Source: Thermodesulfobacteriota bacterium
GTDB taxonomy: Bacteria > Desulfobacterota_D > UBA1144 > Nemesobacterales > Nemesobacteraceae
Reading direction: 5' to 3'
NCBI GenBank assembly: GCA_965209225.1
Contig: OZ242379.1
Span: 1,666,661-1,730,660 of the forward strand
Length of the DNA stretch: 64,000 nucleotides
In this document: positions 1 through 64,000 of the stretch, in pieces
Position numbering within the stretch: the first letter of the stretch is position 1
How the letters are laid out: each line of letters opens with the position of its first letter
Made by a program: the position numbers and the translations under genes
The notes under the pieces: model-generated
Seen by the model: only the letters and a program-made list of their open reading frames with translations
What the model was told of the DNA's origin: nothing
The model's database searches: none

Positions 1-307
1 GAACCACCACTTGGTGGTGCATGAGGAGATTTTTCAGGTGAGCGTCGCCGTTATCTTCCCCCGTGCGGTGATGCTTGTAATCTTCCCTGAAGGGGGAAAT
101 GCCTTCAAGCCATTCCCATATGTCCTCGAAAAGCCCCTGCTCGAGGTCGTTTACGAAGACAGAAGCCGTTATGTGCATTGCGGACACGAGGACAAAACCC
201 TCGGTTATGCCGCTTTGCTGCACGATCTGTCTTACCGTCGGAGTTATATGAACGAACTCTCTTTTTTTGTCCGTGTTAAACCACAGATATTCGGTATGAG
301 ATTTCAA
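1..307 (-). CDS. yjbQ: YjbQ/UPF0047 family protein (secondary thiamine-phosphate synthase-like), runs off the window edge
   Basis: Manual minus-strand translation from TTG at 307 gives [22 protein letters not shown]...[13 protein letters not shown]...[14 protein letters not shown], with an AAGGAGG RBS upstream; not in the ORF track. Confidence 0.85.
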
Positions 308-414
308 GATGCGCCTCCTTATCTTTTTCCCTGTAACTATACTTTGTCCATAGCGGGTTTTCCTCTGCGGGGACTGTTATACGCAAGCAGCCTGACTGCA
401 AGCGGACGGTTGTC

Positions 415-520
415 ATGAAAGATACCACCTTCAAGGTTCTCGGATTTTACAATGGCAAGGAGAAGGAATGGAGTCCTGTAACGTTGGAAATGGATGTTTG
501 AGGACGCGGCGAGGGTTTAT
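415..520 (+). pseudogene. Possible HicB/DUF1902-like antitoxin remnant
   Basis: MKDTTFKVLGFYNGKEKEWSPVTLEMDV*GRG resembles HicB-like W..LEMD.WG.G, with an in-frame TGA where Trp is expected; short. Confidence 0.3.
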
Positions 521-771
521 AATGATTTTAGAAAGCAGCAGGTTAGAAATTTTATGAAATCTGGATTATAATCTATACACATAAGAGTCTTTGGTAATCA
601 TGTCAGTTCCTATGGTTATCTTGAATAATTTCGCAGGGAAGAAGTTGTCAGCTTATCACGAAGGCGGTCTTCGTAAAGGAGCACAAGCGAGGCAGGTTGA
701 GTTATCCTGTAAGACTCTGTTTATAAGTTCCAGAGTATGCGAAATTGTTCAGATTATTTGATTAGACAAGT

Positions 772-1737
772 ATGGGAAAAAACACTGGACAGTCTTTCAA
801 ACGGAAAACTGATTTAGATGAGTTTTTTGGCCGGAAGCAGCTCAGAGGCAAGATTCTAGAGTTGCCCCAACAAGAAACTTTTTCACCCCAGGTTTACTAC
901 ATTCACCCAAATGGAAAGTTTTATTTAGGGGACTGCGTGAACGTAATGAAAGGCCTTGACGACGAATCTGTCGATCTGGTTTTTGCCGACCCGCCATATA
1001 ATATTAAAAAAGCTGACTGGGACCACTTCAATTCACAGAAAGAGTACATTGACTGGTCATGCGTCTGGATAGAACAGGCGGCCCGAATTCTCAAGCCAAC
1101 AGGTTCACTCTACATTTGCGGTTTTTCGGAAATAGTGGCTGATATTAAATCTCCGGCGATGAACTTTTTTCACAAATGCCGTTGGATAATCTGGCACTAT
1201 AAAAACAAAGCGAGCCTGGCGAATGACTGGGGGAGGTCACATGAGAGCATTTTGCATTTTCGAAAAACAAAAAAGCATAAGATCAATGTTGATGCTGTTA
1301 GAATACCTTACTCGGAGCACACTTTGAAGTATCCCTCGCACCCACAAGCAGCTACAAGTCAATACGGAAACGGCAAACAGCACTACTGGGAACCCAATCC
1401 TGAAGGAGCCAAACCGAAAGATGTTCTGGAAATCCCGACGACTTGCAACGGAATGCACGAAAAAACCCCTCATCCTACGCAAAAGCCGGAGGAACTTCTA
1501 CGTAAAATCATTCTTGCTTCGTCTAAAGAAGACGATGTAGTATTCGACCCGTTCCTCGGTTCTGGAACTACAACCGTTTGCGCGGAGCAACTCAAACGGA
1601 AATGGATAGGATGTGATTTGTCTCAGGAATATCTCGATTGGGCAGTAGAACGTATTGAACTGGTTGAAGATTGGCCTATACAAAAATGGAGGCAATATGA
1701 TTTCGAGAATCTTAGACGCAGAAATTCAATACGATGA
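772..1737 (+). CDS. Site-specific DNA methyltransferase (N6/N4, beta class)
   Basis: DPPY catalytic motif precedes HPTQKP and the DPFLGSGTT SAM-binding motif. Confidence 0.93.
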   Translation: MGKNTGQSFKRKTDLDEFFGRKQLRGKILELPQQETFSPQVYYIHPNGKFYLGDCVNVMKGLDDESVDLVFADPPYNIKKADWDHFNSQKEYIDWSCVWIEQAARILKPTGSLYICGFSEIVADIKSPAMNFFHKCRWIIWHYKNKASLANDWGRSHESILHFRKTKKHKINVDAVRIPYSEHTLKYPSHPQAATSQYGNGKQHYWEPNPEGAKPKDVLEIPTTCNGMHEKTPHPTQKPEELLRKIILASSKEDDVVFDPFLGSGTTTVCAEQLKRKWIGCDLSQEYLDWAVERIELVEDWPIQKWRQYDFENLRRRNSIR

Positions 1738-2621
1738 AAATTACCCAACTCGCTGATATCGCAACAGACAAAACAAAATTTAGCACGATTCCTGATTTCT
1801 TGGACTTCGCAGAGAAATACTTAGAATATGCTGCCACCAAACTTCAAGCAGTCATAGTTTCCCAGAACGAGAATCACTACCACTTTTATCAATACGGTTC
1901 AGACGGCGACTATCAGATTACTCGTCCCATAAATTCAAAACTTATGTACAATGCATCTGAGTTCCCTGCTGCCAAAAAGTCTTTTGCTAAAATACTGAAC
2001 AATGCTAAAGGTGTAAGATCCAAGAAGAAAAGAGAGTCTATCAACAAGACAGTTTATACTTTGCAAATGGCTATCGGTTCAACCCTTGACGCTTTGGTAG
2101 GAGCTTCTAATAAAGCAAGAAAGATCAACGGAGACCTTTTTGAACGCTTAATTCATCTTGTCATCAAGGAGGTCGGTGTTGAGTGCAAGTCTGGTGTAGT
2201 GAAAATCCCATTTATACTTCAGGGAGAAAAGCAGTTCCAAATGAGTTATCAGCACGATTTGATTATTGAACGTGATGAAGAGGTAAAACTTATTGGTTCA
2301 ATAAAAACTTCCAGCAAAGATAGAATAGACAAAATTTTCATCGATAAGTTTTTGTACAGCAAGTTAACTGATACCAATATTCCACACGTTGCTGTGTTTT
2401 TAAATGATGTTCAGCGAAAGAAAACCAATAAGAAAAACAAGTACGGTATCAGTTCAACTTTTCTCCCAGGACATTTCCGCGGTTACTCGGTCAAGCTTAA
2501 TGCTCTTGATGGTGTTTATTACTGCGATATTCGCCCAAATATGCTTACAGAAGACATATTAAAGGACCACATCCAGAGTTTAGACCACTTGCTCTGCAAG
2601 GATATTTGGAAATTTATATGA
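1734..2621 (+). CDS. Putative type II restriction endonuclease
   Basis: ATGA overlap with the MTase; AT-rich; GDLFE...HDLII...SIKTSSKDR is a PD-(D/E)xK-like arrangement. Confidence 0.7.
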   Translation: MKITQLADIATDKTKFSTIPDFLDFAEKYLEYAATKLQAVIVSQNENHYHFYQYGSDGDYQITRPINSKLMYNASEFPAAKKSFAKILNNAKGVRSKKKRESINKTVYTLQMAIGSTLDALVGASNKARKINGDLFERLIHLVIKEVGVECKSGVVKIPFILQGEKQFQMSYQHDLIIERDEEVKLIGSIKTSSKDRIDKIFIDKFLYSKLTDTNIPHVAVFLNDVQRKKTNKKNKYGISSTFLPGHFRGYSVKLNALDGVYYCDIRPNMLTEDILKDHIQSLDHLLCKDIWKFI

Positions 2622-2622
2622 T

Positions 2623-2757
2623 ATGGCAATGCCAGAATCACAATTAGAAACATGGGCAAATCAGGGAAGTATTATTGAAGCCAAATCCTCCGCGGACTCA
2701 GTTAAAAACGGACTTAAATCACCTTTCTTTAGTCGGCTTGCTAATCTTTATTTATAG
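2623..2757 (+). pseudogene. N-terminal stub of a CdnE-like CD-NTase (CBASS nucleotidyltransferase)
   Basis: MAMPESQLETWANQGSIIEAKSSADSVKNGL resembles the clade-E CD-NTase N-terminus (PESQLExWxxQG); stops after 44 aa, before the QGS/DxD motifs. Confidence 0.6.
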
Positions 2758-2889
2758 TCACTGATAATATCAACTACCTGCTCAGCCTGTTTATTTTTTG
2801 AGGATTTGTTGTACCCTATCTTGTCTTTTAATCGGTTGAAAATTCCTGCGCGGGATTGTCCGCGTATTTATTCAAGGAAGCTTAATCAG

Positions 2890-4185
2890 ATGAAAATAGC
2901 CGTTATAGGAACGGGTTACGTGGGGCTTGTCACGGGGGCATGTTTAGCGGGAAGCGGGAACAGCGTTGTGTGTGTCGACATAGATGAAAGCAAAATCGAG
3001 AGCCTTCGGCGCGCTGAAGTTCCCTTTTTCGAGCCGGGTCTTGATGAGATGGTGCGCACCAATATGGATGAGAGAAGGCTCTCATTTACAACCGATATAG
3101 CTTCGGCCGTCAGGGAATCCTTTCTTGTATTTATTGCGGTTGGAACTCCTCAGGCGCAAGACGGCGAGGCGGATATCTCTTCTGTTCTTGAAGTTGCGCG
3201 GTCGATAGCAAGCAATCTTAACGGATACAAGATAGTGGTAACCAAAAGTACGGTTCCCGTCGGCACTACCGAGGATGTGCGCGACACTATAAAGTCCCTC
3301 ACGGATCAGGAATTCGGTGTGGCGTCGAATCCTGAATTTCTCAAGGAAGGAGCAGCGATTGAGGACTTCCTTAAGCCCGACAGGGTGGTAATAGGAGTTG
3401 AGGATGAATCGGTAGGCTCGGTTCTAAGGGAGCTTTACTCTCCCTTTATGAGGTCTGCCGACAGGACGATAGTGGTTTCCATCCGGTCTTCCGAAATGTC
3501 TAAATACGCCTCAAACGCAATGCTTGCCACCAGGATATCGTTTATGAACGATATAGCCAATCTGTGCGAACTTCTGGGTGCGAACGTGTCCGAGGTGCGC
3601 TCGGTTGTAGGTTCTGATGCGAGGATAGGCAGATATTATCTCTATCCGGGAATAGGATACGGGGGATCGTGTTTCCCAAAGGACGTAAAAGCTCTTGAGA
3701 AAATGGCGCACGGTGTAGGCTATGAACCCAGAGTTGTAGCCGCGGTTAACCGCGTGAATGCCGCCCAGAGGGAGAGATTTTTCGATAAGATAGCGGGTTT
3801 TTTCTCTGATCTTGCAGGAAAAAGAGTTGCCGTGTGGGGAATTTCGTTTAAGCCCAACACGGATGATATAAGAGAGGCCCCGTCGCTTTACGTGATAGAA
3901 AGGCTTCTTGATGCGGGATGTTCTGTTGCCGTCCACGACCCCGCCGCCATGGAAAACGCGAGAACCGTATTAGGAGACAGCGTGGATTATTTCGAATCCT
4001 ACTACGATGCCTGCAGGGGGGCGGACGCTCTTGTGATTCACACCGAGTGGAGCCAGTACAGACAGCCCAATTTCGAGATGATAAGGGAGATGATGAAGAC
4101 CCCTGCGATATTTGATGGAAGAAATATCTATGATTACATGAAACTTGAGGGCATGGGTATCAAGTATTTCGGAATCGGCAGGTAA
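2890..4185 (+). CDS. ugd: UDP-glucose 6-dehydrogenase
   Basis: GTGYVG, KSTVPVGT, NPEFLKEG, GYGGSCFPKD, FKPNTDDIRE motifs. Confidence 0.95.
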   Translation: MKIAVIGTGYVGLVTGACLAGSGNSVVCVDIDESKIESLRRAEVPFFEPGLDEMVRTNMDERRLSFTTDIASAVRESFLVFIAVGTPQAQDGEADISSVLEVARSIASNLNGYKIVVTKSTVPVGTTEDVRDTIKSLTDQEFGVASNPEFLKEGAAIEDFLKPDRVVIGVEDESVGSVLRELYSPFMRSADRTIVVSIRSSEMSKYASNAMLATRISFMNDIANLCELLGANVSEVRSVVGSDARIGRYYLYPGIGYGGSCFPKDVKALEKMAHGVGYEPRVVAAVNRVNAAQRERFFDKIAGFFSDLAGKRVAVWGISFKPNTDDIREAPSLYVIERLLDAGCSVAVHDPAAMENARTVLGDSVDYFESYYDACRGADALVIHTEWSQYRQPNFEMIREMMKTPAIFDGRNIYDYMKLEGMGIKYFGIGR

Positions 4186-4216
4186 TGAGAATAGACTGGG
4201 AGCGGTCTTTACCATC

Positions 4217-5203
4217 ATGAATGTAATTGTTTCGGGTTGCGCAGGATTTATAGGCGCCAAAGTGTGCGAGCTTCTTCTTGAGCGCGGGGATCTGGTTTTC
4301 GGGCTCGACAACATGTCCGATGCTTATGACGTGCGACTCAAGCATCGCAGGCTTGAAACTCTCAGAGGGTTTGAGAGATTCAGTTCTTTCGAATGCGACA
4401 TATCGGACAATCCCAGACTTCTTTCTGCGTGCGAGGAAATAAAAGCTTTTTGCGGGGGCGGCCGAATTGGCTGCGTTATTAACCTCGCGGCCCGTGCCGG
4501 GGTTCGCCAGAGCATTGAGAACCCCTGGATATATTACTCCACCAACGTGACAGGGACCCTTAATCTCCTTGAGTTCTGCCGCACAGAAGGAATAGGCAAG
4601 TTCGTGCTCGCCTCGACTTCGAGCGTTTACGGGGAAAACGAAATCCCCTTTGTGGAGGATATGAAGACCGATTACCAGCTTTCTCAATACGCATCCTCGA
4701 AGAAATCGGCCGAAGGCCTTTGCTCGGTTTACAGCTCTCTTTACGGAATAGATATCTCGGTGCTTCGCTACTTTACGGTTTACGGTCCCGCGGGAAGGCC
4801 GGACATGAGCGTTTTTCGGTTCATAAAGTGGATAAATGAGGGAGAGGAAATAGTGATACTCGGCGACGGAGAACAGAAAAGAGACTTTACCTACGTTGAC
4901 GATATCGCGGCGGGTACCGTCTTGGCGATAAGGAATCTGGGCTTTGAGATAATAAACCTCGGAAGCGCAGCCTCTATCTCCCTGAACGAAATCATAGACG
5001 TCATAGAACGCGGAACCGGGAAAAAAGCCAAAGTCGCTTGCAGCGCCCCGCATCCTTCCGATATCAGGGTTACATTGGCAAGTATAGCCAAGGCGAAAAA
5101 GATTCTGGACTGGGAGCCTTGCTTTGATATCGAGACCGGCATTGAAAACTCGCTCAGATGGTATAATGCCAACGAGGCCCTTGTACGGAGCATAGAAGTT
5201 TAA
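4217..5203 (+). CDS. NAD-dependent epimerase (UDP-glucuronate 4-epimerase-like)
   Basis: GCAGFIG, LAARAGVR, YASSKK, RYFTVYGPAGRPDM; follows ugd. Confidence 0.88.
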   Translation: MNVIVSGCAGFIGAKVCELLLERGDLVFGLDNMSDAYDVRLKHRRLETLRGFERFSSFECDISDNPRLLSACEEIKAFCGGGRIGCVINLAARAGVRQSIENPWIYYSTNVTGTLNLLEFCRTEGIGKFVLASTSSVYGENEIPFVEDMKTDYQLSQYASSKKSAEGLCSVYSSLYGIDISVLRYFTVYGPAGRPDMSVFRFIKWINEGEEIVILGDGEQKRDFTYVDDIAAGTVLAIRNLGFEIINLGSAASISLNEIIDVIERGTGKKAKVACSAPHPSDIRVTLASIAKAKKILDWEPCFDIETGIENSLRWYNANEALVRSIEV

Positions 5204-5307
5204 TACGCTGTGGACGCCCTGGGAAATGGTTTGGGATTATATCGGTATTGACAGAGCCCATCGGTTTTTTATAAGATTTAGACAAATTTTGCGGAACAAC
5301 TGTTTTC

Positions 5308-7548
5308 ATGGCTAAATCTCTTGTTATAGTTGAATCTCCTTCCAAGGCGAGAACAATAAAGAAGTATCTCGGCCGGGATTTCCGCGTGGAGGCTTCTTCA
5401 GGGCATCTCGTAGATCTTCCGAGCAGCAGTCTCGGGGTGGATATCCAAAACGATTTCAAGCCCAAATATACGGTCATAAAGGGCAAAACCAAGTATCTTG
5501 AGAATCTGAAAAAGGCATCCCGGGACGCGGAAAAAGTGTATCTTGCCTCCGACCCGGACAGAGAAGGGGAAGCGATCGCGTGGCACATAGCGAACCGTCT
5601 TAATCTCTGGGACAAGGTCCACAGGGTACTTATACACGAAATAACGGAAGCGGGCGTAAGGGAATCGATGAGCAGACCACTTGCTATTAACACGGACCGC
5701 TTCGAATCTCAGCAGGCAAGAAGAATTCTTGACAGGATCGTCGGCTACAAGGTGAGTCCTGTTCTCTGGAAGAAAGTGAGAAAGGGGCTTAGCGCCGGCA
5801 GGGTGCAGAGCATTGCTCTCAGATTCGTCGTTGACAGGGAAAGGGAGATTCAGAATTTCAAGCCGCGGGAATACTGGACCCTTGACGCGCTTGTTAAGAG
5901 GGCCGCGGACCCCGATTCAGATGCCTTCACGGCCTCACTCCACATGTTCCGGGGGAAAAAAGCCAAGATCGAAAACGCGCAGCAGTCAGAGGAGATAGTT
6001 TCCGCGCTTTCGGGAAAGGATTTTGTCGTAGGGAAAATCGAGAAGAAAGAACGCAGAAGAAGGCCGCTTCCTCCTTTCATAACAAGCACGCTTCAGCAGG
6101 ACTCCTCGAAGAAAAACCGCTTCTCCGTGAAGAAGACTATGCTGGTCGCCCAGGGACTCTACGAGGGAGTTGAGCTTGGGAGCGAGGGTCCGGTGGGACT
6201 TATAACTTACATGAGGACCGATTCGGTGAGGGCGTCTGATAACGCCGTAGCGGAAGCAAGGGGGTTCATATCCGAGAATTACGGAGGGGATTACGTGCCG
6301 GGGCGTCCGAACACCTTTAAGGTGAAAAAATCCGCGCAGGACGCCCATGAATGCATAAGGCCCACTTTTCCCTCGAGGCGTCCCGAAGATCTGAAGAAGT
6401 TTCTCAATGAAGACCAGTGTAAGCTTTATTCCCTTATATGGAAAAGGTTCATTGCCTCGCAGATGTCTCCGGCCGTGTACGACCAGACTCGTGTCGACAT
6501 CACGGCGGGCGAAGCCGTTTTCAGAGCCACCGGCAACGTGATGAAATTCCCGGGCTTTACGGCCGCCTACGAGGAGGCAACTGAAAAAGAAGAAAACAGC
6601 AATACTGATAAGAACTCGAAAGAAGACGAGAACAAGCGGCTTCCCGAGCTTTCTGAAAAAGATGTTCTTTCTCTTTTAAAGCTTGACCCCAGGCAGCATT
6701 TCACCCAGCCGCCGCCCAGATATTCGGAGAGTTCGCTCGTGAAAGAGCTTGAGGAAAAGGGTATCGGACGGCCCTCGACCTATGCTTCAATTCTTTCGAC
6801 AATACAGGACAGGGGATACGCCGAGCGGCAGAAGGGAAGGTTCGTTCCGACTCCCCTGGGCTTTTCCGTGAACGATTTTCTTGTGGAGGGTTTCCCGGGA
6901 ATAATGAACGAGGAGTTTACGGCCCGGATGGAAAGCGATCTTGACAGGGTGGAAGAAGGCGAAGTTCACTGGGTTGAACTGCTGCGGGGCTTTTACGATG
7001 GATTCTCAAAAAGCGTGACCAGAGCCGAGGATGAAATCGAGGGGCGCAAGCTGGAAATTCCGACCGATATAGAATGCGACAAGTGCGGAGAGCCGATGGT
7101 TATAAGGGAAGGGCGCTACGGGCAGTTTCTTTCCTGCTCGAGGTATCCTGAATGCAGGAACGCGAAGGACTTCACGAGGACGGAAAACGGGGAGATAGAA
7201 GTCGGGAAGAAAGCTGATCCCGAGACCCCAACCGATATAGAATGCGATAAGTGCGGAGAGCCGATGGTTATAAAGGAAGGGCGCTACGGGCAGTTTCTTT
7301 CCTGCTCGAGGTATCCCGATTGTAAAAACCCCAAGGAGTTCACGAGACAGGACGGCAGGGTCGTCGTAAAGCAGAAGGAAGCTCCCGAGGTCCGTGAAGA
7401 CATAAAATGCGAGAAATGCGGTAAACCTATGGTAGTTCGCAGCAGCAGGCGCGGACGTTTTCTCGGCTGCAGCGGCTATCCGAAATGCAGAAGCACCATC
7501 AATCTCGATAAAGACGGCAATATAGTCAGAAAAGCGGAAGAAGTCTGA
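5308..7548 (+). CDS. topA: DNA topoisomerase I with three C-terminal C4 zinc ribbons
   Basis: IVESPSKA, DPDREGE, GRVQS, LITYMRTDS (catalytic Tyr), CxxC repeats. Confidence 0.97.
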   Translation: MAKSLVIVESPSKARTIKKYLGRDFRVEASSGHLVDLPSSSLGVDIQNDFKPKYTVIKGKTKYLENLKKASRDAEKVYLASDPDREGEAIAWHIANRLNLWDKVHRVLIHEITEAGVRESMSRPLAINTDRFESQQARRILDRIVGYKVSPVLWKKVRKGLSAGRVQSIALRFVVDREREIQNFKPREYWTLDALVKRAADPDSDAFTASLHMFRGKKAKIENAQQSEEIVSALSGKDFVVGKIEKKERRRRPLPPFITSTLQQDSSKKNRFSVKKTMLVAQGLYEGVELGSEGPVGLITYMRTDSVRASDNAVAEARGFISENYGGDYVPGRPNTFKVKKSAQDAHECIRPTFPSRRPEDLKKFLNEDQCKLYSLIWKRFIASQMSPAVYDQTRVDITAGEAVFRATGNVMKFPGFTAAYEEATEKEENSNTDKNSKEDENKRLPELSEKDVLSLLKLDPRQHFTQPPPRYSESSLVKELEEKGIGRPSTYASILSTIQDRGYAERQKGRFVPTPLGFSVNDFLVEGFPGIMNEEFTARMESDLDRVEEGEVHWVELLRGFYDGFSKSVTRAEDEIEGRKLEIPTDIECDKCGEPMVIREGRYGQFLSCSRYPECRNAKDFTRTENGEIEVGKKADPETPTDIECDKCGEPMVIKEGRYGQFLSCSRYPDCKNPKEFTRQDGRVVVKQKEAPEVREDIKCEKCGKPMVVRSSRRGRFLGCSGYPKCRSTINLDKDGNIVRKAEEV
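7063..7316 (+). repeat. Near-identical 86-bp direct repeat (7063-7148 and 7231-7316) encoding duplicated topA zinc ribbons
   Basis: Two mismatches in 86 bp, 168-bp offset. Confidence 0.9.
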
Positions 7549-7554
7549 TTCATT

Positions 7555-10053
7555 ATGCGGGGCGAGCTGGAAAAAATCCTGCGTTCTCTGGAGACTCCAC
7601 TTCTTTTTGCCTCAAGGAATAATTTTTCGAACCTTGACAAGGTTCCCGAGCTTGGAGAGGACATAAGGAGAATCTCAACGAAACTTCTTACGGGAAAATC
7701 TCCCGAAGAAGTAAAAACTCCTGTAGCGTCACTTAGGAATTCTTTCTCAGATTTCAAAAAGCTTACGCGCTCGGAGAAAACGGAAAGGATATCTTCGGCT
7801 CTTGCCGTTATTCATGGAATAAAAGGCACCGCGGCCCGACTGCCCGAGTCGGATGCTCCGCCACGCTTCCGCGCTCCGCAATCTCGCCCGAAGAAAAAAA
7901 ACTTCTCCCAAAGCCGGGGCAGAGGCTTTTTCGAAAGCGTGGCCGATGTCCCGGGCATCGGAGCTAAGGCCTCTAGTCTTCTGGCCAAAAGGTCCATACG
8001 AAGCGTCTACGATCTTCTTTTCTACCGTCCGAGAAAATACGATGACAGAACAAAGATAACCAGCATCTCGGAGATCGTTCCGGAGGATTTCTACACGGTA
8101 AGAGGCAAGGTTATTTCTATCGGTGACATAAGGAACAGAAACAGAAAATTTTTCCAGGTCGTGCTCTCTGACGGAACGCAGAGACTGAGACTCACCTGGT
8201 TTAACTACAACGCCCGTTACCTTAGGGGGATTTTCAAAAAAGAGAGGCATTTTATAATTCACGGCAAGGTATCGCTGGCCCCGGGAGGCAGGACTCTTCA
8301 GATGATTCACCCTCTTCCCCAGGATATTGAAACAATAGAAGGCGAAGATGATATCGGAAACCCCCTTCAGTTCGGAAGAATAGTTCCCGTTTACCCGCTT
8401 ACGGATGGCCTTACGCAGAAAAGGCTGAGGGAAATAGTAAGAAGCATACTTGACGGTTACGCGCGGAGTCTAAAAGGGCTGGTCCCGAAGGAAATCCGGG
8501 AAAAGCACGATCTTATGGATATGCCCGAAGCCCTGGAGCAAGTACATTTTCCAAGCGCTGATTTTCCACCCGTTGATTTTGACGACCCTGTGTCGGTCAT
8601 GGGTTCGCGGGCTCACAGGACAATAATATTCTTTGAGTTTTTTGTTCTTCAGCTCGGACTTATGATGAAGAAACGGAAGGTTGAGCAAAGCAGGGGTCTG
8701 TCGTTTGACTCAAGCGGAGTTCTCGCGGAAAAGCTTCTCCGCTCGCTTCCTTTCAGTCTCACTTCCGCTCAGGAAAAGGCGGTTTCGGCAATCGCTTCCG
8801 ATATGATTTCCCCGTGTCCGATGAACAGGCTTCTGCAGGGGGACGTGGGGAGCGGAAAAACCCTGGTTGCCCTTGTCTCCATGCTCCGCGTGGTTGAGTC
8901 CGGCTACCAGGCCGCTCTAATGGTGCCCACGGAAATACTGGCCGAGCAGCATTTTCGCAACATCCGACGAATGACCGACGACATGGGGGTGGAGATTAGT
9001 CTTCTCAAAAGCGCGCTCACGCGGAAAGAAAAAACCCGGGTTTATGAGGATATAAAAACCGGGCGTGCCGATATCGTCGTGGGAACCCATGCCCTGATTT
9101 CAGAAGGGGTGGAATTCAAGGCCCTAGGGTTTGTCGTAATAGACGAGCAGCACAGGTTCGGGGTTCTCCAGAGGGCCAGACTTGTGCACAAGGGAACAGC
9201 CCCCGATGTGCTTGTGATGACGGCTACCCCGATTCCGAGAACCCTGGCCATCACCGTGTACGGGGACCTTGAACTCTCCGTGATAGATGAACTTCCTCCC
9301 TCGAGAAAGAGGATAAACACCTTTGTTCTCAGCGATACGCGGAAAAACCGGACATGGCTGTACGATGAGATAAGAGAGAAGCTTGGAGAGGGGCGCCAGT
9401 CGTATTTCGTTTATCCGTTCATAGAAGAGTCCGAGAATCAGGATTTCAGGCATATAAGACATGTGACCAAAATGGCGGAAGAGCTTCGCGGAGAGTTCCT
9501 TGAGTTTCAAGTTTCACTTCTTCACGGCAGGATGAAAAGCAAGGAAAGAGACGGGGTGATGGAGGATTTTCTGGCGAGACGGTGCGATATTCTGGTTTCC
9601 ACCACCGTGATAGAGGTCGGGGTCGATGTTCCCAACGCCACTGTAATCGTCATAGAGAACGCGGAGCGCTTCGGACTCTCACAGCTTCACCAGATGAGGG
9701 GAAGAGTGGGAAGGGGAGAACATGAATCAACCTGCTACGTGCTATATTCGTTCGCGTCGGGGGAGGATTCCGGTGAGAGACTGAGGATAATGGGGGAGAC
9801 TTCGAATGGATTCAGAATTTCCGAGGCTGACTTAGCCAACAGGGGTCCCGGAGAATTCATGGGCACGAAGCAGTCAGGTGTTCCAGGCTTCAGCTTCGGG
9901 AATCTGATCAGGGATTCCGCTCTTTTGAACGAAGCCAGAGAGTCAGCCCGTGAATTAATAGGCGCAGGGGAATATCTTGGGAAATACGAAAGCCTCTTCA
10001 GACACGTAAGGACTAAGTGGGGTGAAATGCTTGAGCTTGATACGAACTCATAG
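7555..10053 (+). CDS. recG: ATP-dependent DNA helicase RecG
   Basis: QGDVGSGKT, DEQHRFG, TATPIPRT, QMRGRVGRG, wedge domain. Confidence 0.96.
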   Translation: MRGELEKILRSLETPLLFASRNNFSNLDKVPELGEDIRRISTKLLTGKSPEEVKTPVASLRNSFSDFKKLTRSEKTERISSALAVIHGIKGTAARLPESDAPPRFRAPQSRPKKKNFSQSRGRGFFESVADVPGIGAKASSLLAKRSIRSVYDLLFYRPRKYDDRTKITSISEIVPEDFYTVRGKVISIGDIRNRNRKFFQVVLSDGTQRLRLTWFNYNARYLRGIFKKERHFIIHGKVSLAPGGRTLQMIHPLPQDIETIEGEDDIGNPLQFGRIVPVYPLTDGLTQKRLREIVRSILDGYARSLKGLVPKEIREKHDLMDMPEALEQVHFPSADFPPVDFDDPVSVMGSRAHRTIIFFEFFVLQLGLMMKKRKVEQSRGLSFDSSGVLAEKLLRSLPFSLTSAQEKAVSAIASDMISPCPMNRLLQGDVGSGKTLVALVSMLRVVESGYQAALMVPTEILAEQHFRNIRRMTDDMGVEISLLKSALTRKEKTRVYEDIKTGRADIVVGTHALISEGVEFKALGFVVIDEQHRFGVLQRARLVHKGTAPDVLVMTATPIPRTLAITVYGDLELSVIDELPPSRKRINTFVLSDTRKNRTWLYDEIREKLGEGRQSYFVYPFIEESENQDFRHIRHVTKMAEELRGEFLEFQVSLLHGRMKSKERDGVMEDFLARRCDILVSTTVIEVGVDVPNATVIVIENAERFGLSQLHQMRGRVGRGEHESTCYVLYSFASGEDSGERLRIMGETSNGFRISEADLANRGPGEFMGTKQSGVPGFSFGNLIRDSALLNEARESARELIGAGEYLGKYESLFRHVRTKWGEMLELDTNS

Positions 10054-10286
10054 AATATCAATACAAGGGGCACTTCTAAAGATTGATTTGCGCTCCCTCT
10101 CCGGTTCCATCCAAATCAACCTGAGACGGGGACGGAACAGTTCCCACGGATAATCGCGTTGAGTCTGACCAAAGGGTCTTTGTTGTCATCCAGTCTCACC
10201 TACCTGTCCTCTTCTCCGAAATTCAGATATTCCACTTTCCTTCCTCCGGCATTGTTTTATCGCGTCCGCATCCACCGCCCCGTAAT

Positions 10287-10315
10287 TTGACGGGGGGGGG
10301 GTGAGCAGATATACT
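10287..10315 (+). promoter_or_regulatory. Sigma70-type promoter TTGACG-N17-TATACT containing a G10 tract
   Basis: -35 at 10287-10292, -10 at 10310-10315, 17-bp spacer, G run 10292-10301; lies 48 bp upstream of the LRR gene. Confidence 0.7.
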
Positions 10316-10362
10316 TCGTTTCTATTTGAAGTTTAACGGGCGCTGGAATATGAGGGTTTAGA

Positions 10363-12879
10363 ATGAAGGTGTTAGAAAGTCCCCGATACGTTCTCTTCTC
10401 AGAGGATATTGCTGTGTTTGCTTTGGGGTGCGTTCTGCTCTGCCTTGCCTTGGCGCTTTTCGCTCTCCCGGGAAACGCGCGGGCGGTGACATGTGCTTCA
10501 AACAGGTTCTCCAACCCGCCTACGGACAGGCAGGTGCTGATAGACTTTTACTGCGAGACGGGCGGTGCCGACTGGGAAAGGAATACCAGATGGCTGAACG
10601 ACAACGCAGAAATTAGAAATTGGCGTGGGGTCAGAACTAATACTGATGGCCGTGTCACAGAACTGAGACTATCTGCTAACAACTTGACCGGGAGAATACC
10701 GGTCCAGATGGGATACCTGTCCAGTTTGACAAATCTTGCTCTCCACGTTAATAAGCTGAGCGGAGGTATTCCGACTCAACTTGGAAACCTGACAAACCTT
10801 ACGTCGCTGGGTCTCTCACGAAACCAGCTGAGCGGAGGTATTCCGACTCAACTTGGGAACCTGACAAACCTTACGTCGCTGGGTCTCTTCGATAATAAGC
10901 TGAGCGGAGGTATTCCGACTGAACTTGGGAACCTGACAAACCTTACGTCGCTGGGTCTCTCACGAAACCAGCTGAGCGGAGGTATTCCGACTGAACTTGA
11001 GAACCTGACAAACCTTACGCAGCTGTTTCTCAACGATAATAAGCTGAGCGGAGGTATTCCGACTGAACTTGGGAACCTGACAAACCTTGCGGAGCTGACG
11101 CTCCACCATAATAAGCTGAGCGGAGAGATTCCGGCCGAACTTGGGAACCTGACAAACCTTATTACGTCGCTGGGTCTCTCACGAAACCAGCTGAGCGGAG
11201 GTATTCCGACTGAACTTGGGAACCTGACAAACCTTACGCAGCTGGCGCTCCACTATAATAAGCTGAGCGGAGAGATTCCGACTGAACTTGGGAACCTGAC
11301 AAACCTTCGGTGGAAGCTGGAGCTCAACGATAATATGCTGAGCGGAGAGATTCCGGCCGAACTTGGGAACCTGACAAACCTTTATCGGCTGTATCTCAAC
11401 AGTAATAAGCTGAGCGGAAGTATTCCGACTGAACTTGGGAACCTGACAAATTTTCTGGAGCTGTATTTATGGGGAAACCGACTAACCGGGGAGATTCCGA
11501 CCGAACTTGGGAACCTGGCAAACCTGGAGCAGCTGTATCTCAACAGTAATAAGCTGAGCGGAGGTATTCCTACTGAACTGGGGAACCTGACAAACCTTCG
11601 GGAGCTGTATTTATGGGGAAACCAGTTAACCGGGGAAATTCCTACTGAACTGGGGAACCTGACAAACCTTCGGGAGCTGTATTTATGGGGAAACCAGTTA
11701 ACCGGGGAAATTCCGACCGAAATTGGGAACCTGACAAACCTAGAGCAGCTGTATCTCAACGGTAATAAGCTGAGCGGAAGTATTCCTGCCGAGCTGGGGA
11801 ACCTGACAAACCTAGAGCAGCTGTATCTCAACGGTAATAAGCTGAGCGGAAGTATTCCTGCCGAGCTGGGGAACCTGACAAACCTAGAGCAGCTGTATCT
11901 CAACGGTAATAAGCTGAGCGGAAGTATTCCTGCCGAGCTGGGGAACCTGACAAACCTAGAGCAGCTGTATCTCAACGGTAATAAGCTGAGCGGAAGTATT
12001 CCTGCCGAGCTGGGGAACATGACAGCCTTGGAGCGTTTATATCTCCACGGAAATAATCTGGGAAACAGTAGGAGCAGGGTCATACCTGAAGAATTAGTCG
12101 ACTTAACCAATCTTGTTGAACTTTCGCTCTGGTCAAATCCGCAGCTTTTGGTTCAAACCCTGAGGTCGGAACTTATTCGCCGGCATGACAGAGCGGCGCT
12201 GAGATTTATCTATGAAAACAACAATGGGGAGCAGTGGACAAACAATGACAACTGGTTTTCTTCTGAACCGTTGAGGGAATGGCACGGGGTAACCCTCAAT
12301 GACGCCAGGCAGGTTACGGGACTTGATCTTCAGAACAACAATCTGAGAGGGCCTCTTGACGATGCGTTTTCAGGTCTGCTGGTTCTTCGGACTTTGAATC
12401 TTTCAGGGAACTGCGGCCTCACGGGGGAGTTGCCTTTCGGGTTGATAGATAATTACGTGAATGAACTGAACATTAGTTCCACGGGGGTGGGAGTGCCGGA
12501 CAATGAAGATTTTAAGACTTGGCTTGCCGGTATTAATTTCAGGAGTTCCCGCTGTTCTGCTCCGACAACCCCGACGACTCCGACAACCCCGACGACTCCG
12601 ACAACCCCGACGACTCCGACAACCCCGACGACTCCGACAACCCCGACGACTCCGACAACCCCGACGACTCCGACAACCCCGACGACTCCGACAACTCCCG
12701 TTGAGGTTTCCGAGCCTCCGGTTGCGGAGGGAGAAAGCAGCGGGGGATGTTCGGTTGTTTCCGGAGAGGCAGGGGGAAGCGGGTCGTTTAACGTTGTGTT
12801 TAATCTGTTTTTGATCATCTTCGGTCTTGTGGGTGTTTCCCGGAGAAGACGGCGGATATGTGTTCGCAGGGCCGGATAG
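10363..12879 (+). CDS. Exported leucine-rich repeat protein (plant-specific-type 24-aa LRRs) with PTT linker and C-terminal Cys/TM/basic anchor
   Basis: Signal peptide, LRRNT-like cap, about 19-20 repeats of LSGxIPxELGNLTNLxxLxLxxN, second cap, (PTT)15, GGC...FNLFLII...RRRRR. Confidence 0.92.
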   Translation: MKVLESPRYVLFSEDIAVFALGCVLLCLALALFALPGNARAVTCASNRFSNPPTDRQVLIDFYCETGGADWERNTRWLNDNAEIRNWRGVRTNTDGRVTELRLSANNLTGRIPVQMGYLSSLTNLALHVNKLSGGIPTQLGNLTNLTSLGLSRNQLSGGIPTQLGNLTNLTSLGLFDNKLSGGIPTELGNLTNLTSLGLSRNQLSGGIPTELENLTNLTQLFLNDNKLSGGIPTELGNLTNLAELTLHHNKLSGEIPAELGNLTNLITSLGLSRNQLSGGIPTELGNLTNLTQLALHYNKLSGEIPTELGNLTNLRWKLELNDNMLSGEIPAELGNLTNLYRLYLNSNKLSGSIPTELGNLTNFLELYLWGNRLTGEIPTELGNLANLEQLYLNSNKLSGGIPTELGNLTNLRELYLWGNQLTGEIPTELGNLTNLRELYLWGNQLTGEIPTEIGNLTNLEQLYLNGNKLSGSIPAELGNLTNLEQLYLNGNKLSGSIPAELGNLTNLEQLYLNGNKLSGSIPAELGNLTNLEQLYLNGNKLSGSIPAELGNMTALERLYLHGNNLGNSRSRVIPEELVDLTNLVELSLWSNPQLLVQTLRSELIRRHDRAALRFIYENNNGEQWTNNDNWFSSEPLREWHGVTLNDARQVTGLDLQNNNLRGPLDDAFSGLLVLRTLNLSGNCGLTGELPFGLIDNYVNELNISSTGVGVPDNEDFKTWLAGINFRSSRCSAPTTPTTPTTPTTPTTPTTPTTPTTPTTPTTPTTPTTPTTPTTPTTPVEVSEPPVAEGESSGGCSVVSGEAGGSGSFNVVFNLFLIIFGLVGVSRRRRRICVRRAG
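10684..12060 (+). repeat. 72-bp tandem LRR-coding repeats (two units of 75 bp)
   Basis: Recurrent ctgagcggagg/aagtattcc...gaacttgggaacctgacaaacct units; the last several units are identical. Confidence 0.93.
12562..12696 (+). repeat. 18-bp VNTR (ccgacaaccccgacgact, about 7.5 units) encoding 15 PTT triplets
   Basis: Directly visible tandem repeat. Confidence 0.95.
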
Positions 12880-12960
12880 CCGGGTTTGTGTTCAGCGGAG
12901 ATATTCCATGCTGCCGCAGAGAATCAGGACTCACGGATTTTTTCGATTCTGAAGGTCAAG

Positions 12961-13330
12961 ACTGCTTCGCCGATTTCCTTCCCGGTTCTTTTAAGCGTCC
13001 TGTCAACTCCGCCCTTCATAAAGCCGCTCACATAAGAGCCTTCCTCGGGGTTCTGCTTCGGCGGTTCCGATTTTCGCCTTTCTGCTTGCCGTTGCTGGTT
13101 TCGTTCTCCACGGCGGTCCAGGGCGCATGAGTTTCGAACATGGTGTCGCAAGCGGCGGTCGGTCCTCTGGATTACGGGGTTATTCTATGGATGAGAGTCA
13201 CTCTGCGGGAATCCCAGAGAAAATCAGGGTAAGGGTCGAAGTCGCTTCGGATGAGAAATTCGGAAGCCTTGTCTACAGTTCTGTTGAGAGCGCGACGGCC
13301 AAGAGAGATTACACCCTCAAGATTGATGTT
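12961..13330. pseudogene. Decayed chimeric duplicate of hisIE (33960-34058) joined to the phoD 5' region (34673-about 34946)
   Basis: Direct alignment to the locus about 21 kb downstream; junction at the shared hexamer TGCTTC; substitutions and frameshifts. Confidence 0.88.
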
Positions 13331-13339
13331 AACCCAAGT

Positions 13340-13511
13340 TCGTCAGTTTCGGATAGACACGCAGGCCACGCACCTTGATAGGGTAATCCGCGGGCACTGC
13401 AACTACTGCGGGGTAACGGGGAACGGCAAGAGGCTCAGCCAATTCCGGTACCAGACCACGAGGGCATGGCGGAAGTGGTTATCACGCCGCAGCAGCAAGG
13501 GGGGGGGGTGA
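13340..13511 (+). pseudogene. Group II intron reverse transcriptase/maturase thumb (domain X) fragment
   Basis: HLDRVIRGHCNYCGVTGNGKRLSQFRYQTTRAWRKWLSRRS matches the RGHxNYYGxxGN...WRKWLSRRS maturase pattern; ends in a G10 run. Confidence 0.75.
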
Positions 13512-13576
13512 AAACCTGTCAAACGGGGATATTTTCCACCTCAGGTGCCAAGGCCGAATCCAAATGACCCCACGTC

Positions 13577-14851
13577 TCATCCTTCAATGAGAAGGGTCTC
13601 TGGATCTTCAATCAGTTCCTTTACCTTTACGAGAAACTGCACTGCTTCCTTCCCATCGACTATCCTGTGGTCGTAGCTGAGTGCCGTGTACATCATCGGT
13701 TTTATCACTATGTCTCCGTTAACCGCCACGGGCCTTTCCTCTATCTTGTGAAGTCCAAGTATCGCGACTTGGGGCGGATTCAGTATCGGGGTGCTCATCA
13801 GTGAACCGTATACCCCTCCGTTTGTTATGGTGAAAGTCCCGCCGAAGATTTCATCGAGCGAAAGCGTGTTTGTGTTTGCCTTCTCGGCAAGTTCCCTGAC
13901 TTCTTTTTCTATCTGCGCGAAGGTTTTTCTGTCAGCCTCCCTTATGACGGGAACGACAAGTCCTCCCTCGGCCCCTACCGCTATTCCGATATCGTAGTAA
14001 TCCTTATAGACTATTTCATCTTCCTGGATCTCGGCATTTATCTCAGGAAACAGCCTGAGCGCTCCAATAGAGGCTTTTATGAAAAAGGAGGAAAAACCGA
14101 GACTCACTCCGTATTTTTCCTGGAAGGCCTCTTTTTTTCTCGATCGAAGCTCCATTACATTAGACATGTCGATTTCATTAAAAGTGGAGAGTATGGCGGC
14201 TGACTGCTGAGCTTCCACGAGACGTCTTGCTATGGTCCTGCGACGTCTCGACATTTTCATTCTCCTCTCCCTGTTGGTGGTAAGCTGCGAGAGGGACGGG
14301 AAGATATCCGGTGACACCGGGGTTTCGGAAACTTCCTCTTCCCGGGGAGCTTCCTGCGGGATTTCTTTTCTGGTTTCCTGTGACTCAAGATGCTTTTCCA
14401 CATCATCTTTTGTGATTCTGTTTCCCTCGGGTACGACCTGGGAGAGGTCGACTTCGTTCTGCTCGGCGATATTTCTCGCGACGGGAGTCACTCTCGTCTC
14501 GGGTTCTTCTTCAGGCTGCTTTTTTGGGGGAGTTTCTTCGGCTGGCGGTTGGGGTGAGGGCTTGGGTTTTTTAGGAGATTCTTCCGCATCGCTTCTTTTA
14601 TCCCCTTTGCTTGCTGACACCTCGATGGTTCCCAGGATGTCTCCTACTTCAACATCTTCATCGGCTTTTTTCGCTATTGACGCCAAGATTCCCGTTGCTT
14701 CGGCGGCGACTTCGAAGTTAGCTTTCTCGGTTTCAAGCTCAACAACGGTTTCCCCGAGTCTTACCGTGTCTCCCTGTTGCTTGGTCCACTTGATTATTGT
14801 TGCTTCTATTACGGAATCCCCCAAGTGGGGAACGACGATGTTCTTGGCCAT
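13577..14851 (-). CDS. sucB: 2-oxoglutarate dehydrogenase E2, dihydrolipoamide succinyltransferase
   Basis: Lipoyl domain ETEKAN, E3-binding domain, YDHRIVDG. Confidence 0.95.
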
Positions 14852-14876
14852 TTTCTCCCTCGCTTGTGCCTTTTTT

Positions 14877-17735
14877 TCAGATATCTCTGTGCCAGGTTAT
14901 TCCGCTTTCCTCATTTCCTTCCACTACTTTATCTATGCTGAACGCCTGCTTTATAAGCAACTCCTGATTGTATTTGTGCATGGAGGAAAGTCCTTCGGAG
15001 GGGCTTGAGTAGCGCTTTCTTCCTATATAGCTGAGTGGAAACCGTTTCTTGATGATTTTTCTTCTAAAAAAAGGCAGCATGTATTTCCAGGCTCCCGCGT
15101 TCTGGGGTTCTTCCTGTACCCAGACCACTTCTTCAAGTTTACCATACCTCTCCAAAACAGCGCTTACCTCTTCCTTGGGCCTCGGGTAGAGCTGTTCGAT
15201 TCTGGCTATCGCAACATCAGGCGATTTGGCTCTGAGTTCACTTGAGATGAGGTCAACGTATACCTTGCCGCTGCAGAATATGAGCCTTCTTGCTTTTTTC
15301 GCCTGTCTGGCACTCATCGGGTCGTCAATTACGGGAAGCCATTTCCCCTCGGACAAGTCCTTAAGGGACGAGTTTACCATCGGGCTTCGTAGAAGTCCCT
15401 TGGGCGTCATGACAACCAGGGGAAGAGGATCTTTTTCAAGCAGCAGGGCCTGGCGGCGAAGCACGTGGAAGAACTGCGACGAAGTGGTGCAGTTCACTAT
15501 CCTTATATTGTATTCTGCAGCCGACATGAGAAACCTTTCAAGCCTCCCGCTCGAGTGATCAGGGCCCTGTCCTTCATAAGCGTGAGGGAGCAGGAGAACC
15601 AGGGAAGGGGTCTGCCCCCATTTCGCCCTCGCGGATACAAGATATTCGTCCACTATGGTCTGAGCTCCGTTTATGAAATCTCCGTACTGGGCTTCCCATA
15701 TCACAAGGCAGTTTGTTTTCTCGATACAGTATCCGTACTCAAAACCCAGGCAGGCGTTTTCGCTGAGCGGGCTGTTCTTTATCTCGAATGCGGCTTTCGC
15801 CTGCGGGATCTTCTGCAACGGAATATGAACTGCGCCGTTCTCAGAGTCGTGGAGCACCGCGTGGCGGTGGCTGAAAGTACCCCTCTCGCAATCCTGTCCG
15901 GTTATCCTGATGGGAATGCCTTGTGCGATTATGGAGGCGTAGGCCAGTTCTTCCGCCATGGCCCAGTCAATTGTCTTTTCTTTCGGGTCGTCGAGAATGT
16001 TTTTTCTCCTGTCGCGTATTCTGGCGATTTTCGAATTTACAGTGAATCCTTCGGGAACCGAGAGAAGGGAGTCGTTTAGTCCGCGCAGGGTTTCGTCGGG
16101 AACCTTGGTAACCGTTCTTTTCGCTATCCCGCGTTCCGGGGAGGGCGCCGTTGATTCCTCGGGGGAGTCGTCAGGGGAAATCGATTCGAATTCCTCGGCA
16201 ATCTTCTTGATATACTCTCCTTGCAGCTGTTCTACCTGCTTTTCCGAGACGGTGCCTTTTTCTATCAGTTTCTTTGCCCAGATGTCCATCACCCGGGGAT
16301 GACTGTCTATCTTTTTGTATATCATGGGCTGGGTGAATCCCGGTTCGTCCGCCTCGTTGTGTCCGTACCTTCTGTAGCCGACAAGGTCTATGAGGAAATG
16401 TTTTTCGAATTTTGATGTGTAGCCGAAGGCCAGGCGTATTGACTCTATGCAGGCGACCGGGTCATCCGCGTTTACGTGCACAATCGGTATTTCGAATCCC
16501 TTCGCGAGATCGCTTGCATAAAGCGTGCTTCTGCTGTCGGAGGGGAGCGTTGTGTAGCCCATCTGGTTGTTGGTGATTATGTGTATGGTTCCGCCGGCGC
16601 GGTAGCCCGGAAGGGATGAGAGATTGAGCGTTTCCGCGTTTATCCCCTGTCCCATGAATGCCGAATCCCCATGGATCTGCACCGGGATTACCGCTGAGGG
16701 GTCGAATTGCGGAGAACCCGGCATATCGTCGCTTATCCCGCACGCCCTCGACATTCCCTGCACTACCGGATTTACCGATTCCAGGTGGCTGGGATTGGGA
16801 ACCATGGTGATCCTCATGTTGCGATCAAGCATGTCTCCAGTCGGGATATCGCGTTTTACGGCCTCGTGGTACTTTACGTCCCCGGTCCATCCCATGTCGT
16901 CTGCGAAATCCCTTACCAGGACAGGGTCCTTGAACTTAAGCAGCGTGTACTTGTAGTTTTTCTCCATCACGTGGTGCATCACGTTCAGCCTTCCGCGATG
17001 GGCCATTCCGAGAATTATCTGGTGTATGTCGGCTTTGATGGCGAGGAGTATCAGTTCATTCAGCATAGGCACCAGCATGTCGACGCCTTCTATTGAGAAC
17101 CTGAATTTCCCGGGGAAGATCCTGTGGAGGAAGTTTTCGAATATTTCCACTCTGGTGAGGGTATCGAGAAGCTCTACTTCGTTGACGGGATTTAGGGGAG
17201 GGCGGTAAACGCCCGACTCTATGGCCCCTCTCATCCACCTTCTCTCTTCAGCTTCGTAGATGTGGTCATAGTTATATCCCGTGGTGGAAGAGTAGATTTT
17301 TCTCAGCTTTCTGATTCCGTCAAGTGCGTCAAGTGAGTTCTGCGAAAGAGGCCATCCTACAAGGGTTGGGGGAAAGTCTCTTAGTTCCTCCTCGTCAAGT
17401 CCGAAGGTTTCGGCGTGCAAGGTGAGGTCTCCGTGAACGGGACCCCCGAGGGGATCTATTCTGCTTGCCAGATGACCGTGCCTCCTGATTGCCTGAGACA
17501 TATTGGCGATCGCAACGGCCTTGTTTACGTCCCTTACGGATGACTGTTTGAAGCCGTTCTTCTCGATCTCGGGTTCTATCTCGACCCTGAGAGACGAGTA
17601 TTTGCTGTCGGGTTTCCATCCCTTGAAGATGGTTTTCGTTGCGGGATCGACTGAAGAGGAATCTCTTACGTAACGTTCGTAGAGATCCATTACGTAACCT
17701 GAATTGAGCCCGTGAAAGTTTTTCCAGATGTCCAT
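14877..17735 (-). CDS. sucA: 2-oxoglutarate dehydrogenase E1
   Basis: [38 protein letters not shown]. Confidence 0.96.
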
Positions 17736-17960
17736 GCACCTTCCTCGGAATTACGTGATGTGAAGATTCAACTGACTGAAAACCTAACCCCCTATTCACA
17801 ACACAACTCCGCCTGCTCTAACGGTAACCGCATAGAATCATAGCATAAAAAAATATAAAGCAAACAAGGATTTTCGGGACCTTGTCAAAATGACGCAACG
17901 ATGATTCTGACCGGCGTACGAATTGGGTTCCCGCTTCAGGAGGATTTGCGCGGTTCCGTC

Positions 17961-18167
17961 TTATTTCTCTACCAATCCCAGAACATCAAAGATTTTAATG
18001 GCGCTTGACAACTGAATGTCTTGTTTCTGCTGCTCAAAACGCGAAACCGTCGGTTGACTTACTTCCGCTATGGTGGCCAGGCGACGCTGGGAAATTTTTC
18101 GTTCCTTGCGCCGCCTTATTGCCTCTTTGACAAGTAAGTTCCAATTGAGTCGAATGTTCCGTTCCAT
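17961..18167 (-). CDS. XRE-family HTH protein, putative HipB-like antitoxin
   Basis: ISQRRLATIAEVSQPTVSRFE HTH; overlaps the 3' end of hipA. Confidence 0.8.
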   Translation of the reverse strand: MERNIRLNWNLLVKEAIRRRKERKISQRRLATIAEVSQPTVSRFEQQKQDIQLSSAIKIFDVLGLVEK

Positions 18168-19327
18168 CTTTTCTCCATTTGCTGATGCAGTTTGTCTTTA
18201 ATGTACTGGTCGACATTTTTCGAGGCATCAACAGTGCTGTGGGCTTTATCGAGGCGGCTGGCGAAATCAGAAACCGCCAGCATAACCGCTTTGTCGGGTA
18301 GGCCGAATAGCTTGCCCAGCCGGACCATGTTCTTGGGGCCGATGCTGCCGATTCGCATGTTCTCTGCTCCCCCGATCCCCAGTGCCAGTGTCTGGTATTG
18401 CGGGTAGCAGGCGGCGGCAACGAGATCGTAGGAAGGCGTGAGGCGCAATCCGCTTTCTGTGTGCTCCATAGCGAAGTTTTTAAGATGCGCATCTGTATTT
18501 CCCGTGAGAATACAGGCCATTACCCGGCGAAACAGCGTATCGCACTCTGCCCGAAGGCATATGTCGTCGTTTTGGATGATGAAATCGGCCATGTGCTCAT
18601 AGCATGCTTCGTATTTATCCTCGGAGCGGTTACCGAGCATCTGGTTAAATTCCTCGAAGTGAATTTGCTTGCCGCCTTCAGTCCTGTCAAACCGTTTGAT
18701 AAGCAGAGACCTCTCCGCAACGCCCCGAAGCGGTGCCAGGGTCATCTCCACAACTGTGTCTTCCTTAAGAAGAGTTGCGCACGCCTGTGTAGTGACGTAC
18801 TCAAGTCCGAGAATATCGGGCAGCGTGGGGGACGAGAGCTTGGCTATATGAGTTGCCCGCTCACTGCGCCCTACGGGGCGGAACACACGGCCTTCCTTTA
18901 TTGCGCCCAGTTTTGGCTGGACCCCGGAAAGAGACGCCCTTGCTGAAAGCGCCGCAATGTTTTCCGGGTCGTTGTGGTCGATTTTAATGTCCCCGGCAGG
19001 TTCAGGATCAATGATCCTTACGGCACCAGCGAGGTCTGTGCCGAAGGCAAGCAGCAGAGAAAGACGGTCGTCCCTTCGCAGGCCGAGCGCACGTGCCTGC
19101 GCATTCTTGAGCCAGCCCTCAGCGCATAGATTGTCAAAGAAAGGGTGCAGACCGTATTCGCTTAAATGAGGCTCGGCCCGAAGTGGTAGAGTGTAGGAAA
19201 TAGCGGGCAAGGAGCTTTGCAGATAACTTTCGTCGTAGGTAAATACGCATCGGCCTCCAGCCTCCTGCGACAGAATGCCGGCAAAGGTATTTTTGTAATA
19301 TATGTTTCCCCAGAGGTTAATTGCCAT
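18116..19327 (-). CDS. hipA: HipA-family kinase toxin
   Basis: Couple_hipA N-terminal domain (FTYD...PFFDNL..EG), SLSGVQPKL, GNTDAHLKN, PSYDL. Confidence 0.9.
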   Translation of the reverse strand: MAINLWGNIYYKNTFAGILSQEAGGRCVFTYDESYLQSSLPAISYTLPLRAEPHLSEYGLHPFFDNLCAEGWLKNAQARALGLRRDDRLSLLLAFGTDLAGAVRIIDPEPAGDIKIDHNDPENIAALSARASLSGVQPKLGAIKEGRVFRPVGRSERATHIAKLSSPTLPDILGLEYVTTQACATLLKEDTVVEMTLAPLRGVAERSLLIKRFDRTEGGKQIHFEEFNQMLGNRSEDKYEACYEHMADFIIQNDDICLRAECDTLFRRVMACILTGNTDAHLKNFAMEHTESGLRLTPSYDLVAAACYPQYQTLALGIGGAENMRIGSIGPKNMVRLGKLFGLPDKAVMLAVSDFASRLDKAHSTVDASKNVDQYIKDKLHQQMEKRWNGTFDSIGTYLSKRQ

Positions 19328-19354
19328 TAATTCAATTCCGTGCAGTTTTTGTTG

Positions 19355-19421
19355 ATAGCATTAAATATTATAAAAGATGTTTTGTCAAATATGGGTGATA
19401 TAGCATTTAAATAATATAAAA
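19355..19421. promoter_or_regulatory. AT-rich direct repeats (atagcatt(t)aaata(t/a)tataaaa) in the hipA promoter region, putative operator
   Basis: Two imperfect copies flanking a minus-strand TTGACA. Confidence 0.4.
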
Positions 19422-19641
19422 TTAATCAAATAACCCCTTGAATGATTCGATAATCAACCATGTTTGGTCATTTCTTTAAATGAAAACATGTCGCTTTTCG
19501 TTTCTGCGGATTGCCGATCGGTTTTATTGGCAGGGACTAATATGCTGTCAATGCATTTTCTTGGGGAACCGGCGACCCGTCGCCTCGGTCAACGGGAGAA
19601 TCACGGTTTCAGCATATTCCGAATGTGCGGAAGACTGAAAG

Positions 19642-21438
19642 TCAGTCTTCCGACTTTGTGGCTATGGAGCTTATTCCCGCTTCAAAGAGCTGTTCCGGGG
19701 AAACATCCGAGGGAGCTTCTGTCAGGGGACAGGATCCCTTCTGCGTTTTTGGAAAAGCTATTACGTCTCTTATCGATTCCCCGCCCGAGAGGAGCATCAA
19801 AAGCCTGTCGAGGCCGAGCGCTATTCCTCCGTGCGGAGGGGCTCCGAATTCAAGAGCCTCAAGCAGAAAGCCGAATTTTTCCCTTGCCTCGTTCTCGCCG
19901 ATCCCTATAGCGTCAAATATTTTTTGCTGTATGTCTTTTCTGTGAATCCTTATGCTTCCCCCGCCTATCTCCACTCCGTTCAAGACTATGTCGTAAGATT
20001 TTGAAGCCGCGTCGCCCGGGGAGTCCTCGATTTTCTCCATGTCCTCATCCTTGGGGGCGGTAAAAGGGTGGTGGACGGCGACGTATCTTTTGTCTCTGGG
20101 GCTGTACTTAAGAAGCGGGAAATCCACTACCCAGAGAAATTCAAGTTTTTCTTCGTCAACCAGAGAGAGGGTTTGACCGAGACTGAGCCTTACGTTTGAC
20201 ATCACCTGGTTTACCATATCGACCGAGTCGGCACCGAAAAACACTATGTCTCCTTTTTCCATCGAAAGGGCCTCGGCCAGAAGCTCGCACTCCCCTTCGC
20301 TTAGAAACTTGACTATGGGAGAGTTCCACCCGTCCTCGCCAACCCTTATCCACGCAAGCCCTTTTGCTCCGAGCGAAATTGCGTACTCTGTAAGATCGTC
20401 TATTTCCTTTCTTGTAAGTTTTTCGGCTCCTCCTTTGAGGTTAAGTGCCTTTATCTCTCCGCCTTTCTCAAGAGCTCCGCGAAAAACTTTGAACTGCGAG
20501 TCACGGAATATGGATGAAATGTCCTTTAATTCAAGGCTGAACCTCGTATCGGGGCAGTCGGTTCCGTATCTCTCCATGGCTTCTTCGTAAGGCATTCTAG
20601 AAAAAGGAATGCTTACGTCAATTCCTTTTGTTTCCCGAAGAACTGTTTTTATCATGCCTTCGACAATTGAGATCACGTCGTCTTCTGAGACAAACGACAT
20701 CTCCATGTCTATCTGGGTGAATTCGGGCTGGCGGTCCGCTCTTAAGTCCTCATCCCTGAAGCATTTGACTATCTGGTAGTATCTGTCAAAACCCGAGATC
20801 ATAAGGGTCTGTTTCAATGTCTGGGGCGACTGAGGAAGCGCGTAGAACTGACCTTCGTTAAGCCGGCTCGGAACGAGAAAGTCTCTTGCCCCTTCAGGCG
20901 TCGATTTCGTGAAATAGGGGGTTTCGATCTCGAGAAACCCGTTTTCGTTGAGGTAACTTCGCACCGCGGCGGCGACTTTGTGGCGAAAGATTATGTTGTC
21001 CCGCATTGGGGGTCTTCTGAGGTCGAGGTAGCGGTACTTAAGCCTGAGAAGCTCATCGGCGTTCACTTCGTTTTCTATCAGAAACGGTATTACCTTTGAC
21101 GTGTTAAGGATTCTTACCTGCTCGGCTACCACCTCGATCTCGCCGGTTTTGAGGCTCGGGTTCACAGTTTCCTCGGTCCGGGGGGTTACGGTTCCTTTTA
21201 CTGCGATTACCCATTCATCCCGCAGCTGTTCGGCAGTCTTATGGATCTTCGGGTCGCGCTGCGGGTTAAAAACAATCTGGCAAAGCCCTTCCTTGTCGCG
21301 CAGATCAACGAAAATTACCCCGCCATGGTCTCTTCGTGACTGTACCCAGCCCATAAGGGTAACGGAGCGGTCAACGTGTTTTTTCCCAAGATCTCCGCAG
21401 AAATCAGACCTTTTCCACTCTCCCATAAGTTCAAGCAT
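19642..21438 (-). CDS. aspS: Aspartate-tRNA ligase (probably non-discriminating)
   Basis: RRDHGGVIFVDLRD, FRDEDLRADRQPEFTQ, GAPPHGGIALGLDR. Confidence 0.96.
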   Translation of the reverse strand: MLELMGEWKRSDFCGDLGKKHVDRSVTLMGWVQSRRDHGGVIFVDLRDKEGLCQIVFNPQRDPKIHKTAEQLRDEWVIAVKGTVTPRTEETVNPSLKTGEIEVVAEQVRILNTSKVIPFLIENEVNADELLRLKYRYLDLRRPPMRDNIIFRHKVAAAVRSYLNENGFLEIETPYFTKSTPEGARDFLVPSRLNEGQFYALPQSPQTLKQTLMISGFDRYYQIVKCFRDEDLRADRQPEFTQIDMEMSFVSEDDVISIVEGMIKTVLRETKGIDVSIPFSRMPYEEAMERYGTDCPDTRFSLELKDISSIFRDSQFKVFRGALEKGGEIKALNLKGGAEKLTRKEIDDLTEYAISLGAKGLAWIRVGEDGWNSPIVKFLSEGECELLAEALSMEKGDIVFFGADSVDMVNQVMSNVRLSLGQTLSLVDEEKLEFLWVVDFPLLKYSPRDKRYVAVHHPFTAPKDEDMEKIEDSPGDAASKSYDIVLNGVEIGGGSIRIHRKDIQQKIFDAIGIGENEAREKFGFLLEALEFGAPPHGGIALGLDRLLMLLSGGESIRDVIAFPKTQKGSCPLTEAPSDVSPEQLFEAGISSIATKSED

Positions 21439-21691
21439 TAAAACGCGGTTCTCCCGGCAAAGAAGGATTGGCTAATCATACTAGATTGATTTACGTTGGC
21501 AAGATCACGGCGACGTTTCAAGAGGAGAGGAAGGCGTGATTTTTTGTCTTGTATTTCTAACTGATAAAGATGCGGGTGCGGATGTTTTCCACGCGTTTTT
21601 TTACTTGTTTTTTCCCTTTTTTTACATACCATTCTAATCTGGAAGGTCGGAAATTTTTCTCCGGCAATAAAATCCCGAGGAGTTTTGATAA

Positions 21692-22465
21692 ATGAGAAAA
21701 GGTCTTGTCTGTAAAAGGAACCTGTTTTTTGCTGTATCCATATGTCTTCTTTTTATTGTAAACGGCTGCGCGGCGACCAGGACCCTTATAGAGAAAAGGA
21801 AACTCAGGGTTGAGACCAAGATGTCGGAGACGATTTTTCTTGAACCGGTGTCGCCCAAGGAGAGGGTTGTTTACGTCGACATAAAGAATACGACCGACAA
21901 GGAACTGTCCGGAATCGAGTACGGAATCAAGGGCAGGATAGCTTCCAACGGTTACAGGGTCACGGAAGACCCGGCCGAGGCGACTTTCATTCTTCAGGCT
22001 AACATTCTTAAGGTAGGCAGATCCGACCTTGAGGAGGCTAACGCCATGTTCGGAGAGGGTTACCAGGGTGTGGTTGAGGGGGCGGTTATCGGCGGAGTTA
22101 TAGGAGGCGCCATAGGCGGGGATGTTGACGAGATCAACAAGGGCACCGTTGCGGGCGCTATTGCAGGCGGAGTTGCGGGCTTTCTTTTTGATGCCCTTGT
22201 GACCGATGATCTTTTCACGATGGTCACGGACATTCAAATAAGGGAGCGTGCTCGACAAGGGGAGCTTATTTACGAGACTCAGGATACAGATGCACCTCAG
22301 GGCACTGCAACGCGGACCACACAGACTTCCCATGTTGACGACGTAAAATGGAAAATATACAGAACCAGAGTTGTTAGCGTTGCCAACAAGGCTAATCTTG
22401 ACTTTGAAGAGGCAAAACCACATCTTCAGGCAGGTCTTGAAAGATCCATAGGCGGGATTTTCTGA
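21692..22465 (+). CDS. traT: TraT-family complement-resistance lipoprotein
   Basis: Lipobox IVNGC, ETKMSETIFLEPV, LQANILKVG, Gly-rich hairpin, VTDIQIRER, SVANKANL. Confidence 0.85.
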   Translation: MRKGLVCKRNLFFAVSICLLFIVNGCAATRTLIEKRKLRVETKMSETIFLEPVSPKERVVYVDIKNTTDKELSGIEYGIKGRIASNGYRVTEDPAEATFILQANILKVGRSDLEEANAMFGEGYQGVVEGAVIGGVIGGAIGGDVDEINKGTVAGAIAGGVAGFLFDALVTDDLFTMVTDIQIRERARQGELIYETQDTDAPQGTATRTTQTSHVDDVKWKIYRTRVVSVANKANLDFEEAKPHLQAGLERSIGGIF

Positions 22466-22583
22466 CGTGTTAAGTACAAATTTGGATGACCAGTGCAATA
22501 GCGAACTAAAAGGCTTAAGCAGTTTTCGGCATGCTGATGTAATTAAGAGAGAAAAAATATTGATATAGTTCAGAAGGTTGCAG

Positions 22584-22895
22584 ATGGGAATACGTATTTC
22601 AATACCCAGAGAAGAGATCGTTGCTTTTTGCGAGCGCTGGAGTATTGCAGAGCTTGCGTTTTTCGGTTCTGTCTTGCGGGATGACTTTAGTCCGGAAAGC
22701 GATATAGACGTGCTTGTAGACCCGCATCCCGGAACTAGTCATAGTATTTCCAATATATTACGCATGGAGAGGGAGTTGGGGGACATTTTGGGGAGAGAGG
22801 TGGATTTAGTCTTTCGACCTGATGTTGAGAGTAGCCGGAATTACATCCGGCGAGAAGCCGTTCTGAAGTCTGCCGAGGTTTTTTATGAAGCGTGA
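22584..22895 (+). CDS. Minimal nucleotidyltransferase (MntA antitoxin)
   Basis: FGSVLRDDFSPESDIDVLV, GREVDLV. Confidence 0.9.
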   Translation: MGIRISIPREEIVAFCERWSIAELAFFGSVLRDDFSPESDIDVLVDPHPGTSHSISNILRMERELGDILGREVDLVFRPDVESSRNYIRREAVLKSAEVFYEA

Positions 22896-23229
22896 TGAAT
22901 CCGCTTATTTGCTTGACATGCTGCTGGCTGCTCAAGATGTTCTGGAATTCTCATCCAGTCTAACTTTTCAGCAGTTTGCCCGAGATCGGTTGCGTCAAAA
23001 TGCTATTTTCAAGTCGATTGAAATCATAGGAGAGGCTGCAACTCATGTTGGAGAGAAAACTAAGCAAGAAACCCTCAAGATTCCATGGCAAGATATTATA
23101 GGCACCCGAAATCGTCTTGCACATGGTTATTTTCAGACAAGTCTGGAAGTTGTATGGGATATTGTAAAGAATGATATTCCTCTGCTAATCAACCTTCTTA
23201 AAACACTTGTACCTCCAGAAGCAGAATGA
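22885..23229 (+). CDS. HEPN/DUF86 toxin (HepT)
   Basis: EIIGEAA, RNRLAHGY (RX4HXY), overlaps the MNT gene. Confidence 0.9.
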   Translation: MKRDESAYLLDMLLAAQDVLEFSSSLTFQQFARDRLRQNAIFKSIEIIGEAATHVGEKTKQETLKIPWQDIIGTRNRLAHGYFQTSLEVVWDIVKNDIPLLINLLKTLVPPEAE

Positions 23230-23269
23230 TGCTCTGAGCCCATTTACGTAGGTAATCTCCAAGGAGAAC

Positions 23270-23298
23270 CAAGCCCTCGCATTCGGAGGCTTTTTTTG
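23270..23298 (+). terminator. Putative intrinsic terminator after MNT-HEPN
   Basis: aagccctc...gaggctt imperfect stem followed by a T run. Confidence 0.45.
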
Positions 23299-23727
23299 CT
23301 CTTTTGTTGTAGGAAATACAAATTTGATTGTAACCGTTCGCCCGAGTCGTGAAGAGCGGCAGGAATTGGCTTGTTGTCCGGCAACTGAGAGATTGAGGTT
23401 AAGAGGTCAGCACGGATTTCCAGTTTTTCTGCAAGGGCTTAAGCTAGATATCTTTTACCGGCAGTCCGTGTTTGTTGTATCTTTCGAGCTTCGTCCTCAA
23501 TATCATTGGACTGACCAGAAGATCAGTCTCAGCAGGCACTCTGCGATGCTCTTGACCTGGGAAAATACATGACCTCGTAGGTCATACAGAATCCAGCCAT
23601 TTACAAAGTGAAATCAGCCAGTTAGAAAATTAACACGGTAAACTGTGAGCCTCTTGCAAAATTCTTAAGGCGAGTGAATTTTTTGAAACTGTTGTGAGCT
23701 GCGTACAAAGTACAAAGTCATCATGAT

Positions 23728-23870
23728 TAACGCGGTAGATTTGCTTTCCGGCGATACGTGGCTTACGGCTTCTCCGATAATTTCAATGCGTAGAATGACG
23801 AAACCTTGCAGTACAACATTCTAAAGAACTCCACCCGTGTTGTACTTTCAACCTGAGTCATTTCTGGACA
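23728..23870 (-). pseudogene. Second DUF86/HEPN remnant
   Basis: Minus strand reads NVVLQGFVILRIEIIGEAVSHVSPESK; lacks the RX4H motif. Confidence 0.6.
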
Positions 23871-23906
23871 GCCTATTGCCAAAGAAAGCAATTTTTCTAA
23901 ATATTT

Positions 23907-25361
23907 TCACGATCTGAGTTGTCTGAACATATCCAAAGCATGGTCTCTGGCCTCCACATGATCTACTATAGGAAGTGGGTAGTTGCCTCCTAGAGAAACC
24001 CCCGAGTCTTCAAGTACATGTTCGGGTGTAGCGGTCCAAGGCTGGTGAATATACTTATTCGGCAAGCTCGCAAGTTCTGGAACCCAGCGTCGCACGTAAG
24101 TGCCGTCGGGGTCAAATTTCCTACCCTGAAGCACGGGGTTGAAAATACGAAAAAACGGAGCTGCGTCAACCCCGCAGCCCGCGACCCACTGCCAACTGAC
24201 GGAATTGTTCGCGAGATCGGCGTCAACTAAAGTATCCCAGAACCATGCGGTGCCGTCCTGCCACGGGATAAGAAGGTGTTTCACAAGAAAAGAGGCGGCG
24301 ATCATCCGTACCCTGTTATGCATCCACCCTGTAGCCCAGAGTTCGCGCATCCCAGCATCGATTATCGGGTAGCCGGTGAGACCCTGCTGCCACAGGCGAA
24401 GTGCCTCTTCATCTCTTGCCCACGGAAAGCGTTCGAATTCCCGTCGAAACGGCTTTTCAGGAAATGTCGGCCAGTTGTAAAGCAGGTGGTGTGAGAATTC
24501 CCTCCATACAATTTGCCGAAAAAAGGATTTCAGGTCATCTTGCGATTCAGGTTTTATGTTTGCAAGCGAGCGATGCCAGCATGTCCTTGGTGATATTTCG
24601 CCGAAATGAAGATGAGGAGAAAGCCTGGAAGTTCCTGCGATATCGAGTCGGTCGCGCCGCATCCCGTATGTTGTCGCTGACTGTTCCAGAAATGAGTTGA
24701 GACGTGCAAGAGCTCCCGCTTCACCCGGTGTCCATATATCAAGCCATCCGACACTCCAGTCGGGTTTTCTAGGTAGAAGCTTCCACTCCTTAAGCGAATC
24801 ACTTCTGATAGGTCGTTTCATGCGTGGAAGCTGTTTTGGTGCGGATAGGGGGTGGGGCAATGGCAACTTCTTAATACAGGCTTTATAAAAGGGTGTGAAC
24901 ACCTTGTAGGGTTTGCCTTTTTTTGTCGTAACAGATTCGGGAGGAAAAAGCAGGTTGCCATCAAATACCTTTAGCTTAGCTCCAAGACTGTTCAGAGTAG
25001 TTTTTGCTTCGGACTCGACTTTGATTGCGTGCGGTTCCGTGAGCCGGGTGACATGAACTGTCGTGGCCCCTGTTTCAGTCACAAGATCTTTCAGTACATC
25101 CTTCGGTCGGCCGCGGCGCAGGATCAGCCTGTTTCCGAGGGTTTCCAAGGATCTGTTTAGCGCCAAAAGGCTGTGATGTAACCACCATCTGCTTGCGCCG
25201 CCGGGCGCCCAGGGGTCTGAATCTGCGTCTTCAAGTATATAGACCGGCACTACGGGCCGGGCGGATTTGGCAGCATCCTTTAGTGCCGGATTATCCAAGA
25301 GTCTTAGGTCGTTTGTGAACCAGTGGATGATTGGATTTGCCGTATGTTTTTCTTGATTCAT
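23907..25361 (-). CDS. phrB: Deoxyribodipyrimidine (CPD) photolyase
   Basis: DLRLLDNPAL, TSRLSPHLHFGEIS, TGWMHNRVRM, DADLANN..WQWVAG. Confidence 0.93.
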   Translation of the reverse strand: MNQEKHTANPIIHWFTNDLRLLDNPALKDAAKSARPVVPVYILEDADSDPWAPGGASRWWLHHSLLALNRSLETLGNRLILRRGRPKDVLKDLVTETGATTVHVTRLTEPHAIKVESEAKTTLNSLGAKLKVFDGNLLFPPESVTTKKGKPYKVFTPFYKACIKKLPLPHPLSAPKQLPRMKRPIRSDSLKEWKLLPRKPDWSVGWLDIWTPGEAGALARLNSFLEQSATTYGMRRDRLDIAGTSRLSPHLHFGEISPRTCWHRSLANIKPESQDDLKSFFRQIVWREFSHHLLYNWPTFPEKPFRREFERFPWARDEEALRLWQQGLTGYPIIDAGMRELWATGWMHNRVRMIAASFLVKHLLIPWQDGTAWFWDTLVDADLANNSVSWQWVAGCGVDAAPFFRIFNPVLQGRKFDPDGTYVRRWVPELASLPNKYIHQPWTATPEHVLEDSGVSLGGNYPLPIVDHVEARDHALDMFRQLRS

Positions 25362-25479
25362 TTTTACTGGGAAACCGGTTTTTGCCTCGAAGATGACAGT
25401 AAATTATACTGATAGGAACATATTTCTCTGAAAGAAATTCGGCAATTTTTTGCTGGAATCTAACTGGAGATTCATTTCC

Positions 25480-26385
25480 ATGGTCCAAACAGCTTCAAAA
25501 GAGGGTTTCAGGTCCGGGTTCATTTCCGTGATAGGACGACCTAATGTCGGAAAGTCCACCCTTGTGAATTCCATCGTCGGAGAAAAAGTTTCTGCCGTTT
25601 CGGATAAGCCGAGTACTACAAGGAACAGAATTCTGGGAGTAAGGACTTTTGATGATTCACAGCTGGTTTTCCTTGATACACCAGGCATTTACAGGGAGAA
25701 AAGCAGGCTAGGGAAATCCATGGCCCGGGCGGTAAGCGGCGCTCTTTCGGACGCTGATCTTGTGGCGTTCGTTACGGACGTGGAAAGACCTTTCGGGGCA
25801 GCTGATCAGTCCATACTTAAGATGCTCAGGAAACCTTCCTTGTTTGTCGTAAACAAGATTGACAAGATAAAAAAATCAAAGCTCCTGTCAATACTCTCAG
25901 TCGCCGAGAGATTCTCTGAGAAGTTCCTCGAAATAGTTCCCATCTCGGCTCTTACGGGCGACGGGGTAGAGCGGCTCACGCAGCTTCTAAAAAAACGCCT
26001 GCCCGAAGGGCCGAAATATTTCCCTGATGATATTTTCACGGACCAGCCCGAGATTTTTTACGTGAGCGAACTCATAAGGGAGAAGGTTTTCAATCTCACG
26101 CGAAAGGAAATTCCCTATAAAGTGGCTGTGGTGGTTTCGGGATTCAGCGAGGATACGGAACGGAACCTGATCAGGATAAGTGCGGAGATCTATGTTGAGA
26201 GAAAAAGTCATAAGGGGATTCTCATAGGAAAGGGCGGGGGGATGCTGAAGCGGATCGGTTCCGAGGCCAGGGTTGATATTGAAAGGATATTGGGAGCCAA
26301 GCTGTTTCTTGAGCTCTGGGTCAAGGTTAAGGAGAACTGGACCCAGAGCGATTTTCTTATAAAGGAATTCGGTTACGGGGACTGA
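25480..26385 (+). CDS. era: GTPase Era
   Basis: GRPNVGKST, DTPG, NKID, KH domain IGKGG..LK.IG. Confidence 0.96.
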   Translation: MVQTASKEGFRSGFISVIGRPNVGKSTLVNSIVGEKVSAVSDKPSTTRNRILGVRTFDDSQLVFLDTPGIYREKSRLGKSMARAVSGALSDADLVAFVTDVERPFGAADQSILKMLRKPSLFVVNKIDKIKKSKLLSILSVAERFSEKFLEIVPISALTGDGVERLTQLLKKRLPEGPKYFPDDIFTDQPEIFYVSELIREKVFNLTRKEIPYKVAVVVSGFSEDTERNLIRISAEIYVERKSHKGILIGKGGGMLKRIGSEARVDIERILGAKLFLELWVKVKENWTQSDFLIKEFGYGD

Positions 26386-26452
26386 ACCAAAAAGTTCTTT
26401 CCCGTCATGTCGCCTTGAACCGTCGGGAGCTTTCCGCATGGCTTGTGTTATG

Positions 26453-26508
26453 TTGACAGTGCTTGTTCCAGAGTTACAATGTTACTATGTAACAAATTTA
26501 GAGGTAAC
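26453..26508 (+). promoter_or_regulatory. Promoter TTGACA-N16-TACAAT with overlapping GTTAC/GTAAC operator palindrome
   Basis: -35 at 26453, -10 at 26475, tgttac-tat-gtaaca at 26480-26494, directly upstream of the antitoxin. Confidence 0.7.
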
Positions 26509-26510
26509 CT

Positions 26511-27104
26511 ATGCCAGTGATCAGAATATCGGACGAAACCCTGCGGCGTCTGAAAACTTGGGCCGAACCTTTGGAAGACACTGCGGAATCGGCAGTCAGC
26601 AAGGTTCTTGATGCGGCGGAGGGAGTGCGCAGTGCATCATTCTGGACTCAGACGGGGCCGGGGACTGCGAAAATCCGAACCGCCGGTAAACGTCGCGGTT
26701 CCGGGTCCGGTGACAGGTCGTCACAGAGGAAGTTTCGAAAGCCTTTGTTGCGGGCAATCTATGAAATGGGAGGGTCGGCGCGAACTGAAGATCTGTATCC
26801 GGTCATCAGGAAACACATTGCGGCGGTTCCGTTGTCCGGAAACATGAACAATCTTTCCTCCAGGGATAAGGAATGGCGGAATGCCATCCGCCGGGAACGC
26901 CACAAGCTGGTTAGGGAAGGTTGCCTACGGGACGATTCGCCTCGTGGAACTTGGGAACTATCTCGGAAGGGAACTGAGTTGGTCGAGAAGATAGTCACTG
27001 AGTCATCCGAGTCGTTCATCAAGCACCTGCTTGCCATTCCCGATGTCGGCGAAGATGCTGATTTTGATCGGATCCCCTCGCAACTGCGCACGGTCAGGCT
27101 ATGA
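26511..27104 (+). CDS. Multi-domain putative antitoxin (RHH-like N-terminus + Mrr_N-like winged helix + VapB-like tail)
   Basis: MPVIRISDETLRRL; LLRAIYEMGGSA...WRN.IR..R..L...G.L....RGTWELS; C-terminal SFIKHLLAIPDVGEDADFDR; ATGA overlap with vapC. Confidence 0.65.
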   Translation: MPVIRISDETLRRLKTWAEPLEDTAESAVSKVLDAAEGVRSASFWTQTGPGTAKIRTAGKRRGSGSGDRSSQRKFRKPLLRAIYEMGGSARTEDLYPVIRKHIAAVPLSGNMNNLSSRDKEWRNAIRRERHKLVREGCLRDDSPRGTWELSRKGTELVEKIVTESSESFIKHLLAIPDVGEDADFDRIPSQLRTVRL

Positions 27105-27517
27105 GCTATCTGTTGGATACCAACATCGTATCTGAGTTCCGGAAACGTGACCGAGCGAACCCGCACGTTGTCAGTTGGTTCAGCAAACGCAAATCATCCG
27201 AGTTGTTTCTGAGTGTTTTGACGATCGGCGAACTGAGGCAGGGTGTTGAACGGATTCGTATGCGGGATTCCGTATCCGCCGAGGGTCTGGACTGGTGGCT
27301 GAACCGCACAGTGCGTGAATTCCGGGATCGCATTATTGATGTAGACAGGGACATAGCGGAACGATGGGGACGACTTGGAATACCCGACCCTGTTCCGGCA
27401 ATTGATGGCCTGATCGCCGCCACGGCACTCGAAAGAGATCTTATAGTCGTAACCCGGAACGTAAAACATATAGCTCTTACGGATGCGCGCTACCTTAATC
27501 CCTTCAGTGCCGAGTGA
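27101..27517 (+). CDS. vapC: VapC-family PIN-domain toxin
   Basis: YLLDTNIVSE, TIGEL, IDGLIAATA, VTRNVKH. Confidence 0.92.
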   Translation: MSYLLDTNIVSEFRKRDRANPHVVSWFSKRKSSELFLSVLTIGELRQGVERIRMRDSVSAEGLDWWLNRTVREFRDRIIDVDRDIAERWGRLGIPDPVPAIDGLIAATALERDLIVVTRNVKHIALTDARYLNPFSAE

Positions 27518-27536
27518 GAGCCCGGGTCTTGCTGGA

Positions 27537-27887
27537 CTTCTGAAAAACACCTGCCCGAAGGGCCGAAATATTTCCCTGATGATATTTTCATGGATCAGCC
27601 TGAGATTTTCTGCGTAAGCGAACTCATAAGGGAGAAGGTCTTCAGTCTCACGCGAAAGGAAATTCCCTGTAAAGTGATGGTGGTCTCGGGATTCAGCGAG
27701 GATACGGAACGGAACCTGATCAGGATAAGTGCAGAGATCTATGTTGAGAGAAAAAGTCATAAGGGAATTCTCATAGGAAAGGGGGATGCTGAAGCGGATC
27801 GGTTCCGAGGCCAGGGTTGATATTGAAAGGATCTTGGGAGTCAAGCTGTTTCTTGAGCTCTGGGTCAAGGTTAAGGAGAACTGGACC
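27537..27887 (+). pseudogene. Decayed direct duplicate of the era 3' end (about 25984-26343)
   Basis: About 350 bp align with era, with substitutions and small deletions. Confidence 0.92.
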
Positions 27888-27897
27888 GTAGAAGTCT

Positions 27898-28683
27898 TTA
27901 TTCTCCCTTGAAAATGGGCTTTCTCTTTCCGAGAAAAGCCCTTTTTCCTTCCTCAGAGTCGCTGCTTTTCCTCACCTTGGCGAAAAGAGACCTTATGAGC
28001 TCTTCGTTTTCTTCCGATACTGGCCTTCCTTCTTCCCAGATATTTATCATCTTTTTCATCGATATCATCGAAAGCGGGGCGTTTTCGCTTATTCCCTCGG
28101 CAAGCCCATAGGTGAACTCTTCAAGCTTGTCTCTTTTTACAACATGGTCGACAAGTCTTTTTTGCAGGGCTCTTTCGGCATTAACGGGGTTTCCGGTGAG
28201 AAAGAGTTCCCTTGTAAACCCGGGACCCACCAAGTTCAGAAATTGCCTTATTCCGCTGTAATGATAAGTCACTCCCAGTTTTACGGGCGGAATTGCGAGT
28301 TTCACGTCGTCGGCGCATATTCTCAGGTCGCAAGTCGCTGCGAGTTCGAGTCCCGCCCCGAAAGCATGACCGTTTATCATTGCTATTACGGGAAGAGGGT
28401 AGGACTTGACCGCCCGCATGGCTTCGGTCAGGGGATGGCCGTTTTCTATGGCAATTTCTTCCTCGGATATTGCGGCTATATCATATCCTGAGCAGAAAGC
28501 TCTATCACCGCTTCCTCTTATAACAACACATCTGATATCAGTGGTTTTTCCCAGTCTTAGGAATTCCTCGGTTAAAAGTCCTAGAGTTTCTGGCGTAAGG
28601 GAGTTTCTTTTCTCAGGGCGATTGAGAGTAATAGTGCAGATTGAACCCTTGGTCTCTATAAGAATTTCTTTGTTCTCGGTCAT
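27898..28683 (-). CDS. Enoyl-CoA hydratase/isomerase family protein
   Basis: [33 protein letters not shown]. Confidence 0.92.
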
Positions 28684-28738
28684 GAAGAAATTATATATTA
28701 TCGAAGCTTGAGGTCTAAGCGGAAACGGGAGACGGAAC

Positions 28739-29188
28739 TCAGAACACCCGTTCAGATTCGTTGATTACGCTTTCTTTGACGCGCGGGTGAAGACCTTCCC
28801 GAGTCGTCACGTCAACCTCACATCCTAAGTTGTCTTCAAGGAACTGTTTTACTCCGGCTAAGTCAAGCAGACTGAAGCTGATTCCCGGGTCAATGTCTAT
28901 GAAAAAGTCTATATCGCTTGACGAGGTGTTTTCATCCCGAACGGCGGAACCGAACAGGAAAATGGATTTTACTCCTTGTCCGCGCAACGGTTTTTCAAGC
29001 GACAGAACCTGTTTATGAATTTCTCCTTTTGTCAGGGGTTTTGCTGGAAGCCCGTCGGTTGGTGCTATATCTCTTTCCACTAGAAGTCGCAGCGCTTCGC
29101 GAACCACTTCGCTTGCGTTGTTGTAAAGTCCGGACGAAACCTTTTTCCGGATAAACTCTTCCAGTCTGGGTGTGAGCGAAACATTCAT
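28739..29188 (-). CDS. ParD-like RHH domain fused to a minimal nucleotidyltransferase
   Basis: MNVSLTPRLEEFIRKKVSSGLYNNASEVVREALRLL followed by LFGSAVRDE...SDIDFF...EVDV. Confidence 0.85.
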   Translation of the reverse strand: MNVSLTPRLEEFIRKKVSSGLYNNASEVVREALRLLVERDIAPTDGLPAKPLTKGEIHKQVLSLEKPLRGQGVKSIFLFGSAVRDENTSSSDIDFFIDIDPGISFSLLDLAGVKQFLEDNLGCEVDVTTREGLHPRVKESVINESERVF

Positions 29189-29219
29189 CAGCTTGCCTCC
29201 TCAGTGCATAAGGATACTT

Positions 29220-29250
29220 TGATAACAGAGTTTATCAATCTTTGTTATCA
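29220..29250. promoter_or_regulatory. Inverted repeat tgataacagag-N9-ctttgttatca between divergent genes, putative RHH operator
   Basis: 10/11 match between arms. Confidence 0.55.
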
Positions 29251-29318
29251 TGCTCCGCTTCGTTGCTCGCTGTTGCGAGGGGTTGTTTTTTCAGTCTTTG
29301 AAGTATAATTTATCCAAC

Positions 29319-31073
29319 ATGACCTACAGTAGCGAGCATATCATAGAGCAGTTGTCGTTGGGTGAGGACAGCCACTGGGAATTCAAGCAGGTTGTATTTG
29401 AGGGAGGTCGTCCCAAGAGTCCAAGCCCCGACAACTGGGCCGACGAGATGGCTGCGTTTGCAAATACAAGCGGCGGAGTACTGCTTTGCGGGGTTACCGA
29501 CGGGGGAGATGTGCAGGACATGTCAATCGGCCAGATGGACGAGCTTGAAAGGCTTCTGGTGGAAGTATCCTCTAATTCGATAAAGCCCTCAGTCCGGATC
29601 AACACATTTCGCAAAAAAATAAGGGGAAAAAATGTGATTCTGCTGGTTGAAATACCTGAAGGTTCCTCACAGCATGACAGTCCTGGAGGCAGCTTTTGCC
29701 GGGTGGGGAGCTCAAAGCGCAAAATGACGAGCGATGAGAGGCTACGTCTGGCGCAAAACAGAGGGCAGTCCCGTTTTCTGTGGTTTGATAAACAGACGGT
29801 GCCGGAAACCGGATTTGAAACGCTCAGCAGAGAATTGTGGAATCCCCTGCTGAGTGCCGAGAGTGCCGTTGACCCCGAACTTGCGCTTGTGAAAATGGGT
29901 TTGCTGGCTGAAGACGAAACCGGCACTAGGAGGGCAACAGTGGCCGGCGTGCTTTTGTGCAGCGAATCTCCGGAGCTTCTTCTTCCTAACGTCTCAGTAA
30001 TGGCCACCTTTTATCTTGGCAAGGACAGGGCGTCAAAACAGGCTGACGCGCGGGTAATCGGCGGTCCGGTTAATCGGCAGATTGCCGATGCGGTAGCTTT
30101 TGTCCTGCGGAACATGAAGACCGCGGCGCGCAAGGAACCCGCCCGGGTTGATATGCCACAGTACAGCGAGAGAGCTGTTTTTGAGGCTGTTGTAAACGCT
30201 GTTGTTCACAGAGATTACTCGGTAAAGGGAAGCAGGATTCGTCTCTCAATGTTTGAGGACCGCCTTGAGATACTCTCTCCAGGTGCTCTTCCGAACAATC
30301 TTACCGTTGACAGCATGGACATTCGCCAGTCCACGAGAAACGAAATACTGGCCTCGGTACTTGGACGGATGCCGGTCGGCGGCACTAAGGGGTTGGGAGA
30401 AAGGCAGTTTTTTATGGAAAGGCGGGGAGACGGCGTGCCCATCATCCGGCGGGAAACTCAAGAACTCTGCGGCAAGCATCCTGAATACAGACTTATTGAC
30501 GGCTCAGAGCTTTGTCTTACCATCCCGGCAGCTTCCTTGGAGGCTGAAGCGGCGAGCCCGGTCATTACGGTACGCCATTCGGGCAGACCCTTGGCCGGAG
30601 CAAGAGTGCTGGTCCTGTTCCCAAACAAGACCTGGAAGCTTGCCGTGACCGATGAAAATGGAGAAGCGACAGTCAGCCTGCATTCAGTTCATCTGCCGAT
30701 GACCGCGTTTGTCGCAGCTGAAGGTTTTGCCGCTTATGTTGAGCGGGACTGGATTCCCGCACAAGTGTCTCTCACCGTCGAACTGGAAACTTTACCCGAA
30801 GGCGGTTCGGTAATTTTCGCTGAGTCTACCGGAGAGATTCCGGGGTTGAAGGGGAGACTGAATCCCATTAGAGATACTCATGACCGCACCTATCTTTATG
30901 CCTCCAACATTGCGATTGAAAAAGGAAAACAGCAGCCGGTTCATTTCACTTTTGGAGAAGCATTGATCCTGACTGACTCCGACGGGCGGGAAATGCTTGT
31001 GCGCATTATTGAGGTTTTCGGAAGGTCTTGTCTTCTGGAGTATCACGGCCATACCGGGCTCGAGACGATATAG
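29319..31073 (+). CDS. Schlafen/AlbA_2 domain + HATPase_c_4-like domain + C-terminal beta-rich domain
   Basis: GEDSHWEFK...AAFANTSGGVLLCGV; EAVVNAVVHRDY...SPGALP...MERRGDG. Confidence 0.85.
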   Translation: MTYSSEHIIEQLSLGEDSHWEFKQVVFEGGRPKSPSPDNWADEMAAFANTSGGVLLCGVTDGGDVQDMSIGQMDELERLLVEVSSNSIKPSVRINTFRKKIRGKNVILLVEIPEGSSQHDSPGGSFCRVGSSKRKMTSDERLRLAQNRGQSRFLWFDKQTVPETGFETLSRELWNPLLSAESAVDPELALVKMGLLAEDETGTRRATVAGVLLCSESPELLLPNVSVMATFYLGKDRASKQADARVIGGPVNRQIADAVAFVLRNMKTAARKEPARVDMPQYSERAVFEAVVNAVVHRDYSVKGSRIRLSMFEDRLEILSPGALPNNLTVDSMDIRQSTRNEILASVLGRMPVGGTKGLGERQFFMERRGDGVPIIRRETQELCGKHPEYRLIDGSELCLTIPAASLEAEAASPVITVRHSGRPLAGARVLVLFPNKTWKLAVTDENGEATVSLHSVHLPMTAFVAAEGFAAYVERDWIPAQVSLTVELETLPEGGSVIFAESTGEIPGLKGRLNPIRDTHDRTYLYASNIAIEKGKQQPVHFTFGEALILTDSDGREMLVRIIEVFGRSCLLEYHGHTGLETI

Positions 31074-31150
31074 GGGTTGACTGCTTCGGCAAAACTTCCG
31101 TCTACGGTATACTTGTAAAGGAACGGAATATTGTTGCTAGGACAGAAAAA

Positions 31151-31389
31151 TTGCAGAAGCAAATCTACAGGGTGCTGTTCCTCTGCTGCACGGGCAATTC
31201 GGCCCGTTTGATCATTGCTGAATCTCTTTTGAATCACGATAGCGACGGGAATTTTATCGGTTACAGCGCGGGTAGCAATCCTTGGGGAGAAATTCATCCT
31301 CACTTCCGTTTGACTCGCTTGACAGCGTGGAACTTCGTGAGAGACTTGAAAAGATAGGGTGTTGCGGTTCTGGAACGGACGAAGAATAG
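31151..31389 (+). pseudogene. arsC: Arsenate reductase (LMW-PTP type) with a large internal deletion
   Basis: VLFLCCTGNSAR...SAGSNPWGEIHP joined out of frame to the C-terminal LPFDSLDSVELRERLEKIG. Confidence 0.8.
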
Positions 31390-31463
31390 CCTCTGACGCT
31401 TGGAGTGTTTCCATCTGACCGCGGCATGAGGTCTCAACATTCTGACTCTTAGGCGCAAGCACT

Positions 31464-31937
31464 ATGACGAAACGAAAAACCTTGTATCTGGCTAACTCTT
31501 ACGGTTTCTCCGCACAGCAGCGCGAAGGGCCTCTGGCGGTTCTTGTTGCCGCTCTGGAATCCATGGGAGCCGAGGTGTGGGAGCCGTTTTCCCGGAATAA
31601 TCAGATTGATAAGGCGGTTGCCGGTTGGGCCTACAGGGTTGGACAGTCCGATCTCGGGGATGTGCGTGAGGCCGATGGATTGTTTGCGGTTGTCAATGGA
31701 TGTCCGCCTGATGAGGGAGTTATGGTGGAACTAGGAATGGCTATTGCCTGGGACAAACCCGTATTCCTGTTCCGGGATGATTTCCGCAGGTGCACGGACA
31801 GTGAAGTCTATCCGCTTAATCTGATGCTGTTTTCTGGCATGCCTGAAAAGGGCTGGGAAGCTTACTTGTATGGTTCCGTGGAAGACATGACCGATCCGGA
31901 CAAAGCGCTGGCAAAGTGGCTTAAAGATACGGACTGA
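31464..31937 (+). CDS. Nucleoside 2-deoxyribosyltransferase-like protein
   Basis: LYLANSYGFS, DLGDVREAD, PDEGVMVELGMAIAWDKPV, NLML. Confidence 0.85.
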   Translation: MTKRKTLYLANSYGFSAQQREGPLAVLVAALESMGAEVWEPFSRNNQIDKAVAGWAYRVGQSDLGDVREADGLFAVVNGCPPDEGVMVELGMAIAWDKPVFLFRDDFRRCTDSEVYPLNLMLFSGMPEKGWEAYLYGSVEDMTDPDKALAKWLKDTD

Positions 31938-32024
31938 TTCAGATTTTCTTTTGCTTATTCAAGTCCGCACCCGATGACTTCAGCCTCTATTCCCGGAGGA
32001 CAACTCATGTAGGCAGATGACCCA

Positions 32025-32612
32025 TCACTGCTCGCCTATTTCGAGCGTGGTATCTGCGTATGCCCTCAGGACAATTTCCGCTGCGACTCTTGCGTCTTCT
32101 CCTGCGTCGTGGTGGCGAAAACGAATCCCGAGGTCCCGGGCAATATTCTCGAGATTGTAACCCCTAAGGGCGTATTTATCCGGCCAGGCGCGTCGCGCTA
32201 CCTGCGCACTGTCAATCCAGGTTCCGTAACGAAGAGATTTTCCACATTCTTCAAATGCTTTTGAGATTGCTCGGCGGTCAAAGAATGTATGGCTTACGAC
32301 GACTTCTCCCAGGTGTCGCGCGATCTTGTCGCGCAATTCTTCAAACCGCGGGTAGCCACTTACCATCTTTTGGTCTATGCCGTGTATGGCGATATTGTAC
32401 GGATCAAAAAAGTCATGTGGATCAACAAGCTGCGTCCATACCTCTTTGATCTCCGCTTCCCTGACCACGGCGATTCCCACCTGGCAGATGCTTGAAACGT
32501 TTGAATTCGCGGTCTCGACGTCAACGGCGACGAAATCCAGATTTTCACCCACGGGGAGATAGTTCTTTTCGTTTTGCCCACGGGGTGTTTTCGGCTTTCC
32601 GGCTTTTTTCAT
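32025..32612 (-). CDS. DEDDh 3'-5' exonuclease (DNA Pol III epsilon-like)
   Basis: VAVDVETAN, SHTFFD, HHDAGEDA. Confidence 0.88.
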   Translation of the reverse strand: MKKAGKPKTPRGQNEKNYLPVGENLDFVAVDVETANSNVSSICQVGIAVVREAEIKEVWTQLVDPHDFFDPYNIAIHGIDQKMVSGYPRFEELRDKIARHLGEVVVSHTFFDRRAISKAFEECGKSLRYGTWIDSAQVARRAWPDKYALRGYNLENIARDLGIRFRHHDAGEDARVAAEIVLRAYADTTLEIGEQ

Positions 32613-32741
32613 TCTCCTACATTATGAACCATAATCGGCTTTCTTTCAGCAGTGTTTCGTCCGCTTCGGCGTTTTCGGGCTTTAAACTCAGATTATATTG
32701 TTTATAATCTTCCGAATTAAAAGTTTTTCCGGAGGCGTAAG

Positions 32742-33245
32742 GTGCCGTTATATGAATATGAGTGCGACAGTTGCATGGAGAGTTACAATACGGACATAGA
32801 CAGTCTGGTCGCCAAGCTTACAAAGACAAACGCAAAGAAAATTTTCAAGCAGAACCGCAACTTCTGTTATGTTGAAGTCACAAGCTACAAGAGCGGAAAA
32901 CTGTTTTTCGAACTGGGGGAAAGGGGCGTACGCGGCGCGAGGAGGTTTCGTTACAAGCTAGATAACGGAAAGGTCCTTTACCTTGAGCTCAAGGACTTCC
33001 GCTTCGATCACCTTGTGTACGGAGATGACGACCAGAATGAAGTCAAATGCCCTCTCTGCGACGATTCGGAGACGGTGAGAAGGGTCTTTTCCACTTTCAA
33101 GGCCATATTCGACGACAAGAATAAAAGAGCTCCGGGTCCCGGGGATGAGCTTAGATGGCATCTTGAATACAAACAGCAAAAAGATGAAGAAATAGCGAGC
33201 GACTGGGTAGGGCAGGATCACCTGAACCAGTATTTCAACAGATAG
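32742..33245 (+). CDS. FmdB-type zinc-ribbon protein with large insertion
   Basis: MPLYEYECDSC...KCPLC...VRRVFSTF; GGAGG RBS. Confidence 0.7.
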   Translation: MPLYEYECDSCMESYNTDIDSLVAKLTKTNAKKIFKQNRNFCYVEVTSYKSGKLFFELGERGVRGARRFRYKLDNGKVLYLELKDFRFDHLVYGDDDQNEVKCPLCDDSETVRRVFSTFKAIFDDKNKRAPGPGDELRWHLEYKQQKDEEIASDWVGQDHLNQYFNR

Positions 33246-33254
33246 GAGACGCAA

Positions 33255-33758
33255 ATGCCCCTCTATGAATTTGAATGCATCAAGTGCAGACGCAACGTTG
33301 AGAAATCACTGAAGGCTCTTGAGAGAAAGCGAGACAAGGAGACCGTAAAAAACCTTGTCGAGAAATATGACAACATAAACGCCATAGAAGTTATCGACCT
33401 TGAGCGCGAAGAAATAGTAGCGAAGCACGGAAGAAGGGGAAAAGATTCCATATTCAACGACTTTTACCTTAAGGACGGGGCCCTGCTTGCGCTTTTCAAC
33501 ATGCGAAACTACAGGTTTTCCGAGCTTATATACGAAGAGGGGGACGAGAAAAACGTAAAGTGCTACTGCGGGGAGAAAAAGAAAGTGGAGAAAGTTATCT
33601 CGACTTTTGCTTTTACCAAGGACCTCTCAACCAATATGCCGAAGCCCGATCTCTCGAACCTGCCGCCTTCGGTTAGAAACAGAACTTACATAGGAGATTA
33701 CATAGAGGAAAAGGACAGGCCTGAAAAGCACAGACCTCCCAAGGGAAAAAGGCAGTAG
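33255..33758 (+). CDS. FmdB-type zinc-ribbon protein with large insertion (paralog)
   Basis: MPLYEFECIKC...KCYCG...VEKVISTF. Confidence 0.7.
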   Translation: MPLYEFECIKCRRNVEKSLKALERKRDKETVKNLVEKYDNINAIEVIDLEREEIVAKHGRRGKDSIFNDFYLKDGALLALFNMRNYRFSELIYEEGDEKNVKCYCGEKKKVEKVISTFAFTKDLSTNMPKPDLSNLPPSVRNRTYIGDYIEEKDRPEKHRPPKGKRQ

Positions 33759-33790
33759 GGTGCTGTCCAGCCTTCCAGTGTTTCTGTGTG

Positions 33791-34450
33791 CTACTTCTTC
33801 TGCGCGTACTCTTCTTTGCGCCTGCCGAACCTTCTCTCAAGTTCATCCGATATGTCCTGAGGCGAAAGACCCGCTTCGCAGAGAAGCACCATGGAATGGA
33901 ACCACAGATCGGTAAGTTCGTAGACCAGTTCGTCTTTATCCTCATTTTTGGCGGCTATTACTACTTCGCCGGCTTCCTCTCCGATTTTTTTAAGTATCCT
34001 GTCAACTCCGCCCTTCATAAGGCCGCTCACATAAGAGCCTTCCTTGGGGTTCTGCTTCCTGTCTTCTATTACGGAAAACACCTTTCTGAGTGAAGCTTTT
34101 TCGAACACGGGGGCAGCTTTTTCTTCCATGTCCCCGGATCTGTAAAAGCATGACGGTTTTCCGGTGTGGCAGGCTGCTCCGGTCTGCTCCACGGTTATCA
34201 GCACCGTATCGCAGTCGCAGTCAACGAAGATTTCCTTTACGTCCTGAAAATGGCCTGATTCTTCCCCTTTGTTCCAGAGCTTTTTTCTTGATCTGCTCCA
34301 GAAGTGGGTCCTTCCGGTCTTGACGGTCATCTCGAGAGCCTCTTTGTTCGCATATGCGAGCATGAGCACCCGCCCGCTTGAACTGTCCTGCACTATTACA
34401 GGCAAAAGGCCTTCGTCGTTGAACTTGAGTTCTTCTAATTTCATATCCAT
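33791..34450 (-). CDS. hisIE: Bifunctional phosphoribosyl-AMP cyclohydrolase/phosphoribosyl-ATP pyrophosphatase
   Basis: [30 protein letters not shown]. Confidence 0.95.
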
Positions 34451-34646
34451 CGGGTTTTCGTTCCGCTGAAAGTACGTCAAGATAATAATTGCAAAGTTTC
34501 CGTTGTCAAAGAACTGGCAGGGTAGGGAAAACGGCATATTGAGGCTTCAGATCGGCTGTTTTCTCCCCCCGCAAGCTCTTTTCTGAATTGCTGTTGATTT
34601 CAGGTGTATAACTGTAAAACTGCTGTGCGTGGGGAGGAATTGATCT

Positions 34647-36377
34647 GTGTTTTCGAGAAAACATCTAGTTTATGCTTCGGCGGTTCTGATTTTCGCCCTT
34701 CTGCTTGTCGCTATTGGTTTCGTGCTCTACGGCGGTTCAGGGCGTGTGAGTTTCGAACATGGTGTCGCAAGCGGTGATCCTCTGGATGACAGGGTTATTC
34801 TCTGGACGAGAGTTACTCCGCAGGAATCCCAGGGAAAAGTCAGGGTAAGGGTCGAAGTCGCTTCGGATGAGAAGTTCGAAAGCGTTGTTTACAGTTCTGT
34901 TAAGAGCACTACGGCCGAGAGCGATTACACTATCAAGGTTGACATCAAGGGCCTTTCGGCGGGAACGGCTTATTACTACCGTTTTCGCTCAGGTAAGACC
35001 GCATCCGTTGTCGGCCGTACCAGGACCTTACCCCGGGGCGATGTGGATTCGGTCAGGCTGGCGGTGTTTTCATGCGCAAACTATCCTGTTTCTCATGGCG
35101 GTTACTTTAACGTTTACGGCCACGCGGCGGAAACGGCTGACATCGATGCCGTGGTACACCTCGGCGATTATATCTACGAGTACGGCAAGGCGCCGGGTTC
35201 CGGGAACGATAATTCCCAAGGAGCCGGAAGGGACTTCCCGGAATACAGCGATAAGGAAATCCTGACGCTTGACGATTACCGAAGGCGTTACGCCCTCTAC
35301 AGAACTGATCCGCAGCTTCAGGCTCTTCATGCCACACATCCGTTCATCGCTGTATGGGATGATCACGAGGTAGCAAACGACGCTTATGTGGGGGGTGCGC
35401 AAAACCACAACGAAGACGAAGGGAGTTTTGATGCGCGCAAAGAGGCTGCGCTTCGGGCCTATTACGAGTGGATGCCGGTTCGCTCCGTAAAAGAGAATGA
35501 TTCCGGGCGGGTCTACCGCAGTTTTTCTTTCGGAAACCTGGTTGAACTTTTCATGCTCGATACCCGCCTTGCCGGACGGGAAAAACAGCTTAGTTACAAG
35601 GATTATCTCGACCCGGATACCGGTTTCAACGCCCGGAGTTTTCGTGAGGACATTGGTTCTCCGCAGCGAACCCTGCTCGGTCGGGATCAACTTGTCTGGC
35701 TTCAGGGGAAGCTTGCTGACTCAACCGCCGCTTGGCAGGTTCTGGGTCAGCAAGTGCTTATGGGCAGAATGAACGTTCCGGCTGAAATAATTTCCCATCT
35801 GGGCGACCCCACACCGCGGGTAGCGGATCTTGTTGATGAACTGACCGAGATTAAGGAGCGGGTGTTGCGAGATGATCCTTCCGTGACTCAGGATGAACGG
35901 GGCCGCGTAACCACTGTGCTTCCCTATAATCTTGATGCCTGGGACGGTTACCCTGCGGAACGCGAAGCTGTGCTGGGCGCGGCTTACAGTGGGAATAAGA
36001 ACCTTGTGGTGCTTGCCGGGGATACGCATAATGGATGGGCGAGTAATCTCAAGGATATGGCAGGTAACCAGATGGGCGTCGAGTTCGCTACCCCGTCTGT
36101 GTCCTCGGGAGGTCTTGAGACTTACCTGAAACTTGAACCGAAGCAGGCCGAGGAACTTGCCCGGGATCTGGAAGTGCTGGTCGACGGTCTTGTCTACTCA
36201 AATACGAAGGACCGAGGTTATATGATTGTCAGTTTTACTCCGAAAAGAACCAAGTCGCGGTGGATATATGTAGATACAGTCAAGCATCCGGAATTCAGGG
36301 AACTAACTTCAAGTGAAAAGGTCCTTGGCGTGCTTCCCGGCGTGGGAAATCGTGAACTTGTTCCTGTTGATAATTAG
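34647..36377 (+). CDS. phoD: Alkaline phosphatase D
   Basis: FEHGVASGDP, HLGDYIYE, WDDHE, LDTR, DAWDGY, GDTH. Confidence 0.93.
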   Translation: MFSRKHLVYASAVLIFALLLVAIGFVLYGGSGRVSFEHGVASGDPLDDRVILWTRVTPQESQGKVRVRVEVASDEKFESVVYSSVKSTTAESDYTIKVDIKGLSAGTAYYYRFRSGKTASVVGRTRTLPRGDVDSVRLAVFSCANYPVSHGGYFNVYGHAAETADIDAVVHLGDYIYEYGKAPGSGNDNSQGAGRDFPEYSDKEILTLDDYRRRYALYRTDPQLQALHATHPFIAVWDDHEVANDAYVGGAQNHNEDEGSFDARKEAALRAYYEWMPVRSVKENDSGRVYRSFSFGNLVELFMLDTRLAGREKQLSYKDYLDPDTGFNARSFREDIGSPQRTLLGRDQLVWLQGKLADSTAAWQVLGQQVLMGRMNVPAEIISHLGDPTPRVADLVDELTEIKERVLRDDPSVTQDERGRVTTVLPYNLDAWDGYPAEREAVLGAAYSGNKNLVVLAGDTHNGWASNLKDMAGNQMGVEFATPSVSSGGLETYLKLEPKQAEELARDLEVLVDGLVYSNTKDRGYMIVSFTPKRTKSRWIYVDTVKHPEFRELTSSEKVLGVLPGVGNRELVPVDN

Positions 36378-36496
36378 GCTGGAGCATTTTGGTCAGGAAG
36401 GCATCAAGACGGGATTTAATTGACATTACCGTGAAGAGTCGAATGATATTGGGTACAATATACACGTTAGGTGCTGATTAAGGAAGGTAACAACCC

Positions 36497-36709
36497 ATGG
36501 CCAGGATTACAATTGAAGACTGCTTAGAGAAAGTTGAGAACAGGTTTGCTCTTTCCATCGCAGCGATGAAAAGGGCAGGCCAGATATCCAAGGGAGCTAC
36601 CGTGGTGGCGTCTGAGAACGATGACAACAAACATGTTGTTTCGGCGTTAAGAGAGATAGCCGAAGGAAAGGTAAACGTCATATATCCCAAGGATAGAGAT
36701 AATTACTGA
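36497..36709 (+). CDS. rpoZ: RNA polymerase omega subunit
   Basis: [10 protein letters not shown]...NRF.L...A.KRA.QI...ALREIAEG. Confidence 0.95.
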
Positions 36710-36766
36710 TTGCGCACGTAGCCCCGTGCGGTTTTAACCCGCGCACAGCGAGGTAACCATCTTTTT

Positions 36767-38713
36767 ATGCTCTCGGTAGGCATAGACGCGGGAGGAACTT
36801 TCACCGATTTTGTTTTCTTCAATGGAAAGGAAATATCGGTAAACAAGGTTCCTTCCACTCCCCGCGACCCTTCGATAGCAGTACTGAACGGGCTTAAGAG
36901 CCATCCCGTCGAGTTCTCCCGCATATCGGAAATTATTCACGGAACCACCGTGGCCACAAACGCTCTTTTGGAACGGGAAGGGGCAAGTACCTGCCTTGTC
37001 ACCACAAGGGGTTTCGAGGACGTAATCGAGATCAGGCGGCAGAACAGGGAGAAGCTGTATGATCTGCTATGGAGTCCGGCCGCCCCTCTTGTGCCGCCGG
37101 AACTCAGGTTCGGGGTTTCCGAGAGAACGGATTATCGCGGTTGTGTGCTTGTCTGTCCGGATGAAGCTGAAGTGGAGAAAATAAAGGAGGAGATATCTTC
37201 TCTCGGTATTGAGGCGATAGCGGTTTGTTTTCTCCATTCGTACGCGAACCCCGGGAATGAACGCAGGGTTGCGGCCGTGCTTTCCGAACTCGGTATCCCG
37301 ATTACCCTCTCCTCTGAGCTTGTCGCGGAATTCAGGGAGTATGAGAGAACTTCGACAACAGTTCTTAATTCCTATCTGATTCCAAAAGTGAACAAGTACA
37401 TGCGTTCGCTCTCCCGTACCCTCGGGGAAAAATCTCTTTCCATCATGCAGTCAAACGGTGGGGTTATATCTGCTGAGCAAGCGGCCGAAGAACCTGCAAA
37501 AATAGTTTTTTCCGGTCCCGCCGGGGGGGTGGTCGGGGCGTTTGAGATATGTGCGCTCTCCGGGAGAGAGAAAATTATCACCTACGACATGGGTGGAACT
37601 TCGACAGACATATCCCTTTGCGACGGCAAAATAAGCTTTACGACCGAGAACACCCTGGGAGGTGTTGCGCTTAAGGTGCCGATGATAAACATCTCGACCA
37701 TAGGGGCCGGAGGCGGTTCAGTCGCTTACATTGCCGACGGGGGCATCCTTAAGGTCGGCCCGCGAAGCGCCGGTGCTGATCCCGGCCCCGCGTGTTACGG
37801 GAAAGGCGTTCTGCCGACCGTAACAGACGCCAATATAGTTCTCGGGAGAATGGACCCCGGCTGGTTTCTGGGTGGCGAGATGAATATATACCCCGAAAAG
37901 TCATTTGAAGCGATTCGCTCTCTCGCCCCGGATCATGCCACGGAGGAAGTCGCCGAATCCGTAATCAGGATTTCAAATTCAAACATGGAAAAGGCCCTCC
38001 GCGTGATATCAGTCGGTAGAGGCTACGATCCGAGAGAATTTTCGCTTGTTTCATTCGGCGGCGCGGGAGGTCTTCATGCCTGCGAACTTGCCCGCTCCCT
38101 TGGTATACGGGAGGTCGTGTTTCCCCGAAATCCCGGTGCTCTCTCCGCCTACGGGATGCTTCTTGCCGACTCTTTCAAGGATTACGGAATCACGTTTTTC
38201 TCCTCAGCGGACGGGGACCATCTTGTGGAGACGGACCGAAAATTCGCGGATCTCGAAAAGCTCGCGCGTGAAGACCTCGAAAGAGAGGATCTAAGGTTCG
38301 AAAAGCGTGTCGATGCGAGGTACCGAAGGCAGTCCCATGAACTGACTGTTTCCTATAGTGATTCCATAGCTTCGGATTTTCACCGCGAGCATGAAAGAGT
38401 TTACGGATACAGGAAGGAATCTTCCGTCGTCGAGATCGTGACCCTGAGACTCAGGGCCTATATGCCGGAGCGAAAAATAGATATTCTTCCCGTTTCTGCC
38501 GTGGAGGCGGAGCCCCGGTTCTTTACAAAGGATGTGATTTTTGAGGGCAAGAGCATTAAGGCCGGATGCTGCGAAAGGGAAGGACTCCGGCCGGGTTTTC
38601 AACTTGCAGGTCCCTGCGTTCTTTACGAGAGAACCGCCACTGCTTTTATCCCTCCCGATACCGCCTGTGAAGTGGACGATTACGGAAGCGTTATAGTGAC
38701 CCTCGATCCGTAG
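36767..38713 (+). CDS. Hydantoinase A/5-oxoprolinase family protein
   Basis: GIDAGGTFTD, HGTTVATNALLE, DMGGTSTD, SAGADPGPACYG. Confidence 0.92.
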   Translation: MLSVGIDAGGTFTDFVFFNGKEISVNKVPSTPRDPSIAVLNGLKSHPVEFSRISEIIHGTTVATNALLEREGASTCLVTTRGFEDVIEIRRQNREKLYDLLWSPAAPLVPPELRFGVSERTDYRGCVLVCPDEAEVEKIKEEISSLGIEAIAVCFLHSYANPGNERRVAAVLSELGIPITLSSELVAEFREYERTSTTVLNSYLIPKVNKYMRSLSRTLGEKSLSIMQSNGGVISAEQAAEEPAKIVFSGPAGGVVGAFEICALSGREKIITYDMGGTSTDISLCDGKISFTTENTLGGVALKVPMINISTIGAGGGSVAYIADGGILKVGPRSAGADPGPACYGKGVLPTVTDANIVLGRMDPGWFLGGEMNIYPEKSFEAIRSLAPDHATEEVAESVIRISNSNMEKALRVISVGRGYDPREFSLVSFGGAGGLHACELARSLGIREVVFPRNPGALSAYGMLLADSFKDYGITFFSSADGDHLVETDRKFADLEKLAREDLEREDLRFEKRVDARYRRQSHELTVSYSDSIASDFHREHERVYGYRKESSVVEIVTLRLRAYMPERKIDILPVSAVEAEPRFFTKDVIFEGKSIKAGCCEREGLRPGFQLAGPCVLYERTATAFIPPDTACEVDDYGSVIVTLDP

Positions 38714-38855
38714 TTTCTTCGGGAATTGCCAGCTTAAGCGGTCGAGACGCAAAATGCCGTCTTCAAGGAAACGGTGGAGTCCCTTTATTATCGAATGCTC
38801 GGTTTTTTCTGTATTTCCTGGACTCTCCGGGTAACCGGCGTGAGAAGATATCGAT

Positions 38856-39965
38856 TCACGGAGCGTTACGCTCCGCCCTCTCAAGAAAAATCCGCGGATT
38901 CTCATGCCACTGCCCAAAGCCTATGCTGCCGCCGTCCGTAAGGCAGTTTATCAGCTTGTCCATTATCCCGCGCAAACTGTCGCCCTCCGGCGTGTGGGGA
39001 TAGCTGAAAGCAATGTCCTCGGAATTGTCCCGCTCAACGGCCGTAACCCGCAATTCTCCGTTGGAATTGTCGGCCGCGTGCTGGTTGCCGACCTCGCCCC
39101 GGGCGACGGCGTCCACCACAGCGTCGGTTACCGCTTCAATCTGCTCGTTCTCGGAGGAGAAGTATTGAATCTCGGGGATGTCGTCGCCGGGCGCTACCAA
39201 GCGCTTGCGGGTTTCAATGCCCGGCGTTGTCGTTGACTCGGAAGCTGTAATCCTGTGGCTCTGTTCCTCCGTCGTCAGTGTTGTGTCGTCCTCAAGCGTG
39301 ATGATCGTACCTGGCCGCAGGTAGCCTCGGGCATCGGCGATTTCGGCAAGCTGCAGCAGGCGGCTCTCTCCGGTCGTGCCCTTCAGCAGGCCGACGGTGT
39401 GGGAGCTGACGAGGTCGTCGTGGCTGTTAATGCTGGACTCGTTGCGCACCAGCAACGATTGAAATATCTTCACGTGGCCATAGCCGAAAGTAATCAGGGG
39501 TTTTTCCCTCTCGCGGTCGCCCTGAGCATAGCGTCGGTCCGGCAAGACTGTGATCCCGCCTCCAACCATGTCGAAGGGGTTGTGGGGGTTGGCGGCGCTT
39601 AGCAGCCAGATGCCGGAGAACTCTTCGCCGATACCAATGGGCCTGAACTGAAGCCATTCCCCGCTTAATTCGTCGACCGCTTCGATTAAGGAAGGCTCGT
39701 AGCCAAGCGGACGATGAAACGCCGGGTCGCTACGGTCCTGAGTATCCGCGTAGCTCATCGGCTCAAAATCGGTATAAAAGCCGTAAACGACATTTCTCGG
39801 GTCGGACGCCAGATCATTGATCACGCTGCCCATATCCGCGCAAGCGGCGTCAATTGGCCCGGGGTCACTGTCGTTACCGCCACAGCCCGCCGCAAGTAGG
39901 ACCAGGCCGCAAAAGACGGCAAGCGGCAGATGATTGCGAGTGGTCTCCAGTATTGAACAGATCAT
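38856..39965 (-). CDS. Stand-alone substrate-binding lipoprotein (family 3-like)
   Basis: Lipobox LAAGC, DFEPMSY...GYEPSL, GGGIT...RR, VDAVARGE. Confidence 0.65.
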   Translation of the reverse strand: MICSILETTRNHLPLAVFCGLVLLAAGCGGNDSDPGPIDAACADMGSVINDLASDPRNVVYGFYTDFEPMSYADTQDRSDPAFHRPLGYEPSLIEAVDELSGEWLQFRPIGIGEEFSGIWLLSAANPHNPFDMVGGGITVLPDRRYAQGDREREKPLITFGYGHVKIFQSLLVRNESSINSHDDLVSSHTVGLLKGTTGESRLLQLAEIADARGYLRPGTIITLEDDTTLTTEEQSHRITASESTTTPGIETRKRLVAPGDDIPEIQYFSSENEQIEAVTDAVVDAVARGEVGNQHAADNSNGELRVTAVERDNSEDIAFSYPHTPEGDSLRGIMDKLINCLTDGGSIGFGQWHENPRIFLERAERNAP

Positions 39966-40273
39966 TCTTACGTCTCTCGCACTTCGGGGTTTCGGCCTCC
40001 GGAAAGATAAAACGCCTGAAGGTAGCCTAGCGAAAAAAATGGAACATTCAATCTGTCGATGGCTATGTTGCGCGAATTGGAGGTCCAAACTTCAGATTGT
40101 CCGGGTGAACAGAGATTCGATCGGGGGGCTTGTTTTCGCTGAATTGATAATATTTTTTTATCTCCAAACCTGGGCCCCTTTTTATGAAAATGCCGTTTTC
40201 ATTCAGGCGAGGGATAGCGTACCCTAAAATGGGGAAAGGGTGAAGCTTAACGGTTGATAGTTCTCTTTTCTTG

Positions 40274-40870
40274 ATGGACGCGATGGACATTCGAGAAGAA
40301 ATAAGAAAGGTCTTGGATCCTCCGGGGACCCTCCTTGATCCAGGTGGGGAATTCTTGGCAGCTGCCGTGCTGGTTATGCTCTGCGAGCGGGGCGGAGATT
40401 ATGGAATATGGTTTATAAGAAGAACCGAATACAGGGATGACGCTTTTTCAGGTCACGTGGCCTTTCCGGGGGGAAAGAAAAAGCAAAGTGACGCGACTCT
40501 TGTTGATACGGCTTGCAGGGAGGCTGGAGAGGAGCTTGGTTTTGACGCCGGGAAGGAAGCAGAGATTCTCGGGGAAATGGATTTCGTGCGTCCCTACACT
40601 CCTTCTGTCAGACAGTATGCGGTAAAGCCTTTTGTAGCGATGATAAATGACGAAGTGGGGTTTGTTCCCAATTATGAGGTATCAGAATTTTTCTGCGTCC
40701 CGGTTTCCCACTTGGTTAACCCAGAAAACAGGGATGTAAGGGAAAGAAGACGTGATGGGAAGATAATAGATGATTACGTGTTTGCTTACCGCAATCACAT
40801 AATATGGGGACTTACGGGGAGAATACTTAATGAATTCTTCAAGAAAACTTCGGCGTGTCTCACGATGTGA
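40274..40870 (+). CDS. CoA pyrophosphatase (Nudix)
   Basis: AAVL, SGHVAFPGG...TACREAGEELG, IWGLTG. Confidence 0.9.
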   Translation: MDAMDIREEIRKVLDPPGTLLDPGGEFLAAAVLVMLCERGGDYGIWFIRRTEYRDDAFSGHVAFPGGKKKQSDATLVDTACREAGEELGFDAGKEAEILGEMDFVRPYTPSVRQYAVKPFVAMINDEVGFVPNYEVSEFFCVPVSHLVNPENRDVRERRRDGKIIDDYVFAYRNHIIWGLTGRILNEFFKKTSACLTM

Positions 40871-40920
40871 GATAATATCGGGAGTTTTTCATGCATCTTG
40901 ATTCCTACTTCAAACTTTCA

Positions 40921-41042
40921 TTTGTGTCCGTTGTTTGAATCTAACTAACATAAAATTCCATTTATGTCAGTTGTTCTCTTGTAAATTCCATCTGTGTTAG
41001 TTATTTTGATTTAACTAACATAAATCATGAATTACGTTAGTT
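40921..41042. promoter_or_regulatory. Array of six 12-bp AACTAACATAAA-like half-sites in both orientations upstream of fic
   Basis: Forward at 40943 and 41013; reverse at 40921, 40961, 40991, 41031. Confidence 0.75.
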
Positions 41043-41053
41043 GAGAGTTTTTC

Positions 41054-42223
41054 ATGGAGAAGAAAAAGCGCATTGGCACATATCTCAGAAGTTCAGTTGT
41101 AGCGGGAGAGCATTATGATTCCTATATTCCCAAGCCTCTGCCACCTGAACCGCCTCTTGACATGAGAGAACTCTACCCTTTGCTTGATCAGGCAAATGCG
41201 GCGCTGGGACGGCTTGACGGAATGAGTGCGGTTTTGCCTGACACGTCACTTCTTCTCTATATGTATATTCGTAAGGAGGCCGTGCTTTCTTCGCAGATTG
41301 AAGGGACGCAGTCTTCTCTATCTGATTTGCTGTTGTTTGAGACCGCAAAGGCTCCTGGTGTTCCCATGGGAGAAGATGTCGCCTCGGTCTCACGTTATGT
41401 CTCCGCCATGAAATACGGTATTGACCGCATGGAGGGACTTCCGCTCTCCTTGCGCCTTATTCGTGAAATTCATGCCAAGCTTATGGATAGCGCGTGGGAT
41501 GGCCATGTGCGTCCCGGCGAGTTTCGCACTTCGCAGAACTGGATAGGGGGTTCAAGGCCTGGAAACGCGCGTTTTGTTCCGCCTCCTCCCGAGAAATTGA
41601 TGGAGTGCCTCAGAAGCCTTGAGAATTTTCTTCATGACGACACGGTGAGATTACCCGTGCTCGTCAAGGCGGCGTTGGTCCATGTGCAGTTTGAGACTAT
41701 CCATCCGTTTCTTGACGGAAACGGACGTGTTGGTCGATTGCTCATAACTCTCATTCTCTGCGCTCATGGAATTCTCAAGGAACCTCTTCTTTATCTGAGT
41801 CTCTATTTCAAAGTCAACCGTCGGGCTTACTACGATCACCTGCAATCCGTGAGAGAAACGGGAGATTGGGAGGCATGGATTGAGTTTTTTCTGGAAGGTG
41901 TGGTTGAGACAGCTGGTCAGGCAATGGAAACGGCGAAGGCTGTTAAGGACCTGTTCGAAAGGGATAAGACTCGCATTGAGGTGTCCGGCAGGTCGACTCC
42001 CGGGGTCTTAAAGATACATGATTGCCTCAAGCGCTTCCCCGTCAGTAATACGACCGGGATCAAAGAGTTTTGCGGAGTTTCGCTGCCCACTGTGCTTCGC
42101 TGCCTGCTGAGTCTTGAATTCCTGGGGATTGTAAAAGAGATTACGGGCAAGGACCGCCGTAAAATCTTTGTTTACGAAGAGTATCTTGATATTCTGAACC
42201 GGGGTACCGGACCGATTTTTTAG
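41054..42223 (+). CDS. Fic-family protein (N-terminal inhibitory helix, C-terminal wHTH)
   Basis: SSQIEG, HPFLDGNGRVGR. Confidence 0.92.
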   Translation: MEKKKRIGTYLRSSVVAGEHYDSYIPKPLPPEPPLDMRELYPLLDQANAALGRLDGMSAVLPDTSLLLYMYIRKEAVLSSQIEGTQSSLSDLLLFETAKAPGVPMGEDVASVSRYVSAMKYGIDRMEGLPLSLRLIREIHAKLMDSAWDGHVRPGEFRTSQNWIGGSRPGNARFVPPPPEKLMECLRSLENFLHDDTVRLPVLVKAALVHVQFETIHPFLDGNGRVGRLLITLILCAHGILKEPLLYLSLYFKVNRRAYYDHLQSVRETGDWEAWIEFFLEGVVETAGQAMETAKAVKDLFERDKTRIEVSGRSTPGVLKIHDCLKRFPVSNTTGIKEFCGVSLPTVLRCLLSLEFLGIVKEITGKDRRKIFVYEEYLDILNRGTGPIF

Positions 42224-42355
42224 CCTGTTGCCCATGTGGAATCTTTTTCCTAATTTTATAATCTGGGTGCGACCCTTTTCCCGAAGTTGTATTTAAATCC
42301 GACGGATATTCATGTAGAATTCCACGGAATCCAAAAACGGCGGTGACCAAGAATC

Positions 42356-42787
42356 ATGGCAGCGGTTAACAAGGCTATAATACTCGGCAATCTGGGAAGG
42401 GACCCCGAAGTAAGATATACGCCTGACGGAATGGCGATTACTACTTTTTCGGTTGCCACAACGGAAAAACGCAAGGACAAGGACGGAAATTCCCAGGAAC
42501 AGACCGAATGGCACAGGGTAGTGACGTTCGGCAGGACGGCGGAGGTATGCGGCGAGTACCTTTCCAAGGGAAGCTCGGTTTACGTGGAAGGTTCAATCAG
42601 GACCCGATCGTGGGATGACAGGGAAGGCAACAAAAGATACACGACCGAAATTGTCGGGAGGACGGTTCAGTTTCTCTCCCCCAGAGGGGAAGGCGGAAGG
42701 CAGAGCCGTTCCGAGGCGCCTCCGCCCGAGGATGATTTCGCCTACGAAGAGGGCACTGGTATGACGGACGACGACGTCCCGTTCTGA
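42356..42787 (+). CDS. ssb: Single-stranded DNA-binding protein
   Basis: [26 protein letters not shown]. Confidence 0.97.
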
Positions 42788-42817
42788 TTTTTCGGTTTTT
42801 ACTGACACGTTAAGTCT

Positions 42818-44203
42818 ATGTCTCTGGCCGTTATAATCCTGGCGGCGGGCAAGGGAGTCCGCATGAATTCGCAACTCCCCAAGGTGCTGCACCCGATCTT
42901 GAAAAAGCCCATGTTGCGCTATGTCCTTGAGACGGCGCAGAAGATGGAGCCTGAGAAGATAGTGCTTGTCCTGGGATATGATTGGGAGCTTGTGAAGGAG
43001 GAGGTCTCGGATTACCCGGTGGAGACGGTCATCCAGGAACCGCAGCTTGGAACCGGGCACGCGGTTTTGTGCTGCGAGGATTCATTTCGGGATTTTTCCG
43101 GGGACATTCTCATACTAAGCGGAGATGTTCCCGCAATAAGTTCTTTTTCTCTGCGCGAGTTTACGGATTCTCATGTGAAAAAGGGAGCGGACCTCTCATT
43201 AATGTCCACTCTGGTGGAGGAACCTGGCGGATACGGGAGAGTATTGAGGAATGCCGAAGGGGAAGTGCTTCGCGTGGTTGAAGACAAAGACGCCACTGCT
43301 GACGAGAAGAAGGAAAATGAGATAAATGCAGGCGTTTACTGCGTGAATTCCTCCTTTCTCTGGGAGAGCTTGGGCGGACTTAGTAGTGAAAACAGCCAGG
43401 GGGAATATTACCTGCCAGGAATTGTGGATCTCTGCGTTTCCCGCAAACGCAGACTTTTGGCTTTTAGCTTGGCGGATCCAAAGGAGGTGTCCGGAGTGAA
43501 CAGCAGAGAGCAACTCGGCGAGGCGGAAAAAACCATGAGACAGGCAATAAACCGCCGCCACATGGAAAACGGGGTTACCATAGAGGATCCCGAAACCACC
43601 TACATATCAGACTCTGTCAGCATAGGAAGGGATACAACCGTGTGTCCCAATACCTATATTTACGGTGAAACCAGTATAGGCGAGGGTTGTCGCATAGGAC
43701 CGTCTGTGTACATTGAAGATTCACGTATAGGAAACAATGTCGAGATAAGGTTTTCTTCGTATCTTACGGGGTGTGAAGTCGAAAACGGCGTAGTGATGGG
43801 TCCTTTCTGTCACCTGCGGCCCGAGGCCAGGATAAAAGACGGGGCCAAGATCGGCAATTTCGTTGAGATAAAGAAGTCGGAAATAGGGGTTGGTTCCAAG
43901 GTCCCGCATCTTTCCTACGTGGGAGATGCCGATATCGGCGACGGAGTTAATATCGGTGCCGGAACCATCACCTGCAACTACGACGGGGTAAACAAGCACA
44001 GAACCGTGGTTGAGGATCGCGCTTTCATAGGAAGCGACACCATGCTTGTTGCGCCGATCAGGGTTGGAAAAGATGCTACTACGGCCGCGGGTTCCACGAT
44101 AACGAAGGATGTTTCCCCGGGTGCTCTGGCCATAGAACGTGCCGGGCAGAAGGAAATAACCGGCTGGGCGGAGAGAAAAGGGGTAAAGAAGAGGAGATCC
44201 TGA
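42818..44203 (+). CDS. glmU: Bifunctional GlmU
   Basis: LAAGKGVRMNSQLPKVLH, hexapeptide repeats, NYDG. Confidence 0.96.
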   Translation: MSLAVIILAAGKGVRMNSQLPKVLHPILKKPMLRYVLETAQKMEPEKIVLVLGYDWELVKEEVSDYPVETVIQEPQLGTGHAVLCCEDSFRDFSGDILILSGDVPAISSFSLREFTDSHVKKGADLSLMSTLVEEPGGYGRVLRNAEGEVLRVVEDKDATADEKKENEINAGVYCVNSSFLWESLGGLSSENSQGEYYLPGIVDLCVSRKRRLLAFSLADPKEVSGVNSREQLGEAEKTMRQAINRRHMENGVTIEDPETTYISDSVSIGRDTTVCPNTYIYGETSIGEGCRIGPSVYIEDSRIGNNVEIRFSSYLTGCEVENGVVMGPFCHLRPEARIKDGAKIGNFVEIKKSEIGVGSKVPHLSYVGDADIGDGVNIGAGTITCNYDGVNKHRTVVEDRAFIGSDTMLVAPIRVGKDATTAAGSTITKDVSPGALAIERAGQKEITGWAERKGVKKRRS

Positions 44204-44204
44204 A

Positions 44205-46034
44205 ATGTGCGGAATAGTGGGATACGTGGGAAGTTCGGATAGAACCAAAAGCGTTCTCTGCGAAAGCTTGGGGAGATTAGAGTACAGGGGTTACGATTCT
44301 TCCGGGATATGCTTTGTCGAAAACGGCCGTTCCCGCGTCATAAGAAGCAAGGGAAAACTTGAAAATCTTTTCACCAAGCTAAAAGACTGCGAAGTGACCT
44401 CCTCACTCGGCATCGCTCACACCAGATGGGCCACCCACGGCGATCCCTCGGAGCGAAACGCCCACCCTCAGGTATCCGGTCCGATAAGCGTAGTGCATAA
44501 CGGAATAGTGGAGAACTACCCCGAGCTTAAGGAGGAACTTGTTGCTGCAGGTTATGAATTCTGCTCCGATACCGATACCGAAATCATCTGCCATCTGATC
44601 CGCGATTTTACGGAAAAAGGAGACTCTCTTCTTGAGTCAACGAGAAAAGCCTTTGAGAAAATAGAGGGCTCTTACGCTGTGGCGGTCATGTCGGATACAG
44701 AACCCGGGAAAATAATCGCCACCAGGCGTTTCTCTCCTCTTATAATAGCGCGCAACGGAAACGAATGTTTTCTGGCTTCAGACATCCCTGCGATTCTGCC
44801 CTACACGAGGGAATTTATTTTCCTTGAGGATAACGATTTCGTGGTTCTGGAAGAAAACGGCATTTCCGTAACCGACGCTGCCGGCAATGACGTTAGCAGA
44901 GACCCGACGGTTGTGGACTGGGACCCTTCGGTAACCGAGAAGTCAGGATATCGCCATTACATGCTGAAAGAAATTTTCGAACAGCCCGCGGCCATCTTCG
45001 ATACGCTTAGGGGAAAATTCACGGCGGACATGAGGAAAGTGGTTCTTGAGGACTTGAATCCCTCGCTTTTGCGAAACACGCAAAGAATCATTGTCGCGGC
45101 CTGCGGCACTTCCTACCACGCTGCTCTTATAGGGAAGTACATGATAGAGGAAGTCGCGGGAGTGAACACTCAGGTGGAGCTTGCATCGGAGTTTCGACAC
45201 CGAAATCCGGTCGTTGGCCCCGACAGCCTTTTTATCGCGGTTTCTCAGTCGGGCGAGACTGCGGACACCTCGGAAGCGCTTCTAAAGGCCAAGGAACTCG
45301 GTATGAACTCAATCGGAATAACGAACGTTGCGCTGAGCAAAATCTCAAGAGAGTCTGACTGCGTCATAGCTACAAAGGCGGGACCTGAGATCGGGGTTGC
45401 CTCCACAAAGTCTTTCACGACGCAGGTAATGGCGTTCTATCTTCTTTCCGTATATCTCGCGATTTCAAGGAAGACGGTTGATTCAAAAAGGGCTAGGCAG
45501 CTGATAGCCGATGCCATATCGGTTTCAAAACTCCAGCAGGAAGTTCTTGGGCTCGATGAACGTCTCAGGGATATTTCAAGAGATTTTTACGGTTACAGGA
45601 ATTTTATATATCTGGGCCGGGGAATTAATTACCCCGTGGCCATTGAGGGAGCGCTTAAGCTCAAAGAGGTTTCATACATCCACGCCGAAGGATATGCCGC
45701 CGGGGAGATGAAGCACGGTCCCATAGCTCTTATAGACAGCAACATGCCCGTTGTGTTTATAGCTCCGGAGGAAGATGTATATTACAAAAAGCTCCTTGGG
45801 AATTTTCAGGAGGTAAAGGCCAGGGGAGGGCGAATAATTTTCATAACGTCGGATAGAGAGCTTCGACTTCCCGACGAAAGGGACAGGAAGATAGTGATTC
45901 CGAAAAGCTCTTACCTTGTAAGCCCGATGGTATCGGTTATCCCCGTTCAGTTTATGGCTTATCACATAGCCAATATTCTGGGGACGGATGTTGATCAGCC
46001 GAGGAACTTGGCCAAGGTTGTCACGGTGGAATAG
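44205..46034 (+). CDS. glmS: Glutamine-fructose-6-phosphate aminotransferase
   Basis: MCGIVG, HTRWATHG, SQSGET, DQPRNLAKVVTVE. Confidence 0.97.
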   Translation: MCGIVGYVGSSDRTKSVLCESLGRLEYRGYDSSGICFVENGRSRVIRSKGKLENLFTKLKDCEVTSSLGIAHTRWATHGDPSERNAHPQVSGPISVVHNGIVENYPELKEELVAAGYEFCSDTDTEIICHLIRDFTEKGDSLLESTRKAFEKIEGSYAVAVMSDTEPGKIIATRRFSPLIIARNGNECFLASDIPAILPYTREFIFLEDNDFVVLEENGISVTDAAGNDVSRDPTVVDWDPSVTEKSGYRHYMLKEIFEQPAAIFDTLRGKFTADMRKVVLEDLNPSLLRNTQRIIVAACGTSYHAALIGKYMIEEVAGVNTQVELASEFRHRNPVVGPDSLFIAVSQSGETADTSEALLKAKELGMNSIGITNVALSKISRESDCVIATKAGPEIGVASTKSFTTQVMAFYLLSVYLAISRKTVDSKRARQLIADAISVSKLQQEVLGLDERLRDISRDFYGYRNFIYLGRGINYPVAIEGALKLKEVSYIHAEGYAAGEMKHGPIALIDSNMPVVFIAPEEDVYYKKLLGNFQEVKARGGRIIFITSDRELRLPDERDRKIVIPKSSYLVSPMVSVIPVQFMAYHIANILGTDVDQPRNLAKVVTVE

Positions 46035-46157
46035 CATGAAGTTCTGTACGGTTGATTTGCGTCGCAGTCGGAATTAACGGCGGTAATCAAAATGCGACGA
46101 TTGCGAAACAATCTCGGGAAGCATATAATATAGTATACCTAAGGAGGTAGCCTGTTC

Positions 46158-46349
46158 ATGGACGAAACCCTTGTTTTTGAAGTGCTCTGGGATAATGAAG
46201 CTGAGGTGTGGTATACATACGAAACCCCTGTTCAAGGGGCTATGGCTGAGGCTCCGACGCTTGACGAATTATATTCCAAGCTTTCAGTTATTGTTTCCGA
46301 AATACTACAGATGAACCAGCAATTCCCACTAAGTCCTAAAACCCCTTAA
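46158..46349 (+). CDS. DUF1902/HicB-like small protein
   Basis: WDNEAEVW...G..AEAPTLDEL; AAGGAGG RBS. Confidence 0.7.
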   Translation: MDETLVFEVLWDNEAEVWYTYETPVQGAMAEAPTLDELYSKLSVIVSEILQMNQQFPLSPKTP

Positions 46350-46354
46350 AATAA

Positions 46355-46955
46355 AGGGGTTCAGTCGTTTATAAGGATGTACGGATACCTCTCCCAGATA
46401 ATAAACTTCTCCGACATTGAGCTTGAAAAGTCGTTTGTCTTCTTCAGGTATCTCAACAGAAAACTTCCGAAACGCGAATCGCAGCAGTTCGATGCAAGCG
46501 ATATGGTAGATCTTGACTCGCTCAGAATACAGAAAACCCACGAGCACATCGGGGAGCTTGAGAAAACAGATGTATCGCTCACTCCTCCCGAGTTTGAAGG
46601 ATGTGCCGCGTCTGAGACGAAACGTGATCTGCTCTCGGAAATCATAGCCCAGCTTAACAGTGTTCATGGTGTTAACCTTACGGAGGAAGACAGACTTGAT
46701 CTCTCCCGTCTGAACAAGCGCTTAAACGAAGATGCGGAGATGGCAAAGTACATGAATGATGAAAACACCGAGGAGAACAAGAAGAATTTCTTCACAAAAC
46801 AGTTTGACAGCATGCTGATTGACTACGTGAACGAGAGGTTTGATTTCTACAAGAAGATAGAAGAAAACCAGTCGATCAAGGATCTGATATGCCAGATGCT
46901 TTACGCGGGGTATCAGCATAACAGACCATCTATGGTGCTGGGGGATTCAGAATGA
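46355..46955 (+). pseudogene. C-terminal fragment of type I restriction subunit R (HsdR)
   Basis: VQSFIRMYGYLSQII.F.D.ELEK...RKLP...LSEII..LN..HG; no helicase or nuclease part. Confidence 0.7.
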
Positions 46956-48232
46956 AAGTACTTGTCGTAGGAGGCGGGGGGAGGGAACACGCCCTCTGCT
47001 GGAAAATAGGCCAGAGTCCTCTGGTAAGGAGTGTTTACTGCGCTCCCGGAAACGCGGGAATAAGCCGTCACGCAGAGTGTTTTGATATCGGGGTGACGGA
47101 ATTCGATTCACTCGCACGGTTTGTTAAAGAACAGTCTGTGGACCTTACCGTGGTAGGCCCCGAGCAGCCTCTTTGCGAAGGGATAATCGACTTTTTCGAA
47201 AAAGAGGGTCTTCTCGTCTTCGGTCCTTCAAAAGCCGCCGCGGAGCTTGAAGGAAGCAAGATATTCTCAAAGAACCTGATGAAGAAATACGGGATTCCGA
47301 CCGGGGAATATTTCGTTTTCTCAGACATGGGACAGGCGCTTGCGAAGACAGCGGAAATGGAACCTCCGTTCGTGGTGAAGGCAGACGGCCTTGCCGCCGG
47401 CAAGGGGGTTATCATATGCCGCTCCTGCGAAGAGGGAGAGGACGCGGTTCGCTCAATGATGGAGCGCGCGGCGTTCGGTCACGCGGGAACTAAAGTGGTA
47501 ATAGAGGAATTTCTTACGGGCGAGGAAGCATCTTTTTTCGCCTTTACGGACGGAGAGAACATACTTCCGCTTGAGCCTTCCCAGGACCACAAGCCCATAT
47601 TTGACGGGGACAGGGGGCCGAACACGGGAGGAATGGGCGCGTATGCCCCTGCCCCCCTGGTAACAGATGAGTTAAGGCTAAGAATAATCGACGAGGTCAT
47701 GATTCCGACTGTGCGGGCGATGAAATCAGAAGGCAGGATCTACAGGGGGATTCTCTACGCCGGGCTGATGATAAAGGGCAGGAGTTTCAAGGTGCTTGAA
47801 TTTAACTGCCGCTTCGGTGACCCCGAAGCCCAGCCGCTTCTTATGAAAATGGATTCGGATATCGTTCCCGTTCTTTATTCGATAGCGCGGGGCGAAATGA
47901 GCACGGAACCCCTAGAGTGGAAGGATGGATTCTGCGTCTGCGTCGTAATGGCTTCAAGAGGTTATCCCGGAAGCTACGACAAGGGGGTTGAGCTCAAAAA
48001 AGCCAAAGACTTTGAGGATACCGAGGAAACGGTCGTTTTTCACGCGGGAACCGCTTTTTCCGAGGACAAGCTGGTTACAGGCGGAGGGAGGGTTCTCGGA
48101 GTCACTTCGCTTGGCTATACCATAGAGGAATCAATACAGAGCGCTTACAGGGTCGTTGATTTAATTTCCGAGGAAAGTCTTGTTTACAGAACTGATATAG
48201 GAAGAAAGGCGCTTTTGCGACTCAGAAACTGA
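46952..48232 (+). CDS. purD: Phosphoribosylamine-glycine ligase
   Basis: GGGGREHAL, KADGLAAGKGV, GPNTGGMG, EFNCRFGDPE. Confidence 0.97.
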   Translation: MKVLVVGGGGREHALCWKIGQSPLVRSVYCAPGNAGISRHAECFDIGVTEFDSLARFVKEQSVDLTVVGPEQPLCEGIIDFFEKEGLLVFGPSKAAAELEGSKIFSKNLMKKYGIPTGEYFVFSDMGQALAKTAEMEPPFVVKADGLAAGKGVIICRSCEEGEDAVRSMMERAAFGHAGTKVVIEEFLTGEEASFFAFTDGENILPLEPSQDHKPIFDGDRGPNTGGMGAYAPAPLVTDELRLRIIDEVMIPTVRAMKSEGRIYRGILYAGLMIKGRSFKVLEFNCRFGDPEAQPLLMKMDSDIVPVLYSIARGEMSTEPLEWKDGFCVCVVMASRGYPGSYDKGVELKKAKDFEDTEETVVFHAGTAFSEDKLVTGGGRVLGVTSLGYTIEESIQSAYRVVDLISEESLVYRTDIGRKALLRLRN

Positions 48233-48441
48233 GCGGTGTACGATGAGATCTGGCTAGGGTTGTTACGGTGGAACAGGTTGAGGCTGGAGGATTACGGTGT
48301 CTGAATAACCCAAAGCTCTCTAGCGTGCAATCTGGAAATGAACTTTGCGAGCAGGCTGCCAGACAGTTATTTAAAAGTGCGCCCGTTGTGTCGGCGCGCA
48401 GGGTGGTTTCAGTCTGTTGAGTTACTTTAAGGAGGTATGAC

Positions 48442-49755
48442 ATGAAGAATCTGGATAGTGATATTACGGTGGTATTGGTTCTGATGTTAGTTTTTATCTT
48501 GGGCGTTGTTTTTTTCCCTGCTGTTTCTGCGTATGCCGATGCTGGCGGGTCCCACGGGATTCCTCATACAACGGCAGGCGATGCCGCTTCCGCTGCTGAT
48601 GAGACTACAATGAGGAATTTCGTTCTGCATGCGAAACACCACTTGGATACTGCGGCAGAAGAAGGCGCGGTAGAGACTTCGGTGCTCCTGAGGCAGATGA
48701 GGGACAAAGAAGGGGACTGGATAGACGGGTCTGTCTATCTTATTGTAGCGCGGCAAAACGGCTACATCTGGAATCATGGAAAGGATACAAGATCCTTTCA
48801 TGGAACTTCGCTGGGCCGCCATCCAGTTGCGGAGAAACTGCTTGGCGAACTTCGCGGAGGAAGCGTTGATGCAGATCCGGTCTGCGAAGAATACACTCAT
48901 CCGGATGGATCTTTAAAATGGAGTTGCGCTGCTTTGATTAAACCCTTGCTTGCCGGGGGAGAGCCGAATCTCCTAATCGGGGGTCTTGACCACGATGATC
49001 AGTATGTAGACAGACGTGAGTGTCCGGAAGTCAACCCGGAAGTAACGGCCGAGGATGTAATCGCAGGCCAGTATGTAAGCGAAGAGCGCGGCAAGGAAGT
49101 CCAGAAGGATTTTGTAAAGGCGGCGATTCAAAGGGTTGAAAATTTGCTGACTCAGGATCCACCTACACAACAATCACAACAACTCTCACCGCTGCAATAT
49201 GTAATTAACCAGATGGCATGTTTCGGCGAAGGTCCATGGAAGTCAGGACCTATATACGTCTTTGTCATGGTCAAATATTCTGAAGGGGTTCCCACGGTGG
49301 TTTTTAACGGGAACAATCCGGAGTTAACCGGTAGTCCTTTTGAGAATGTTTTTGACGAAGATGGAGTTGACATCGGGCGGGAAATCCTTGAAGTTGCGGG
49401 AGAAGACGGAGAAGGCGGCTTTGTTAAATACAAGTGGGATAACCCTCTTATAGCGGACGACGATGTTCAGGAACCTGGCAGGTCTCCCGGCAGGTCGCCG
49501 AAAATAAGTTATGTTGAAGCGGTGGATTTCACTCAGCTTCCAGGGCTTCTGATCTTCGGTTCCGGTATTTACGGCACTCTTGAGCAAGACAGTGTGAGTA
49601 GTGACGACGGATGTGCGATTGCCGGGTCTGGCGACAACTCTCAAAGAGCTGTATTCAATCTGCTTTTGATAATGTTTTCAATGTGTTGTCTGTCTATCTT
49701 TTGGAAAGGCAGATCGAAAAAACAGAGCAAATTTAATGACGAGGTTTCCGGGTAA
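48442..49755 (+). CDS. Exported tandem Cache-like domain protein with C-terminal Cys/TM/basic anchor
   Basis: Signal peptide; W.DGSVYLIV...G...NH and WKSGPIYVFV...NPEL.G...DEDG...GGFVKYKWDNP...KISYV...FGSGIY; tail DGCAI...FNLLL-TM-KGRSKK. Confidence 0.7.
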   Translation: MKNLDSDITVVLVLMLVFILGVVFFPAVSAYADAGGSHGIPHTTAGDAASAADETTMRNFVLHAKHHLDTAAEEGAVETSVLLRQMRDKEGDWIDGSVYLIVARQNGYIWNHGKDTRSFHGTSLGRHPVAEKLLGELRGGSVDADPVCEEYTHPDGSLKWSCAALIKPLLAGGEPNLLIGGLDHDDQYVDRRECPEVNPEVTAEDVIAGQYVSEERGKEVQKDFVKAAIQRVENLLTQDPPTQQSQQLSPLQYVINQMACFGEGPWKSGPIYVFVMVKYSEGVPTVVFNGNNPELTGSPFENVFDEDGVDIGREILEVAGEDGEGGFVKYKWDNPLIADDDVQEPGRSPGRSPKISYVEAVDFTQLPGLLIFGSGIYGTLEQDSVSSDDGCAIAGSGDNSQRAVFNLLLIMFSMCCLSIFWKGRSKKQSKFNDEVSG

Positions 49756-49837
49756 TATCGGAAGCCTGAGTTGATTTGCCTGTTTCGCGATCCCGAAATA
49801 CGATGCCGCAAACCGGAGAAGAAAATAAGAAGAAAAT

Positions 49838-51161
49838 CACTAGTGTCTTGATGTTAATCAAACAATTTCAGCTGGTTATGATACACTGAGTCTGGAGACA
49901 AATCCAGTCCTTTCGTAAGTAACTGATTTAACGGTATTTTTTCAAACAGGGTCAGGCTCAAAATCTGCAAAATTGTGTGGAAACTATGCTCAAGCCCAAG
50001 ACGTTTTTTTATGATCGCTATGAGAACATAGACTGAAACCGCTATCCATATCTGGGATTTCACGGCGTTCTCCGAGGTTCCATAGAAACTCTTGATTCTC
50101 AGGTGCTGCTTGATCCATTTGAAGAACAGTTCAACATGCCACCGATTCCGATACAGTTCACAAATGGTAATGGCAGGAAGCGAGAAGTTGTTTGTAATGA
50201 AAGTGAGGGTCTTATCACGTTCCTTATCCCGATACTTTACTGCTCGTAAGGAGTCGGGGAAATCTTTGATGCTCTTTGGGCCTGAGAGTTTAATTGTCCA
50301 GTCGTAGATAAGTCCTGTGGAACGGTCCACCTTGTGGGATTTAATCCGGCGGTACTTGGTGTTCTTTTTGGCTCGCAGAACAAAGAAGCACATTGACTGG
50401 TGGAGGCGATACAGGCGGGTGAAGTCAAGGTAGGCTCTGTCCATAACATAAAAGGCTCCGGGTTCGAGAATGATTCTGTCCAGAACATTGACATCGTGGA
50501 GTTTGCCATCGGAAATGTGAATGAAGGCAGGGATATAGCCTTGCAGATCAAGCAGTGTATGGAGTTTTACGGCTGCTTTGGTTCTTCGGAAATTAGCCCA
50601 CGAGAATAAATTGAGACAGAGGTCTATGGTCGAGTGCGTAGACAGTGTCGGGGATATCAAGCCCGTTGTCATCGTCACGATAGAGCAAGCGGGCTTTACG
50701 GATAAGGTGCTGTGCGAAATCCGCGTAGATTTGCCAGTTGCGATTTCTGTTTGCGACAGCAAGAGTACTGCGTGATATGCCGCTTGAGATTCCCATGTGA
50801 TAGAGTTTTTTTGCTTGGGGCGCGCAGGCAGGTTTCTACGTCGCGAAGGCTATCTCTGTAGGCAAGCTGTGCAAAGGCCATACAGCGATACTGCTCCGCG
50901 CAGAAGAACGATTTGACTTTGTGATTGCCGTTATAACGTTTTACGTATCTATGGAAAGTATCCCACGGAAGATGCTCCATGAGCTGAGAGAAAACCAGTT
51001 TCCCCGTGTACATGATATCTGCCTCCTGTTATGCTGATAGATACAGGTATCATGGGAAAGTGAACTTTAAACTTCAAGTCCGACGCATCCTTTAACGGCT
51101 GTTTTATCTTTGTAGTCAGGTGGTTACAACACACTCAGCTCAAAACGTCGGGACAGTAGTG
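49838..51161 (-). mobile_element. IS4-family insertion sequence
   Basis: 18-bp TIRs cactagtgtcttgatgtt / cactactgtcccgacgtt (14/18); 9-bp TSD gaagaaaat at 49829-49837 and 51162-51170. Confidence 0.92.
49854..51013 (-). pseudogene. IS4 transposase (DUF4372 + DDE), split by two frameshifts
   Basis: Homologous parts lie in three frames (50696-51013, 50593-50796, 49854-about 50630); YRNRWHVELFFKWIKQHL. Confidence 0.88.
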
Positions 51162-51358
51162 GAAGAAAATAAAGAGTTGCGGTCTTGGCCGCATTTATGA
51201 TATATCACTTTGTAAGGGTGGTGGCAGGAGATATTGGTTCTGTAAGTAGCCGTCAGGGGGACATTGTGACGTAGATCACCGGTAAAAACTATCCCCCTGC
51301 TCCGCCACCTCCCTGTTCAGAGTGACGAAAAAATAAAAAATACGGAGGTGTAATCAAA

Positions 51359-52774
51359 ATGCGTGAGACGGTTGCAAGTCTGTTTTTTGCCTTGTTGTTC
51401 GTTTTTTCTTTTAGTGTCGAGGCATCCGCTCATGAGGGCGATCACGATGAGAGCAGTGGTAAAACCGCGGAAGGTATTGCTGACCTCACAAGTGAAGAGG
51501 AATTGAAGGCTTTTCTTGCCCACATAGAAGAGTATTACAAGCAGAGAGAAGACGACACCCCCGGGACGCTGGCTGTGCTGCGCAGGGCACTCAGGGAGCA
51601 GGGAGAGTATGCAGATTTCGAGAGAGACATATACTTATTCAGCATAAACCAAAGGGGCACTGTAACGAATCACGCAAAATATCCCGAGTTTCTGGGTTAC
51701 AAATTCAATCGGGAATCGGATTCTGAGATAGCACAAGTAATAGAATATTTCATTAACCAGCCACATATTGTTCCTATTCCGGGCGGAGATTTTACCAGGA
51801 CCGGGATGAAGGTATGCAGAAGATACGGCGATGAGAAGCCGGGGTACGATAACCGGAAGCGGATAGCCTGCGCGGTGAATGCACTCATTTCCACAGGACC
51901 GGAAACGATCATAGTTGGTCTGCACCATGAGAGGGAGGAAAGAGTTTTTACGCCTCCTGACTGCTCCGGGTTTGAGCTCGGTACTCCTGCTGAGGATGTG
52001 TTTGAAGACCCGAGTGACGGCAAGCTTGAAGCCTATGTAAAAGGGGTTATAAGGGTAGCGCAGCAGCAGATGAGAGATGCGGGAAGAGAGTGGATCCGCG
52101 AGACCAAAGAAGAAGGAGGGCAAATCCCCAGAATCTTTGACGATCCAAATTCACCCGAGTCAATAAATGTTGCAAGAGCTATAACGCTGAGATTTTATGA
52201 CAAAATCTCCTGTTATGGAACCAGCGAACACCTTAAACACGGGAACATATATTCTTTTATAATGAATGCGGATCCTTCCTCCCCCACAGTGGTTATGAAC
52301 GGAAACGATCCTGATCTGAACGGAACCAATCTTGAAGCGAGGGACCCTTACCTGCCGGGAGAGCCGAAGATAGCAGATCTGTTTAGCGAAAAATTAGGGG
52401 CACCGGCCTCCGGAAATTCAGATTACGTCAACTATCACTGGGATGACCCCAGCAATTCGGACGATAACATTTCAGATTTTCTCGAAAGAGGAACAGTTCC
52501 GGGAACTTCATGCAAAAGAAGCTATATTGAGGTTGCGAATATGACCGCACTCCTCAGCGAGCTCCCTGAATTCAGAGGTGGCTCTGACTCCGAATGGCTC
52601 TGGATTTTCGGTTCAGGAACTTATCCAGGAGATGATGTATGTGAGGGTGAGGGTGATGATGACGGAGGATGTGCGATCATGGGGGCGGGACATACTTATA
52701 AGGGCGCATTGTTTAACCTGCTCCTTACGGTTTCTGTTCTTTTCTCGGTTGTTTTCCTGAAAAGGCGTGCGTAG
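51359..52774 (+). CDS. Exported tandem Cache-like domain protein with C-terminal Cys/TM/basic anchor (paralog of 48442)
   Basis: Signal peptide; IYLFSINQRGTVTNHAKYPE, IYSFIM...NGNDPDL.G, YHWDDP...KRSYIE...IFGSGTY; tail GGCAI...LFNLLL-TM-KRRA. Confidence 0.7.
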   Translation: MRETVASLFFALLFVFSFSVEASAHEGDHDESSGKTAEGIADLTSEEELKAFLAHIEEYYKQREDDTPGTLAVLRRALREQGEYADFERDIYLFSINQRGTVTNHAKYPEFLGYKFNRESDSEIAQVIEYFINQPHIVPIPGGDFTRTGMKVCRRYGDEKPGYDNRKRIACAVNALISTGPETIIVGLHHEREERVFTPPDCSGFELGTPAEDVFEDPSDGKLEAYVKGVIRVAQQQMRDAGREWIRETKEEGGQIPRIFDDPNSPESINVARAITLRFYDKISCYGTSEHLKHGNIYSFIMNADPSSPTVVMNGNDPDLNGTNLEARDPYLPGEPKIADLFSEKLGAPASGNSDYVNYHWDDPSNSDDNISDFLERGTVPGTSCKRSYIEVANMTALLSELPEFRGGSDSEWLWIFGSGTYPGDDVCEGEGDDDGGCAIMGAGHTYKGALFNLLLTVSVLFSVVFLKRRA

Positions 52775-52939
52775 GAAGCTTTGCAATACCGTCAGTTTCG
52801 GTGTTCTTCCTCGGTCGGTAAAAGGAACTTACGGAGCGGGTTTTTTGTTCGGAAGGTGAAATCTAAGCCGAACTTCACTTAGCAAATCCACAGATTGATC
52901 AATAACGACGGGACTTCCTGTCTTTCTCGTTTGGCTCGC

Positions 52940-53095
52940 TCACTTGAAAAGCTCCTTTAGGACTAGCGCGGTAATCGAGACACACAAAAGAACAAAAAAT
53001 GAGACAAAGAGGATGTTTACATAATTCAACATGTTGTCCATTTTCCGATCTAGCCGGTCGGACAACTCGTTAATGCCGGTATCTGGGTCGCTCAC
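52940..53095 (-). CDS. Small protein (51 aa) with short coiled coil and C-terminal TM helix
   Basis: GTG start with GGAGG RBS; MSDPDTGINELSDRLDRKMDNMLNYVNILFVSFFVLLCVSITALVLKELFK. Confidence 0.45.
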   Translation of the reverse strand: MSDPDTGINELSDRLDRKMDNMLNYVNILFVSFFVLLCVSITALVLKELFK

Positions 53096-53169
53096 CTTAA
53101 TTCCCTCCAATTTACATAAAAGAGATATCCGTTTATGATAATGGTGTCAACATTCGAGAGATCCCGCCC

Positions 53170-55265
53170 CACGGTCAATTCACCCTGGAGGCGCATTTTG
53201 GGGTGATATTGGGAGGCCTCGGGGCATTTTTCTTGTGGTCGTACCGGTTTTCTGCCTCAGCACTGTCCGATTTACCTGAAATCCTCCTTTTCAGACGTAG
53301 AATTCCGTCCTGAAGACGCAATTGTTCTGTAAAATCTCAGATTTTTTTGAAAATCACGGACTCTTCGCAGGAAATCCCCTCAGGGCGAGAGTCCTATAGC
53401 GCGCAACGCTTCCTCTCTGTTTTCCGAAAAGTGCTGAGCGGCCCTGGGAACACTCTTGAACTTCCTTTTCTGCCCCAGTATCACCGCAAGCGCTATGTTG
53501 TTGCACACAGCGTTGTTCGCAGGCCCATTGTTCACGCGCGTCGTGCTTCCGTCCTCACCGAAAGTGACGTCACGGCGATAGTGGTTCTTGCTCTCCACCG
53601 CCCAGTGTCCCCTGTTCCACTCAAGCAGCTGCTGCGGGGGAGCCCCCTCGGTGTCCACGGACGTAATCCCGTAGGCGTATTCCAGACTCTCTTTTTGCGT
53701 CTTTACGTCTTTTGACCAGCGTCTCACCTTGAAAACCTGCTTTACGTGCGGATAGTCAGTCAGGCGGAAGTACGAATTCATAACCACTATCGAACGCTGC
53801 TCTATTCTTCCGTGCCCCTTGCTCAGCTTCTCCGTAAAATGCCCCGTAGCGTCATTCTTCCAGTCAAGCGCTCTGAGTCTCTCGTACGCCAAAGAACTGT
53901 TGCCTTTAACCGTGAACATGTAGTCCGCCTTATGGGTCCTGACAATCACATCAGCGGTCTTTTTCGTTGTGTGCAGAGCGTCAAGGGTTATCACTTTCCC
54001 CTCAACGCTTGCCTCCTCAAGCAAGGCGAGCACCGCCGCCACCTCTCCTCCCTCATCTCTGAGATCAAGACTCCCAAGAGGCATTCCGCTTACGTGATCA
54101 ACCAGGGTTACCACCTCATAGTGATTCTCCCCGTTTCTGTTTGCCCCGCGTATTCTCTTGCCGTCAATCGCCACTGCCTTGGCAAGTTCCATCTGCGGCT
54201 TGGTGAAACGAGAAACCACGCTCTGGAACTTCTGGGTGTCCAGATTCTTTACCACTCTGTGCACCGTGGCTTCCGAAGGAGCTTCATATCTCTGTTTCTC
54301 CTTGTTGTACCAGGCCCCAAGCAGCGCAAGCTCCTTCTGCGAAAGACTTTTTCCATACTGCGCGGCCGAAACCGCTCCCTTGTTGCCGCATAAAACAGAG
54401 AGAATGTAAATGGACATCACACACTCCACCCTGTGCTTTCTTCCCTGACCCCTTCGGAAATCAGGTATATCCTTTAACGCCTCGTAAAGTGAAGAAAGTT
54501 CCTCATCCGAACGACGCGTAACCGCTCTTTTTGCCTTCCACTCATCCCCGAGGGAATCAGCGTTGCGAAGCATTTTCTTTGCGTTTCTGCGCAGCGGATA
54601 AACGTAGAGTTCCTTTATCTTTCCGTGAGGCTCCGTGTAACGACCGTTGGAACGGGCGTATCCCCTGGAGCGTCCAACGAACTTCCAGTTCGACGCCTTG
54701 TACATGGCTCCGTCAAAGTGAGCGGGGTCAACGAAGCTCTCGGCAAGCAGCAGGCCGTGCCCGTAGAACTCCACCCAGTCCTCACTCAGCCTTCTTGTCA
54801 TGCAGGACAGAAAGTGGGAAGCCAGATTGGGAAACTCCCCCGCTTCGCCCAGTATCAAAAACCTGGTGTTGTTCCCTATAAGGTGGAGGTTTTTGAACTG
54901 AAGCTCCTTTTTCCATTTTATCCAGCGGTCGCGGGGAGCGCACATAAAAGCTCCTGCCTGCCACGCGGCAATGCCAATCCATTGCCCATCATGCTCAGCT
55001 ACGTAGCGTATACCCCGACCAACTAACTGTTTGAAACCGAGGTAATGATGTTCGTTCATCAGCGCGTTCCACTTGGGGACCTCATCGGAACGCGCTACTC
55101 TTACTATGACCTTTGCCAGGGAGAATTCCGGGTGATCGTGTTGTGATTTGGTATCCATGTTTACAGGTTATACACGCAAACATGGAAAAAAGCCAGAGCC
55201 TTTTTTTTAACTTCCCCCAAATCTTGAATAAAATTACCCCCGATAGCTAGCGTGAAATGACCGTG
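53170..55265 (-). mobile_element. ISAs1-family insertion sequence
   Basis: TIRs cacggtcaattcac / cacggtcatttcac (13/14); 10-bp TSD gatcccgccc at 53160-53169 and 55266-55275. Confidence 0.88.
53380..55158 (-). CDS. ISAs1 transposase with N-terminal DUF4338 (DruA-like) domain
   Basis: HHYLGF...NNTRFLIL...ESFVDP..F.G.MYKASNW; DFRRGQG, AIDGK, TLDALHT, KGN, HWAVE...RDVTFGED. Confidence 0.9.
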   Translation of the reverse strand: MDTKSQHDHPEFSLAKVIVRVARSDEVPKWNALMNEHHYLGFKQLVGRGIRYVAEHDGQWIGIAAWQAGAFMCAPRDRWIKWKKELQFKNLHLIGNNTRFLILGEAGEFPNLASHFLSCMTRRLSEDWVEFYGHGLLLAESFVDPAHFDGAMYKASNWKFVGRSRGYARSNGRYTEPHGKIKELYVYPLRRNAKKMLRNADSLGDEWKAKRAVTRRSDEELSSLYEALKDIPDFRRGQGRKHRVECVMSIYILSVLCGNKGAVSAAQYGKSLSQKELALLGAWYNKEKQRYEAPSEATVHRVVKNLDTQKFQSVVSRFTKPQMELAKAVAIDGKRIRGANRNGENHYEVVTLVDHVSGMPLGSLDLRDEGGEVAAVLALLEEASVEGKVITLDALHTTKKTADVIVRTHKADYMFTVKGNSSLAYERLRALDWKNDATGHFTEKLSKGHGRIEQRSIVVMNSYFRLTDYPHVKQVFKVRRWSKDVKTQKESLEYAYGITSVDTEGAPPQQLLEWNRGHWAVESKNHYRRDVTFGEDGSTTRVNNGPANNAVCNNIALAVILGQKRKFKSVPRAAQHFSENREEALRAIGLSP

Positions 55266-55393
55266 GATCCCGCCCTGTCGGGTCTCCGTGTAATACAATA
55301 CCCGTCTGGGGAATAAACGGAACTTCAAAGTCTCTTGAATGTTGACAGGATCCGGCGCCCTTTGCGCCGGAGAATATCCTGTGGAGGTTTATC

Positions 55394-55657
55394 ATGATCA
55401 GATTGTTGGTTCTGTTTGTTGCGTTAAGCAGTCTTTTTGTGTCTGGCTGTCTTGTCGCCCAGAGAATGGGCCTTCAGAAGACGGTACAAGAGCAGATGCA
55501 GCAGGAGCGGCTTTGTCTTGAAGAGTTTAAAAGCAATGATTTCTGGGAGAAGATAGACAACAACCCTGCCTATGCGGAATGGATAGTTAAGAAATGCCCG
55601 GAGTTCCTGGACTTTTTGAAAGAGAAGAAGGATGCAAGCGCTCAAAACCATCCTTAA
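55394..55657 (+). CDS. Small hypothetical lipoprotein
   Basis: GGAGG RBS, lipobox FVSGC. Confidence 0.65.
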   Translation: MIRLLVLFVALSSLFVSGCLVAQRMGLQKTVQEQMQQERLCLEEFKSNDFWEKIDNNPAYAEWIVKKCPEFLDFLKEKKDASAQNHP

Positions 55658-55728
55658 ACAAATCGGCCGGGAACCAGCGAGCCTTGGTGTCGCTACACTT
55701 TTCACGGAGACTGTGAAAGTCGGATAAG

Positions 55729-56180
55729 ATGCCAGCATTCCAAGAAAGAATCAAAAACGATCAAATATTGCTTGAAGTCATTGTTTCCAAACCGAGAAGC
55801 AAGGAGAACTCGGAGGACGGGCAAACAAACAGCGAGTCGTTCACCGCTTTGCTCGATACCGGTGCGACAATATCCGCTGTTTCTCAAAGAGTTATAGAGA
55901 AGGTAGGAATACAGCCGATCAGTTGGATACCTGTTCAAGGTGTGCATGGTACTGAGGACAACGCGACATATTAGCTGGTTTGGGGTTACAGGTAACCGAG
56001 ATGGTTTCGGGCGGAGACACGAGGACTCAACAACGTCATACGTTTGTCAGATGGCATAATTCTGTCATGGTAATTTCCATGAAAATCAGTCCGGCAAATT
56101 TTTGATGTTCTGCTCGGAAAGCACATGTTGCGCGGATGTCATTTGACAATTCATAATGATCTTTTTATTCTCGGTGTTTA
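55729..56180 (+). pseudogene. Retropepsin-like aspartyl protease, disrupted
   Basis: ALLDTGATIS; premature stop at 55974; downstream FDVLLG...CHLTI in another frame. Confidence 0.65.
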
Positions 56181-56374
56181 TAAGGGTGATTCTTTGTCTG
56201 ACACCTGTTGGATTTCCCCTTGAAAATTTTTTGTTGAAAACCTGTTTTCTTTCTGTAATATAGTCCTTCTCCTGATTTGGGATTCAGCGGTTTTTTCCGT
56301 TTTCTCATTTGACATCCGTCCGTTATTGAGCTTATAATGATCGGATTACCCAAATTTTGGGAGAGGATGGTTTT

Positions 56375-56746
56375 ATGCCTACGATAAGCCAGTTGCTTAA
56401 CAATGGAAGAGAGACGGCCAGGAAGAAAAGCAAGGCCAGAGCTCTTCAGAGATGTCCCCAGCGAAGAGGGGTTTGCGTGAGGGTTTACACCACCACTCCG
56501 AAAAAGCCTAACTCCGCTCTCAGGAAGGTCGCCAGGATAAGGCTTACAAACGGCATAGAGGTCACGGGATACATTCCCGGAGAAGGACACACGTTGCAGG
56601 AGCATTCCGTTGTGCTCGTCAGGGGGGGCAGGGTGAAAGATCTTCCCGGAGTGAGATACCACATAGTCAGAGGAACTCTTGACTCGACGGGGGTTGAGAA
56701 CAGAAGAAACGGGAGATCCAAGTACGGAGCCAAAAGGCCTAAGTAA
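56375..56746 (+). CDS. rpsL: 30S ribosomal protein S12
   Basis: MPTISQL...[10 protein letters not shown]...VKDLPGVRY. Confidence 0.98.
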
Positions 56747-56763
56747 CGTGCGGTAAGCAGAAG

Positions 56764-57234
56764 ATGGCGAGAAAAGGTAGAGCACCAAGAAGAAAACTGG
56801 CTCCGGATTCGAGAACCGGAGACCCGATAGTCGCCAAGTTTATAAACAGCCTGATGTACGACGGCAAGAAGAGCAAGGCGGAGAAAATCTTCTATGATTC
56901 TCTCGACAGGATAAGGGAAAAAACCGGAAAAGACCCGATTGAAGTCTTTCACGACGCTCTTGACAAGGTGAGGCCTTCGGTCGAGGTAAGGTCAAGGCGC
57001 GTCGGCGGAGCCAACTACCAGGTTCCCATGGAAGTGAGTTCTTTCAGAAGGCAGTCCCTCGGGATCAGGTGGCTCATAAACTCCTCCCGCTCAAGATCAG
57101 AGAAATCGATGGTGGACAAGCTTTCTTCGGAAATAATTGACGCCCATAACAACAGGGGCAACGCCGTGAAGAAGAAAGAGGATGTTCACAGAATGGCCGA
57201 GGCCAACAGGGCCTTTGCCCACTACAGGTGGTAA
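56764..57234 (+). CDS. rpsG: 30S ribosomal protein S7
   Basis: [24 protein letters not shown]. Confidence 0.98.
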
Positions 57235-57256
57235 TCCCCCCGGAGGAATCAAGAAG

Positions 57257-59341
57257 GTGTCAGAACAGATATTTCCAATAGACAGGGTGAGAAACATCGG
57301 AATTGTTGCTCACATAGATGCTGGCAAGACCACCACTACCGAAAGAATACTTTTCTATACTGGCATAACCTACAAAATAGGCGAGGTGCACGAAGGCGCG
57401 GCGACCATGGACTGGATGGAGCAGGAGCGCGAAAGGGGCATCACCATTACTTCCGCTACCACTACGTGTTTCTGGAAGGACTGCAGAATAAACATCATAG
57501 ACACTCCCGGCCACGTTGATTTCACCATAGAGGTTGAAAGGTCGCTCAAGGTGCTTGACGGAGCGGTGGTTGTGTTTGACTGCGTCGGAGGAGTCGAACC
57601 TCAGACCGAGACGGTTTGGGGGCAGGCCGACCGTTACTCCGTTCCAAGAATGTGCTTTGTGAATAAGATGGACAGGGTCGGAGCGGATTTCTACAAGGTC
57701 GTGGACCAGATAGTTGAAAGGCTTAACGCCAATCCCGTGTGTCTTCAGATTCCCTGGTTTGACGGCGACGACTTCACCGGAATAGTTGACCTGATAAGGA
57801 TGAAAATGGCGGTCTGGGACGGGGAGAGTCTTGGGGCCAAGTTTGAATTCATAGATATCCCCGAGAACACCAGGGAGCAGGCGGCCGAATACAGGGAAAA
57901 ACTTATAGAAGCTCTCTCGGATAGCGACGAGGAGATAATGGAGCTTTATCTTGACGGAGAGGATGTTCCCGAAGATATGATCCGCAAATCCATAAGACGG
58001 CAGACAATCGATGCGACTATAGTTCCGGTTATGCTGGGGTCGGCTTTTAAGAACAAGGGAGTGCAGCTCCTGCTTGATGCCGTTGTGGAATACATGCCTG
58101 CTCCCGTGGATCTGCCCCCGGTAAGAGGCATTCATCCCAAAACCGACGAGGAAGTCGACAGAAAACCCGACAAGGAAGACCCCTTCTCCGCACTTGCGTT
58201 TAAAATTATGTCGGACCCGTTCGTCGGCCAGCTTACCTACCTTCGTGTTTATTCAGGGAAGCTGAAATCAGGCACTACCGTCTACAATTCATCCAATCTC
58301 AAGAACGAAAAAATCGGAAGGCTTCTCCGCATGCACGCGGACAAGCGCGAAGACATAAAGGAGGTTGAGGCCGGTGGTATAGCGGCTGCGGTCGGGCTTA
58401 AGAACACTCTTACGGGCGATACTCTGTGCTCGGATTCAAATCCCGTCATACTTGAGAGTCTTCATATCTCGGATCCGGTAATTTCGATTGCGATAGAACC
58501 CAAGTCAAACGCCGACCAGGAGAGACTCGGTCTTTCCCTTAGCAAGCTTGCCATGGAGGATCCTTCCTTCAAGGTGAAAACCGATGAGGAGACCCGTCAG
58601 ACCGTGATTTCCGGCATGGGGGAACTCCACCTTGAGATAATCGTCGACAGGCTTAAAAGGGAATTCAAGGTCGATGCGAACGTGGGGAAGCCTCAGGTTG
58701 CTTACAGAGAAACGATAACCTCTACTTCTCAGACCGAAGGGAAGTACATAAGACAGACCGGTGGGCGTGGTCAGTACGGCCATGTGAAGATAAGGGTGGA
58801 GCCTCTTGAGAGGGGCGAAGGATTTCAGTTCCACGACCAGATAAAGGGAGGGGTGATTCCCAAGGAGTTTATTCCCGCGGTGGAGAAAGGAATAGTCGAG
58901 GCCATGGATGCCGGAATTGTCTCCGGGTACCCGGTCGTCGACGTGGCGGTCACCCTTTACGACGGTTCTTTCCACGATGTCGACTCCTCGGAGATCGCCT
59001 TTAAGATTGCCGGTTCCATGGCGTTTAAGGAAGCGATTCATAAATCTTCTCCGGTTGTGCTTGAGCCCGTGATGAAGCTTGAGGTGGTTGTTCCCGAAGC
59101 TCACATGGGAACCGTCATAGGTGATCTGAGTTCAAGGCGCGGAAGAGTAAGCAGTACGGAAATGAGAGGTGCTATGCAGGCGGTAAAGGCGGAAGTTCCG
59201 CTTGGCGAAATGTTCGGTTACGCGACCCACTTAAGGTCAATGACCGAAGGCAGGGGATTGTTCACTATGGAATTTTCCCATTATTTCGCCTTGCCCGCCA
59301 ACATAGCCGAGGAGTTAAAACAGGCAGCCAATGTCAGCTGA
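57257..59341 (+). CDS. fusA: Elongation factor G
   Basis: [25 protein letters not shown]; GTG start. Confidence 0.98.
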
Positions 59342-59379
59342 TATTTTCATGTTCTTTTTACCAAGGAGGTCAACGAGAG

Positions 59380-60564
59380 ATGTCTAAGGCGAAGTTTGAG
59401 AGGGGGAAGCCGCATTTAAACATAGGAACGATAGGTCATGTGGATCATGGCAAGACTACGTTAACGGCGGCGATAACGAACATACTGTCAAAGCGAGGGC
59501 AGGCGGAGTACGTGGAGTTTGACAACATAGACAAGGCGCCGGAAGAGAGGGAGAGGGGGATAACGATAAACATAGCGCACGTTGAGTATGAAACGGACAC
59601 AAGGCACTACGCGCACGTGGACTGTCCGGGGCACGCTGACTACGTGAAGAACATGATAACGGGGGCGGCGCAGATGGACGGCGCGGTGCTGGTGGTGAGC
59701 GCGCCTGACGGGCCGATGCCCCAGACGAGGGAGCACATACTGCTTGCGAGGCAGGTGGGAGTGCCTTACATAGTGGTGGCGCTTAACAAGGTGGACATGC
59801 TTGATGACGAGGAGTTGCTTGAGCTTGTGGAGCTTGAGATAAGGGAGTTGCTGAGCGAGTACGGATTTCCCGGGGATGAGATACCGGTGGTCAAGGTAAG
59901 CGCGCTAAAGGCGATAGAGGGGGACGCGGGGGCGAGTGAGCAGGTAGTGGAGTTAATGGATCAGATAGACAGTTACGTGCCGGAGCCCGAGAGGGAGATG
60001 GACAAGCCGTTTTTGATGGCGATAGAGGATGTGTTCACGATATCGGGGAGGGGCACGGTGGTAACTGGGAGAGTGGAGAGGGGGAGGATAGTGGCTGGGA
60101 ACGAGATAGAGATAGTGGGGTTCAAGGACACTACGAAGACAGTGGCTACGAGTTTGGAGATGTTCCGCAAGATACTTGACGACGCGCAGGCTGGGGACAA
60201 CGTGGGGGTGCTGCTTCGGGGGATAGACAAGGATGAGGTGGAGAGGGGGCAGGTGTTGAGCGCTCCGGGGAGCATAAAGCCTCACAGGAAGTTCAAGGCT
60301 GAGGTGTATGTGTTGAAGAAGGAGGAGGGGGGTCGGCACACGCCGTTTTTTCCTGGTTACAGGCCGCAGTTTTATTTAAGGACGACGGACGTGACGGGGG
60401 CGGTGATATTGCCTGAGGGGGTGGAGATGGTGATGCCTGGGGACAATGTGAGCATGGACGTGGAGTTGATAGCGCCGGTGGCGATGGAGGAGCAGTTGCG
60501 TTTTGCGATAAGAGAGGGTGGAAGAACAGTAGGGGCAGGCGTGGTAACTGAAATCATTGAGTGA
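59380..60564 (+). CDS. tuf: Elongation factor Tu
   Basis: [21 protein letters not shown]. Confidence 0.98.
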
Positions 60565-60884
60565 TGAGTAAGGCTTCGAAGATAAGAATAAAGCTTAAGT
60601 CTTTTGACTACAGGCTTCTTGATAATTCGACGGAAGAAATTGTCGATACCGCCAAGAGAACGGGCGCGAGAATAGCCGGCCCGGTTCCGCTTCCTACCAG
60701 TATAAACAGGTACTGCGTGCTACGCGGTCCTCACGTGAACAAGAATTCAAGAGAGCATTTCGAGATAAGAACGCATAAAAGACTTGTAGACATACTTGAG
60801 CCTACCCAGCAGACAATAGATGAACTTATGAAACTAAACCTTGCTTCGGGCGTTGAAGTAGAGATAAAACTGACGGGTTCGTAA
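60564..60884 (+). CDS. rpsJ: 30S ribosomal protein S10
   Basis: [24 protein letters not shown]. Confidence 0.97.
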
Positions 60885-60887
60885 AAA

Positions 60888-61532
60888 ATGATTCAGGGAA
60901 TTATAGGAACAAAAAAGGGAATGACCGAGTTTTTCAACGAAGACATGGTCAAGGTCGTCACTACGGTAGTTGAAGCGGGTCCGTGCTTCGTGGTTTCAAA
61001 AAAGACCAGAGACTCAGACGGCTACGACGCTGTTCAGCTCGGTTTTGGAGAAGTAAAACCCCAGCGGCTCACGCGCCCCATGAAGGGACATTTCACAAAA
61101 GCCGGAGTGAACCCCACGGCGAAGCTTAAGGAATTCTCCGCCACGGCTGATGATTACGAATTGGGGGACGTGGTAAAAGTTGACATTTTCAAGGTTGGAG
61201 ATGTTCTGGACGTCACCTCTAAGAGCAAGGGAAAGGGATTCGCCGGAACAATAAAACGCCACAATTTCTCAAGACAGCCGATGTCCCACGGCGGCATGGC
61301 CCACAGAAGACCCGGCTCCATAGGACAGGCATCATCTCCGGCCAAGGTGTGGAAAGGGTTGAAAATGCCGGGGCGGATGGGCGGAAAGAACGTAACGGTT
61401 CAGGGCGTCAGGGTAGTCGATATAGATGTTGAGAAAAATCTTCTTTTCGTGAAAGGGTCGGTTCCGGGTCCGGTGGGAGGAACGGTTTTTCTCCGGCACA
61501 CGTCAAAGGGGGCGGAAAATGCTTCAAGTTGA
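60888..61532 (+). CDS. rplC: 50S ribosomal protein L3
   Basis: [24 protein letters not shown]. Confidence 0.97.
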
Positions 61533-62139
61533 CGTCTACGACATTGCCAGAAAAAAGGTGGGGACAATGGAACTTCGATCTGAAATATTTGAAGCTCCGG
61601 TGAAAAAGCACTTGCTCCATGAAGTAGTCAACTGGCAGCTTGCCAAAAGAAGGGCAGGAACCTCGTCCACCAAGACAAGAGCTGAAGTCCGAGGTGGCGG
61701 GGCAAAGCCATGGAAACAGAAACACACGGGACGCGCAAGGGCGGGGTCCAGGCGTTCCCCGATCTGGCGCAAGGGTGGAGTGGTTTTTGGACCGAAACCG
61801 AAAGACTGGTCTTACTCGATTCCGAAAAAAGTGAGAAAAGGGGCACTTGTTTCCGCTCTCTCAAGCCGTTTCGGCGAAGGTGCCATAGTTGTGCTTGACA
61901 GTCTTGATCTTCCGGAGATAAAGACCAGACAGGTGGCGAAATTCATGAAGGATTTTGACTTTTCCCAGGCTCTTGTGATTGTCAGTTCGGATAACGAGAA
62001 TCTCCACAAGTCGGCAAGGAACATACCTGACGTAAAGGTGCTCAGGGATGACGGGCTTAACGTATATGATCTTCTCAGACACAAGAACATAGTCATGGTG
62101 CGGGATTCGGTTGAAAAAATCCAGGAGAGACTATCATGA
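61519..62139 (+). CDS. rplD: 50S ribosomal protein L4
   Basis: TKTRAEVRGGGAKPWKQKHTGRARAGS. Confidence 0.97.
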   Translation: MLQVDVYDIARKKVGTMELRSEIFEAPVKKHLLHEVVNWQLAKRRAGTSSTKTRAEVRGGGAKPWKQKHTGRARAGSRRSPIWRKGGVVFGPKPKDWSYSIPKKVRKGALVSALSSRFGEGAIVVLDSLDLPEIKTRQVAKFMKDFDFSQALVIVSSDNENLHKSARNIPDVKVLRDDGLNVYDLLRHKNIVMVRDSVEKIQERLS

Positions 62140-62423
62140 AAGATCCCCGTTCAATCATAAAACTTCCTGTGATTACCGAGAAAAGCACAGAAGCCAGGGA
62201 AAATGGCTGGTATGTTTTCTCCGTAGACAGAAGATGCAACAAAAAGGAGATACAGGACTCCGTCGAGAAGATTTTCGGCGTCAAGGTAGACAAGGTAAGA
62301 ACCCTTGTGCTTCCTGGAAAAAGCGTGAAAAGATTCGGCAGGGTCGTAGGAAAGAGGTCAGCGGTTAAAAAGGCTTACGTTAAACTCAGAGAGGGAGAAA
62401 TCAACCTGTTTGAGGGAGTTTGA
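62136..62423 (+). CDS. rplW: 50S ribosomal protein L23
   Basis: PVITEK, KKAYVKL; S10 operon order. Confidence 0.96.
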
Positions 62424-62425
62424 TC

Positions 62426-63268
62426 ATGGGAGTGAAAAAATATAACCCCACATCTCCGGGAAGAAGGTTCATGTCTGGGTTTGACTTTGAGGAGATAACC
62501 TCAAAAAAGCCCCACAAGTCCCTTACGGTTTCCCTTAAAAAGAACTCAGGACGCAACTCTAATGGAAGGATTACCAGTTTCAGAAAAGGTGGCGGTCACA
62601 AGAGACGCTACAGGATAATAGATTTCAAAAGGGACAAGCACGGCATACCCGCCAGAGTTGTCTCGCTGGAATATGATCCGTATCGCTCGGCTAGAATCGC
62701 TCTTCTGTCCTATGCTGACGGTGAAAAAAGATATATCATAGCCCCTGCCGGCCTTAAAGTGGGTGATGAACTGAATTCCGGGATCGGAGTGGAAGTTTCA
62801 AACGGAAACGCTCTTCCCATAGAAAATATTCCCGTGGGTACGGTCATTCACAACATAGAAATGAGGCCTGGAGGTGGAGGAAAACTGGTTCGTTCCGCGG
62901 GTTCTGCAGCGCAGATTGTCGCAAAAGACGGCAACTATGCCCAGATAAAACTCGCTTCCGGCGAAATAAGGCTGATTCATCTCCGGTGCATGGCCACCGT
63001 GGGAAGGATCGGAAACGCCGAGAACGAGCTTATAGTCTGGGGGAAGGCGGGGAGGTCCCGTCACAAGGGCATAAGACCCACGGTTCGCGGAGTGGCGATG
63101 AATCCAGTTGATCATCCCCATGGCGGAGGAGAAGGCAAGGCGACCAAGGGAAACCCCCATCCTGTTTCTCCTTGGGGATGGATTACGATAGGGAAAAAGA
63201 CGAGAAACAACAAGAGAATGGACAAATATATAGTTAAGCCGAGAAGGGTCGGCTACGGAATGGATTAA
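62426..63268 (+). CDS. rplB: 50S ribosomal protein L2
   Basis: [28 protein letters not shown]. Confidence 0.98.
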
Positions 63269-63283
63269 TCGCGGGAGCTTCAG

Positions 63284-63562
63284 ATGGCAAGATCAAGCAA
63301 AAAGGGACTGTATGTGCACGAAAAGCTTATGAAGAAAGTTGAGCAGGCGCAGAATTCCGGGAGTCAGAGAATCATCAGGACCTGGTCAAGAGCTTCAATG
63401 ATAATACCCGAGATGATAGGAATGACTTTTGCGGTTCACAACGGAACGAGGTTTATTCCCGTGTTCGTGTCCGAACAGATGGTTGGACATAAGCTGGGCG
63501 AGTTTTCTCCCACAAGGACTTACCATGGTCATGCGGGTGATAGAAAAGCTAGGAAAAAATAG
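63284..63562 (+). CDS. rpsS: 30S ribosomal protein S19
   Basis: [15 protein letters not shown]. Confidence 0.98.
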
Positions 63563-63582
63563 CAATAACAGAGAGATAGCAG

Positions 63583-63921
63583 ATGGTTTCTAAAGCAGTG
63601 CATAAGCATGCCAGGGTGTCGCCGAAAAAGGCCAGGGTGGTTCTTGACCTCATAAGGGGAAAAAGCGTGGAGGAAGCTTCCTCGATTCTGCTTTCCGCCC
63701 GCAGGAGGGTCTCACCGTTGCTCTCTAAGCTGCTTAAATCGGCTGTGGCCAACGCCTCCGAGAAGGGATACAGCGATATCGACTCCCTTTACATAAAGGA
63801 GGTCTACGCAACGAAGGGTCCGACACTTAAGCGTTTTAGGGCCAGGGCGATGGGAAGGGCTTTTGCCCGTAAAACCAGGATGAGTCATATAACGATAGTG
63901 CTTGAACAGAGGGGATTCTGA
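63583..63921 (+). CDS. rplV: 50S ribosomal protein L22
   Basis: [20 protein letters not shown]. Confidence 0.97.
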
Positions 63922-63922
63922 A

Positions 63923-64000
63923 TTGGGACAGAAAATTAATCCTATAGGACTTCGTATTGGAATAACCAAGTCATGGGATTCCAAGTGGTTTGCCGAGAAA
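63923..64000 (+). CDS. rpsC: 30S ribosomal protein S3 (5' part, truncated by the window)
   Basis: TTG start; [24 protein letters not shown]. Confidence 0.93.

Follow-up and report, generated by a model that had tools for sequence, protein, structure and literature searches.

C-terminal sorting signals that carry a cysteine and depend on Rce1-like proteases for cleavage first entered the literature in 2023, and an experimental demonstration followed in 2025 from a single organism. As described in 10.1101/2023.06.07.544157, the four known Cys-type signals all pair with CPBP enzymes, and rhombosortase pairs with GlyGly-CTERM; a second nearby Cys (GCGC) is frequent in MYXO-CTERM, Synerg-CTERM has no spacer between the Cys and the transmembrane (TM) helix and an invariant Pro within that helix, and in 16 of 17 cases a JDVT cargo gene neighbours its protease gene. 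MrtX is reported to cleave MYXO-CTERM in a Cys-dependent manner, and the published myxosortase model runs from lipidation to cleavage to the type II secretion system, T2SS (PMC11980579). We consider it likely that the tails described here are a lineage-specific, Cys-containing C-terminal sorting signal of Candidatus Dadabacteria, whose carriers would be lipidated, cut by a single CPBP protease and brought to the surface by the T2SS. The finding would carry the Cys-type sorting principle to an uncultured phylum, and the principle probably reaches Nitrospirota too, through a protease branch that curated models miss.

Tails and cargo

The window, the whole 64,000-nucleotide stretch analysed here, encodes three proteins whose C-termini share one layout, in which an acidic/Gly-rich stretch leads into G-G-C-[AST]-[IVLF]-[AVMSL] and a spacer separates this motif from a TM helix with a basic cluster behind it. 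A first-pass annotation had proposed this common tail as well as signal peptides on all three, and both proposals were borne out: the ORFs lie on the + strand, end in the tails quoted there and have signal-peptide-like N-termini. The quoted tails were right in sequence but stopped short in two cases, the LRR protein running 7 and the 437-aa protein 10 residues further, so that the basic cluster is not at the very end. The first gene (10363..12879, + strand) encodes an exported plant-type LRR protein of 838 aa (LRR_1 205 bits, LRR_8 151 bits) that begins with a signal peptide, contains about 20 LRRs and is linked to its tail by Thr-Thr-Pro repeats. In its tail (12742..12879, + strand, Cys codon 12748-12750), G-G-C-S-V-V is separated by 14 spacer residues from F-N-L-F-L, with which the TM helix starts, and the basic cluster follows. 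The LRR start codon is preceded, at a distance of 62 nt, by a G10 homopolymer (10292..10301, + strand) that could act as a slipped-strand switch.

The other two cargo genes are an exported Cache-like protein gene of 437 aa (48442..49755, + strand; dCache_2 33.3 bits, sCache_2 28.8 bits), with its tail at 49603..49755 (+ strand, Cys codon 49612-49614), and an exported tandem Cache/PAS-like protein gene of 471 aa (51359..52774, + strand), with its tail at 52664..52774 (+ strand, Cys residue 438, codon 52670-52672). The best fold matches of the 471-aa protein are 4K08 and 5G4Y (probability 1.00), and it is without a signalling output domain. These two proteins are related to each other as paralogues, with 25% identity over 400 residues (E 1.5e-20). 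The LRR protein shows, as had been claimed, no detectable similarity to either beyond the tail; with the last 60 residues removed, the best BLASTP match had an E of 5.1 over 8 residues. Between the two Cache-like genes, two ORFs (302 aa and 105 aa; 49854..51013, - strand) make up a transposase that is outside the sorting system.

Scanning the genome (G000) with an HMM from the three tails, as the first-pass annotation had suggested, led to 24 more carriers with unrelated architectures. Among the 9,393 ORFs of G000, the HMM from the three window tails alone matched 12 additional ORFs at E <= 1e-6, and at E < 0.1 it picked up another 5 Cys tails; a 27-row profile found 30 tail copies in 27 ORFs. 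The latter profile was built from the same ORFs that it matches, so its matches to real ORFs hold by construction; it had no matches in reversed or shuffled proteomes of G000. Twenty-seven of the 30 matches end no more than 25 residues from the ORF end, and the three internal copies are each followed by a second signal peptide.

The tail Cys is invariant (30/30 copies), with Gly at −1 in 28/30, A/S/T at +1 in 30/30 and I/V/L/F at +2 in 30/30, giving an invariant core of G-C-[AST]-[IVLF] that is also conserved throughout the phylum and in two genomes of Nitrospirota. F-N-L-[LF]-L had been put forward as the defining signature and did not hold up in that role, as only 15 of 30 copies have Asn and then three hydrophobic residues at positions +14 to +17 counted from the Cys. 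All 27 C-terminal copies have the tripartite layout of a sorting signal in Haft's definition (motif, TM helix, basic cluster), a polar Cys-to-TM spacer of 9–15 residues, 2–7 K/R after the TM helix and 32–55 residues from Cys to C-terminus. A second Cys within 3 residues of the tail Cys (GCGC-like) and a D-P motif were both looked for in the tails and found in 0/30, while Pro lies inside the TM helix in 4/30.

The tail occurs on at least five unrelated architectures among the 27 ORFs (Cache-like, plant-type LRR, Calx-beta, Spondin_N/cadherin/fn3, and proteins with no Pfam match), consistent with the earlier view of it as a transferable module, and the cargo genes are dispersed in the genome. 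Signal-peptide-like N-termini were present in 21/27 carriers; some of the 6/27 without one are probably fragments. The displayed cargo would include LRR, cadherin, fn3, Spondin, Calx-beta and many Cache-like binding proteins, a set that bears on host or particle interaction. Current annotation overlooks these surface proteins and their protease.

The candidate protease and its distribution

G000 is a Candidatus Dadabacteria relative, assembled as a single contig and 98.7% complete. It had been noted that the window holds no candidate sortase, and we found that the only CPBP/Rce1-like (PF02517) gene in the genome lies elsewhere, at G000:C1:1188208-1188810, upstream of nadE and adjoining no cargo gene. 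This gives the dedicated intramembrane protease postulated earlier a candidate, a protein of about 200 aa that scores 68.4 bits against PF02517 (cut-off 22.4) and whose top NCBIfam matches are all of the myxosortase family (MrtP 80 bits, Mrt_core 72.9, MrtS 62.9, MrtC 58.4, MrtX 46.9 and MrtJ 43). It is under every curated myxosortase cut-off (Mrt_core NF040914: 72.9 versus 100 bits), and all 18 orthologues match Mrt_core only below cut-off (best E 1.3e-21), while control sequences L098, L103 and L125 score 131–146 bits on the myxosortase core model.

The EExxxR, FxxxH and HxxxN motifs are invariant in the 18 orthologues. The structure model (pLDDT 91.5) matched MmRce1 4CAD (TMq 0.65–0.72) and SpdC 6U0O with probability 1.00, the next match having a TM of 0.25. 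Judged by motifs and model, the protein is a predicted CPBP/Rce1-like glutamic intramembrane protease with intact catalytic motifs and an Rce1 fold. In the protease tree, the Dadabacteria clade groups with Nitrospirota and Aquificota sequences (support 98/96), and the 18 sequences above the Mrt_core cut-off, with MrtX, MrtC and MrtJ examples among them, all fall on the opposite side; MrtS is the best-scoring model for the Nitrospirota sister proteases. A search of G000 for exosortase (PF09721) gave no match at E <= 1, and its rhomboid reached 16.2 bits on the rhombosortase model TIGR03902, where the cut-off is 84.

Across 120 genomes of the phylum, in which relatives are not independent counts, protease and tails occur together in 68, neither in 31, the protease only in 17 and the tail only in 4 (59–90% complete). 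When five of the protease-only genomes were re-searched at a relaxed threshold, three had Cys tails of the same layout, and 7 of the 12 matches translated (of 24) were Cys tails. Two reduced lineages, f7 (6 genomes) and f9 (19 genomes), account for most of the co-occurrence signal; beyond them, G026 (99% complete) is the sole high-quality genome without protease and tails. Orthologues of the rhomboid (79/85 protease-positive and 8/35 protease-negative genomes) and of the GspD secretin (84/85 and 8/35) track similarly, and therefore the profile is not very specific. The phylogenetic profiling suggested earlier thus brought out the co-occurrence with the CPBP gene but separated it poorly from the rhomboid.

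Comparison with known sorting systems

No tail (0/27) reached the cut-off of any curated NCBIfam CTERM model, an outcome that favours the earlier reading. The proposal of an undescribed CTERM system stands in so far as this is a lineage-specific Cys type; it is not a new kind of system but a variant of the known Cys-CTERM/myxosortase systems. The closest likeness is to MYXO-CTERM of Myxococcota and Bradymonadales with MrtX, MrtC and MrtP (models compared: TIGR03901, NF040593, NF040594, NF040674 and NF040914), for here as there the tail is tripartite with its invariant Cys behind a Gly-rich stretch, each genome puts it on dozens of unrelated cargo proteins and encodes a single CPBP/Rce1-like protease, and a T2SS is present. 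An internal signal in a fused gene also has a precedent there, MXAN_5598 (PMC11980579).

It is possible, though we think it unlikely, that the tails are ordinary divergent MYXO-CTERM signals and the protease an ordinary myxosortase, for which a lower cut-off or a lineage-specific model would suffice. TIGR03901 tops the models for several tails (18.5, 16.0, 15.5, 14.5 and 11.1 bits), MrtP and Mrt_core are the best matches of the protease, and Haft describes lineage-specific forms of signal and enzyme as co-evolving and needing custom models (10.1101/2023.06.07.544157). Against this, even the best tail stays below the 20-bit cut-off, the GCGC-like second Cys is missing from every copy, the polar spacer, the CaaX-like box and, in half of the copies, an Asn at the TM start set the tails apart, all 18 protease orthologues remain under the Mrt_core cut-off on a different branch of the tree, and the lineage is outside Myxococcota and Bradymonadales.

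JDVT-CTERM with MrtJ (NF033191, NF033192) likewise combines one invariant Cys with a CPBP protease as its cognate enzyme, but its near-invariant D-P before a Leu-rich TM helix is missing here, the best tail scores 15.7 bits (cut-off 27), the protease scores 43 bits on MrtJ versus 75, and in place of adjacency the protease gene is next to nadE with the cargo dispersed. Synerg-CTERM with MrtS (TIGR04564, NF040589) resembles our system in that a Ser/Gly-rich cluster closes with a lone invariant Cys, the protease is of the CPBP type and there is a link to the T2SS; the Dadabacteria tails differ in having the spacer throughout and a TM Pro only rarely, and TIGR04564 matched none of the 27 tails even at E <= 10. 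In CGP-CTERM of Thermococcales an invariant G-P directly follows the Cys, unlike the A/S/T at +1 found here. GlyGly-CTERM/rhombosortase and PEP-CTERM/exosortase share a tripartite C-terminal signal and one enzyme for many cargo proteins, and GlyGly-CTERM also T2SS dependence; neither signal requires a Cys, their enzymes are from other families, and G000 has no exosortase match and a rhomboid that fails the rhombosortase model.

Eukaryotic and archaeal CaaX processing by Rce1/MmRce1 (PDB 4CAD) is alike in protease fold and catalytic motifs, and the residues after the tail Cys fit C-a-a-X as C-[AST]-[IVLF]-[AVMSL]. Rce1 prefers an aliphatic a2 residue. The Dadabacteria box differs in lying about 30–50 residues from the C-terminus, followed by a TM helix and facing the periplasm, and a lipid, if there is one, would be something other than a prenyl group attached in the cytosol.

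Proposed pathway and a second Lgt

By analogy with MYXO-CTERM and MrtX, we infer cleavage, its site, lipidation and the route to the surface. N-terminal signal peptides would direct the pre-proteins to Sec for export, and the tail TM helix would keep them in the inner membrane, the basic cluster lying on the cytoplasmic side. The invariant Cys in the CaaX-like box would then probably be lipidated, after which the Rce1-like protease, a distant relative of myxosortases, would remove the spacer, TM helix and basic cluster, and the T2SS would bring the lipid-anchored protein to the cell surface. G000 has an Lgt and a complete T2SS operon (gspC-like/D/E/F/G/pseudopilin/K). The predicted cleavage site is uncertain because signals cut by deeply embedded proteases are described as having no Cys-TM spacer (10.1101/2023.06.07.544157), in contrast to the 9–15 residues here. 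The spacer, the CaaX-like box and the pre-proteins fused in frame through an internal tail are features that could inform the mechanism.

The tails could instead be uncleaved stop-transfer anchors of type I inner-membrane proteins, the Cys serving a disulfide, metal binding or lipidation alone. A TM helix with a basic cluster is a generic anchor layout, the spacer holds the Cys off the membrane core, and cleavage has so far been inferred from analogy; even so, we regard this as improbable, since it leaves unexplained why unrelated proteins carry an invariant G-C-[AST]-[IVLF] box set at a constant distance from their TM helix, why that box is conserved phylum-wide and in two genomes of Nitrospirota, and why the tails co-occur with a myxosortase-like protease. 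It is most unlikely that the rhomboid processes the tails in rhombosortase fashion, for although its distribution is near that of the CPBP gene, its rhombosortase score is far under cut-off, no orthologue was found with this query in two 99% complete genomes with CPBP gene and tails (G025 and G033), it is present in four genomes where tails and CPBP gene were not found (G027, G035, G080 and G081), and the described Cys-type signals pair with CPBP enzymes. Removal by the genome's single myxosortase-like membrane protease is most likely.

The lipidation step has a concrete candidate in a second Lgt paralogue, Lgt-B (G000:C1:249522-250214). We tentatively suggest, as a possibility that is far from established, a periplasmic CaaX-like processing in Dadabacteria, in which Lgt-B, as a dedicated lipid transferase, would lipidate the tail Cys, the Rce1-like protease would cut after it, and the spacer would permit fold-back to the membrane surface. 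If this is true, Lgt-B would be the acyltransferase so far missing from the published myxosortase model. Against this, MrtX is reported to work in E. coli, which has a single Lgt (PMC11980579). In the sister clade, four genomes with related proteases each have one Lgt and a fifth gave none in our search, and genome G005 keeps the protease with one Lgt. In favour of the suggestion, at least two Lgt matches occur in 83/85 protease-positive genomes and at most one in 28/35 protease-negative genomes, a profile of low specificity because those of the rhomboid and GspD are almost identical. In the Lgt tree, the A clade (support 98) takes in every one of the 9 single-copy sequences, whereas the 13 B copies lie outside it, and the conserved Lgt blocks are kept in Lgt-B.

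A cysteine tail shared by unrelated exported proteins

Three plus-strand ORFs in the window, encoding a plant-type LRR protein of 838 aa (10363-12879), a 437-aa protein (48442-49755) and a 471-aa protein (51359-52774), end in tails of one common layout. An acidic/Gly-rich stretch leads into G-G-C, which is followed by a small and then an aliphatic residue and a polar spacer; F-N-L-[LF]-L next begins a TM helix, and a basic cluster comes last. This confirms the common C-terminal tail that the first-pass annotation had described on three exported proteins, though the LRR protein and the 437-aa protein extend 7 and 10 residues, respectively, past the ends it quoted. The annotation also held that the LRR protein shares nothing else with the other two, and once its tail is removed it is indeed unrelated to them (best E = 5.1). 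The 437-aa and 471-aa proteins without their tails are paralogues with 25% identity.

The source genome (G000) is a single contig (C1) of 2,276,242 bp that is 98.7% complete, on which the window spans 1666661-1730660. Using an HMM from the three window tails alone, 12 further ORFs were found at E ≤ 1e-6 and 5 additional Cys tails at E < 0.1 among its 9,393 ORFs, and the iterated search converged on 27 carrier ORFs. The resulting 27-row profile gave 30 matches in real ORFs and 0 in reversed or shuffled ORFs, with 27/30 ending no more than 25 residues from the ORF end. By Pfam the carrier architectures are mutually unrelated, as expected in the first-pass annotation for an HMM built from these tails. 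Across the 30 copies, Cys is present in all, preceded by Gly at −1 in 28 and at −2 in 20, and followed by A/S/T at +1 and I/V/L/F at +2 in all 30 and by Ala at +3 in 22. Between the Cys and the TM helix lies a spacer of 9-15 residues. The invariant core is G-C-[AST]-[IVLF]. The FNL(L/F)L signature that had been proposed to define the tail is present in the window proteins, but an Asn and three hydrophobic residues occupy +14 to +17 in only 15/30 copies, and therefore FNLLL marks a subset.

All 27 tails stay below every curated NCBIfam CTERM cut-off, which agrees with their proposed placement outside the existing models. The best tail scores were 18.5 bits for MYXO-CTERM (cut-off 20) and 15.7 bits for JDVT-CTERM (cut-off 27), and the Synerg-CTERM, CGP-CTERM, GlyGly-CTERM and PEP-CTERM models matched none of the 27 at E ≤ 10. 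The Haft preprint (10.1101/2023.06.07.544157) gives class hallmarks for four Cys signals, namely GCGC, D-P, G-P after the Cys, and the absence of a spacer. In contrast, GCGC, D-P and G-P directly after the Cys are each found in 0/30 tail copies here, and the spacer is absent in 0/27 tails.

Cargo of the tail

The cargo is dominated by Cache-like proteins (~15 carriers), followed by plant-type LRR proteins (4), Calx-beta proteins (3, of which 2 also have LRRs) and Spondin_N proteins (2, of which 1 also has cadherin and fn3 domains), and several carriers have no Pfam match. For the 471-aa window protein, the structure model (pLDDT 78) lacks an output domain, and its best matches are 4K08 and 5G4Y, sCache sensor domains of chemoreceptors (probability 1.00, TMt ~0.6). 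A signal peptide-like N-terminus is present in 21/27 carriers, and the 6 without one include short or probably truncated ORFs. In most Cache-like cargo the predicted signal peptide ends in A-x-A, the next residue is His, and the one after it is Glu, Asp or Gly (e.g., window 51359-51460 and 48442-48560). His would therefore be the first residue of the mature protein, and the region around it is often rich in His. Metal can be bound by a His at the N-terminus, as in the histidine brace. In the LRR protein, the linker just N-terminal to the tail is a perfect Thr-Thr-Pro repeat of ~17 units whose coding sequence is itself an 18-nt repeat (window 12560-12700); it is probably an extended stalk and is possibly glycosylated.

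Three ORFs outside the window, all on the minus strand (C1:279921-282581, 983101-985650 and 523404-525893), are 829-886 aa long and each join two complete pre-proteins in one frame. The first half consists of a signal peptide, a Cache-like domain and a Cys tail with its TM helix and basic cluster; the second half, which follows without an intervening stop codon, has a signal peptide-like segment and again a Cache-like domain and a Cys tail. In relatives, open frames of 857-914 aa have two tail matches that lie ~1,300 bp apart. The predicted topology is self-consistent and suggests a polyprotein that signal peptidase and the tail protease would separate. A fused gene with an internal MYXO-CTERM, MXAN_5598, is reported in the MrtX study (PMC11980579).

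The genome has 44 G/C homopolymers of 8 or more bases, and 6 of these lie no more than 400 bp from the start of a tail-carrier gene, compared to ~0.4 expected given the fraction of the genome covered. Two are in the window (10292-10301 and 13499-13508), and both large LRR paralogues have a G10 run before the start codon, at 62 and 67 nt. These homopolymers may allow slipped-strand switching of surface proteins.

The CPBP protease as candidate processing enzyme

The genome encodes exactly one PF02517 (CPBP) protein, a 201-aa protein at C1:1188208-1188810 on the minus strand. This gene lies outside the window, in line with the earlier remark that the window holds no candidate sortase. No exosortase was found in the genome, and its one rhomboid gene scores 16.2 bits with the rhombosortase model against a cut-off of 84. 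The best NCBIfam matches of the CPBP protein are to myxosortase-family models only, all under cut-off: MrtP (80 bits, cut-off 250), Mrt_core (72.9, 100), MrtS (62.9, 130), MrtC (58.4, 195), MrtX (46.9, 180) and MrtJ (43, 75). The same sub-cut-off pattern is seen in 18/18 orthologues. Little or no variation is seen in their EExxxR, FxxxH and HxxxN motifs, nor in an L-T-F-F-P-S-L-V-M-G-Y block. Its AlphaFold model (pLDDT 91.5) has only two fold matches, MmRce1 4CAD (TMq 0.65-0.72) and SpdC 6U0O (TMq 0.65), with the next at TM 0.25. Complex prediction for the protease with the tail (score 0.02, mark 0.32) counts neither for nor against their pairing.

The protease gene is surrounded by HipA/HTH, IS, DUF4143 and AAA_21/DUF4276 genes. 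In 19/21 related loci nadE is downstream on the same strand (14 directly adjacent, 5 with inserted genes); of the other two loci, one is too short to tell and one lacks nadE. No functional partner was found in the neighbourhood in this genome or the 21 related loci. Transposases of 592 aa are encoded at C1:1182899-1184674 and in the window at 53380-55158 (minus strand); by Pfam, the copy beside the protease has a DruA-like domain at its N-terminus along with DDE_Tnp_1_assoc and DDE_Tnp_1, and the window copy is the same length.

Orthologues of 70-85% identity come from Candidatus Dadabacteria and Thermodesulfobacteriota MAGs, and 32 more distant relatives labelled with NCBIfam include true MrtC (280 bits), MrtX (239 bits) and MrtJ (77.5 bits) and many that pass Mrt_core. 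For the tree, the motif filter gave no ORF in 12/79 loci, and 21/67 extracted sequences were omitted as short or start-truncated. In the resulting 47-row tree, midpoint-rooted without an outgroup and with groups partly set by us from record names and identity, the Dadabacteria proteins form one group (support 87/94), with five Nitrospirota sequences as its sister (98/94). The addition of two Aquificota sequences gives a 25-row clade (98/96), and all 18 sequences passing Mrt_core fall on the opposite side.

Systems in which an Rce1-like protease cuts a tripartite signal with a Cys are already known. What sets the variant described here apart is its occurrence in Dadabacteria, the Cys-to-TM spacer, a CaaX-like box that follows the Cys, and a short protease from a family branch that is uncurated. 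The sorting-signal interpretation in the first-pass annotation is supported, with cleavage, lipidation and surface display as inferred steps. In the literature library searched, no paper mentions both Dadabacteria and CTERM.

Among 16 genomes of the order outside the genus, 10 have both protease and tail, 5 have neither, 1 has a weak tail match only and 0 have the protease only. Across 120 genomes of the phylum, these numbers are 68 with both, 31 with neither, 17 with protease only and 4 with tail only, the last being 59-90% complete. When five protease-only genomes were searched again at E ≤ 5, 7 Cys tails with this layout (4 in G031, 2 in G048 and 1 in G049) were seen among 12 translated of 24 matches, with no convincing Cys tail in G041 or G072 among the translated matches. 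The co-occurrence is consistent with the CPBP gene encoding the tail-processing enzyme. Rhomboid, also named for profiling in the first-pass annotation, failed as a negative control, with an orthologue in 79/85 protease-positive and 8/35 protease-negative genomes, a distribution like that of the protease. GspD has a similar pattern (84/85 and 8/35), and two reduced lineages, f7 and f9 (25 genomes), lack protease, rhomboid and GspD alike. Only a few genomes discriminate. From G026 (99% complete) the protease, the tails and the second Lgt paralogue are missing and GspD is kept, and the complete genomes G025 and G033 have protease and tails with no rhomboid found using this query. The profile is weaker than its counts suggest, and since it discriminates little, the case for the CPBP gene is mainly its homology to known Cys-tail-processing enzymes.

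G005, a single-contig genome of the same genus (97% complete), keeps the protease at 56% identity and has one Lgt and one tail match, compared to 3-34 tail matches in each other genome of the genus. The system may be decaying in G005.

Proposed export route and lipidation, and possible reach beyond Dadabacteria

In the published MYXO-CTERM model, as set out in PMC11980579, Sec export is followed by TM anchoring, Cys lipidation, MrtX cleavage and then the T2SS. This route fits the source genome, whose T2SS operon is complete (a PDZ GspC-like gene, GspD with N0 domain, GspE, GspF, GspG, three pseudopilins and GspK).

Two full-length Lgt paralogues are encoded in the 2.28 Mb genome, at C1:249522-250214 (Lgt-B, the proposed lipid transferase for the tail Cys) and C1:1426076-1426789, and both align to E. 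coli Lgt 5AZB with the conserved blocks kept. At least two Lgt matches occur in 83/85 protease-positive genomes and at most one in 28/35 protease-negative genomes, and the B type is missing where both protease and tails are lacking. This profile is unspecific because rhomboid and GspD are similarly distributed and discriminating genomes are few. The Lgt tree places all 9 single-copy sequences in one clade with 13/14 A copies (98), outside which the 13 B copies lie as a separate clade, and one sequence (G028_a) is on a very long branch. Lgt-B is flanked by SPFH, TrkA, TrkH, RibF and AroE genes, and no link to the tail system was found in this neighbourhood. Two further observations argue against a link to Lgt-B. 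In the sister lineages no second Lgt was found: of five sister-clade genomes, four have a single Lgt and the fifth gave no match. G005, in turn, has its protease with one Lgt and a single tail match. As a hypothesis, we consider the linking of Lgt-B to the tail/protease system rather unlikely.

Two Nitrospirota genomes with a sister-clade protease (L170 in G120 and L179 in G122) each have one tail on an fn3-type protein, these being 2 among 10 translated of 20 matches. In both tails a Gly run precedes C-S-I, and a spacer, a Pro-containing TM helix and a basic cluster follow; the tail system may extend past Dadabacteria into Nitrospirota.

Follow-up and report, generated by a model that had tools for sequence, protein, structure and literature searches.

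Output-less tandem sCache_2 proteins with a Cys-type sorting tail in a sponge-associated Candidatus Dadabacteria genome

In a 64,000-nucleotide stretch of contig OZ242379.1 (the window), we found two neighboring genes whose products each combine a predicted signal peptide, two sCache_2 modules and a Cys-type C-terminal sorting tail. At about even confidence, we read these proteins as exported, output-less tandem sCache_2 proteins whose Cys tag would be cleaved by a myxosortase-like protease and which would then be lipid-anchored at the surface and bind there at the interface with the sponge. Cache domains are regarded as receptor input modules; no HAMP, MCP, kinase or cyclase domain was present in any of the 17 ORFs that form the family in this sponge-associated Ca. 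Dadabacteria genome. A genome-wide paralog count thus bears out the proposal, made from the letters alone, of an expanded family uncoupled from signaling. Our literature search found no published description of it.

Gene architecture and Cache fold

Gene A (positions 48442-49755, plus strand) encodes a protein of 437 amino acids (P0001) with a predicted Sec signal peptide (aa 1-32; 48442-48537) that ends in AYA and has a helix at residues 7-23 in the structure model. It is followed by module 1 (aa 41-184; 48562-48993), which has the sCache_2 fold, the sCache_2 module 2 (aa 198-377; 49033-49572) and a sorting tail (49603-49722) consisting of the invariant Cys391 (49612-49614), a TM helix and a basic end. 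The same architecture is found in the 471-residue product (P0002) of gene B (51359-52774, plus strand), with a predicted signal peptide (aa 1-24; 51359-51430) whose ASA end precedes HEG, module 1 (51458-51928), module 2 (51974-52624) and a tail with Cys, TM helix and basic end (52658-52771). Both ORFs are real, and the two proteins share 27% identity over 477 columns (E=2e-27). The signal peptides that the sequence-only reading had assigned to both are seen as a hydrophobic N-terminus with an AxA end, as judged by eye, the two modules in each protein are of alpha/beta type, and both tails follow the order GC-A-I, TM segment, basic residues. That reading had also listed Cache motifs shared by both repeats; these motifs are present in the proteins, but not every one occurs in both repeats, YLIV..NH being a module 1 motif and IYxF..NGN, YxWDxP, KxSY and IFGSGxY being module 2 motifs.

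As had been claimed, the genes are adjacent save for an IS4-family element (49838-51161, minus strand), whose transposase lies in two frames (50696-51013 and 49854-50762) and which is bordered by a 9-bp target duplication (49829-49837 and 51162-51170); one contig of run X7 holds the empty site. Promoter and terminator scans gave counts at chance level (3 vs. 5.4 and 6 vs. 4.4).

Module 2 of P0001 passed the gathering threshold of sCache_2 (PF17200; 28.8 bits vs. 25) and also lay above the Pfam cut-off for dCache_2, whereas P0002 stayed below the sCache_2 threshold and had a sub-cut-off dCache_2 match (21 vs. 26.5) as its sole Pfam match. Module 1 had no match in the Pfam search; its homology to module 2 was established with hhalign (98.4%, E=4.5e-15). 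We rejected assignment to dCache_2 (PF08269) because the matches are confined to about positions 90-160 of the 298-position model and the two modules carry separate sets of N-terminal helices. Foldseek placed 4k08, 2qhk, 4exo and 5g4y on top for the whole P0001 model, and the predicted model of gene B module 1 (pLDDT 82.9) found the same sCache_2 structures at a TM of about 0.5. These matches agree with the sCache_2 plan of one PAS-like module after a long N-terminal helix. The Cache fold is thereby supported by sequence matches as well as by structure models.

With the chemoreceptor sCache_2 domains (PscD, 5G4Y; Adeh_3718, 4K08; Vibrio parahaemolyticus, 2QHK/4EXO; Helicobacter pylori TlpB, 3UB6-9) the proteins share fold and sequence match and, apparently, the Tyr/His/Tyr/Trp/Lys ligand positions. 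They differ from them by the tandem modules with predicted disulfides, by an invariant Asn in place of the module 2 His, by the lack of a TM-HAMP-MCP output, and by a cleavable signal peptide, a sorting tag and 17 paralogs. The predicted disulfides (C148-C162 in module 1 and C194-C260, which would join the linker to module 2) were assigned from alignment and co-variation: among 102 aligned homologs, Cys148/162 are both present in 98 and both absent in 4, and Cys194/260 are both present in 90 and both absent in 12, so that each pair co-varies without exception. Disulfide stabilization, as proposed beforehand, is therefore likely. Stand-alone sCache_heme proteins also lack an output module and carry a CXXCH heme motif with likely redox roles (PMC12889525); neither P0001 nor P0002 shows a CXXCH motif.

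The sorting tag and its candidate protease

The tag ends 24 ORFs of the genome, 16 of the family and eight others, all eight of which carry LRR, Calx-beta or Spondin_N domains. Its Cys is invariant (23/23 tails; 102/102 homologs), and the succession of invariant Cys, TM helix and basic C-terminus resembles MYXO-CTERM, although the tails of P0001 and P0002 matched no NCBIfam family at E<=10. The genome encodes a single CPBP protease, unlinked to its putative clients, whose best matches are the myxosortase models; it scores below every myxosortase cut-off (MrtP, 80 vs. 250; Mrt_core, 72.9 vs. 100) and, judged by these scores, is a relative of the myxosortases and not a member. A type II secretion system is present, its genes for GspD, E, F and K clustering with pilin-like ones. 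Much of this parallels MYXO-CTERM/MrtX (and JDVT-, Synerg- and CGP-CTERM): the layout of the tag, clients by the dozen, a lone CPBP protease encoded apart from them and a T2SS. The differences are one Cys where MYXO-CTERM has GCGC, F-N-L in the TM segment, the lack of a DP motif, the other phylum, tails without an NCBIfam sorting-signal match and a protease below all cut-offs. Identity with JDVT-CTERM, defined by DP nine residues after the Cys and one client beside the protease, was dismissed, since that DP is not in the alignment, the clients number 24 and the protease is unlinked. The tail fits a cleavable Cys sorting tag better than it fits an anchor that stays in place, and surface display, as the sequence-only reading had it, is probable. 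A match to the tail is absent from 22 of 85 protease-bearing genomes. Cys lipidation in MYXO-CTERM-type tags is still hypothetical (PMC11980579).

Among 217 complete homologs, 189 have the tag only, 25 a lipobox only, three neither and none both, as counted by a lipobox rule specific to this analysis with four homologs relabeled by eye (P0133 would become "both" if its Cys were taken as a lipobox). Because the two never co-occur, the N-terminal lipobox and the tag may be interchangeable lipid anchors. The state changed seven times on a midpoint-rooted FastTree tree, from which no direction of change was inferred, and a sign test on anchor swaps was not significant (about five pairs one way, none the opposite; p=0.0625). 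The lipoprotein paralog of this genome retains an out-of-frame tag remnant immediately past its stop codon.

A constant pocket in a diverging family

PscD contacts its ligand through Y90, W92, H103, Y143, W145 and K156 (PMC5062169). In an HMM alignment, these residues correspond to Y272, F274, N289, Y330, W332 and K354 of gene A module 2, and gene B module 2 likewise reads Y-F-N-Y-W-K. Five of these six positions are invariant in 102/102 homologs and F274 is found in 99; relative to PscD, five of the six would be kept, with His replaced by Asn. In module 1 (Y99, I101, H112, Y151 and K159 in gene A), Tyr and His appear to be kept along with, mostly, Tyr and Lys/Arg, and both sandwiching aromatics to be missing. 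In our alignment TlpB has Asp at the His position, which presumably has a role in urea binding. TlpB also retains a conserved Tyr that makes no ligand contact, a caution raised in PMC5062169, and the equivalents of Y143/W145/K156 may owe their conservation to the fold rather than to a ligand. The pocket set is retained in 18 of the 19 units of the genome, at a median identity among units of 27%. With the pocket positions nearly invariant and the remainder so divergent, the pockets are not diversified; the earlier claim of diversified ligand binding is thus not supported, as conservation across the family is highest at the mapped ligand contacts and it is the rest of the protein that diversifies.

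The family extends across the genus (16/19 genus genomes with one query), and a contig search of the genomes with the lipoprotein paralog as query gave two loci. The locus beside glmS/purD showed 42-47% identity vs. 84-95%. The best DNA match of the gene B coding part in 35 other genus genomes was about 70% over partial length; near-identical DNA is present in two sponge metagenome runs, X5 and X6. Contigs in runs X7 and X9 match gene B at about 98.5% and raised the question of its horizontal transfer, an idea that was dropped since glmU/glmS is found in these runs too, at about 98%, and no near-identical copy exists in any of the 35 other genus genomes. Thirteen fused ORFs in five genomes retain an internal tag and signal peptide, for which MXAN_5598 offers a precedent (PMC11980579). 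In one fusion, a Cache unit is joined to Spondin/cadherin/FN3, and one paralog adjoins an SRCR gene. The tag is shared with the eukaryotic-like surface proteins of sponge symbionts (LRR, Calx-beta, Spondin_N, cadherin, FN3, SRCR), whereas the unit repeated here is a bacterial sensor fold. The main text of a sponge survey of about 1200 MAGs does not contain "Cache" (PMC8163846), and Cache enrichment in sponge symbionts has been reported for Thaumarchaeota only (PMC7848895).

A wide search, of which the best 150 of 2698 matches were used with multi-repeat proteins ranked first, yielded 148 new matches. The Pfam scan covered 78 relatives from other phyla, the 70 matches shorter than 400 aa being set aside; it found autotransporter (4), T9SS (5), FlgD-Ig (3) and PKD (1) domains and no signaling domain in any of the 78. 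P0335, labeled "histidine kinase" at its source, has only Cache domains in Pfam. Output-less tandem Cache clusters exist as well with Methanobacteriota as their commonest known taxon, and sponge symbionts are therefore not the sole bearers of the architecture; nor are output-less tandem sCache_2 proteins peculiar to this organism.

Possible roles at the host interface

In the mechanism that we favor, the proteins would very probably first be exported by Sec and form two disulfides as they fold. The tag Cys would then, with good probability, be lipidated and cleaved by the single CPBP protease to leave a C-terminal lipid anchor, and it is reasonably likely that the T2SS would move the proteins to the outer face, as with the LRR/Calx-beta/Spondin proteins of the same tag. 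We also incline to the view that a short carboxylate group is still bound in the pocket, with the canonical His in module 1 and Asn at the specificity position of module 2. A constant pocket and a variable exterior could finally serve, at the interface with the host, for multivalent binding or recognition and not for signaling, a step to which we give slightly less than even confidence.

Canonical sCache_2 pockets bind free C2-C3 acids, not macromolecules. Scavenging or buffering of free short carboxylates (acetate, pyruvate, lactate, glycolate), either to concentrate nutrients at the envelope or as a sink for a host-derived small molecule, would agree with pocket positions like those of C2-C3 carboxylate sensors, two SSF-family transporters in the genome and a paralog that adjoins an acetyl-CoA synthetase-like gene. 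It is nonetheless unlikely: TRAP DctP was not found in the genome, 35 of 53 neighboring ORFs scanned (E<=1e-12) included no carboxylate-transporter family, the PscD affinities are 23-356 μM (PMC5062169), and 17 paralogs that diverge fast outside a constant pocket are left unexplained. A variable coat or decoy, in which the pocket ligand merely stabilizes the fold and the cell hides from phages or phagocytes of the host behind divergent exteriors, would suit the low identities among units, at the syntenic locus and of gene B, as well as lipobox/tag switching and tandem fusions; the separate conservation of His and Asn pocket types goes beyond what a scaffold needs, and we hold this to be unlikely as well. 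It is improbable that the proteins act in the periplasm as accessory sensors and report in trans to a separate kinase whether ligand is bound. Sensing is the normal task of Cache domains, with more than 90% fused to outputs (PMC12889525), and a HAMP kinase is encoded about 10 kb away from one paralog, but this kinase has its own neighboring periplasmic binding protein, no kinase was seen among the same 35 of 53 neighbors, only three response regulators exceed the cut-off, and the relatives are autotransporter or T9SS passengers, i.e., past the outer membrane. The genome further lacks any MCP domain (MCPsignal), and a Cache domain was absent from all three histidine kinases scanned. Truncated, decaying chemoreceptors, to which the nearest solved structures, all chemoreceptor sensor domains, and the IS between the genes might point, are largely refuted by intact frames, conserved pocket and Cys pairs, the spread across the genus, a topology of cleavable N-terminal signal plus sorting tag and the lack of receptor-length homologs in the searches run, although the search for longer homologs, which scored 7988 candidates of 896-2555 aa and recovered one protein, is weak evidence.

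Binding at the sponge interface thus stays our preferred reading, and it may be carried further, if quite doubtfully. A sCache_2 clade would have turned from chemosensors into surface adhesins in several sponge-symbiont phyla, with the display route chosen per lineage (Cys-tag/T2SS, lipobox, autotransporter, T9SS). Its targets would be carboxylate groups on host molecules, e.g., the pyruvylated trisaccharide known from sponge glyconectins (PMC7828597), and some Dadabacteria copies would be self-processing polyproteins that give two separately lipid-anchored adhesins. Were this true, the exchange of lipobox and tag would be comparative evidence for Cys-CTERM tags as inverted lipoprotein signals. 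The mutual exclusion of lipobox and tag, together with the internal-tag polyproteins, in any case offers natural test substrates for the hypothesis of tag-Cys lipidation. A small genome without MCP domains and with so few response regulators devotes 17 genes to apparently surface-displayed Cache arrays, and elsewhere the same module sits on autotransporters and T9SS substrates. If host molecules are bound, these proteins would represent an overlooked class of symbiosis factors annotated as "sensing."

Gene pair and its locus

Gene A (P0001; 48442-49755) and gene B (P0002; 51359-52774) are intact open reading frames in the window, and their products are 27% identical. The pair lies downstream of purD and is separated by an IS4 element (49838-51161) with a 9-bp target duplication; six further near-full-length copies of this element are present in the genome. 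In one contig of metagenome run X7 the empty IS4 site is joined, so that P0001 and P0002 are neighbours without the element. Near-identical DNA is contained in the sponge metagenome runs X5 and X6, and those homologs that carry names belong to Ca. Dadabacteria (three named rows in one search, two in another).

Several further features were noted in the region. A 192-aa ORF (46377-46955, plus strand) has glmS on one side and purD on the other. In related strains of runs X7 and X9, 46032-46951 is absent and purD has an identity of only about 82%, compared with about 98% for glmU/glmS; this pattern suggests a recent insertion with allele replacement. Contigs of the same two runs link position 52912 back to 51212 (short side of 40 bases), a hint that related strains may carry gene B duplicated in tandem. 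An ISAs1-family transposase (53380-55158, minus strand), whose N-terminal domain is DruA/DUF4338-like, has a near-identical counterpart at L033:1900-3675. On inspection by eye, the ORF at 41054-42223 (plus strand) shows the Fic-like motif HPFxDGNGR, and a second Fic-domain gene (L018:1166-2710) adjoins a Cache paralog.

Fold and predicted ligand pocket

Module 2 is matched by Pfam sCache_2/dCache_2, and homology between modules 1 and 2 was detected. When a profile of 102 homologs was compared with PDB sequences (E<=0.1), only four matches were obtained, all of them sCache_2 chemoreceptor domains. The AlphaFold2 model of P0001 (pLDDT 86.8) consists of two helix-plus-sheet modules; its top-ranked structures were 4k08, 2qhk, 4exo and 5g4y, and the same four stood within the top five when P0002 module 1 was modelled on its own. 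Among the 102 homologs, Cys148 and Cys162 are either both present or both absent, as are Cys194 and Cys260, which supports two disulfides, Cys148-162 and Cys194-260.

PscD contacts propionate through Tyr90, His103, Tyr143 and Lys156, sandwiched by Trp92 and Trp145 (accessible text of PMC5062169). In module 2, the profile alignment places Y272, N289, Y330, K354, F274 and W332 at these six positions. All 102 homologs share five of them without change, and F274 is kept in 99/102. Module 1 retains Y99 (102/102), H112 (101/102), Y151 (86/102) and K/R159 (88/102). The 19 two-module units of the genome itself, counted without the single-module ORF, have a median identity of 27%; 18 possess the complete module-2 set, and in module 1 Tyr and His are present in 19/19, Tyr151 in 15/19 and Lys/Arg in 13/19. 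The residue at the sCache_2 His position is known to switch specificity, Leu there leading to lactate binding (PMC12415202, in the part available); the Asn of module 2 may therefore favour a different small acid, or else an amide.

The sequence-only reading had proposed diversified ligand binding. The alignments do not support this for the pocket core, whose positions are nearly invariant, the remainder being 27% identical at the median; some of the conservation may reflect structural constraint. At four of five relatives' loci, the family gene near glmS/purD, its orthology set by position only, is 42-47% identical, compared with 84-95% for glmS and purD. As judged from these alignments, the divergence of the family is located outside the pocket core. 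We favour binding at the sponge interface, in which a constant carboxylate-type pocket would sit on a variable scaffold. Scavenging of free acids is an unlikely use of such a pocket, and it is rather doubtful that the variable scaffold serves as a coat or decoy.

Proposed sorting tag and alternative anchors

The Cys/TM/basic tag ends 16 family ORFs and eight others, all eight of which contain LRR, Calx-beta or Spondin_N domains. Its layout is that of MYXO-CTERM (bioRxiv 10.1101/2023.06.07.544157; PMC11980579; accessible portions of both), but it matches no NCBIfam model. The sole CPBP protease of the genome is nearest to the myxosortase models, yet falls under every cut-off, and a T2SS cluster was found. 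Among 101 genomes of the order, the tail profile matched 67 and the protease was present in 85. Both occurred in 63 of the 67 tail-matched genomes (the four exceptions are 59-90% complete), and one family of the order lacks both (6/6). The protease occurs without a tail match in 22 genomes, tail matches outside the genus being weak. These data are consistent with the tag and the CPBP protease as a candidate cognate pair.

Of 238 homologs examined for their anchor, 217 were complete enough for scoring. The script assigned the tag only to 185, a lipobox only to 26, neither to six and both to none; after four proteins (P0133-P0135, P0166) had been relabelled by eye as tag only, the counts were 189, 25, three and zero. 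Lipobox state changes seven times on the FastTree phylogeny, and about five of six independent pairs agree with one another, none showing the opposite pattern (p=0.0625). The lipoprotein paralog of the genome has a recognisable tag directly after its stop codon, out of frame, and in the closely related P0123 and P0124 the signal peptide is of the normal type and the tag is intact. The simplest reading of these sequences is that tag and lipobox would be alternative lipid anchors.

Thirteen long ORFs in five genomes were examined, 12 of them double-unit and one shorter (719 aa). In all 13, the inter-unit region contains a complete tag, a loop of basic residues and another hydrophobic stretch, which ends in AxA-H. 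Such polyproteins would be cut by a sortase-like protease and signal peptidase into two anchored proteins; alternatively, the region is a retained two-helix membrane hairpin. An internal MYXO-CTERM, a precedent for the polyprotein reading, is described for MXAN_5598 (PMC11980579, accessible text). The second units of the polyproteins at L012:3005-5572 and L013:3008-5506 are identical over aligned columns, the first units 61%, which probably means that these distant loci have recently recombined or undergone gene conversion. One relative carries three double-unit polyprotein genes in tandem (L037; G015:C4:683500-694000).

The family and its possible role

The family comprises 17 ORFs in this genome: 11 standard, three double-length, one lipoprotein, one single-module and one Spondin_N/cadherin/FN3 fusion. 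P0001 relatives occur in 16/19 genomes of the genus and 0/12 others of the order; Pfam sCache_2 matches occur in 30/35 other genus genomes and 10/65 others. An SRCR-domain protein (L022:4393-5592, minus strand) lies directly upstream of the lipoprotein paralog. Two tandem secreted proteins of about 330 aa (L016:1496-3963) and an orphan tag fragment (G000:C1:1620282-1620509) adjoin one Cache paralog, and an animal heme peroxidase family protein (L011:683-2458, plus strand) adjoins a Cache paralog.

P0239, a relative, consists of three modules fused to an autotransporter. One of its modules, used as query, found 2698 cluster representatives (E<=0.001), of which the best 150 were considered; the 148 new ones included 78 of at least 400 aa, which were scanned for domains. 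Extra domains in these 78 were autotransporter (four), T9SS (five), FlgD-Ig (three), PKD, cupin and SIMPL (one each). The canonical His is present in 192/236 modules of this wider clade. Taxa for five of 20 clusters were Rhodothermaceae/Bacteroidota, Holophagales, Rhodospirillaceae, Nitrospinota and Latescibacterota, and atlas look-alikes show Cache families only, most commonly from Acidobacteriota, Chloroflexota or Methanobacteriota. The P0256 cluster of Cache-autotransporter proteins (90% identity) has members labelled Rhodospirillaceae and Nitrospinota, through either cross-phylum transfer or mis-binning.

P0001 and P0002 would be exported by Sec and then acquire their disulfides; the tag would be lipidated and cleaved, and the proteins displayed through the T2SS. 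This whole chain, ending in binding at the sponge interface, is the most likely account, and we hold it with even confidence. A sensor acting in trans is improbable. MCPsignal and dCache_1 have no match in the genome, three response regulators exceed the cut-off, and the three of eight HATPase places scanned are kinases without Cache domains. Decayed receptors are highly improbable; HAMP, kinase, MCP, GGDEF and EAL were found in 0/78 scanned relatives from the best 150, a ranking that favours repeat proteins, so that receptor-linked sCache_2 domains may stand lower among the 2698.

Stand-alone Cache domains are described as highly unusual, more than 90% being fused to outputs (PMC12889525), and Cache enrichment in sponge Thaumarchaeota has been proposed as a host-recognition candidate (PMC7848895; accessible text of both). 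We found no paper on this Cache family or tag, including the accessible part of PMC8163846; subscription papers and supplements may list them. Sponge glyconectins contain pyruvylated trisaccharides (PMC7828597, in the part available), and the boldest version of the sponge-interface reading, a putative and distinctly speculative role, is that the pocket reads carboxylated host glycans. sCache_2 domains and Cys-CTERM sorting are known parts, which this family combines in a new form.
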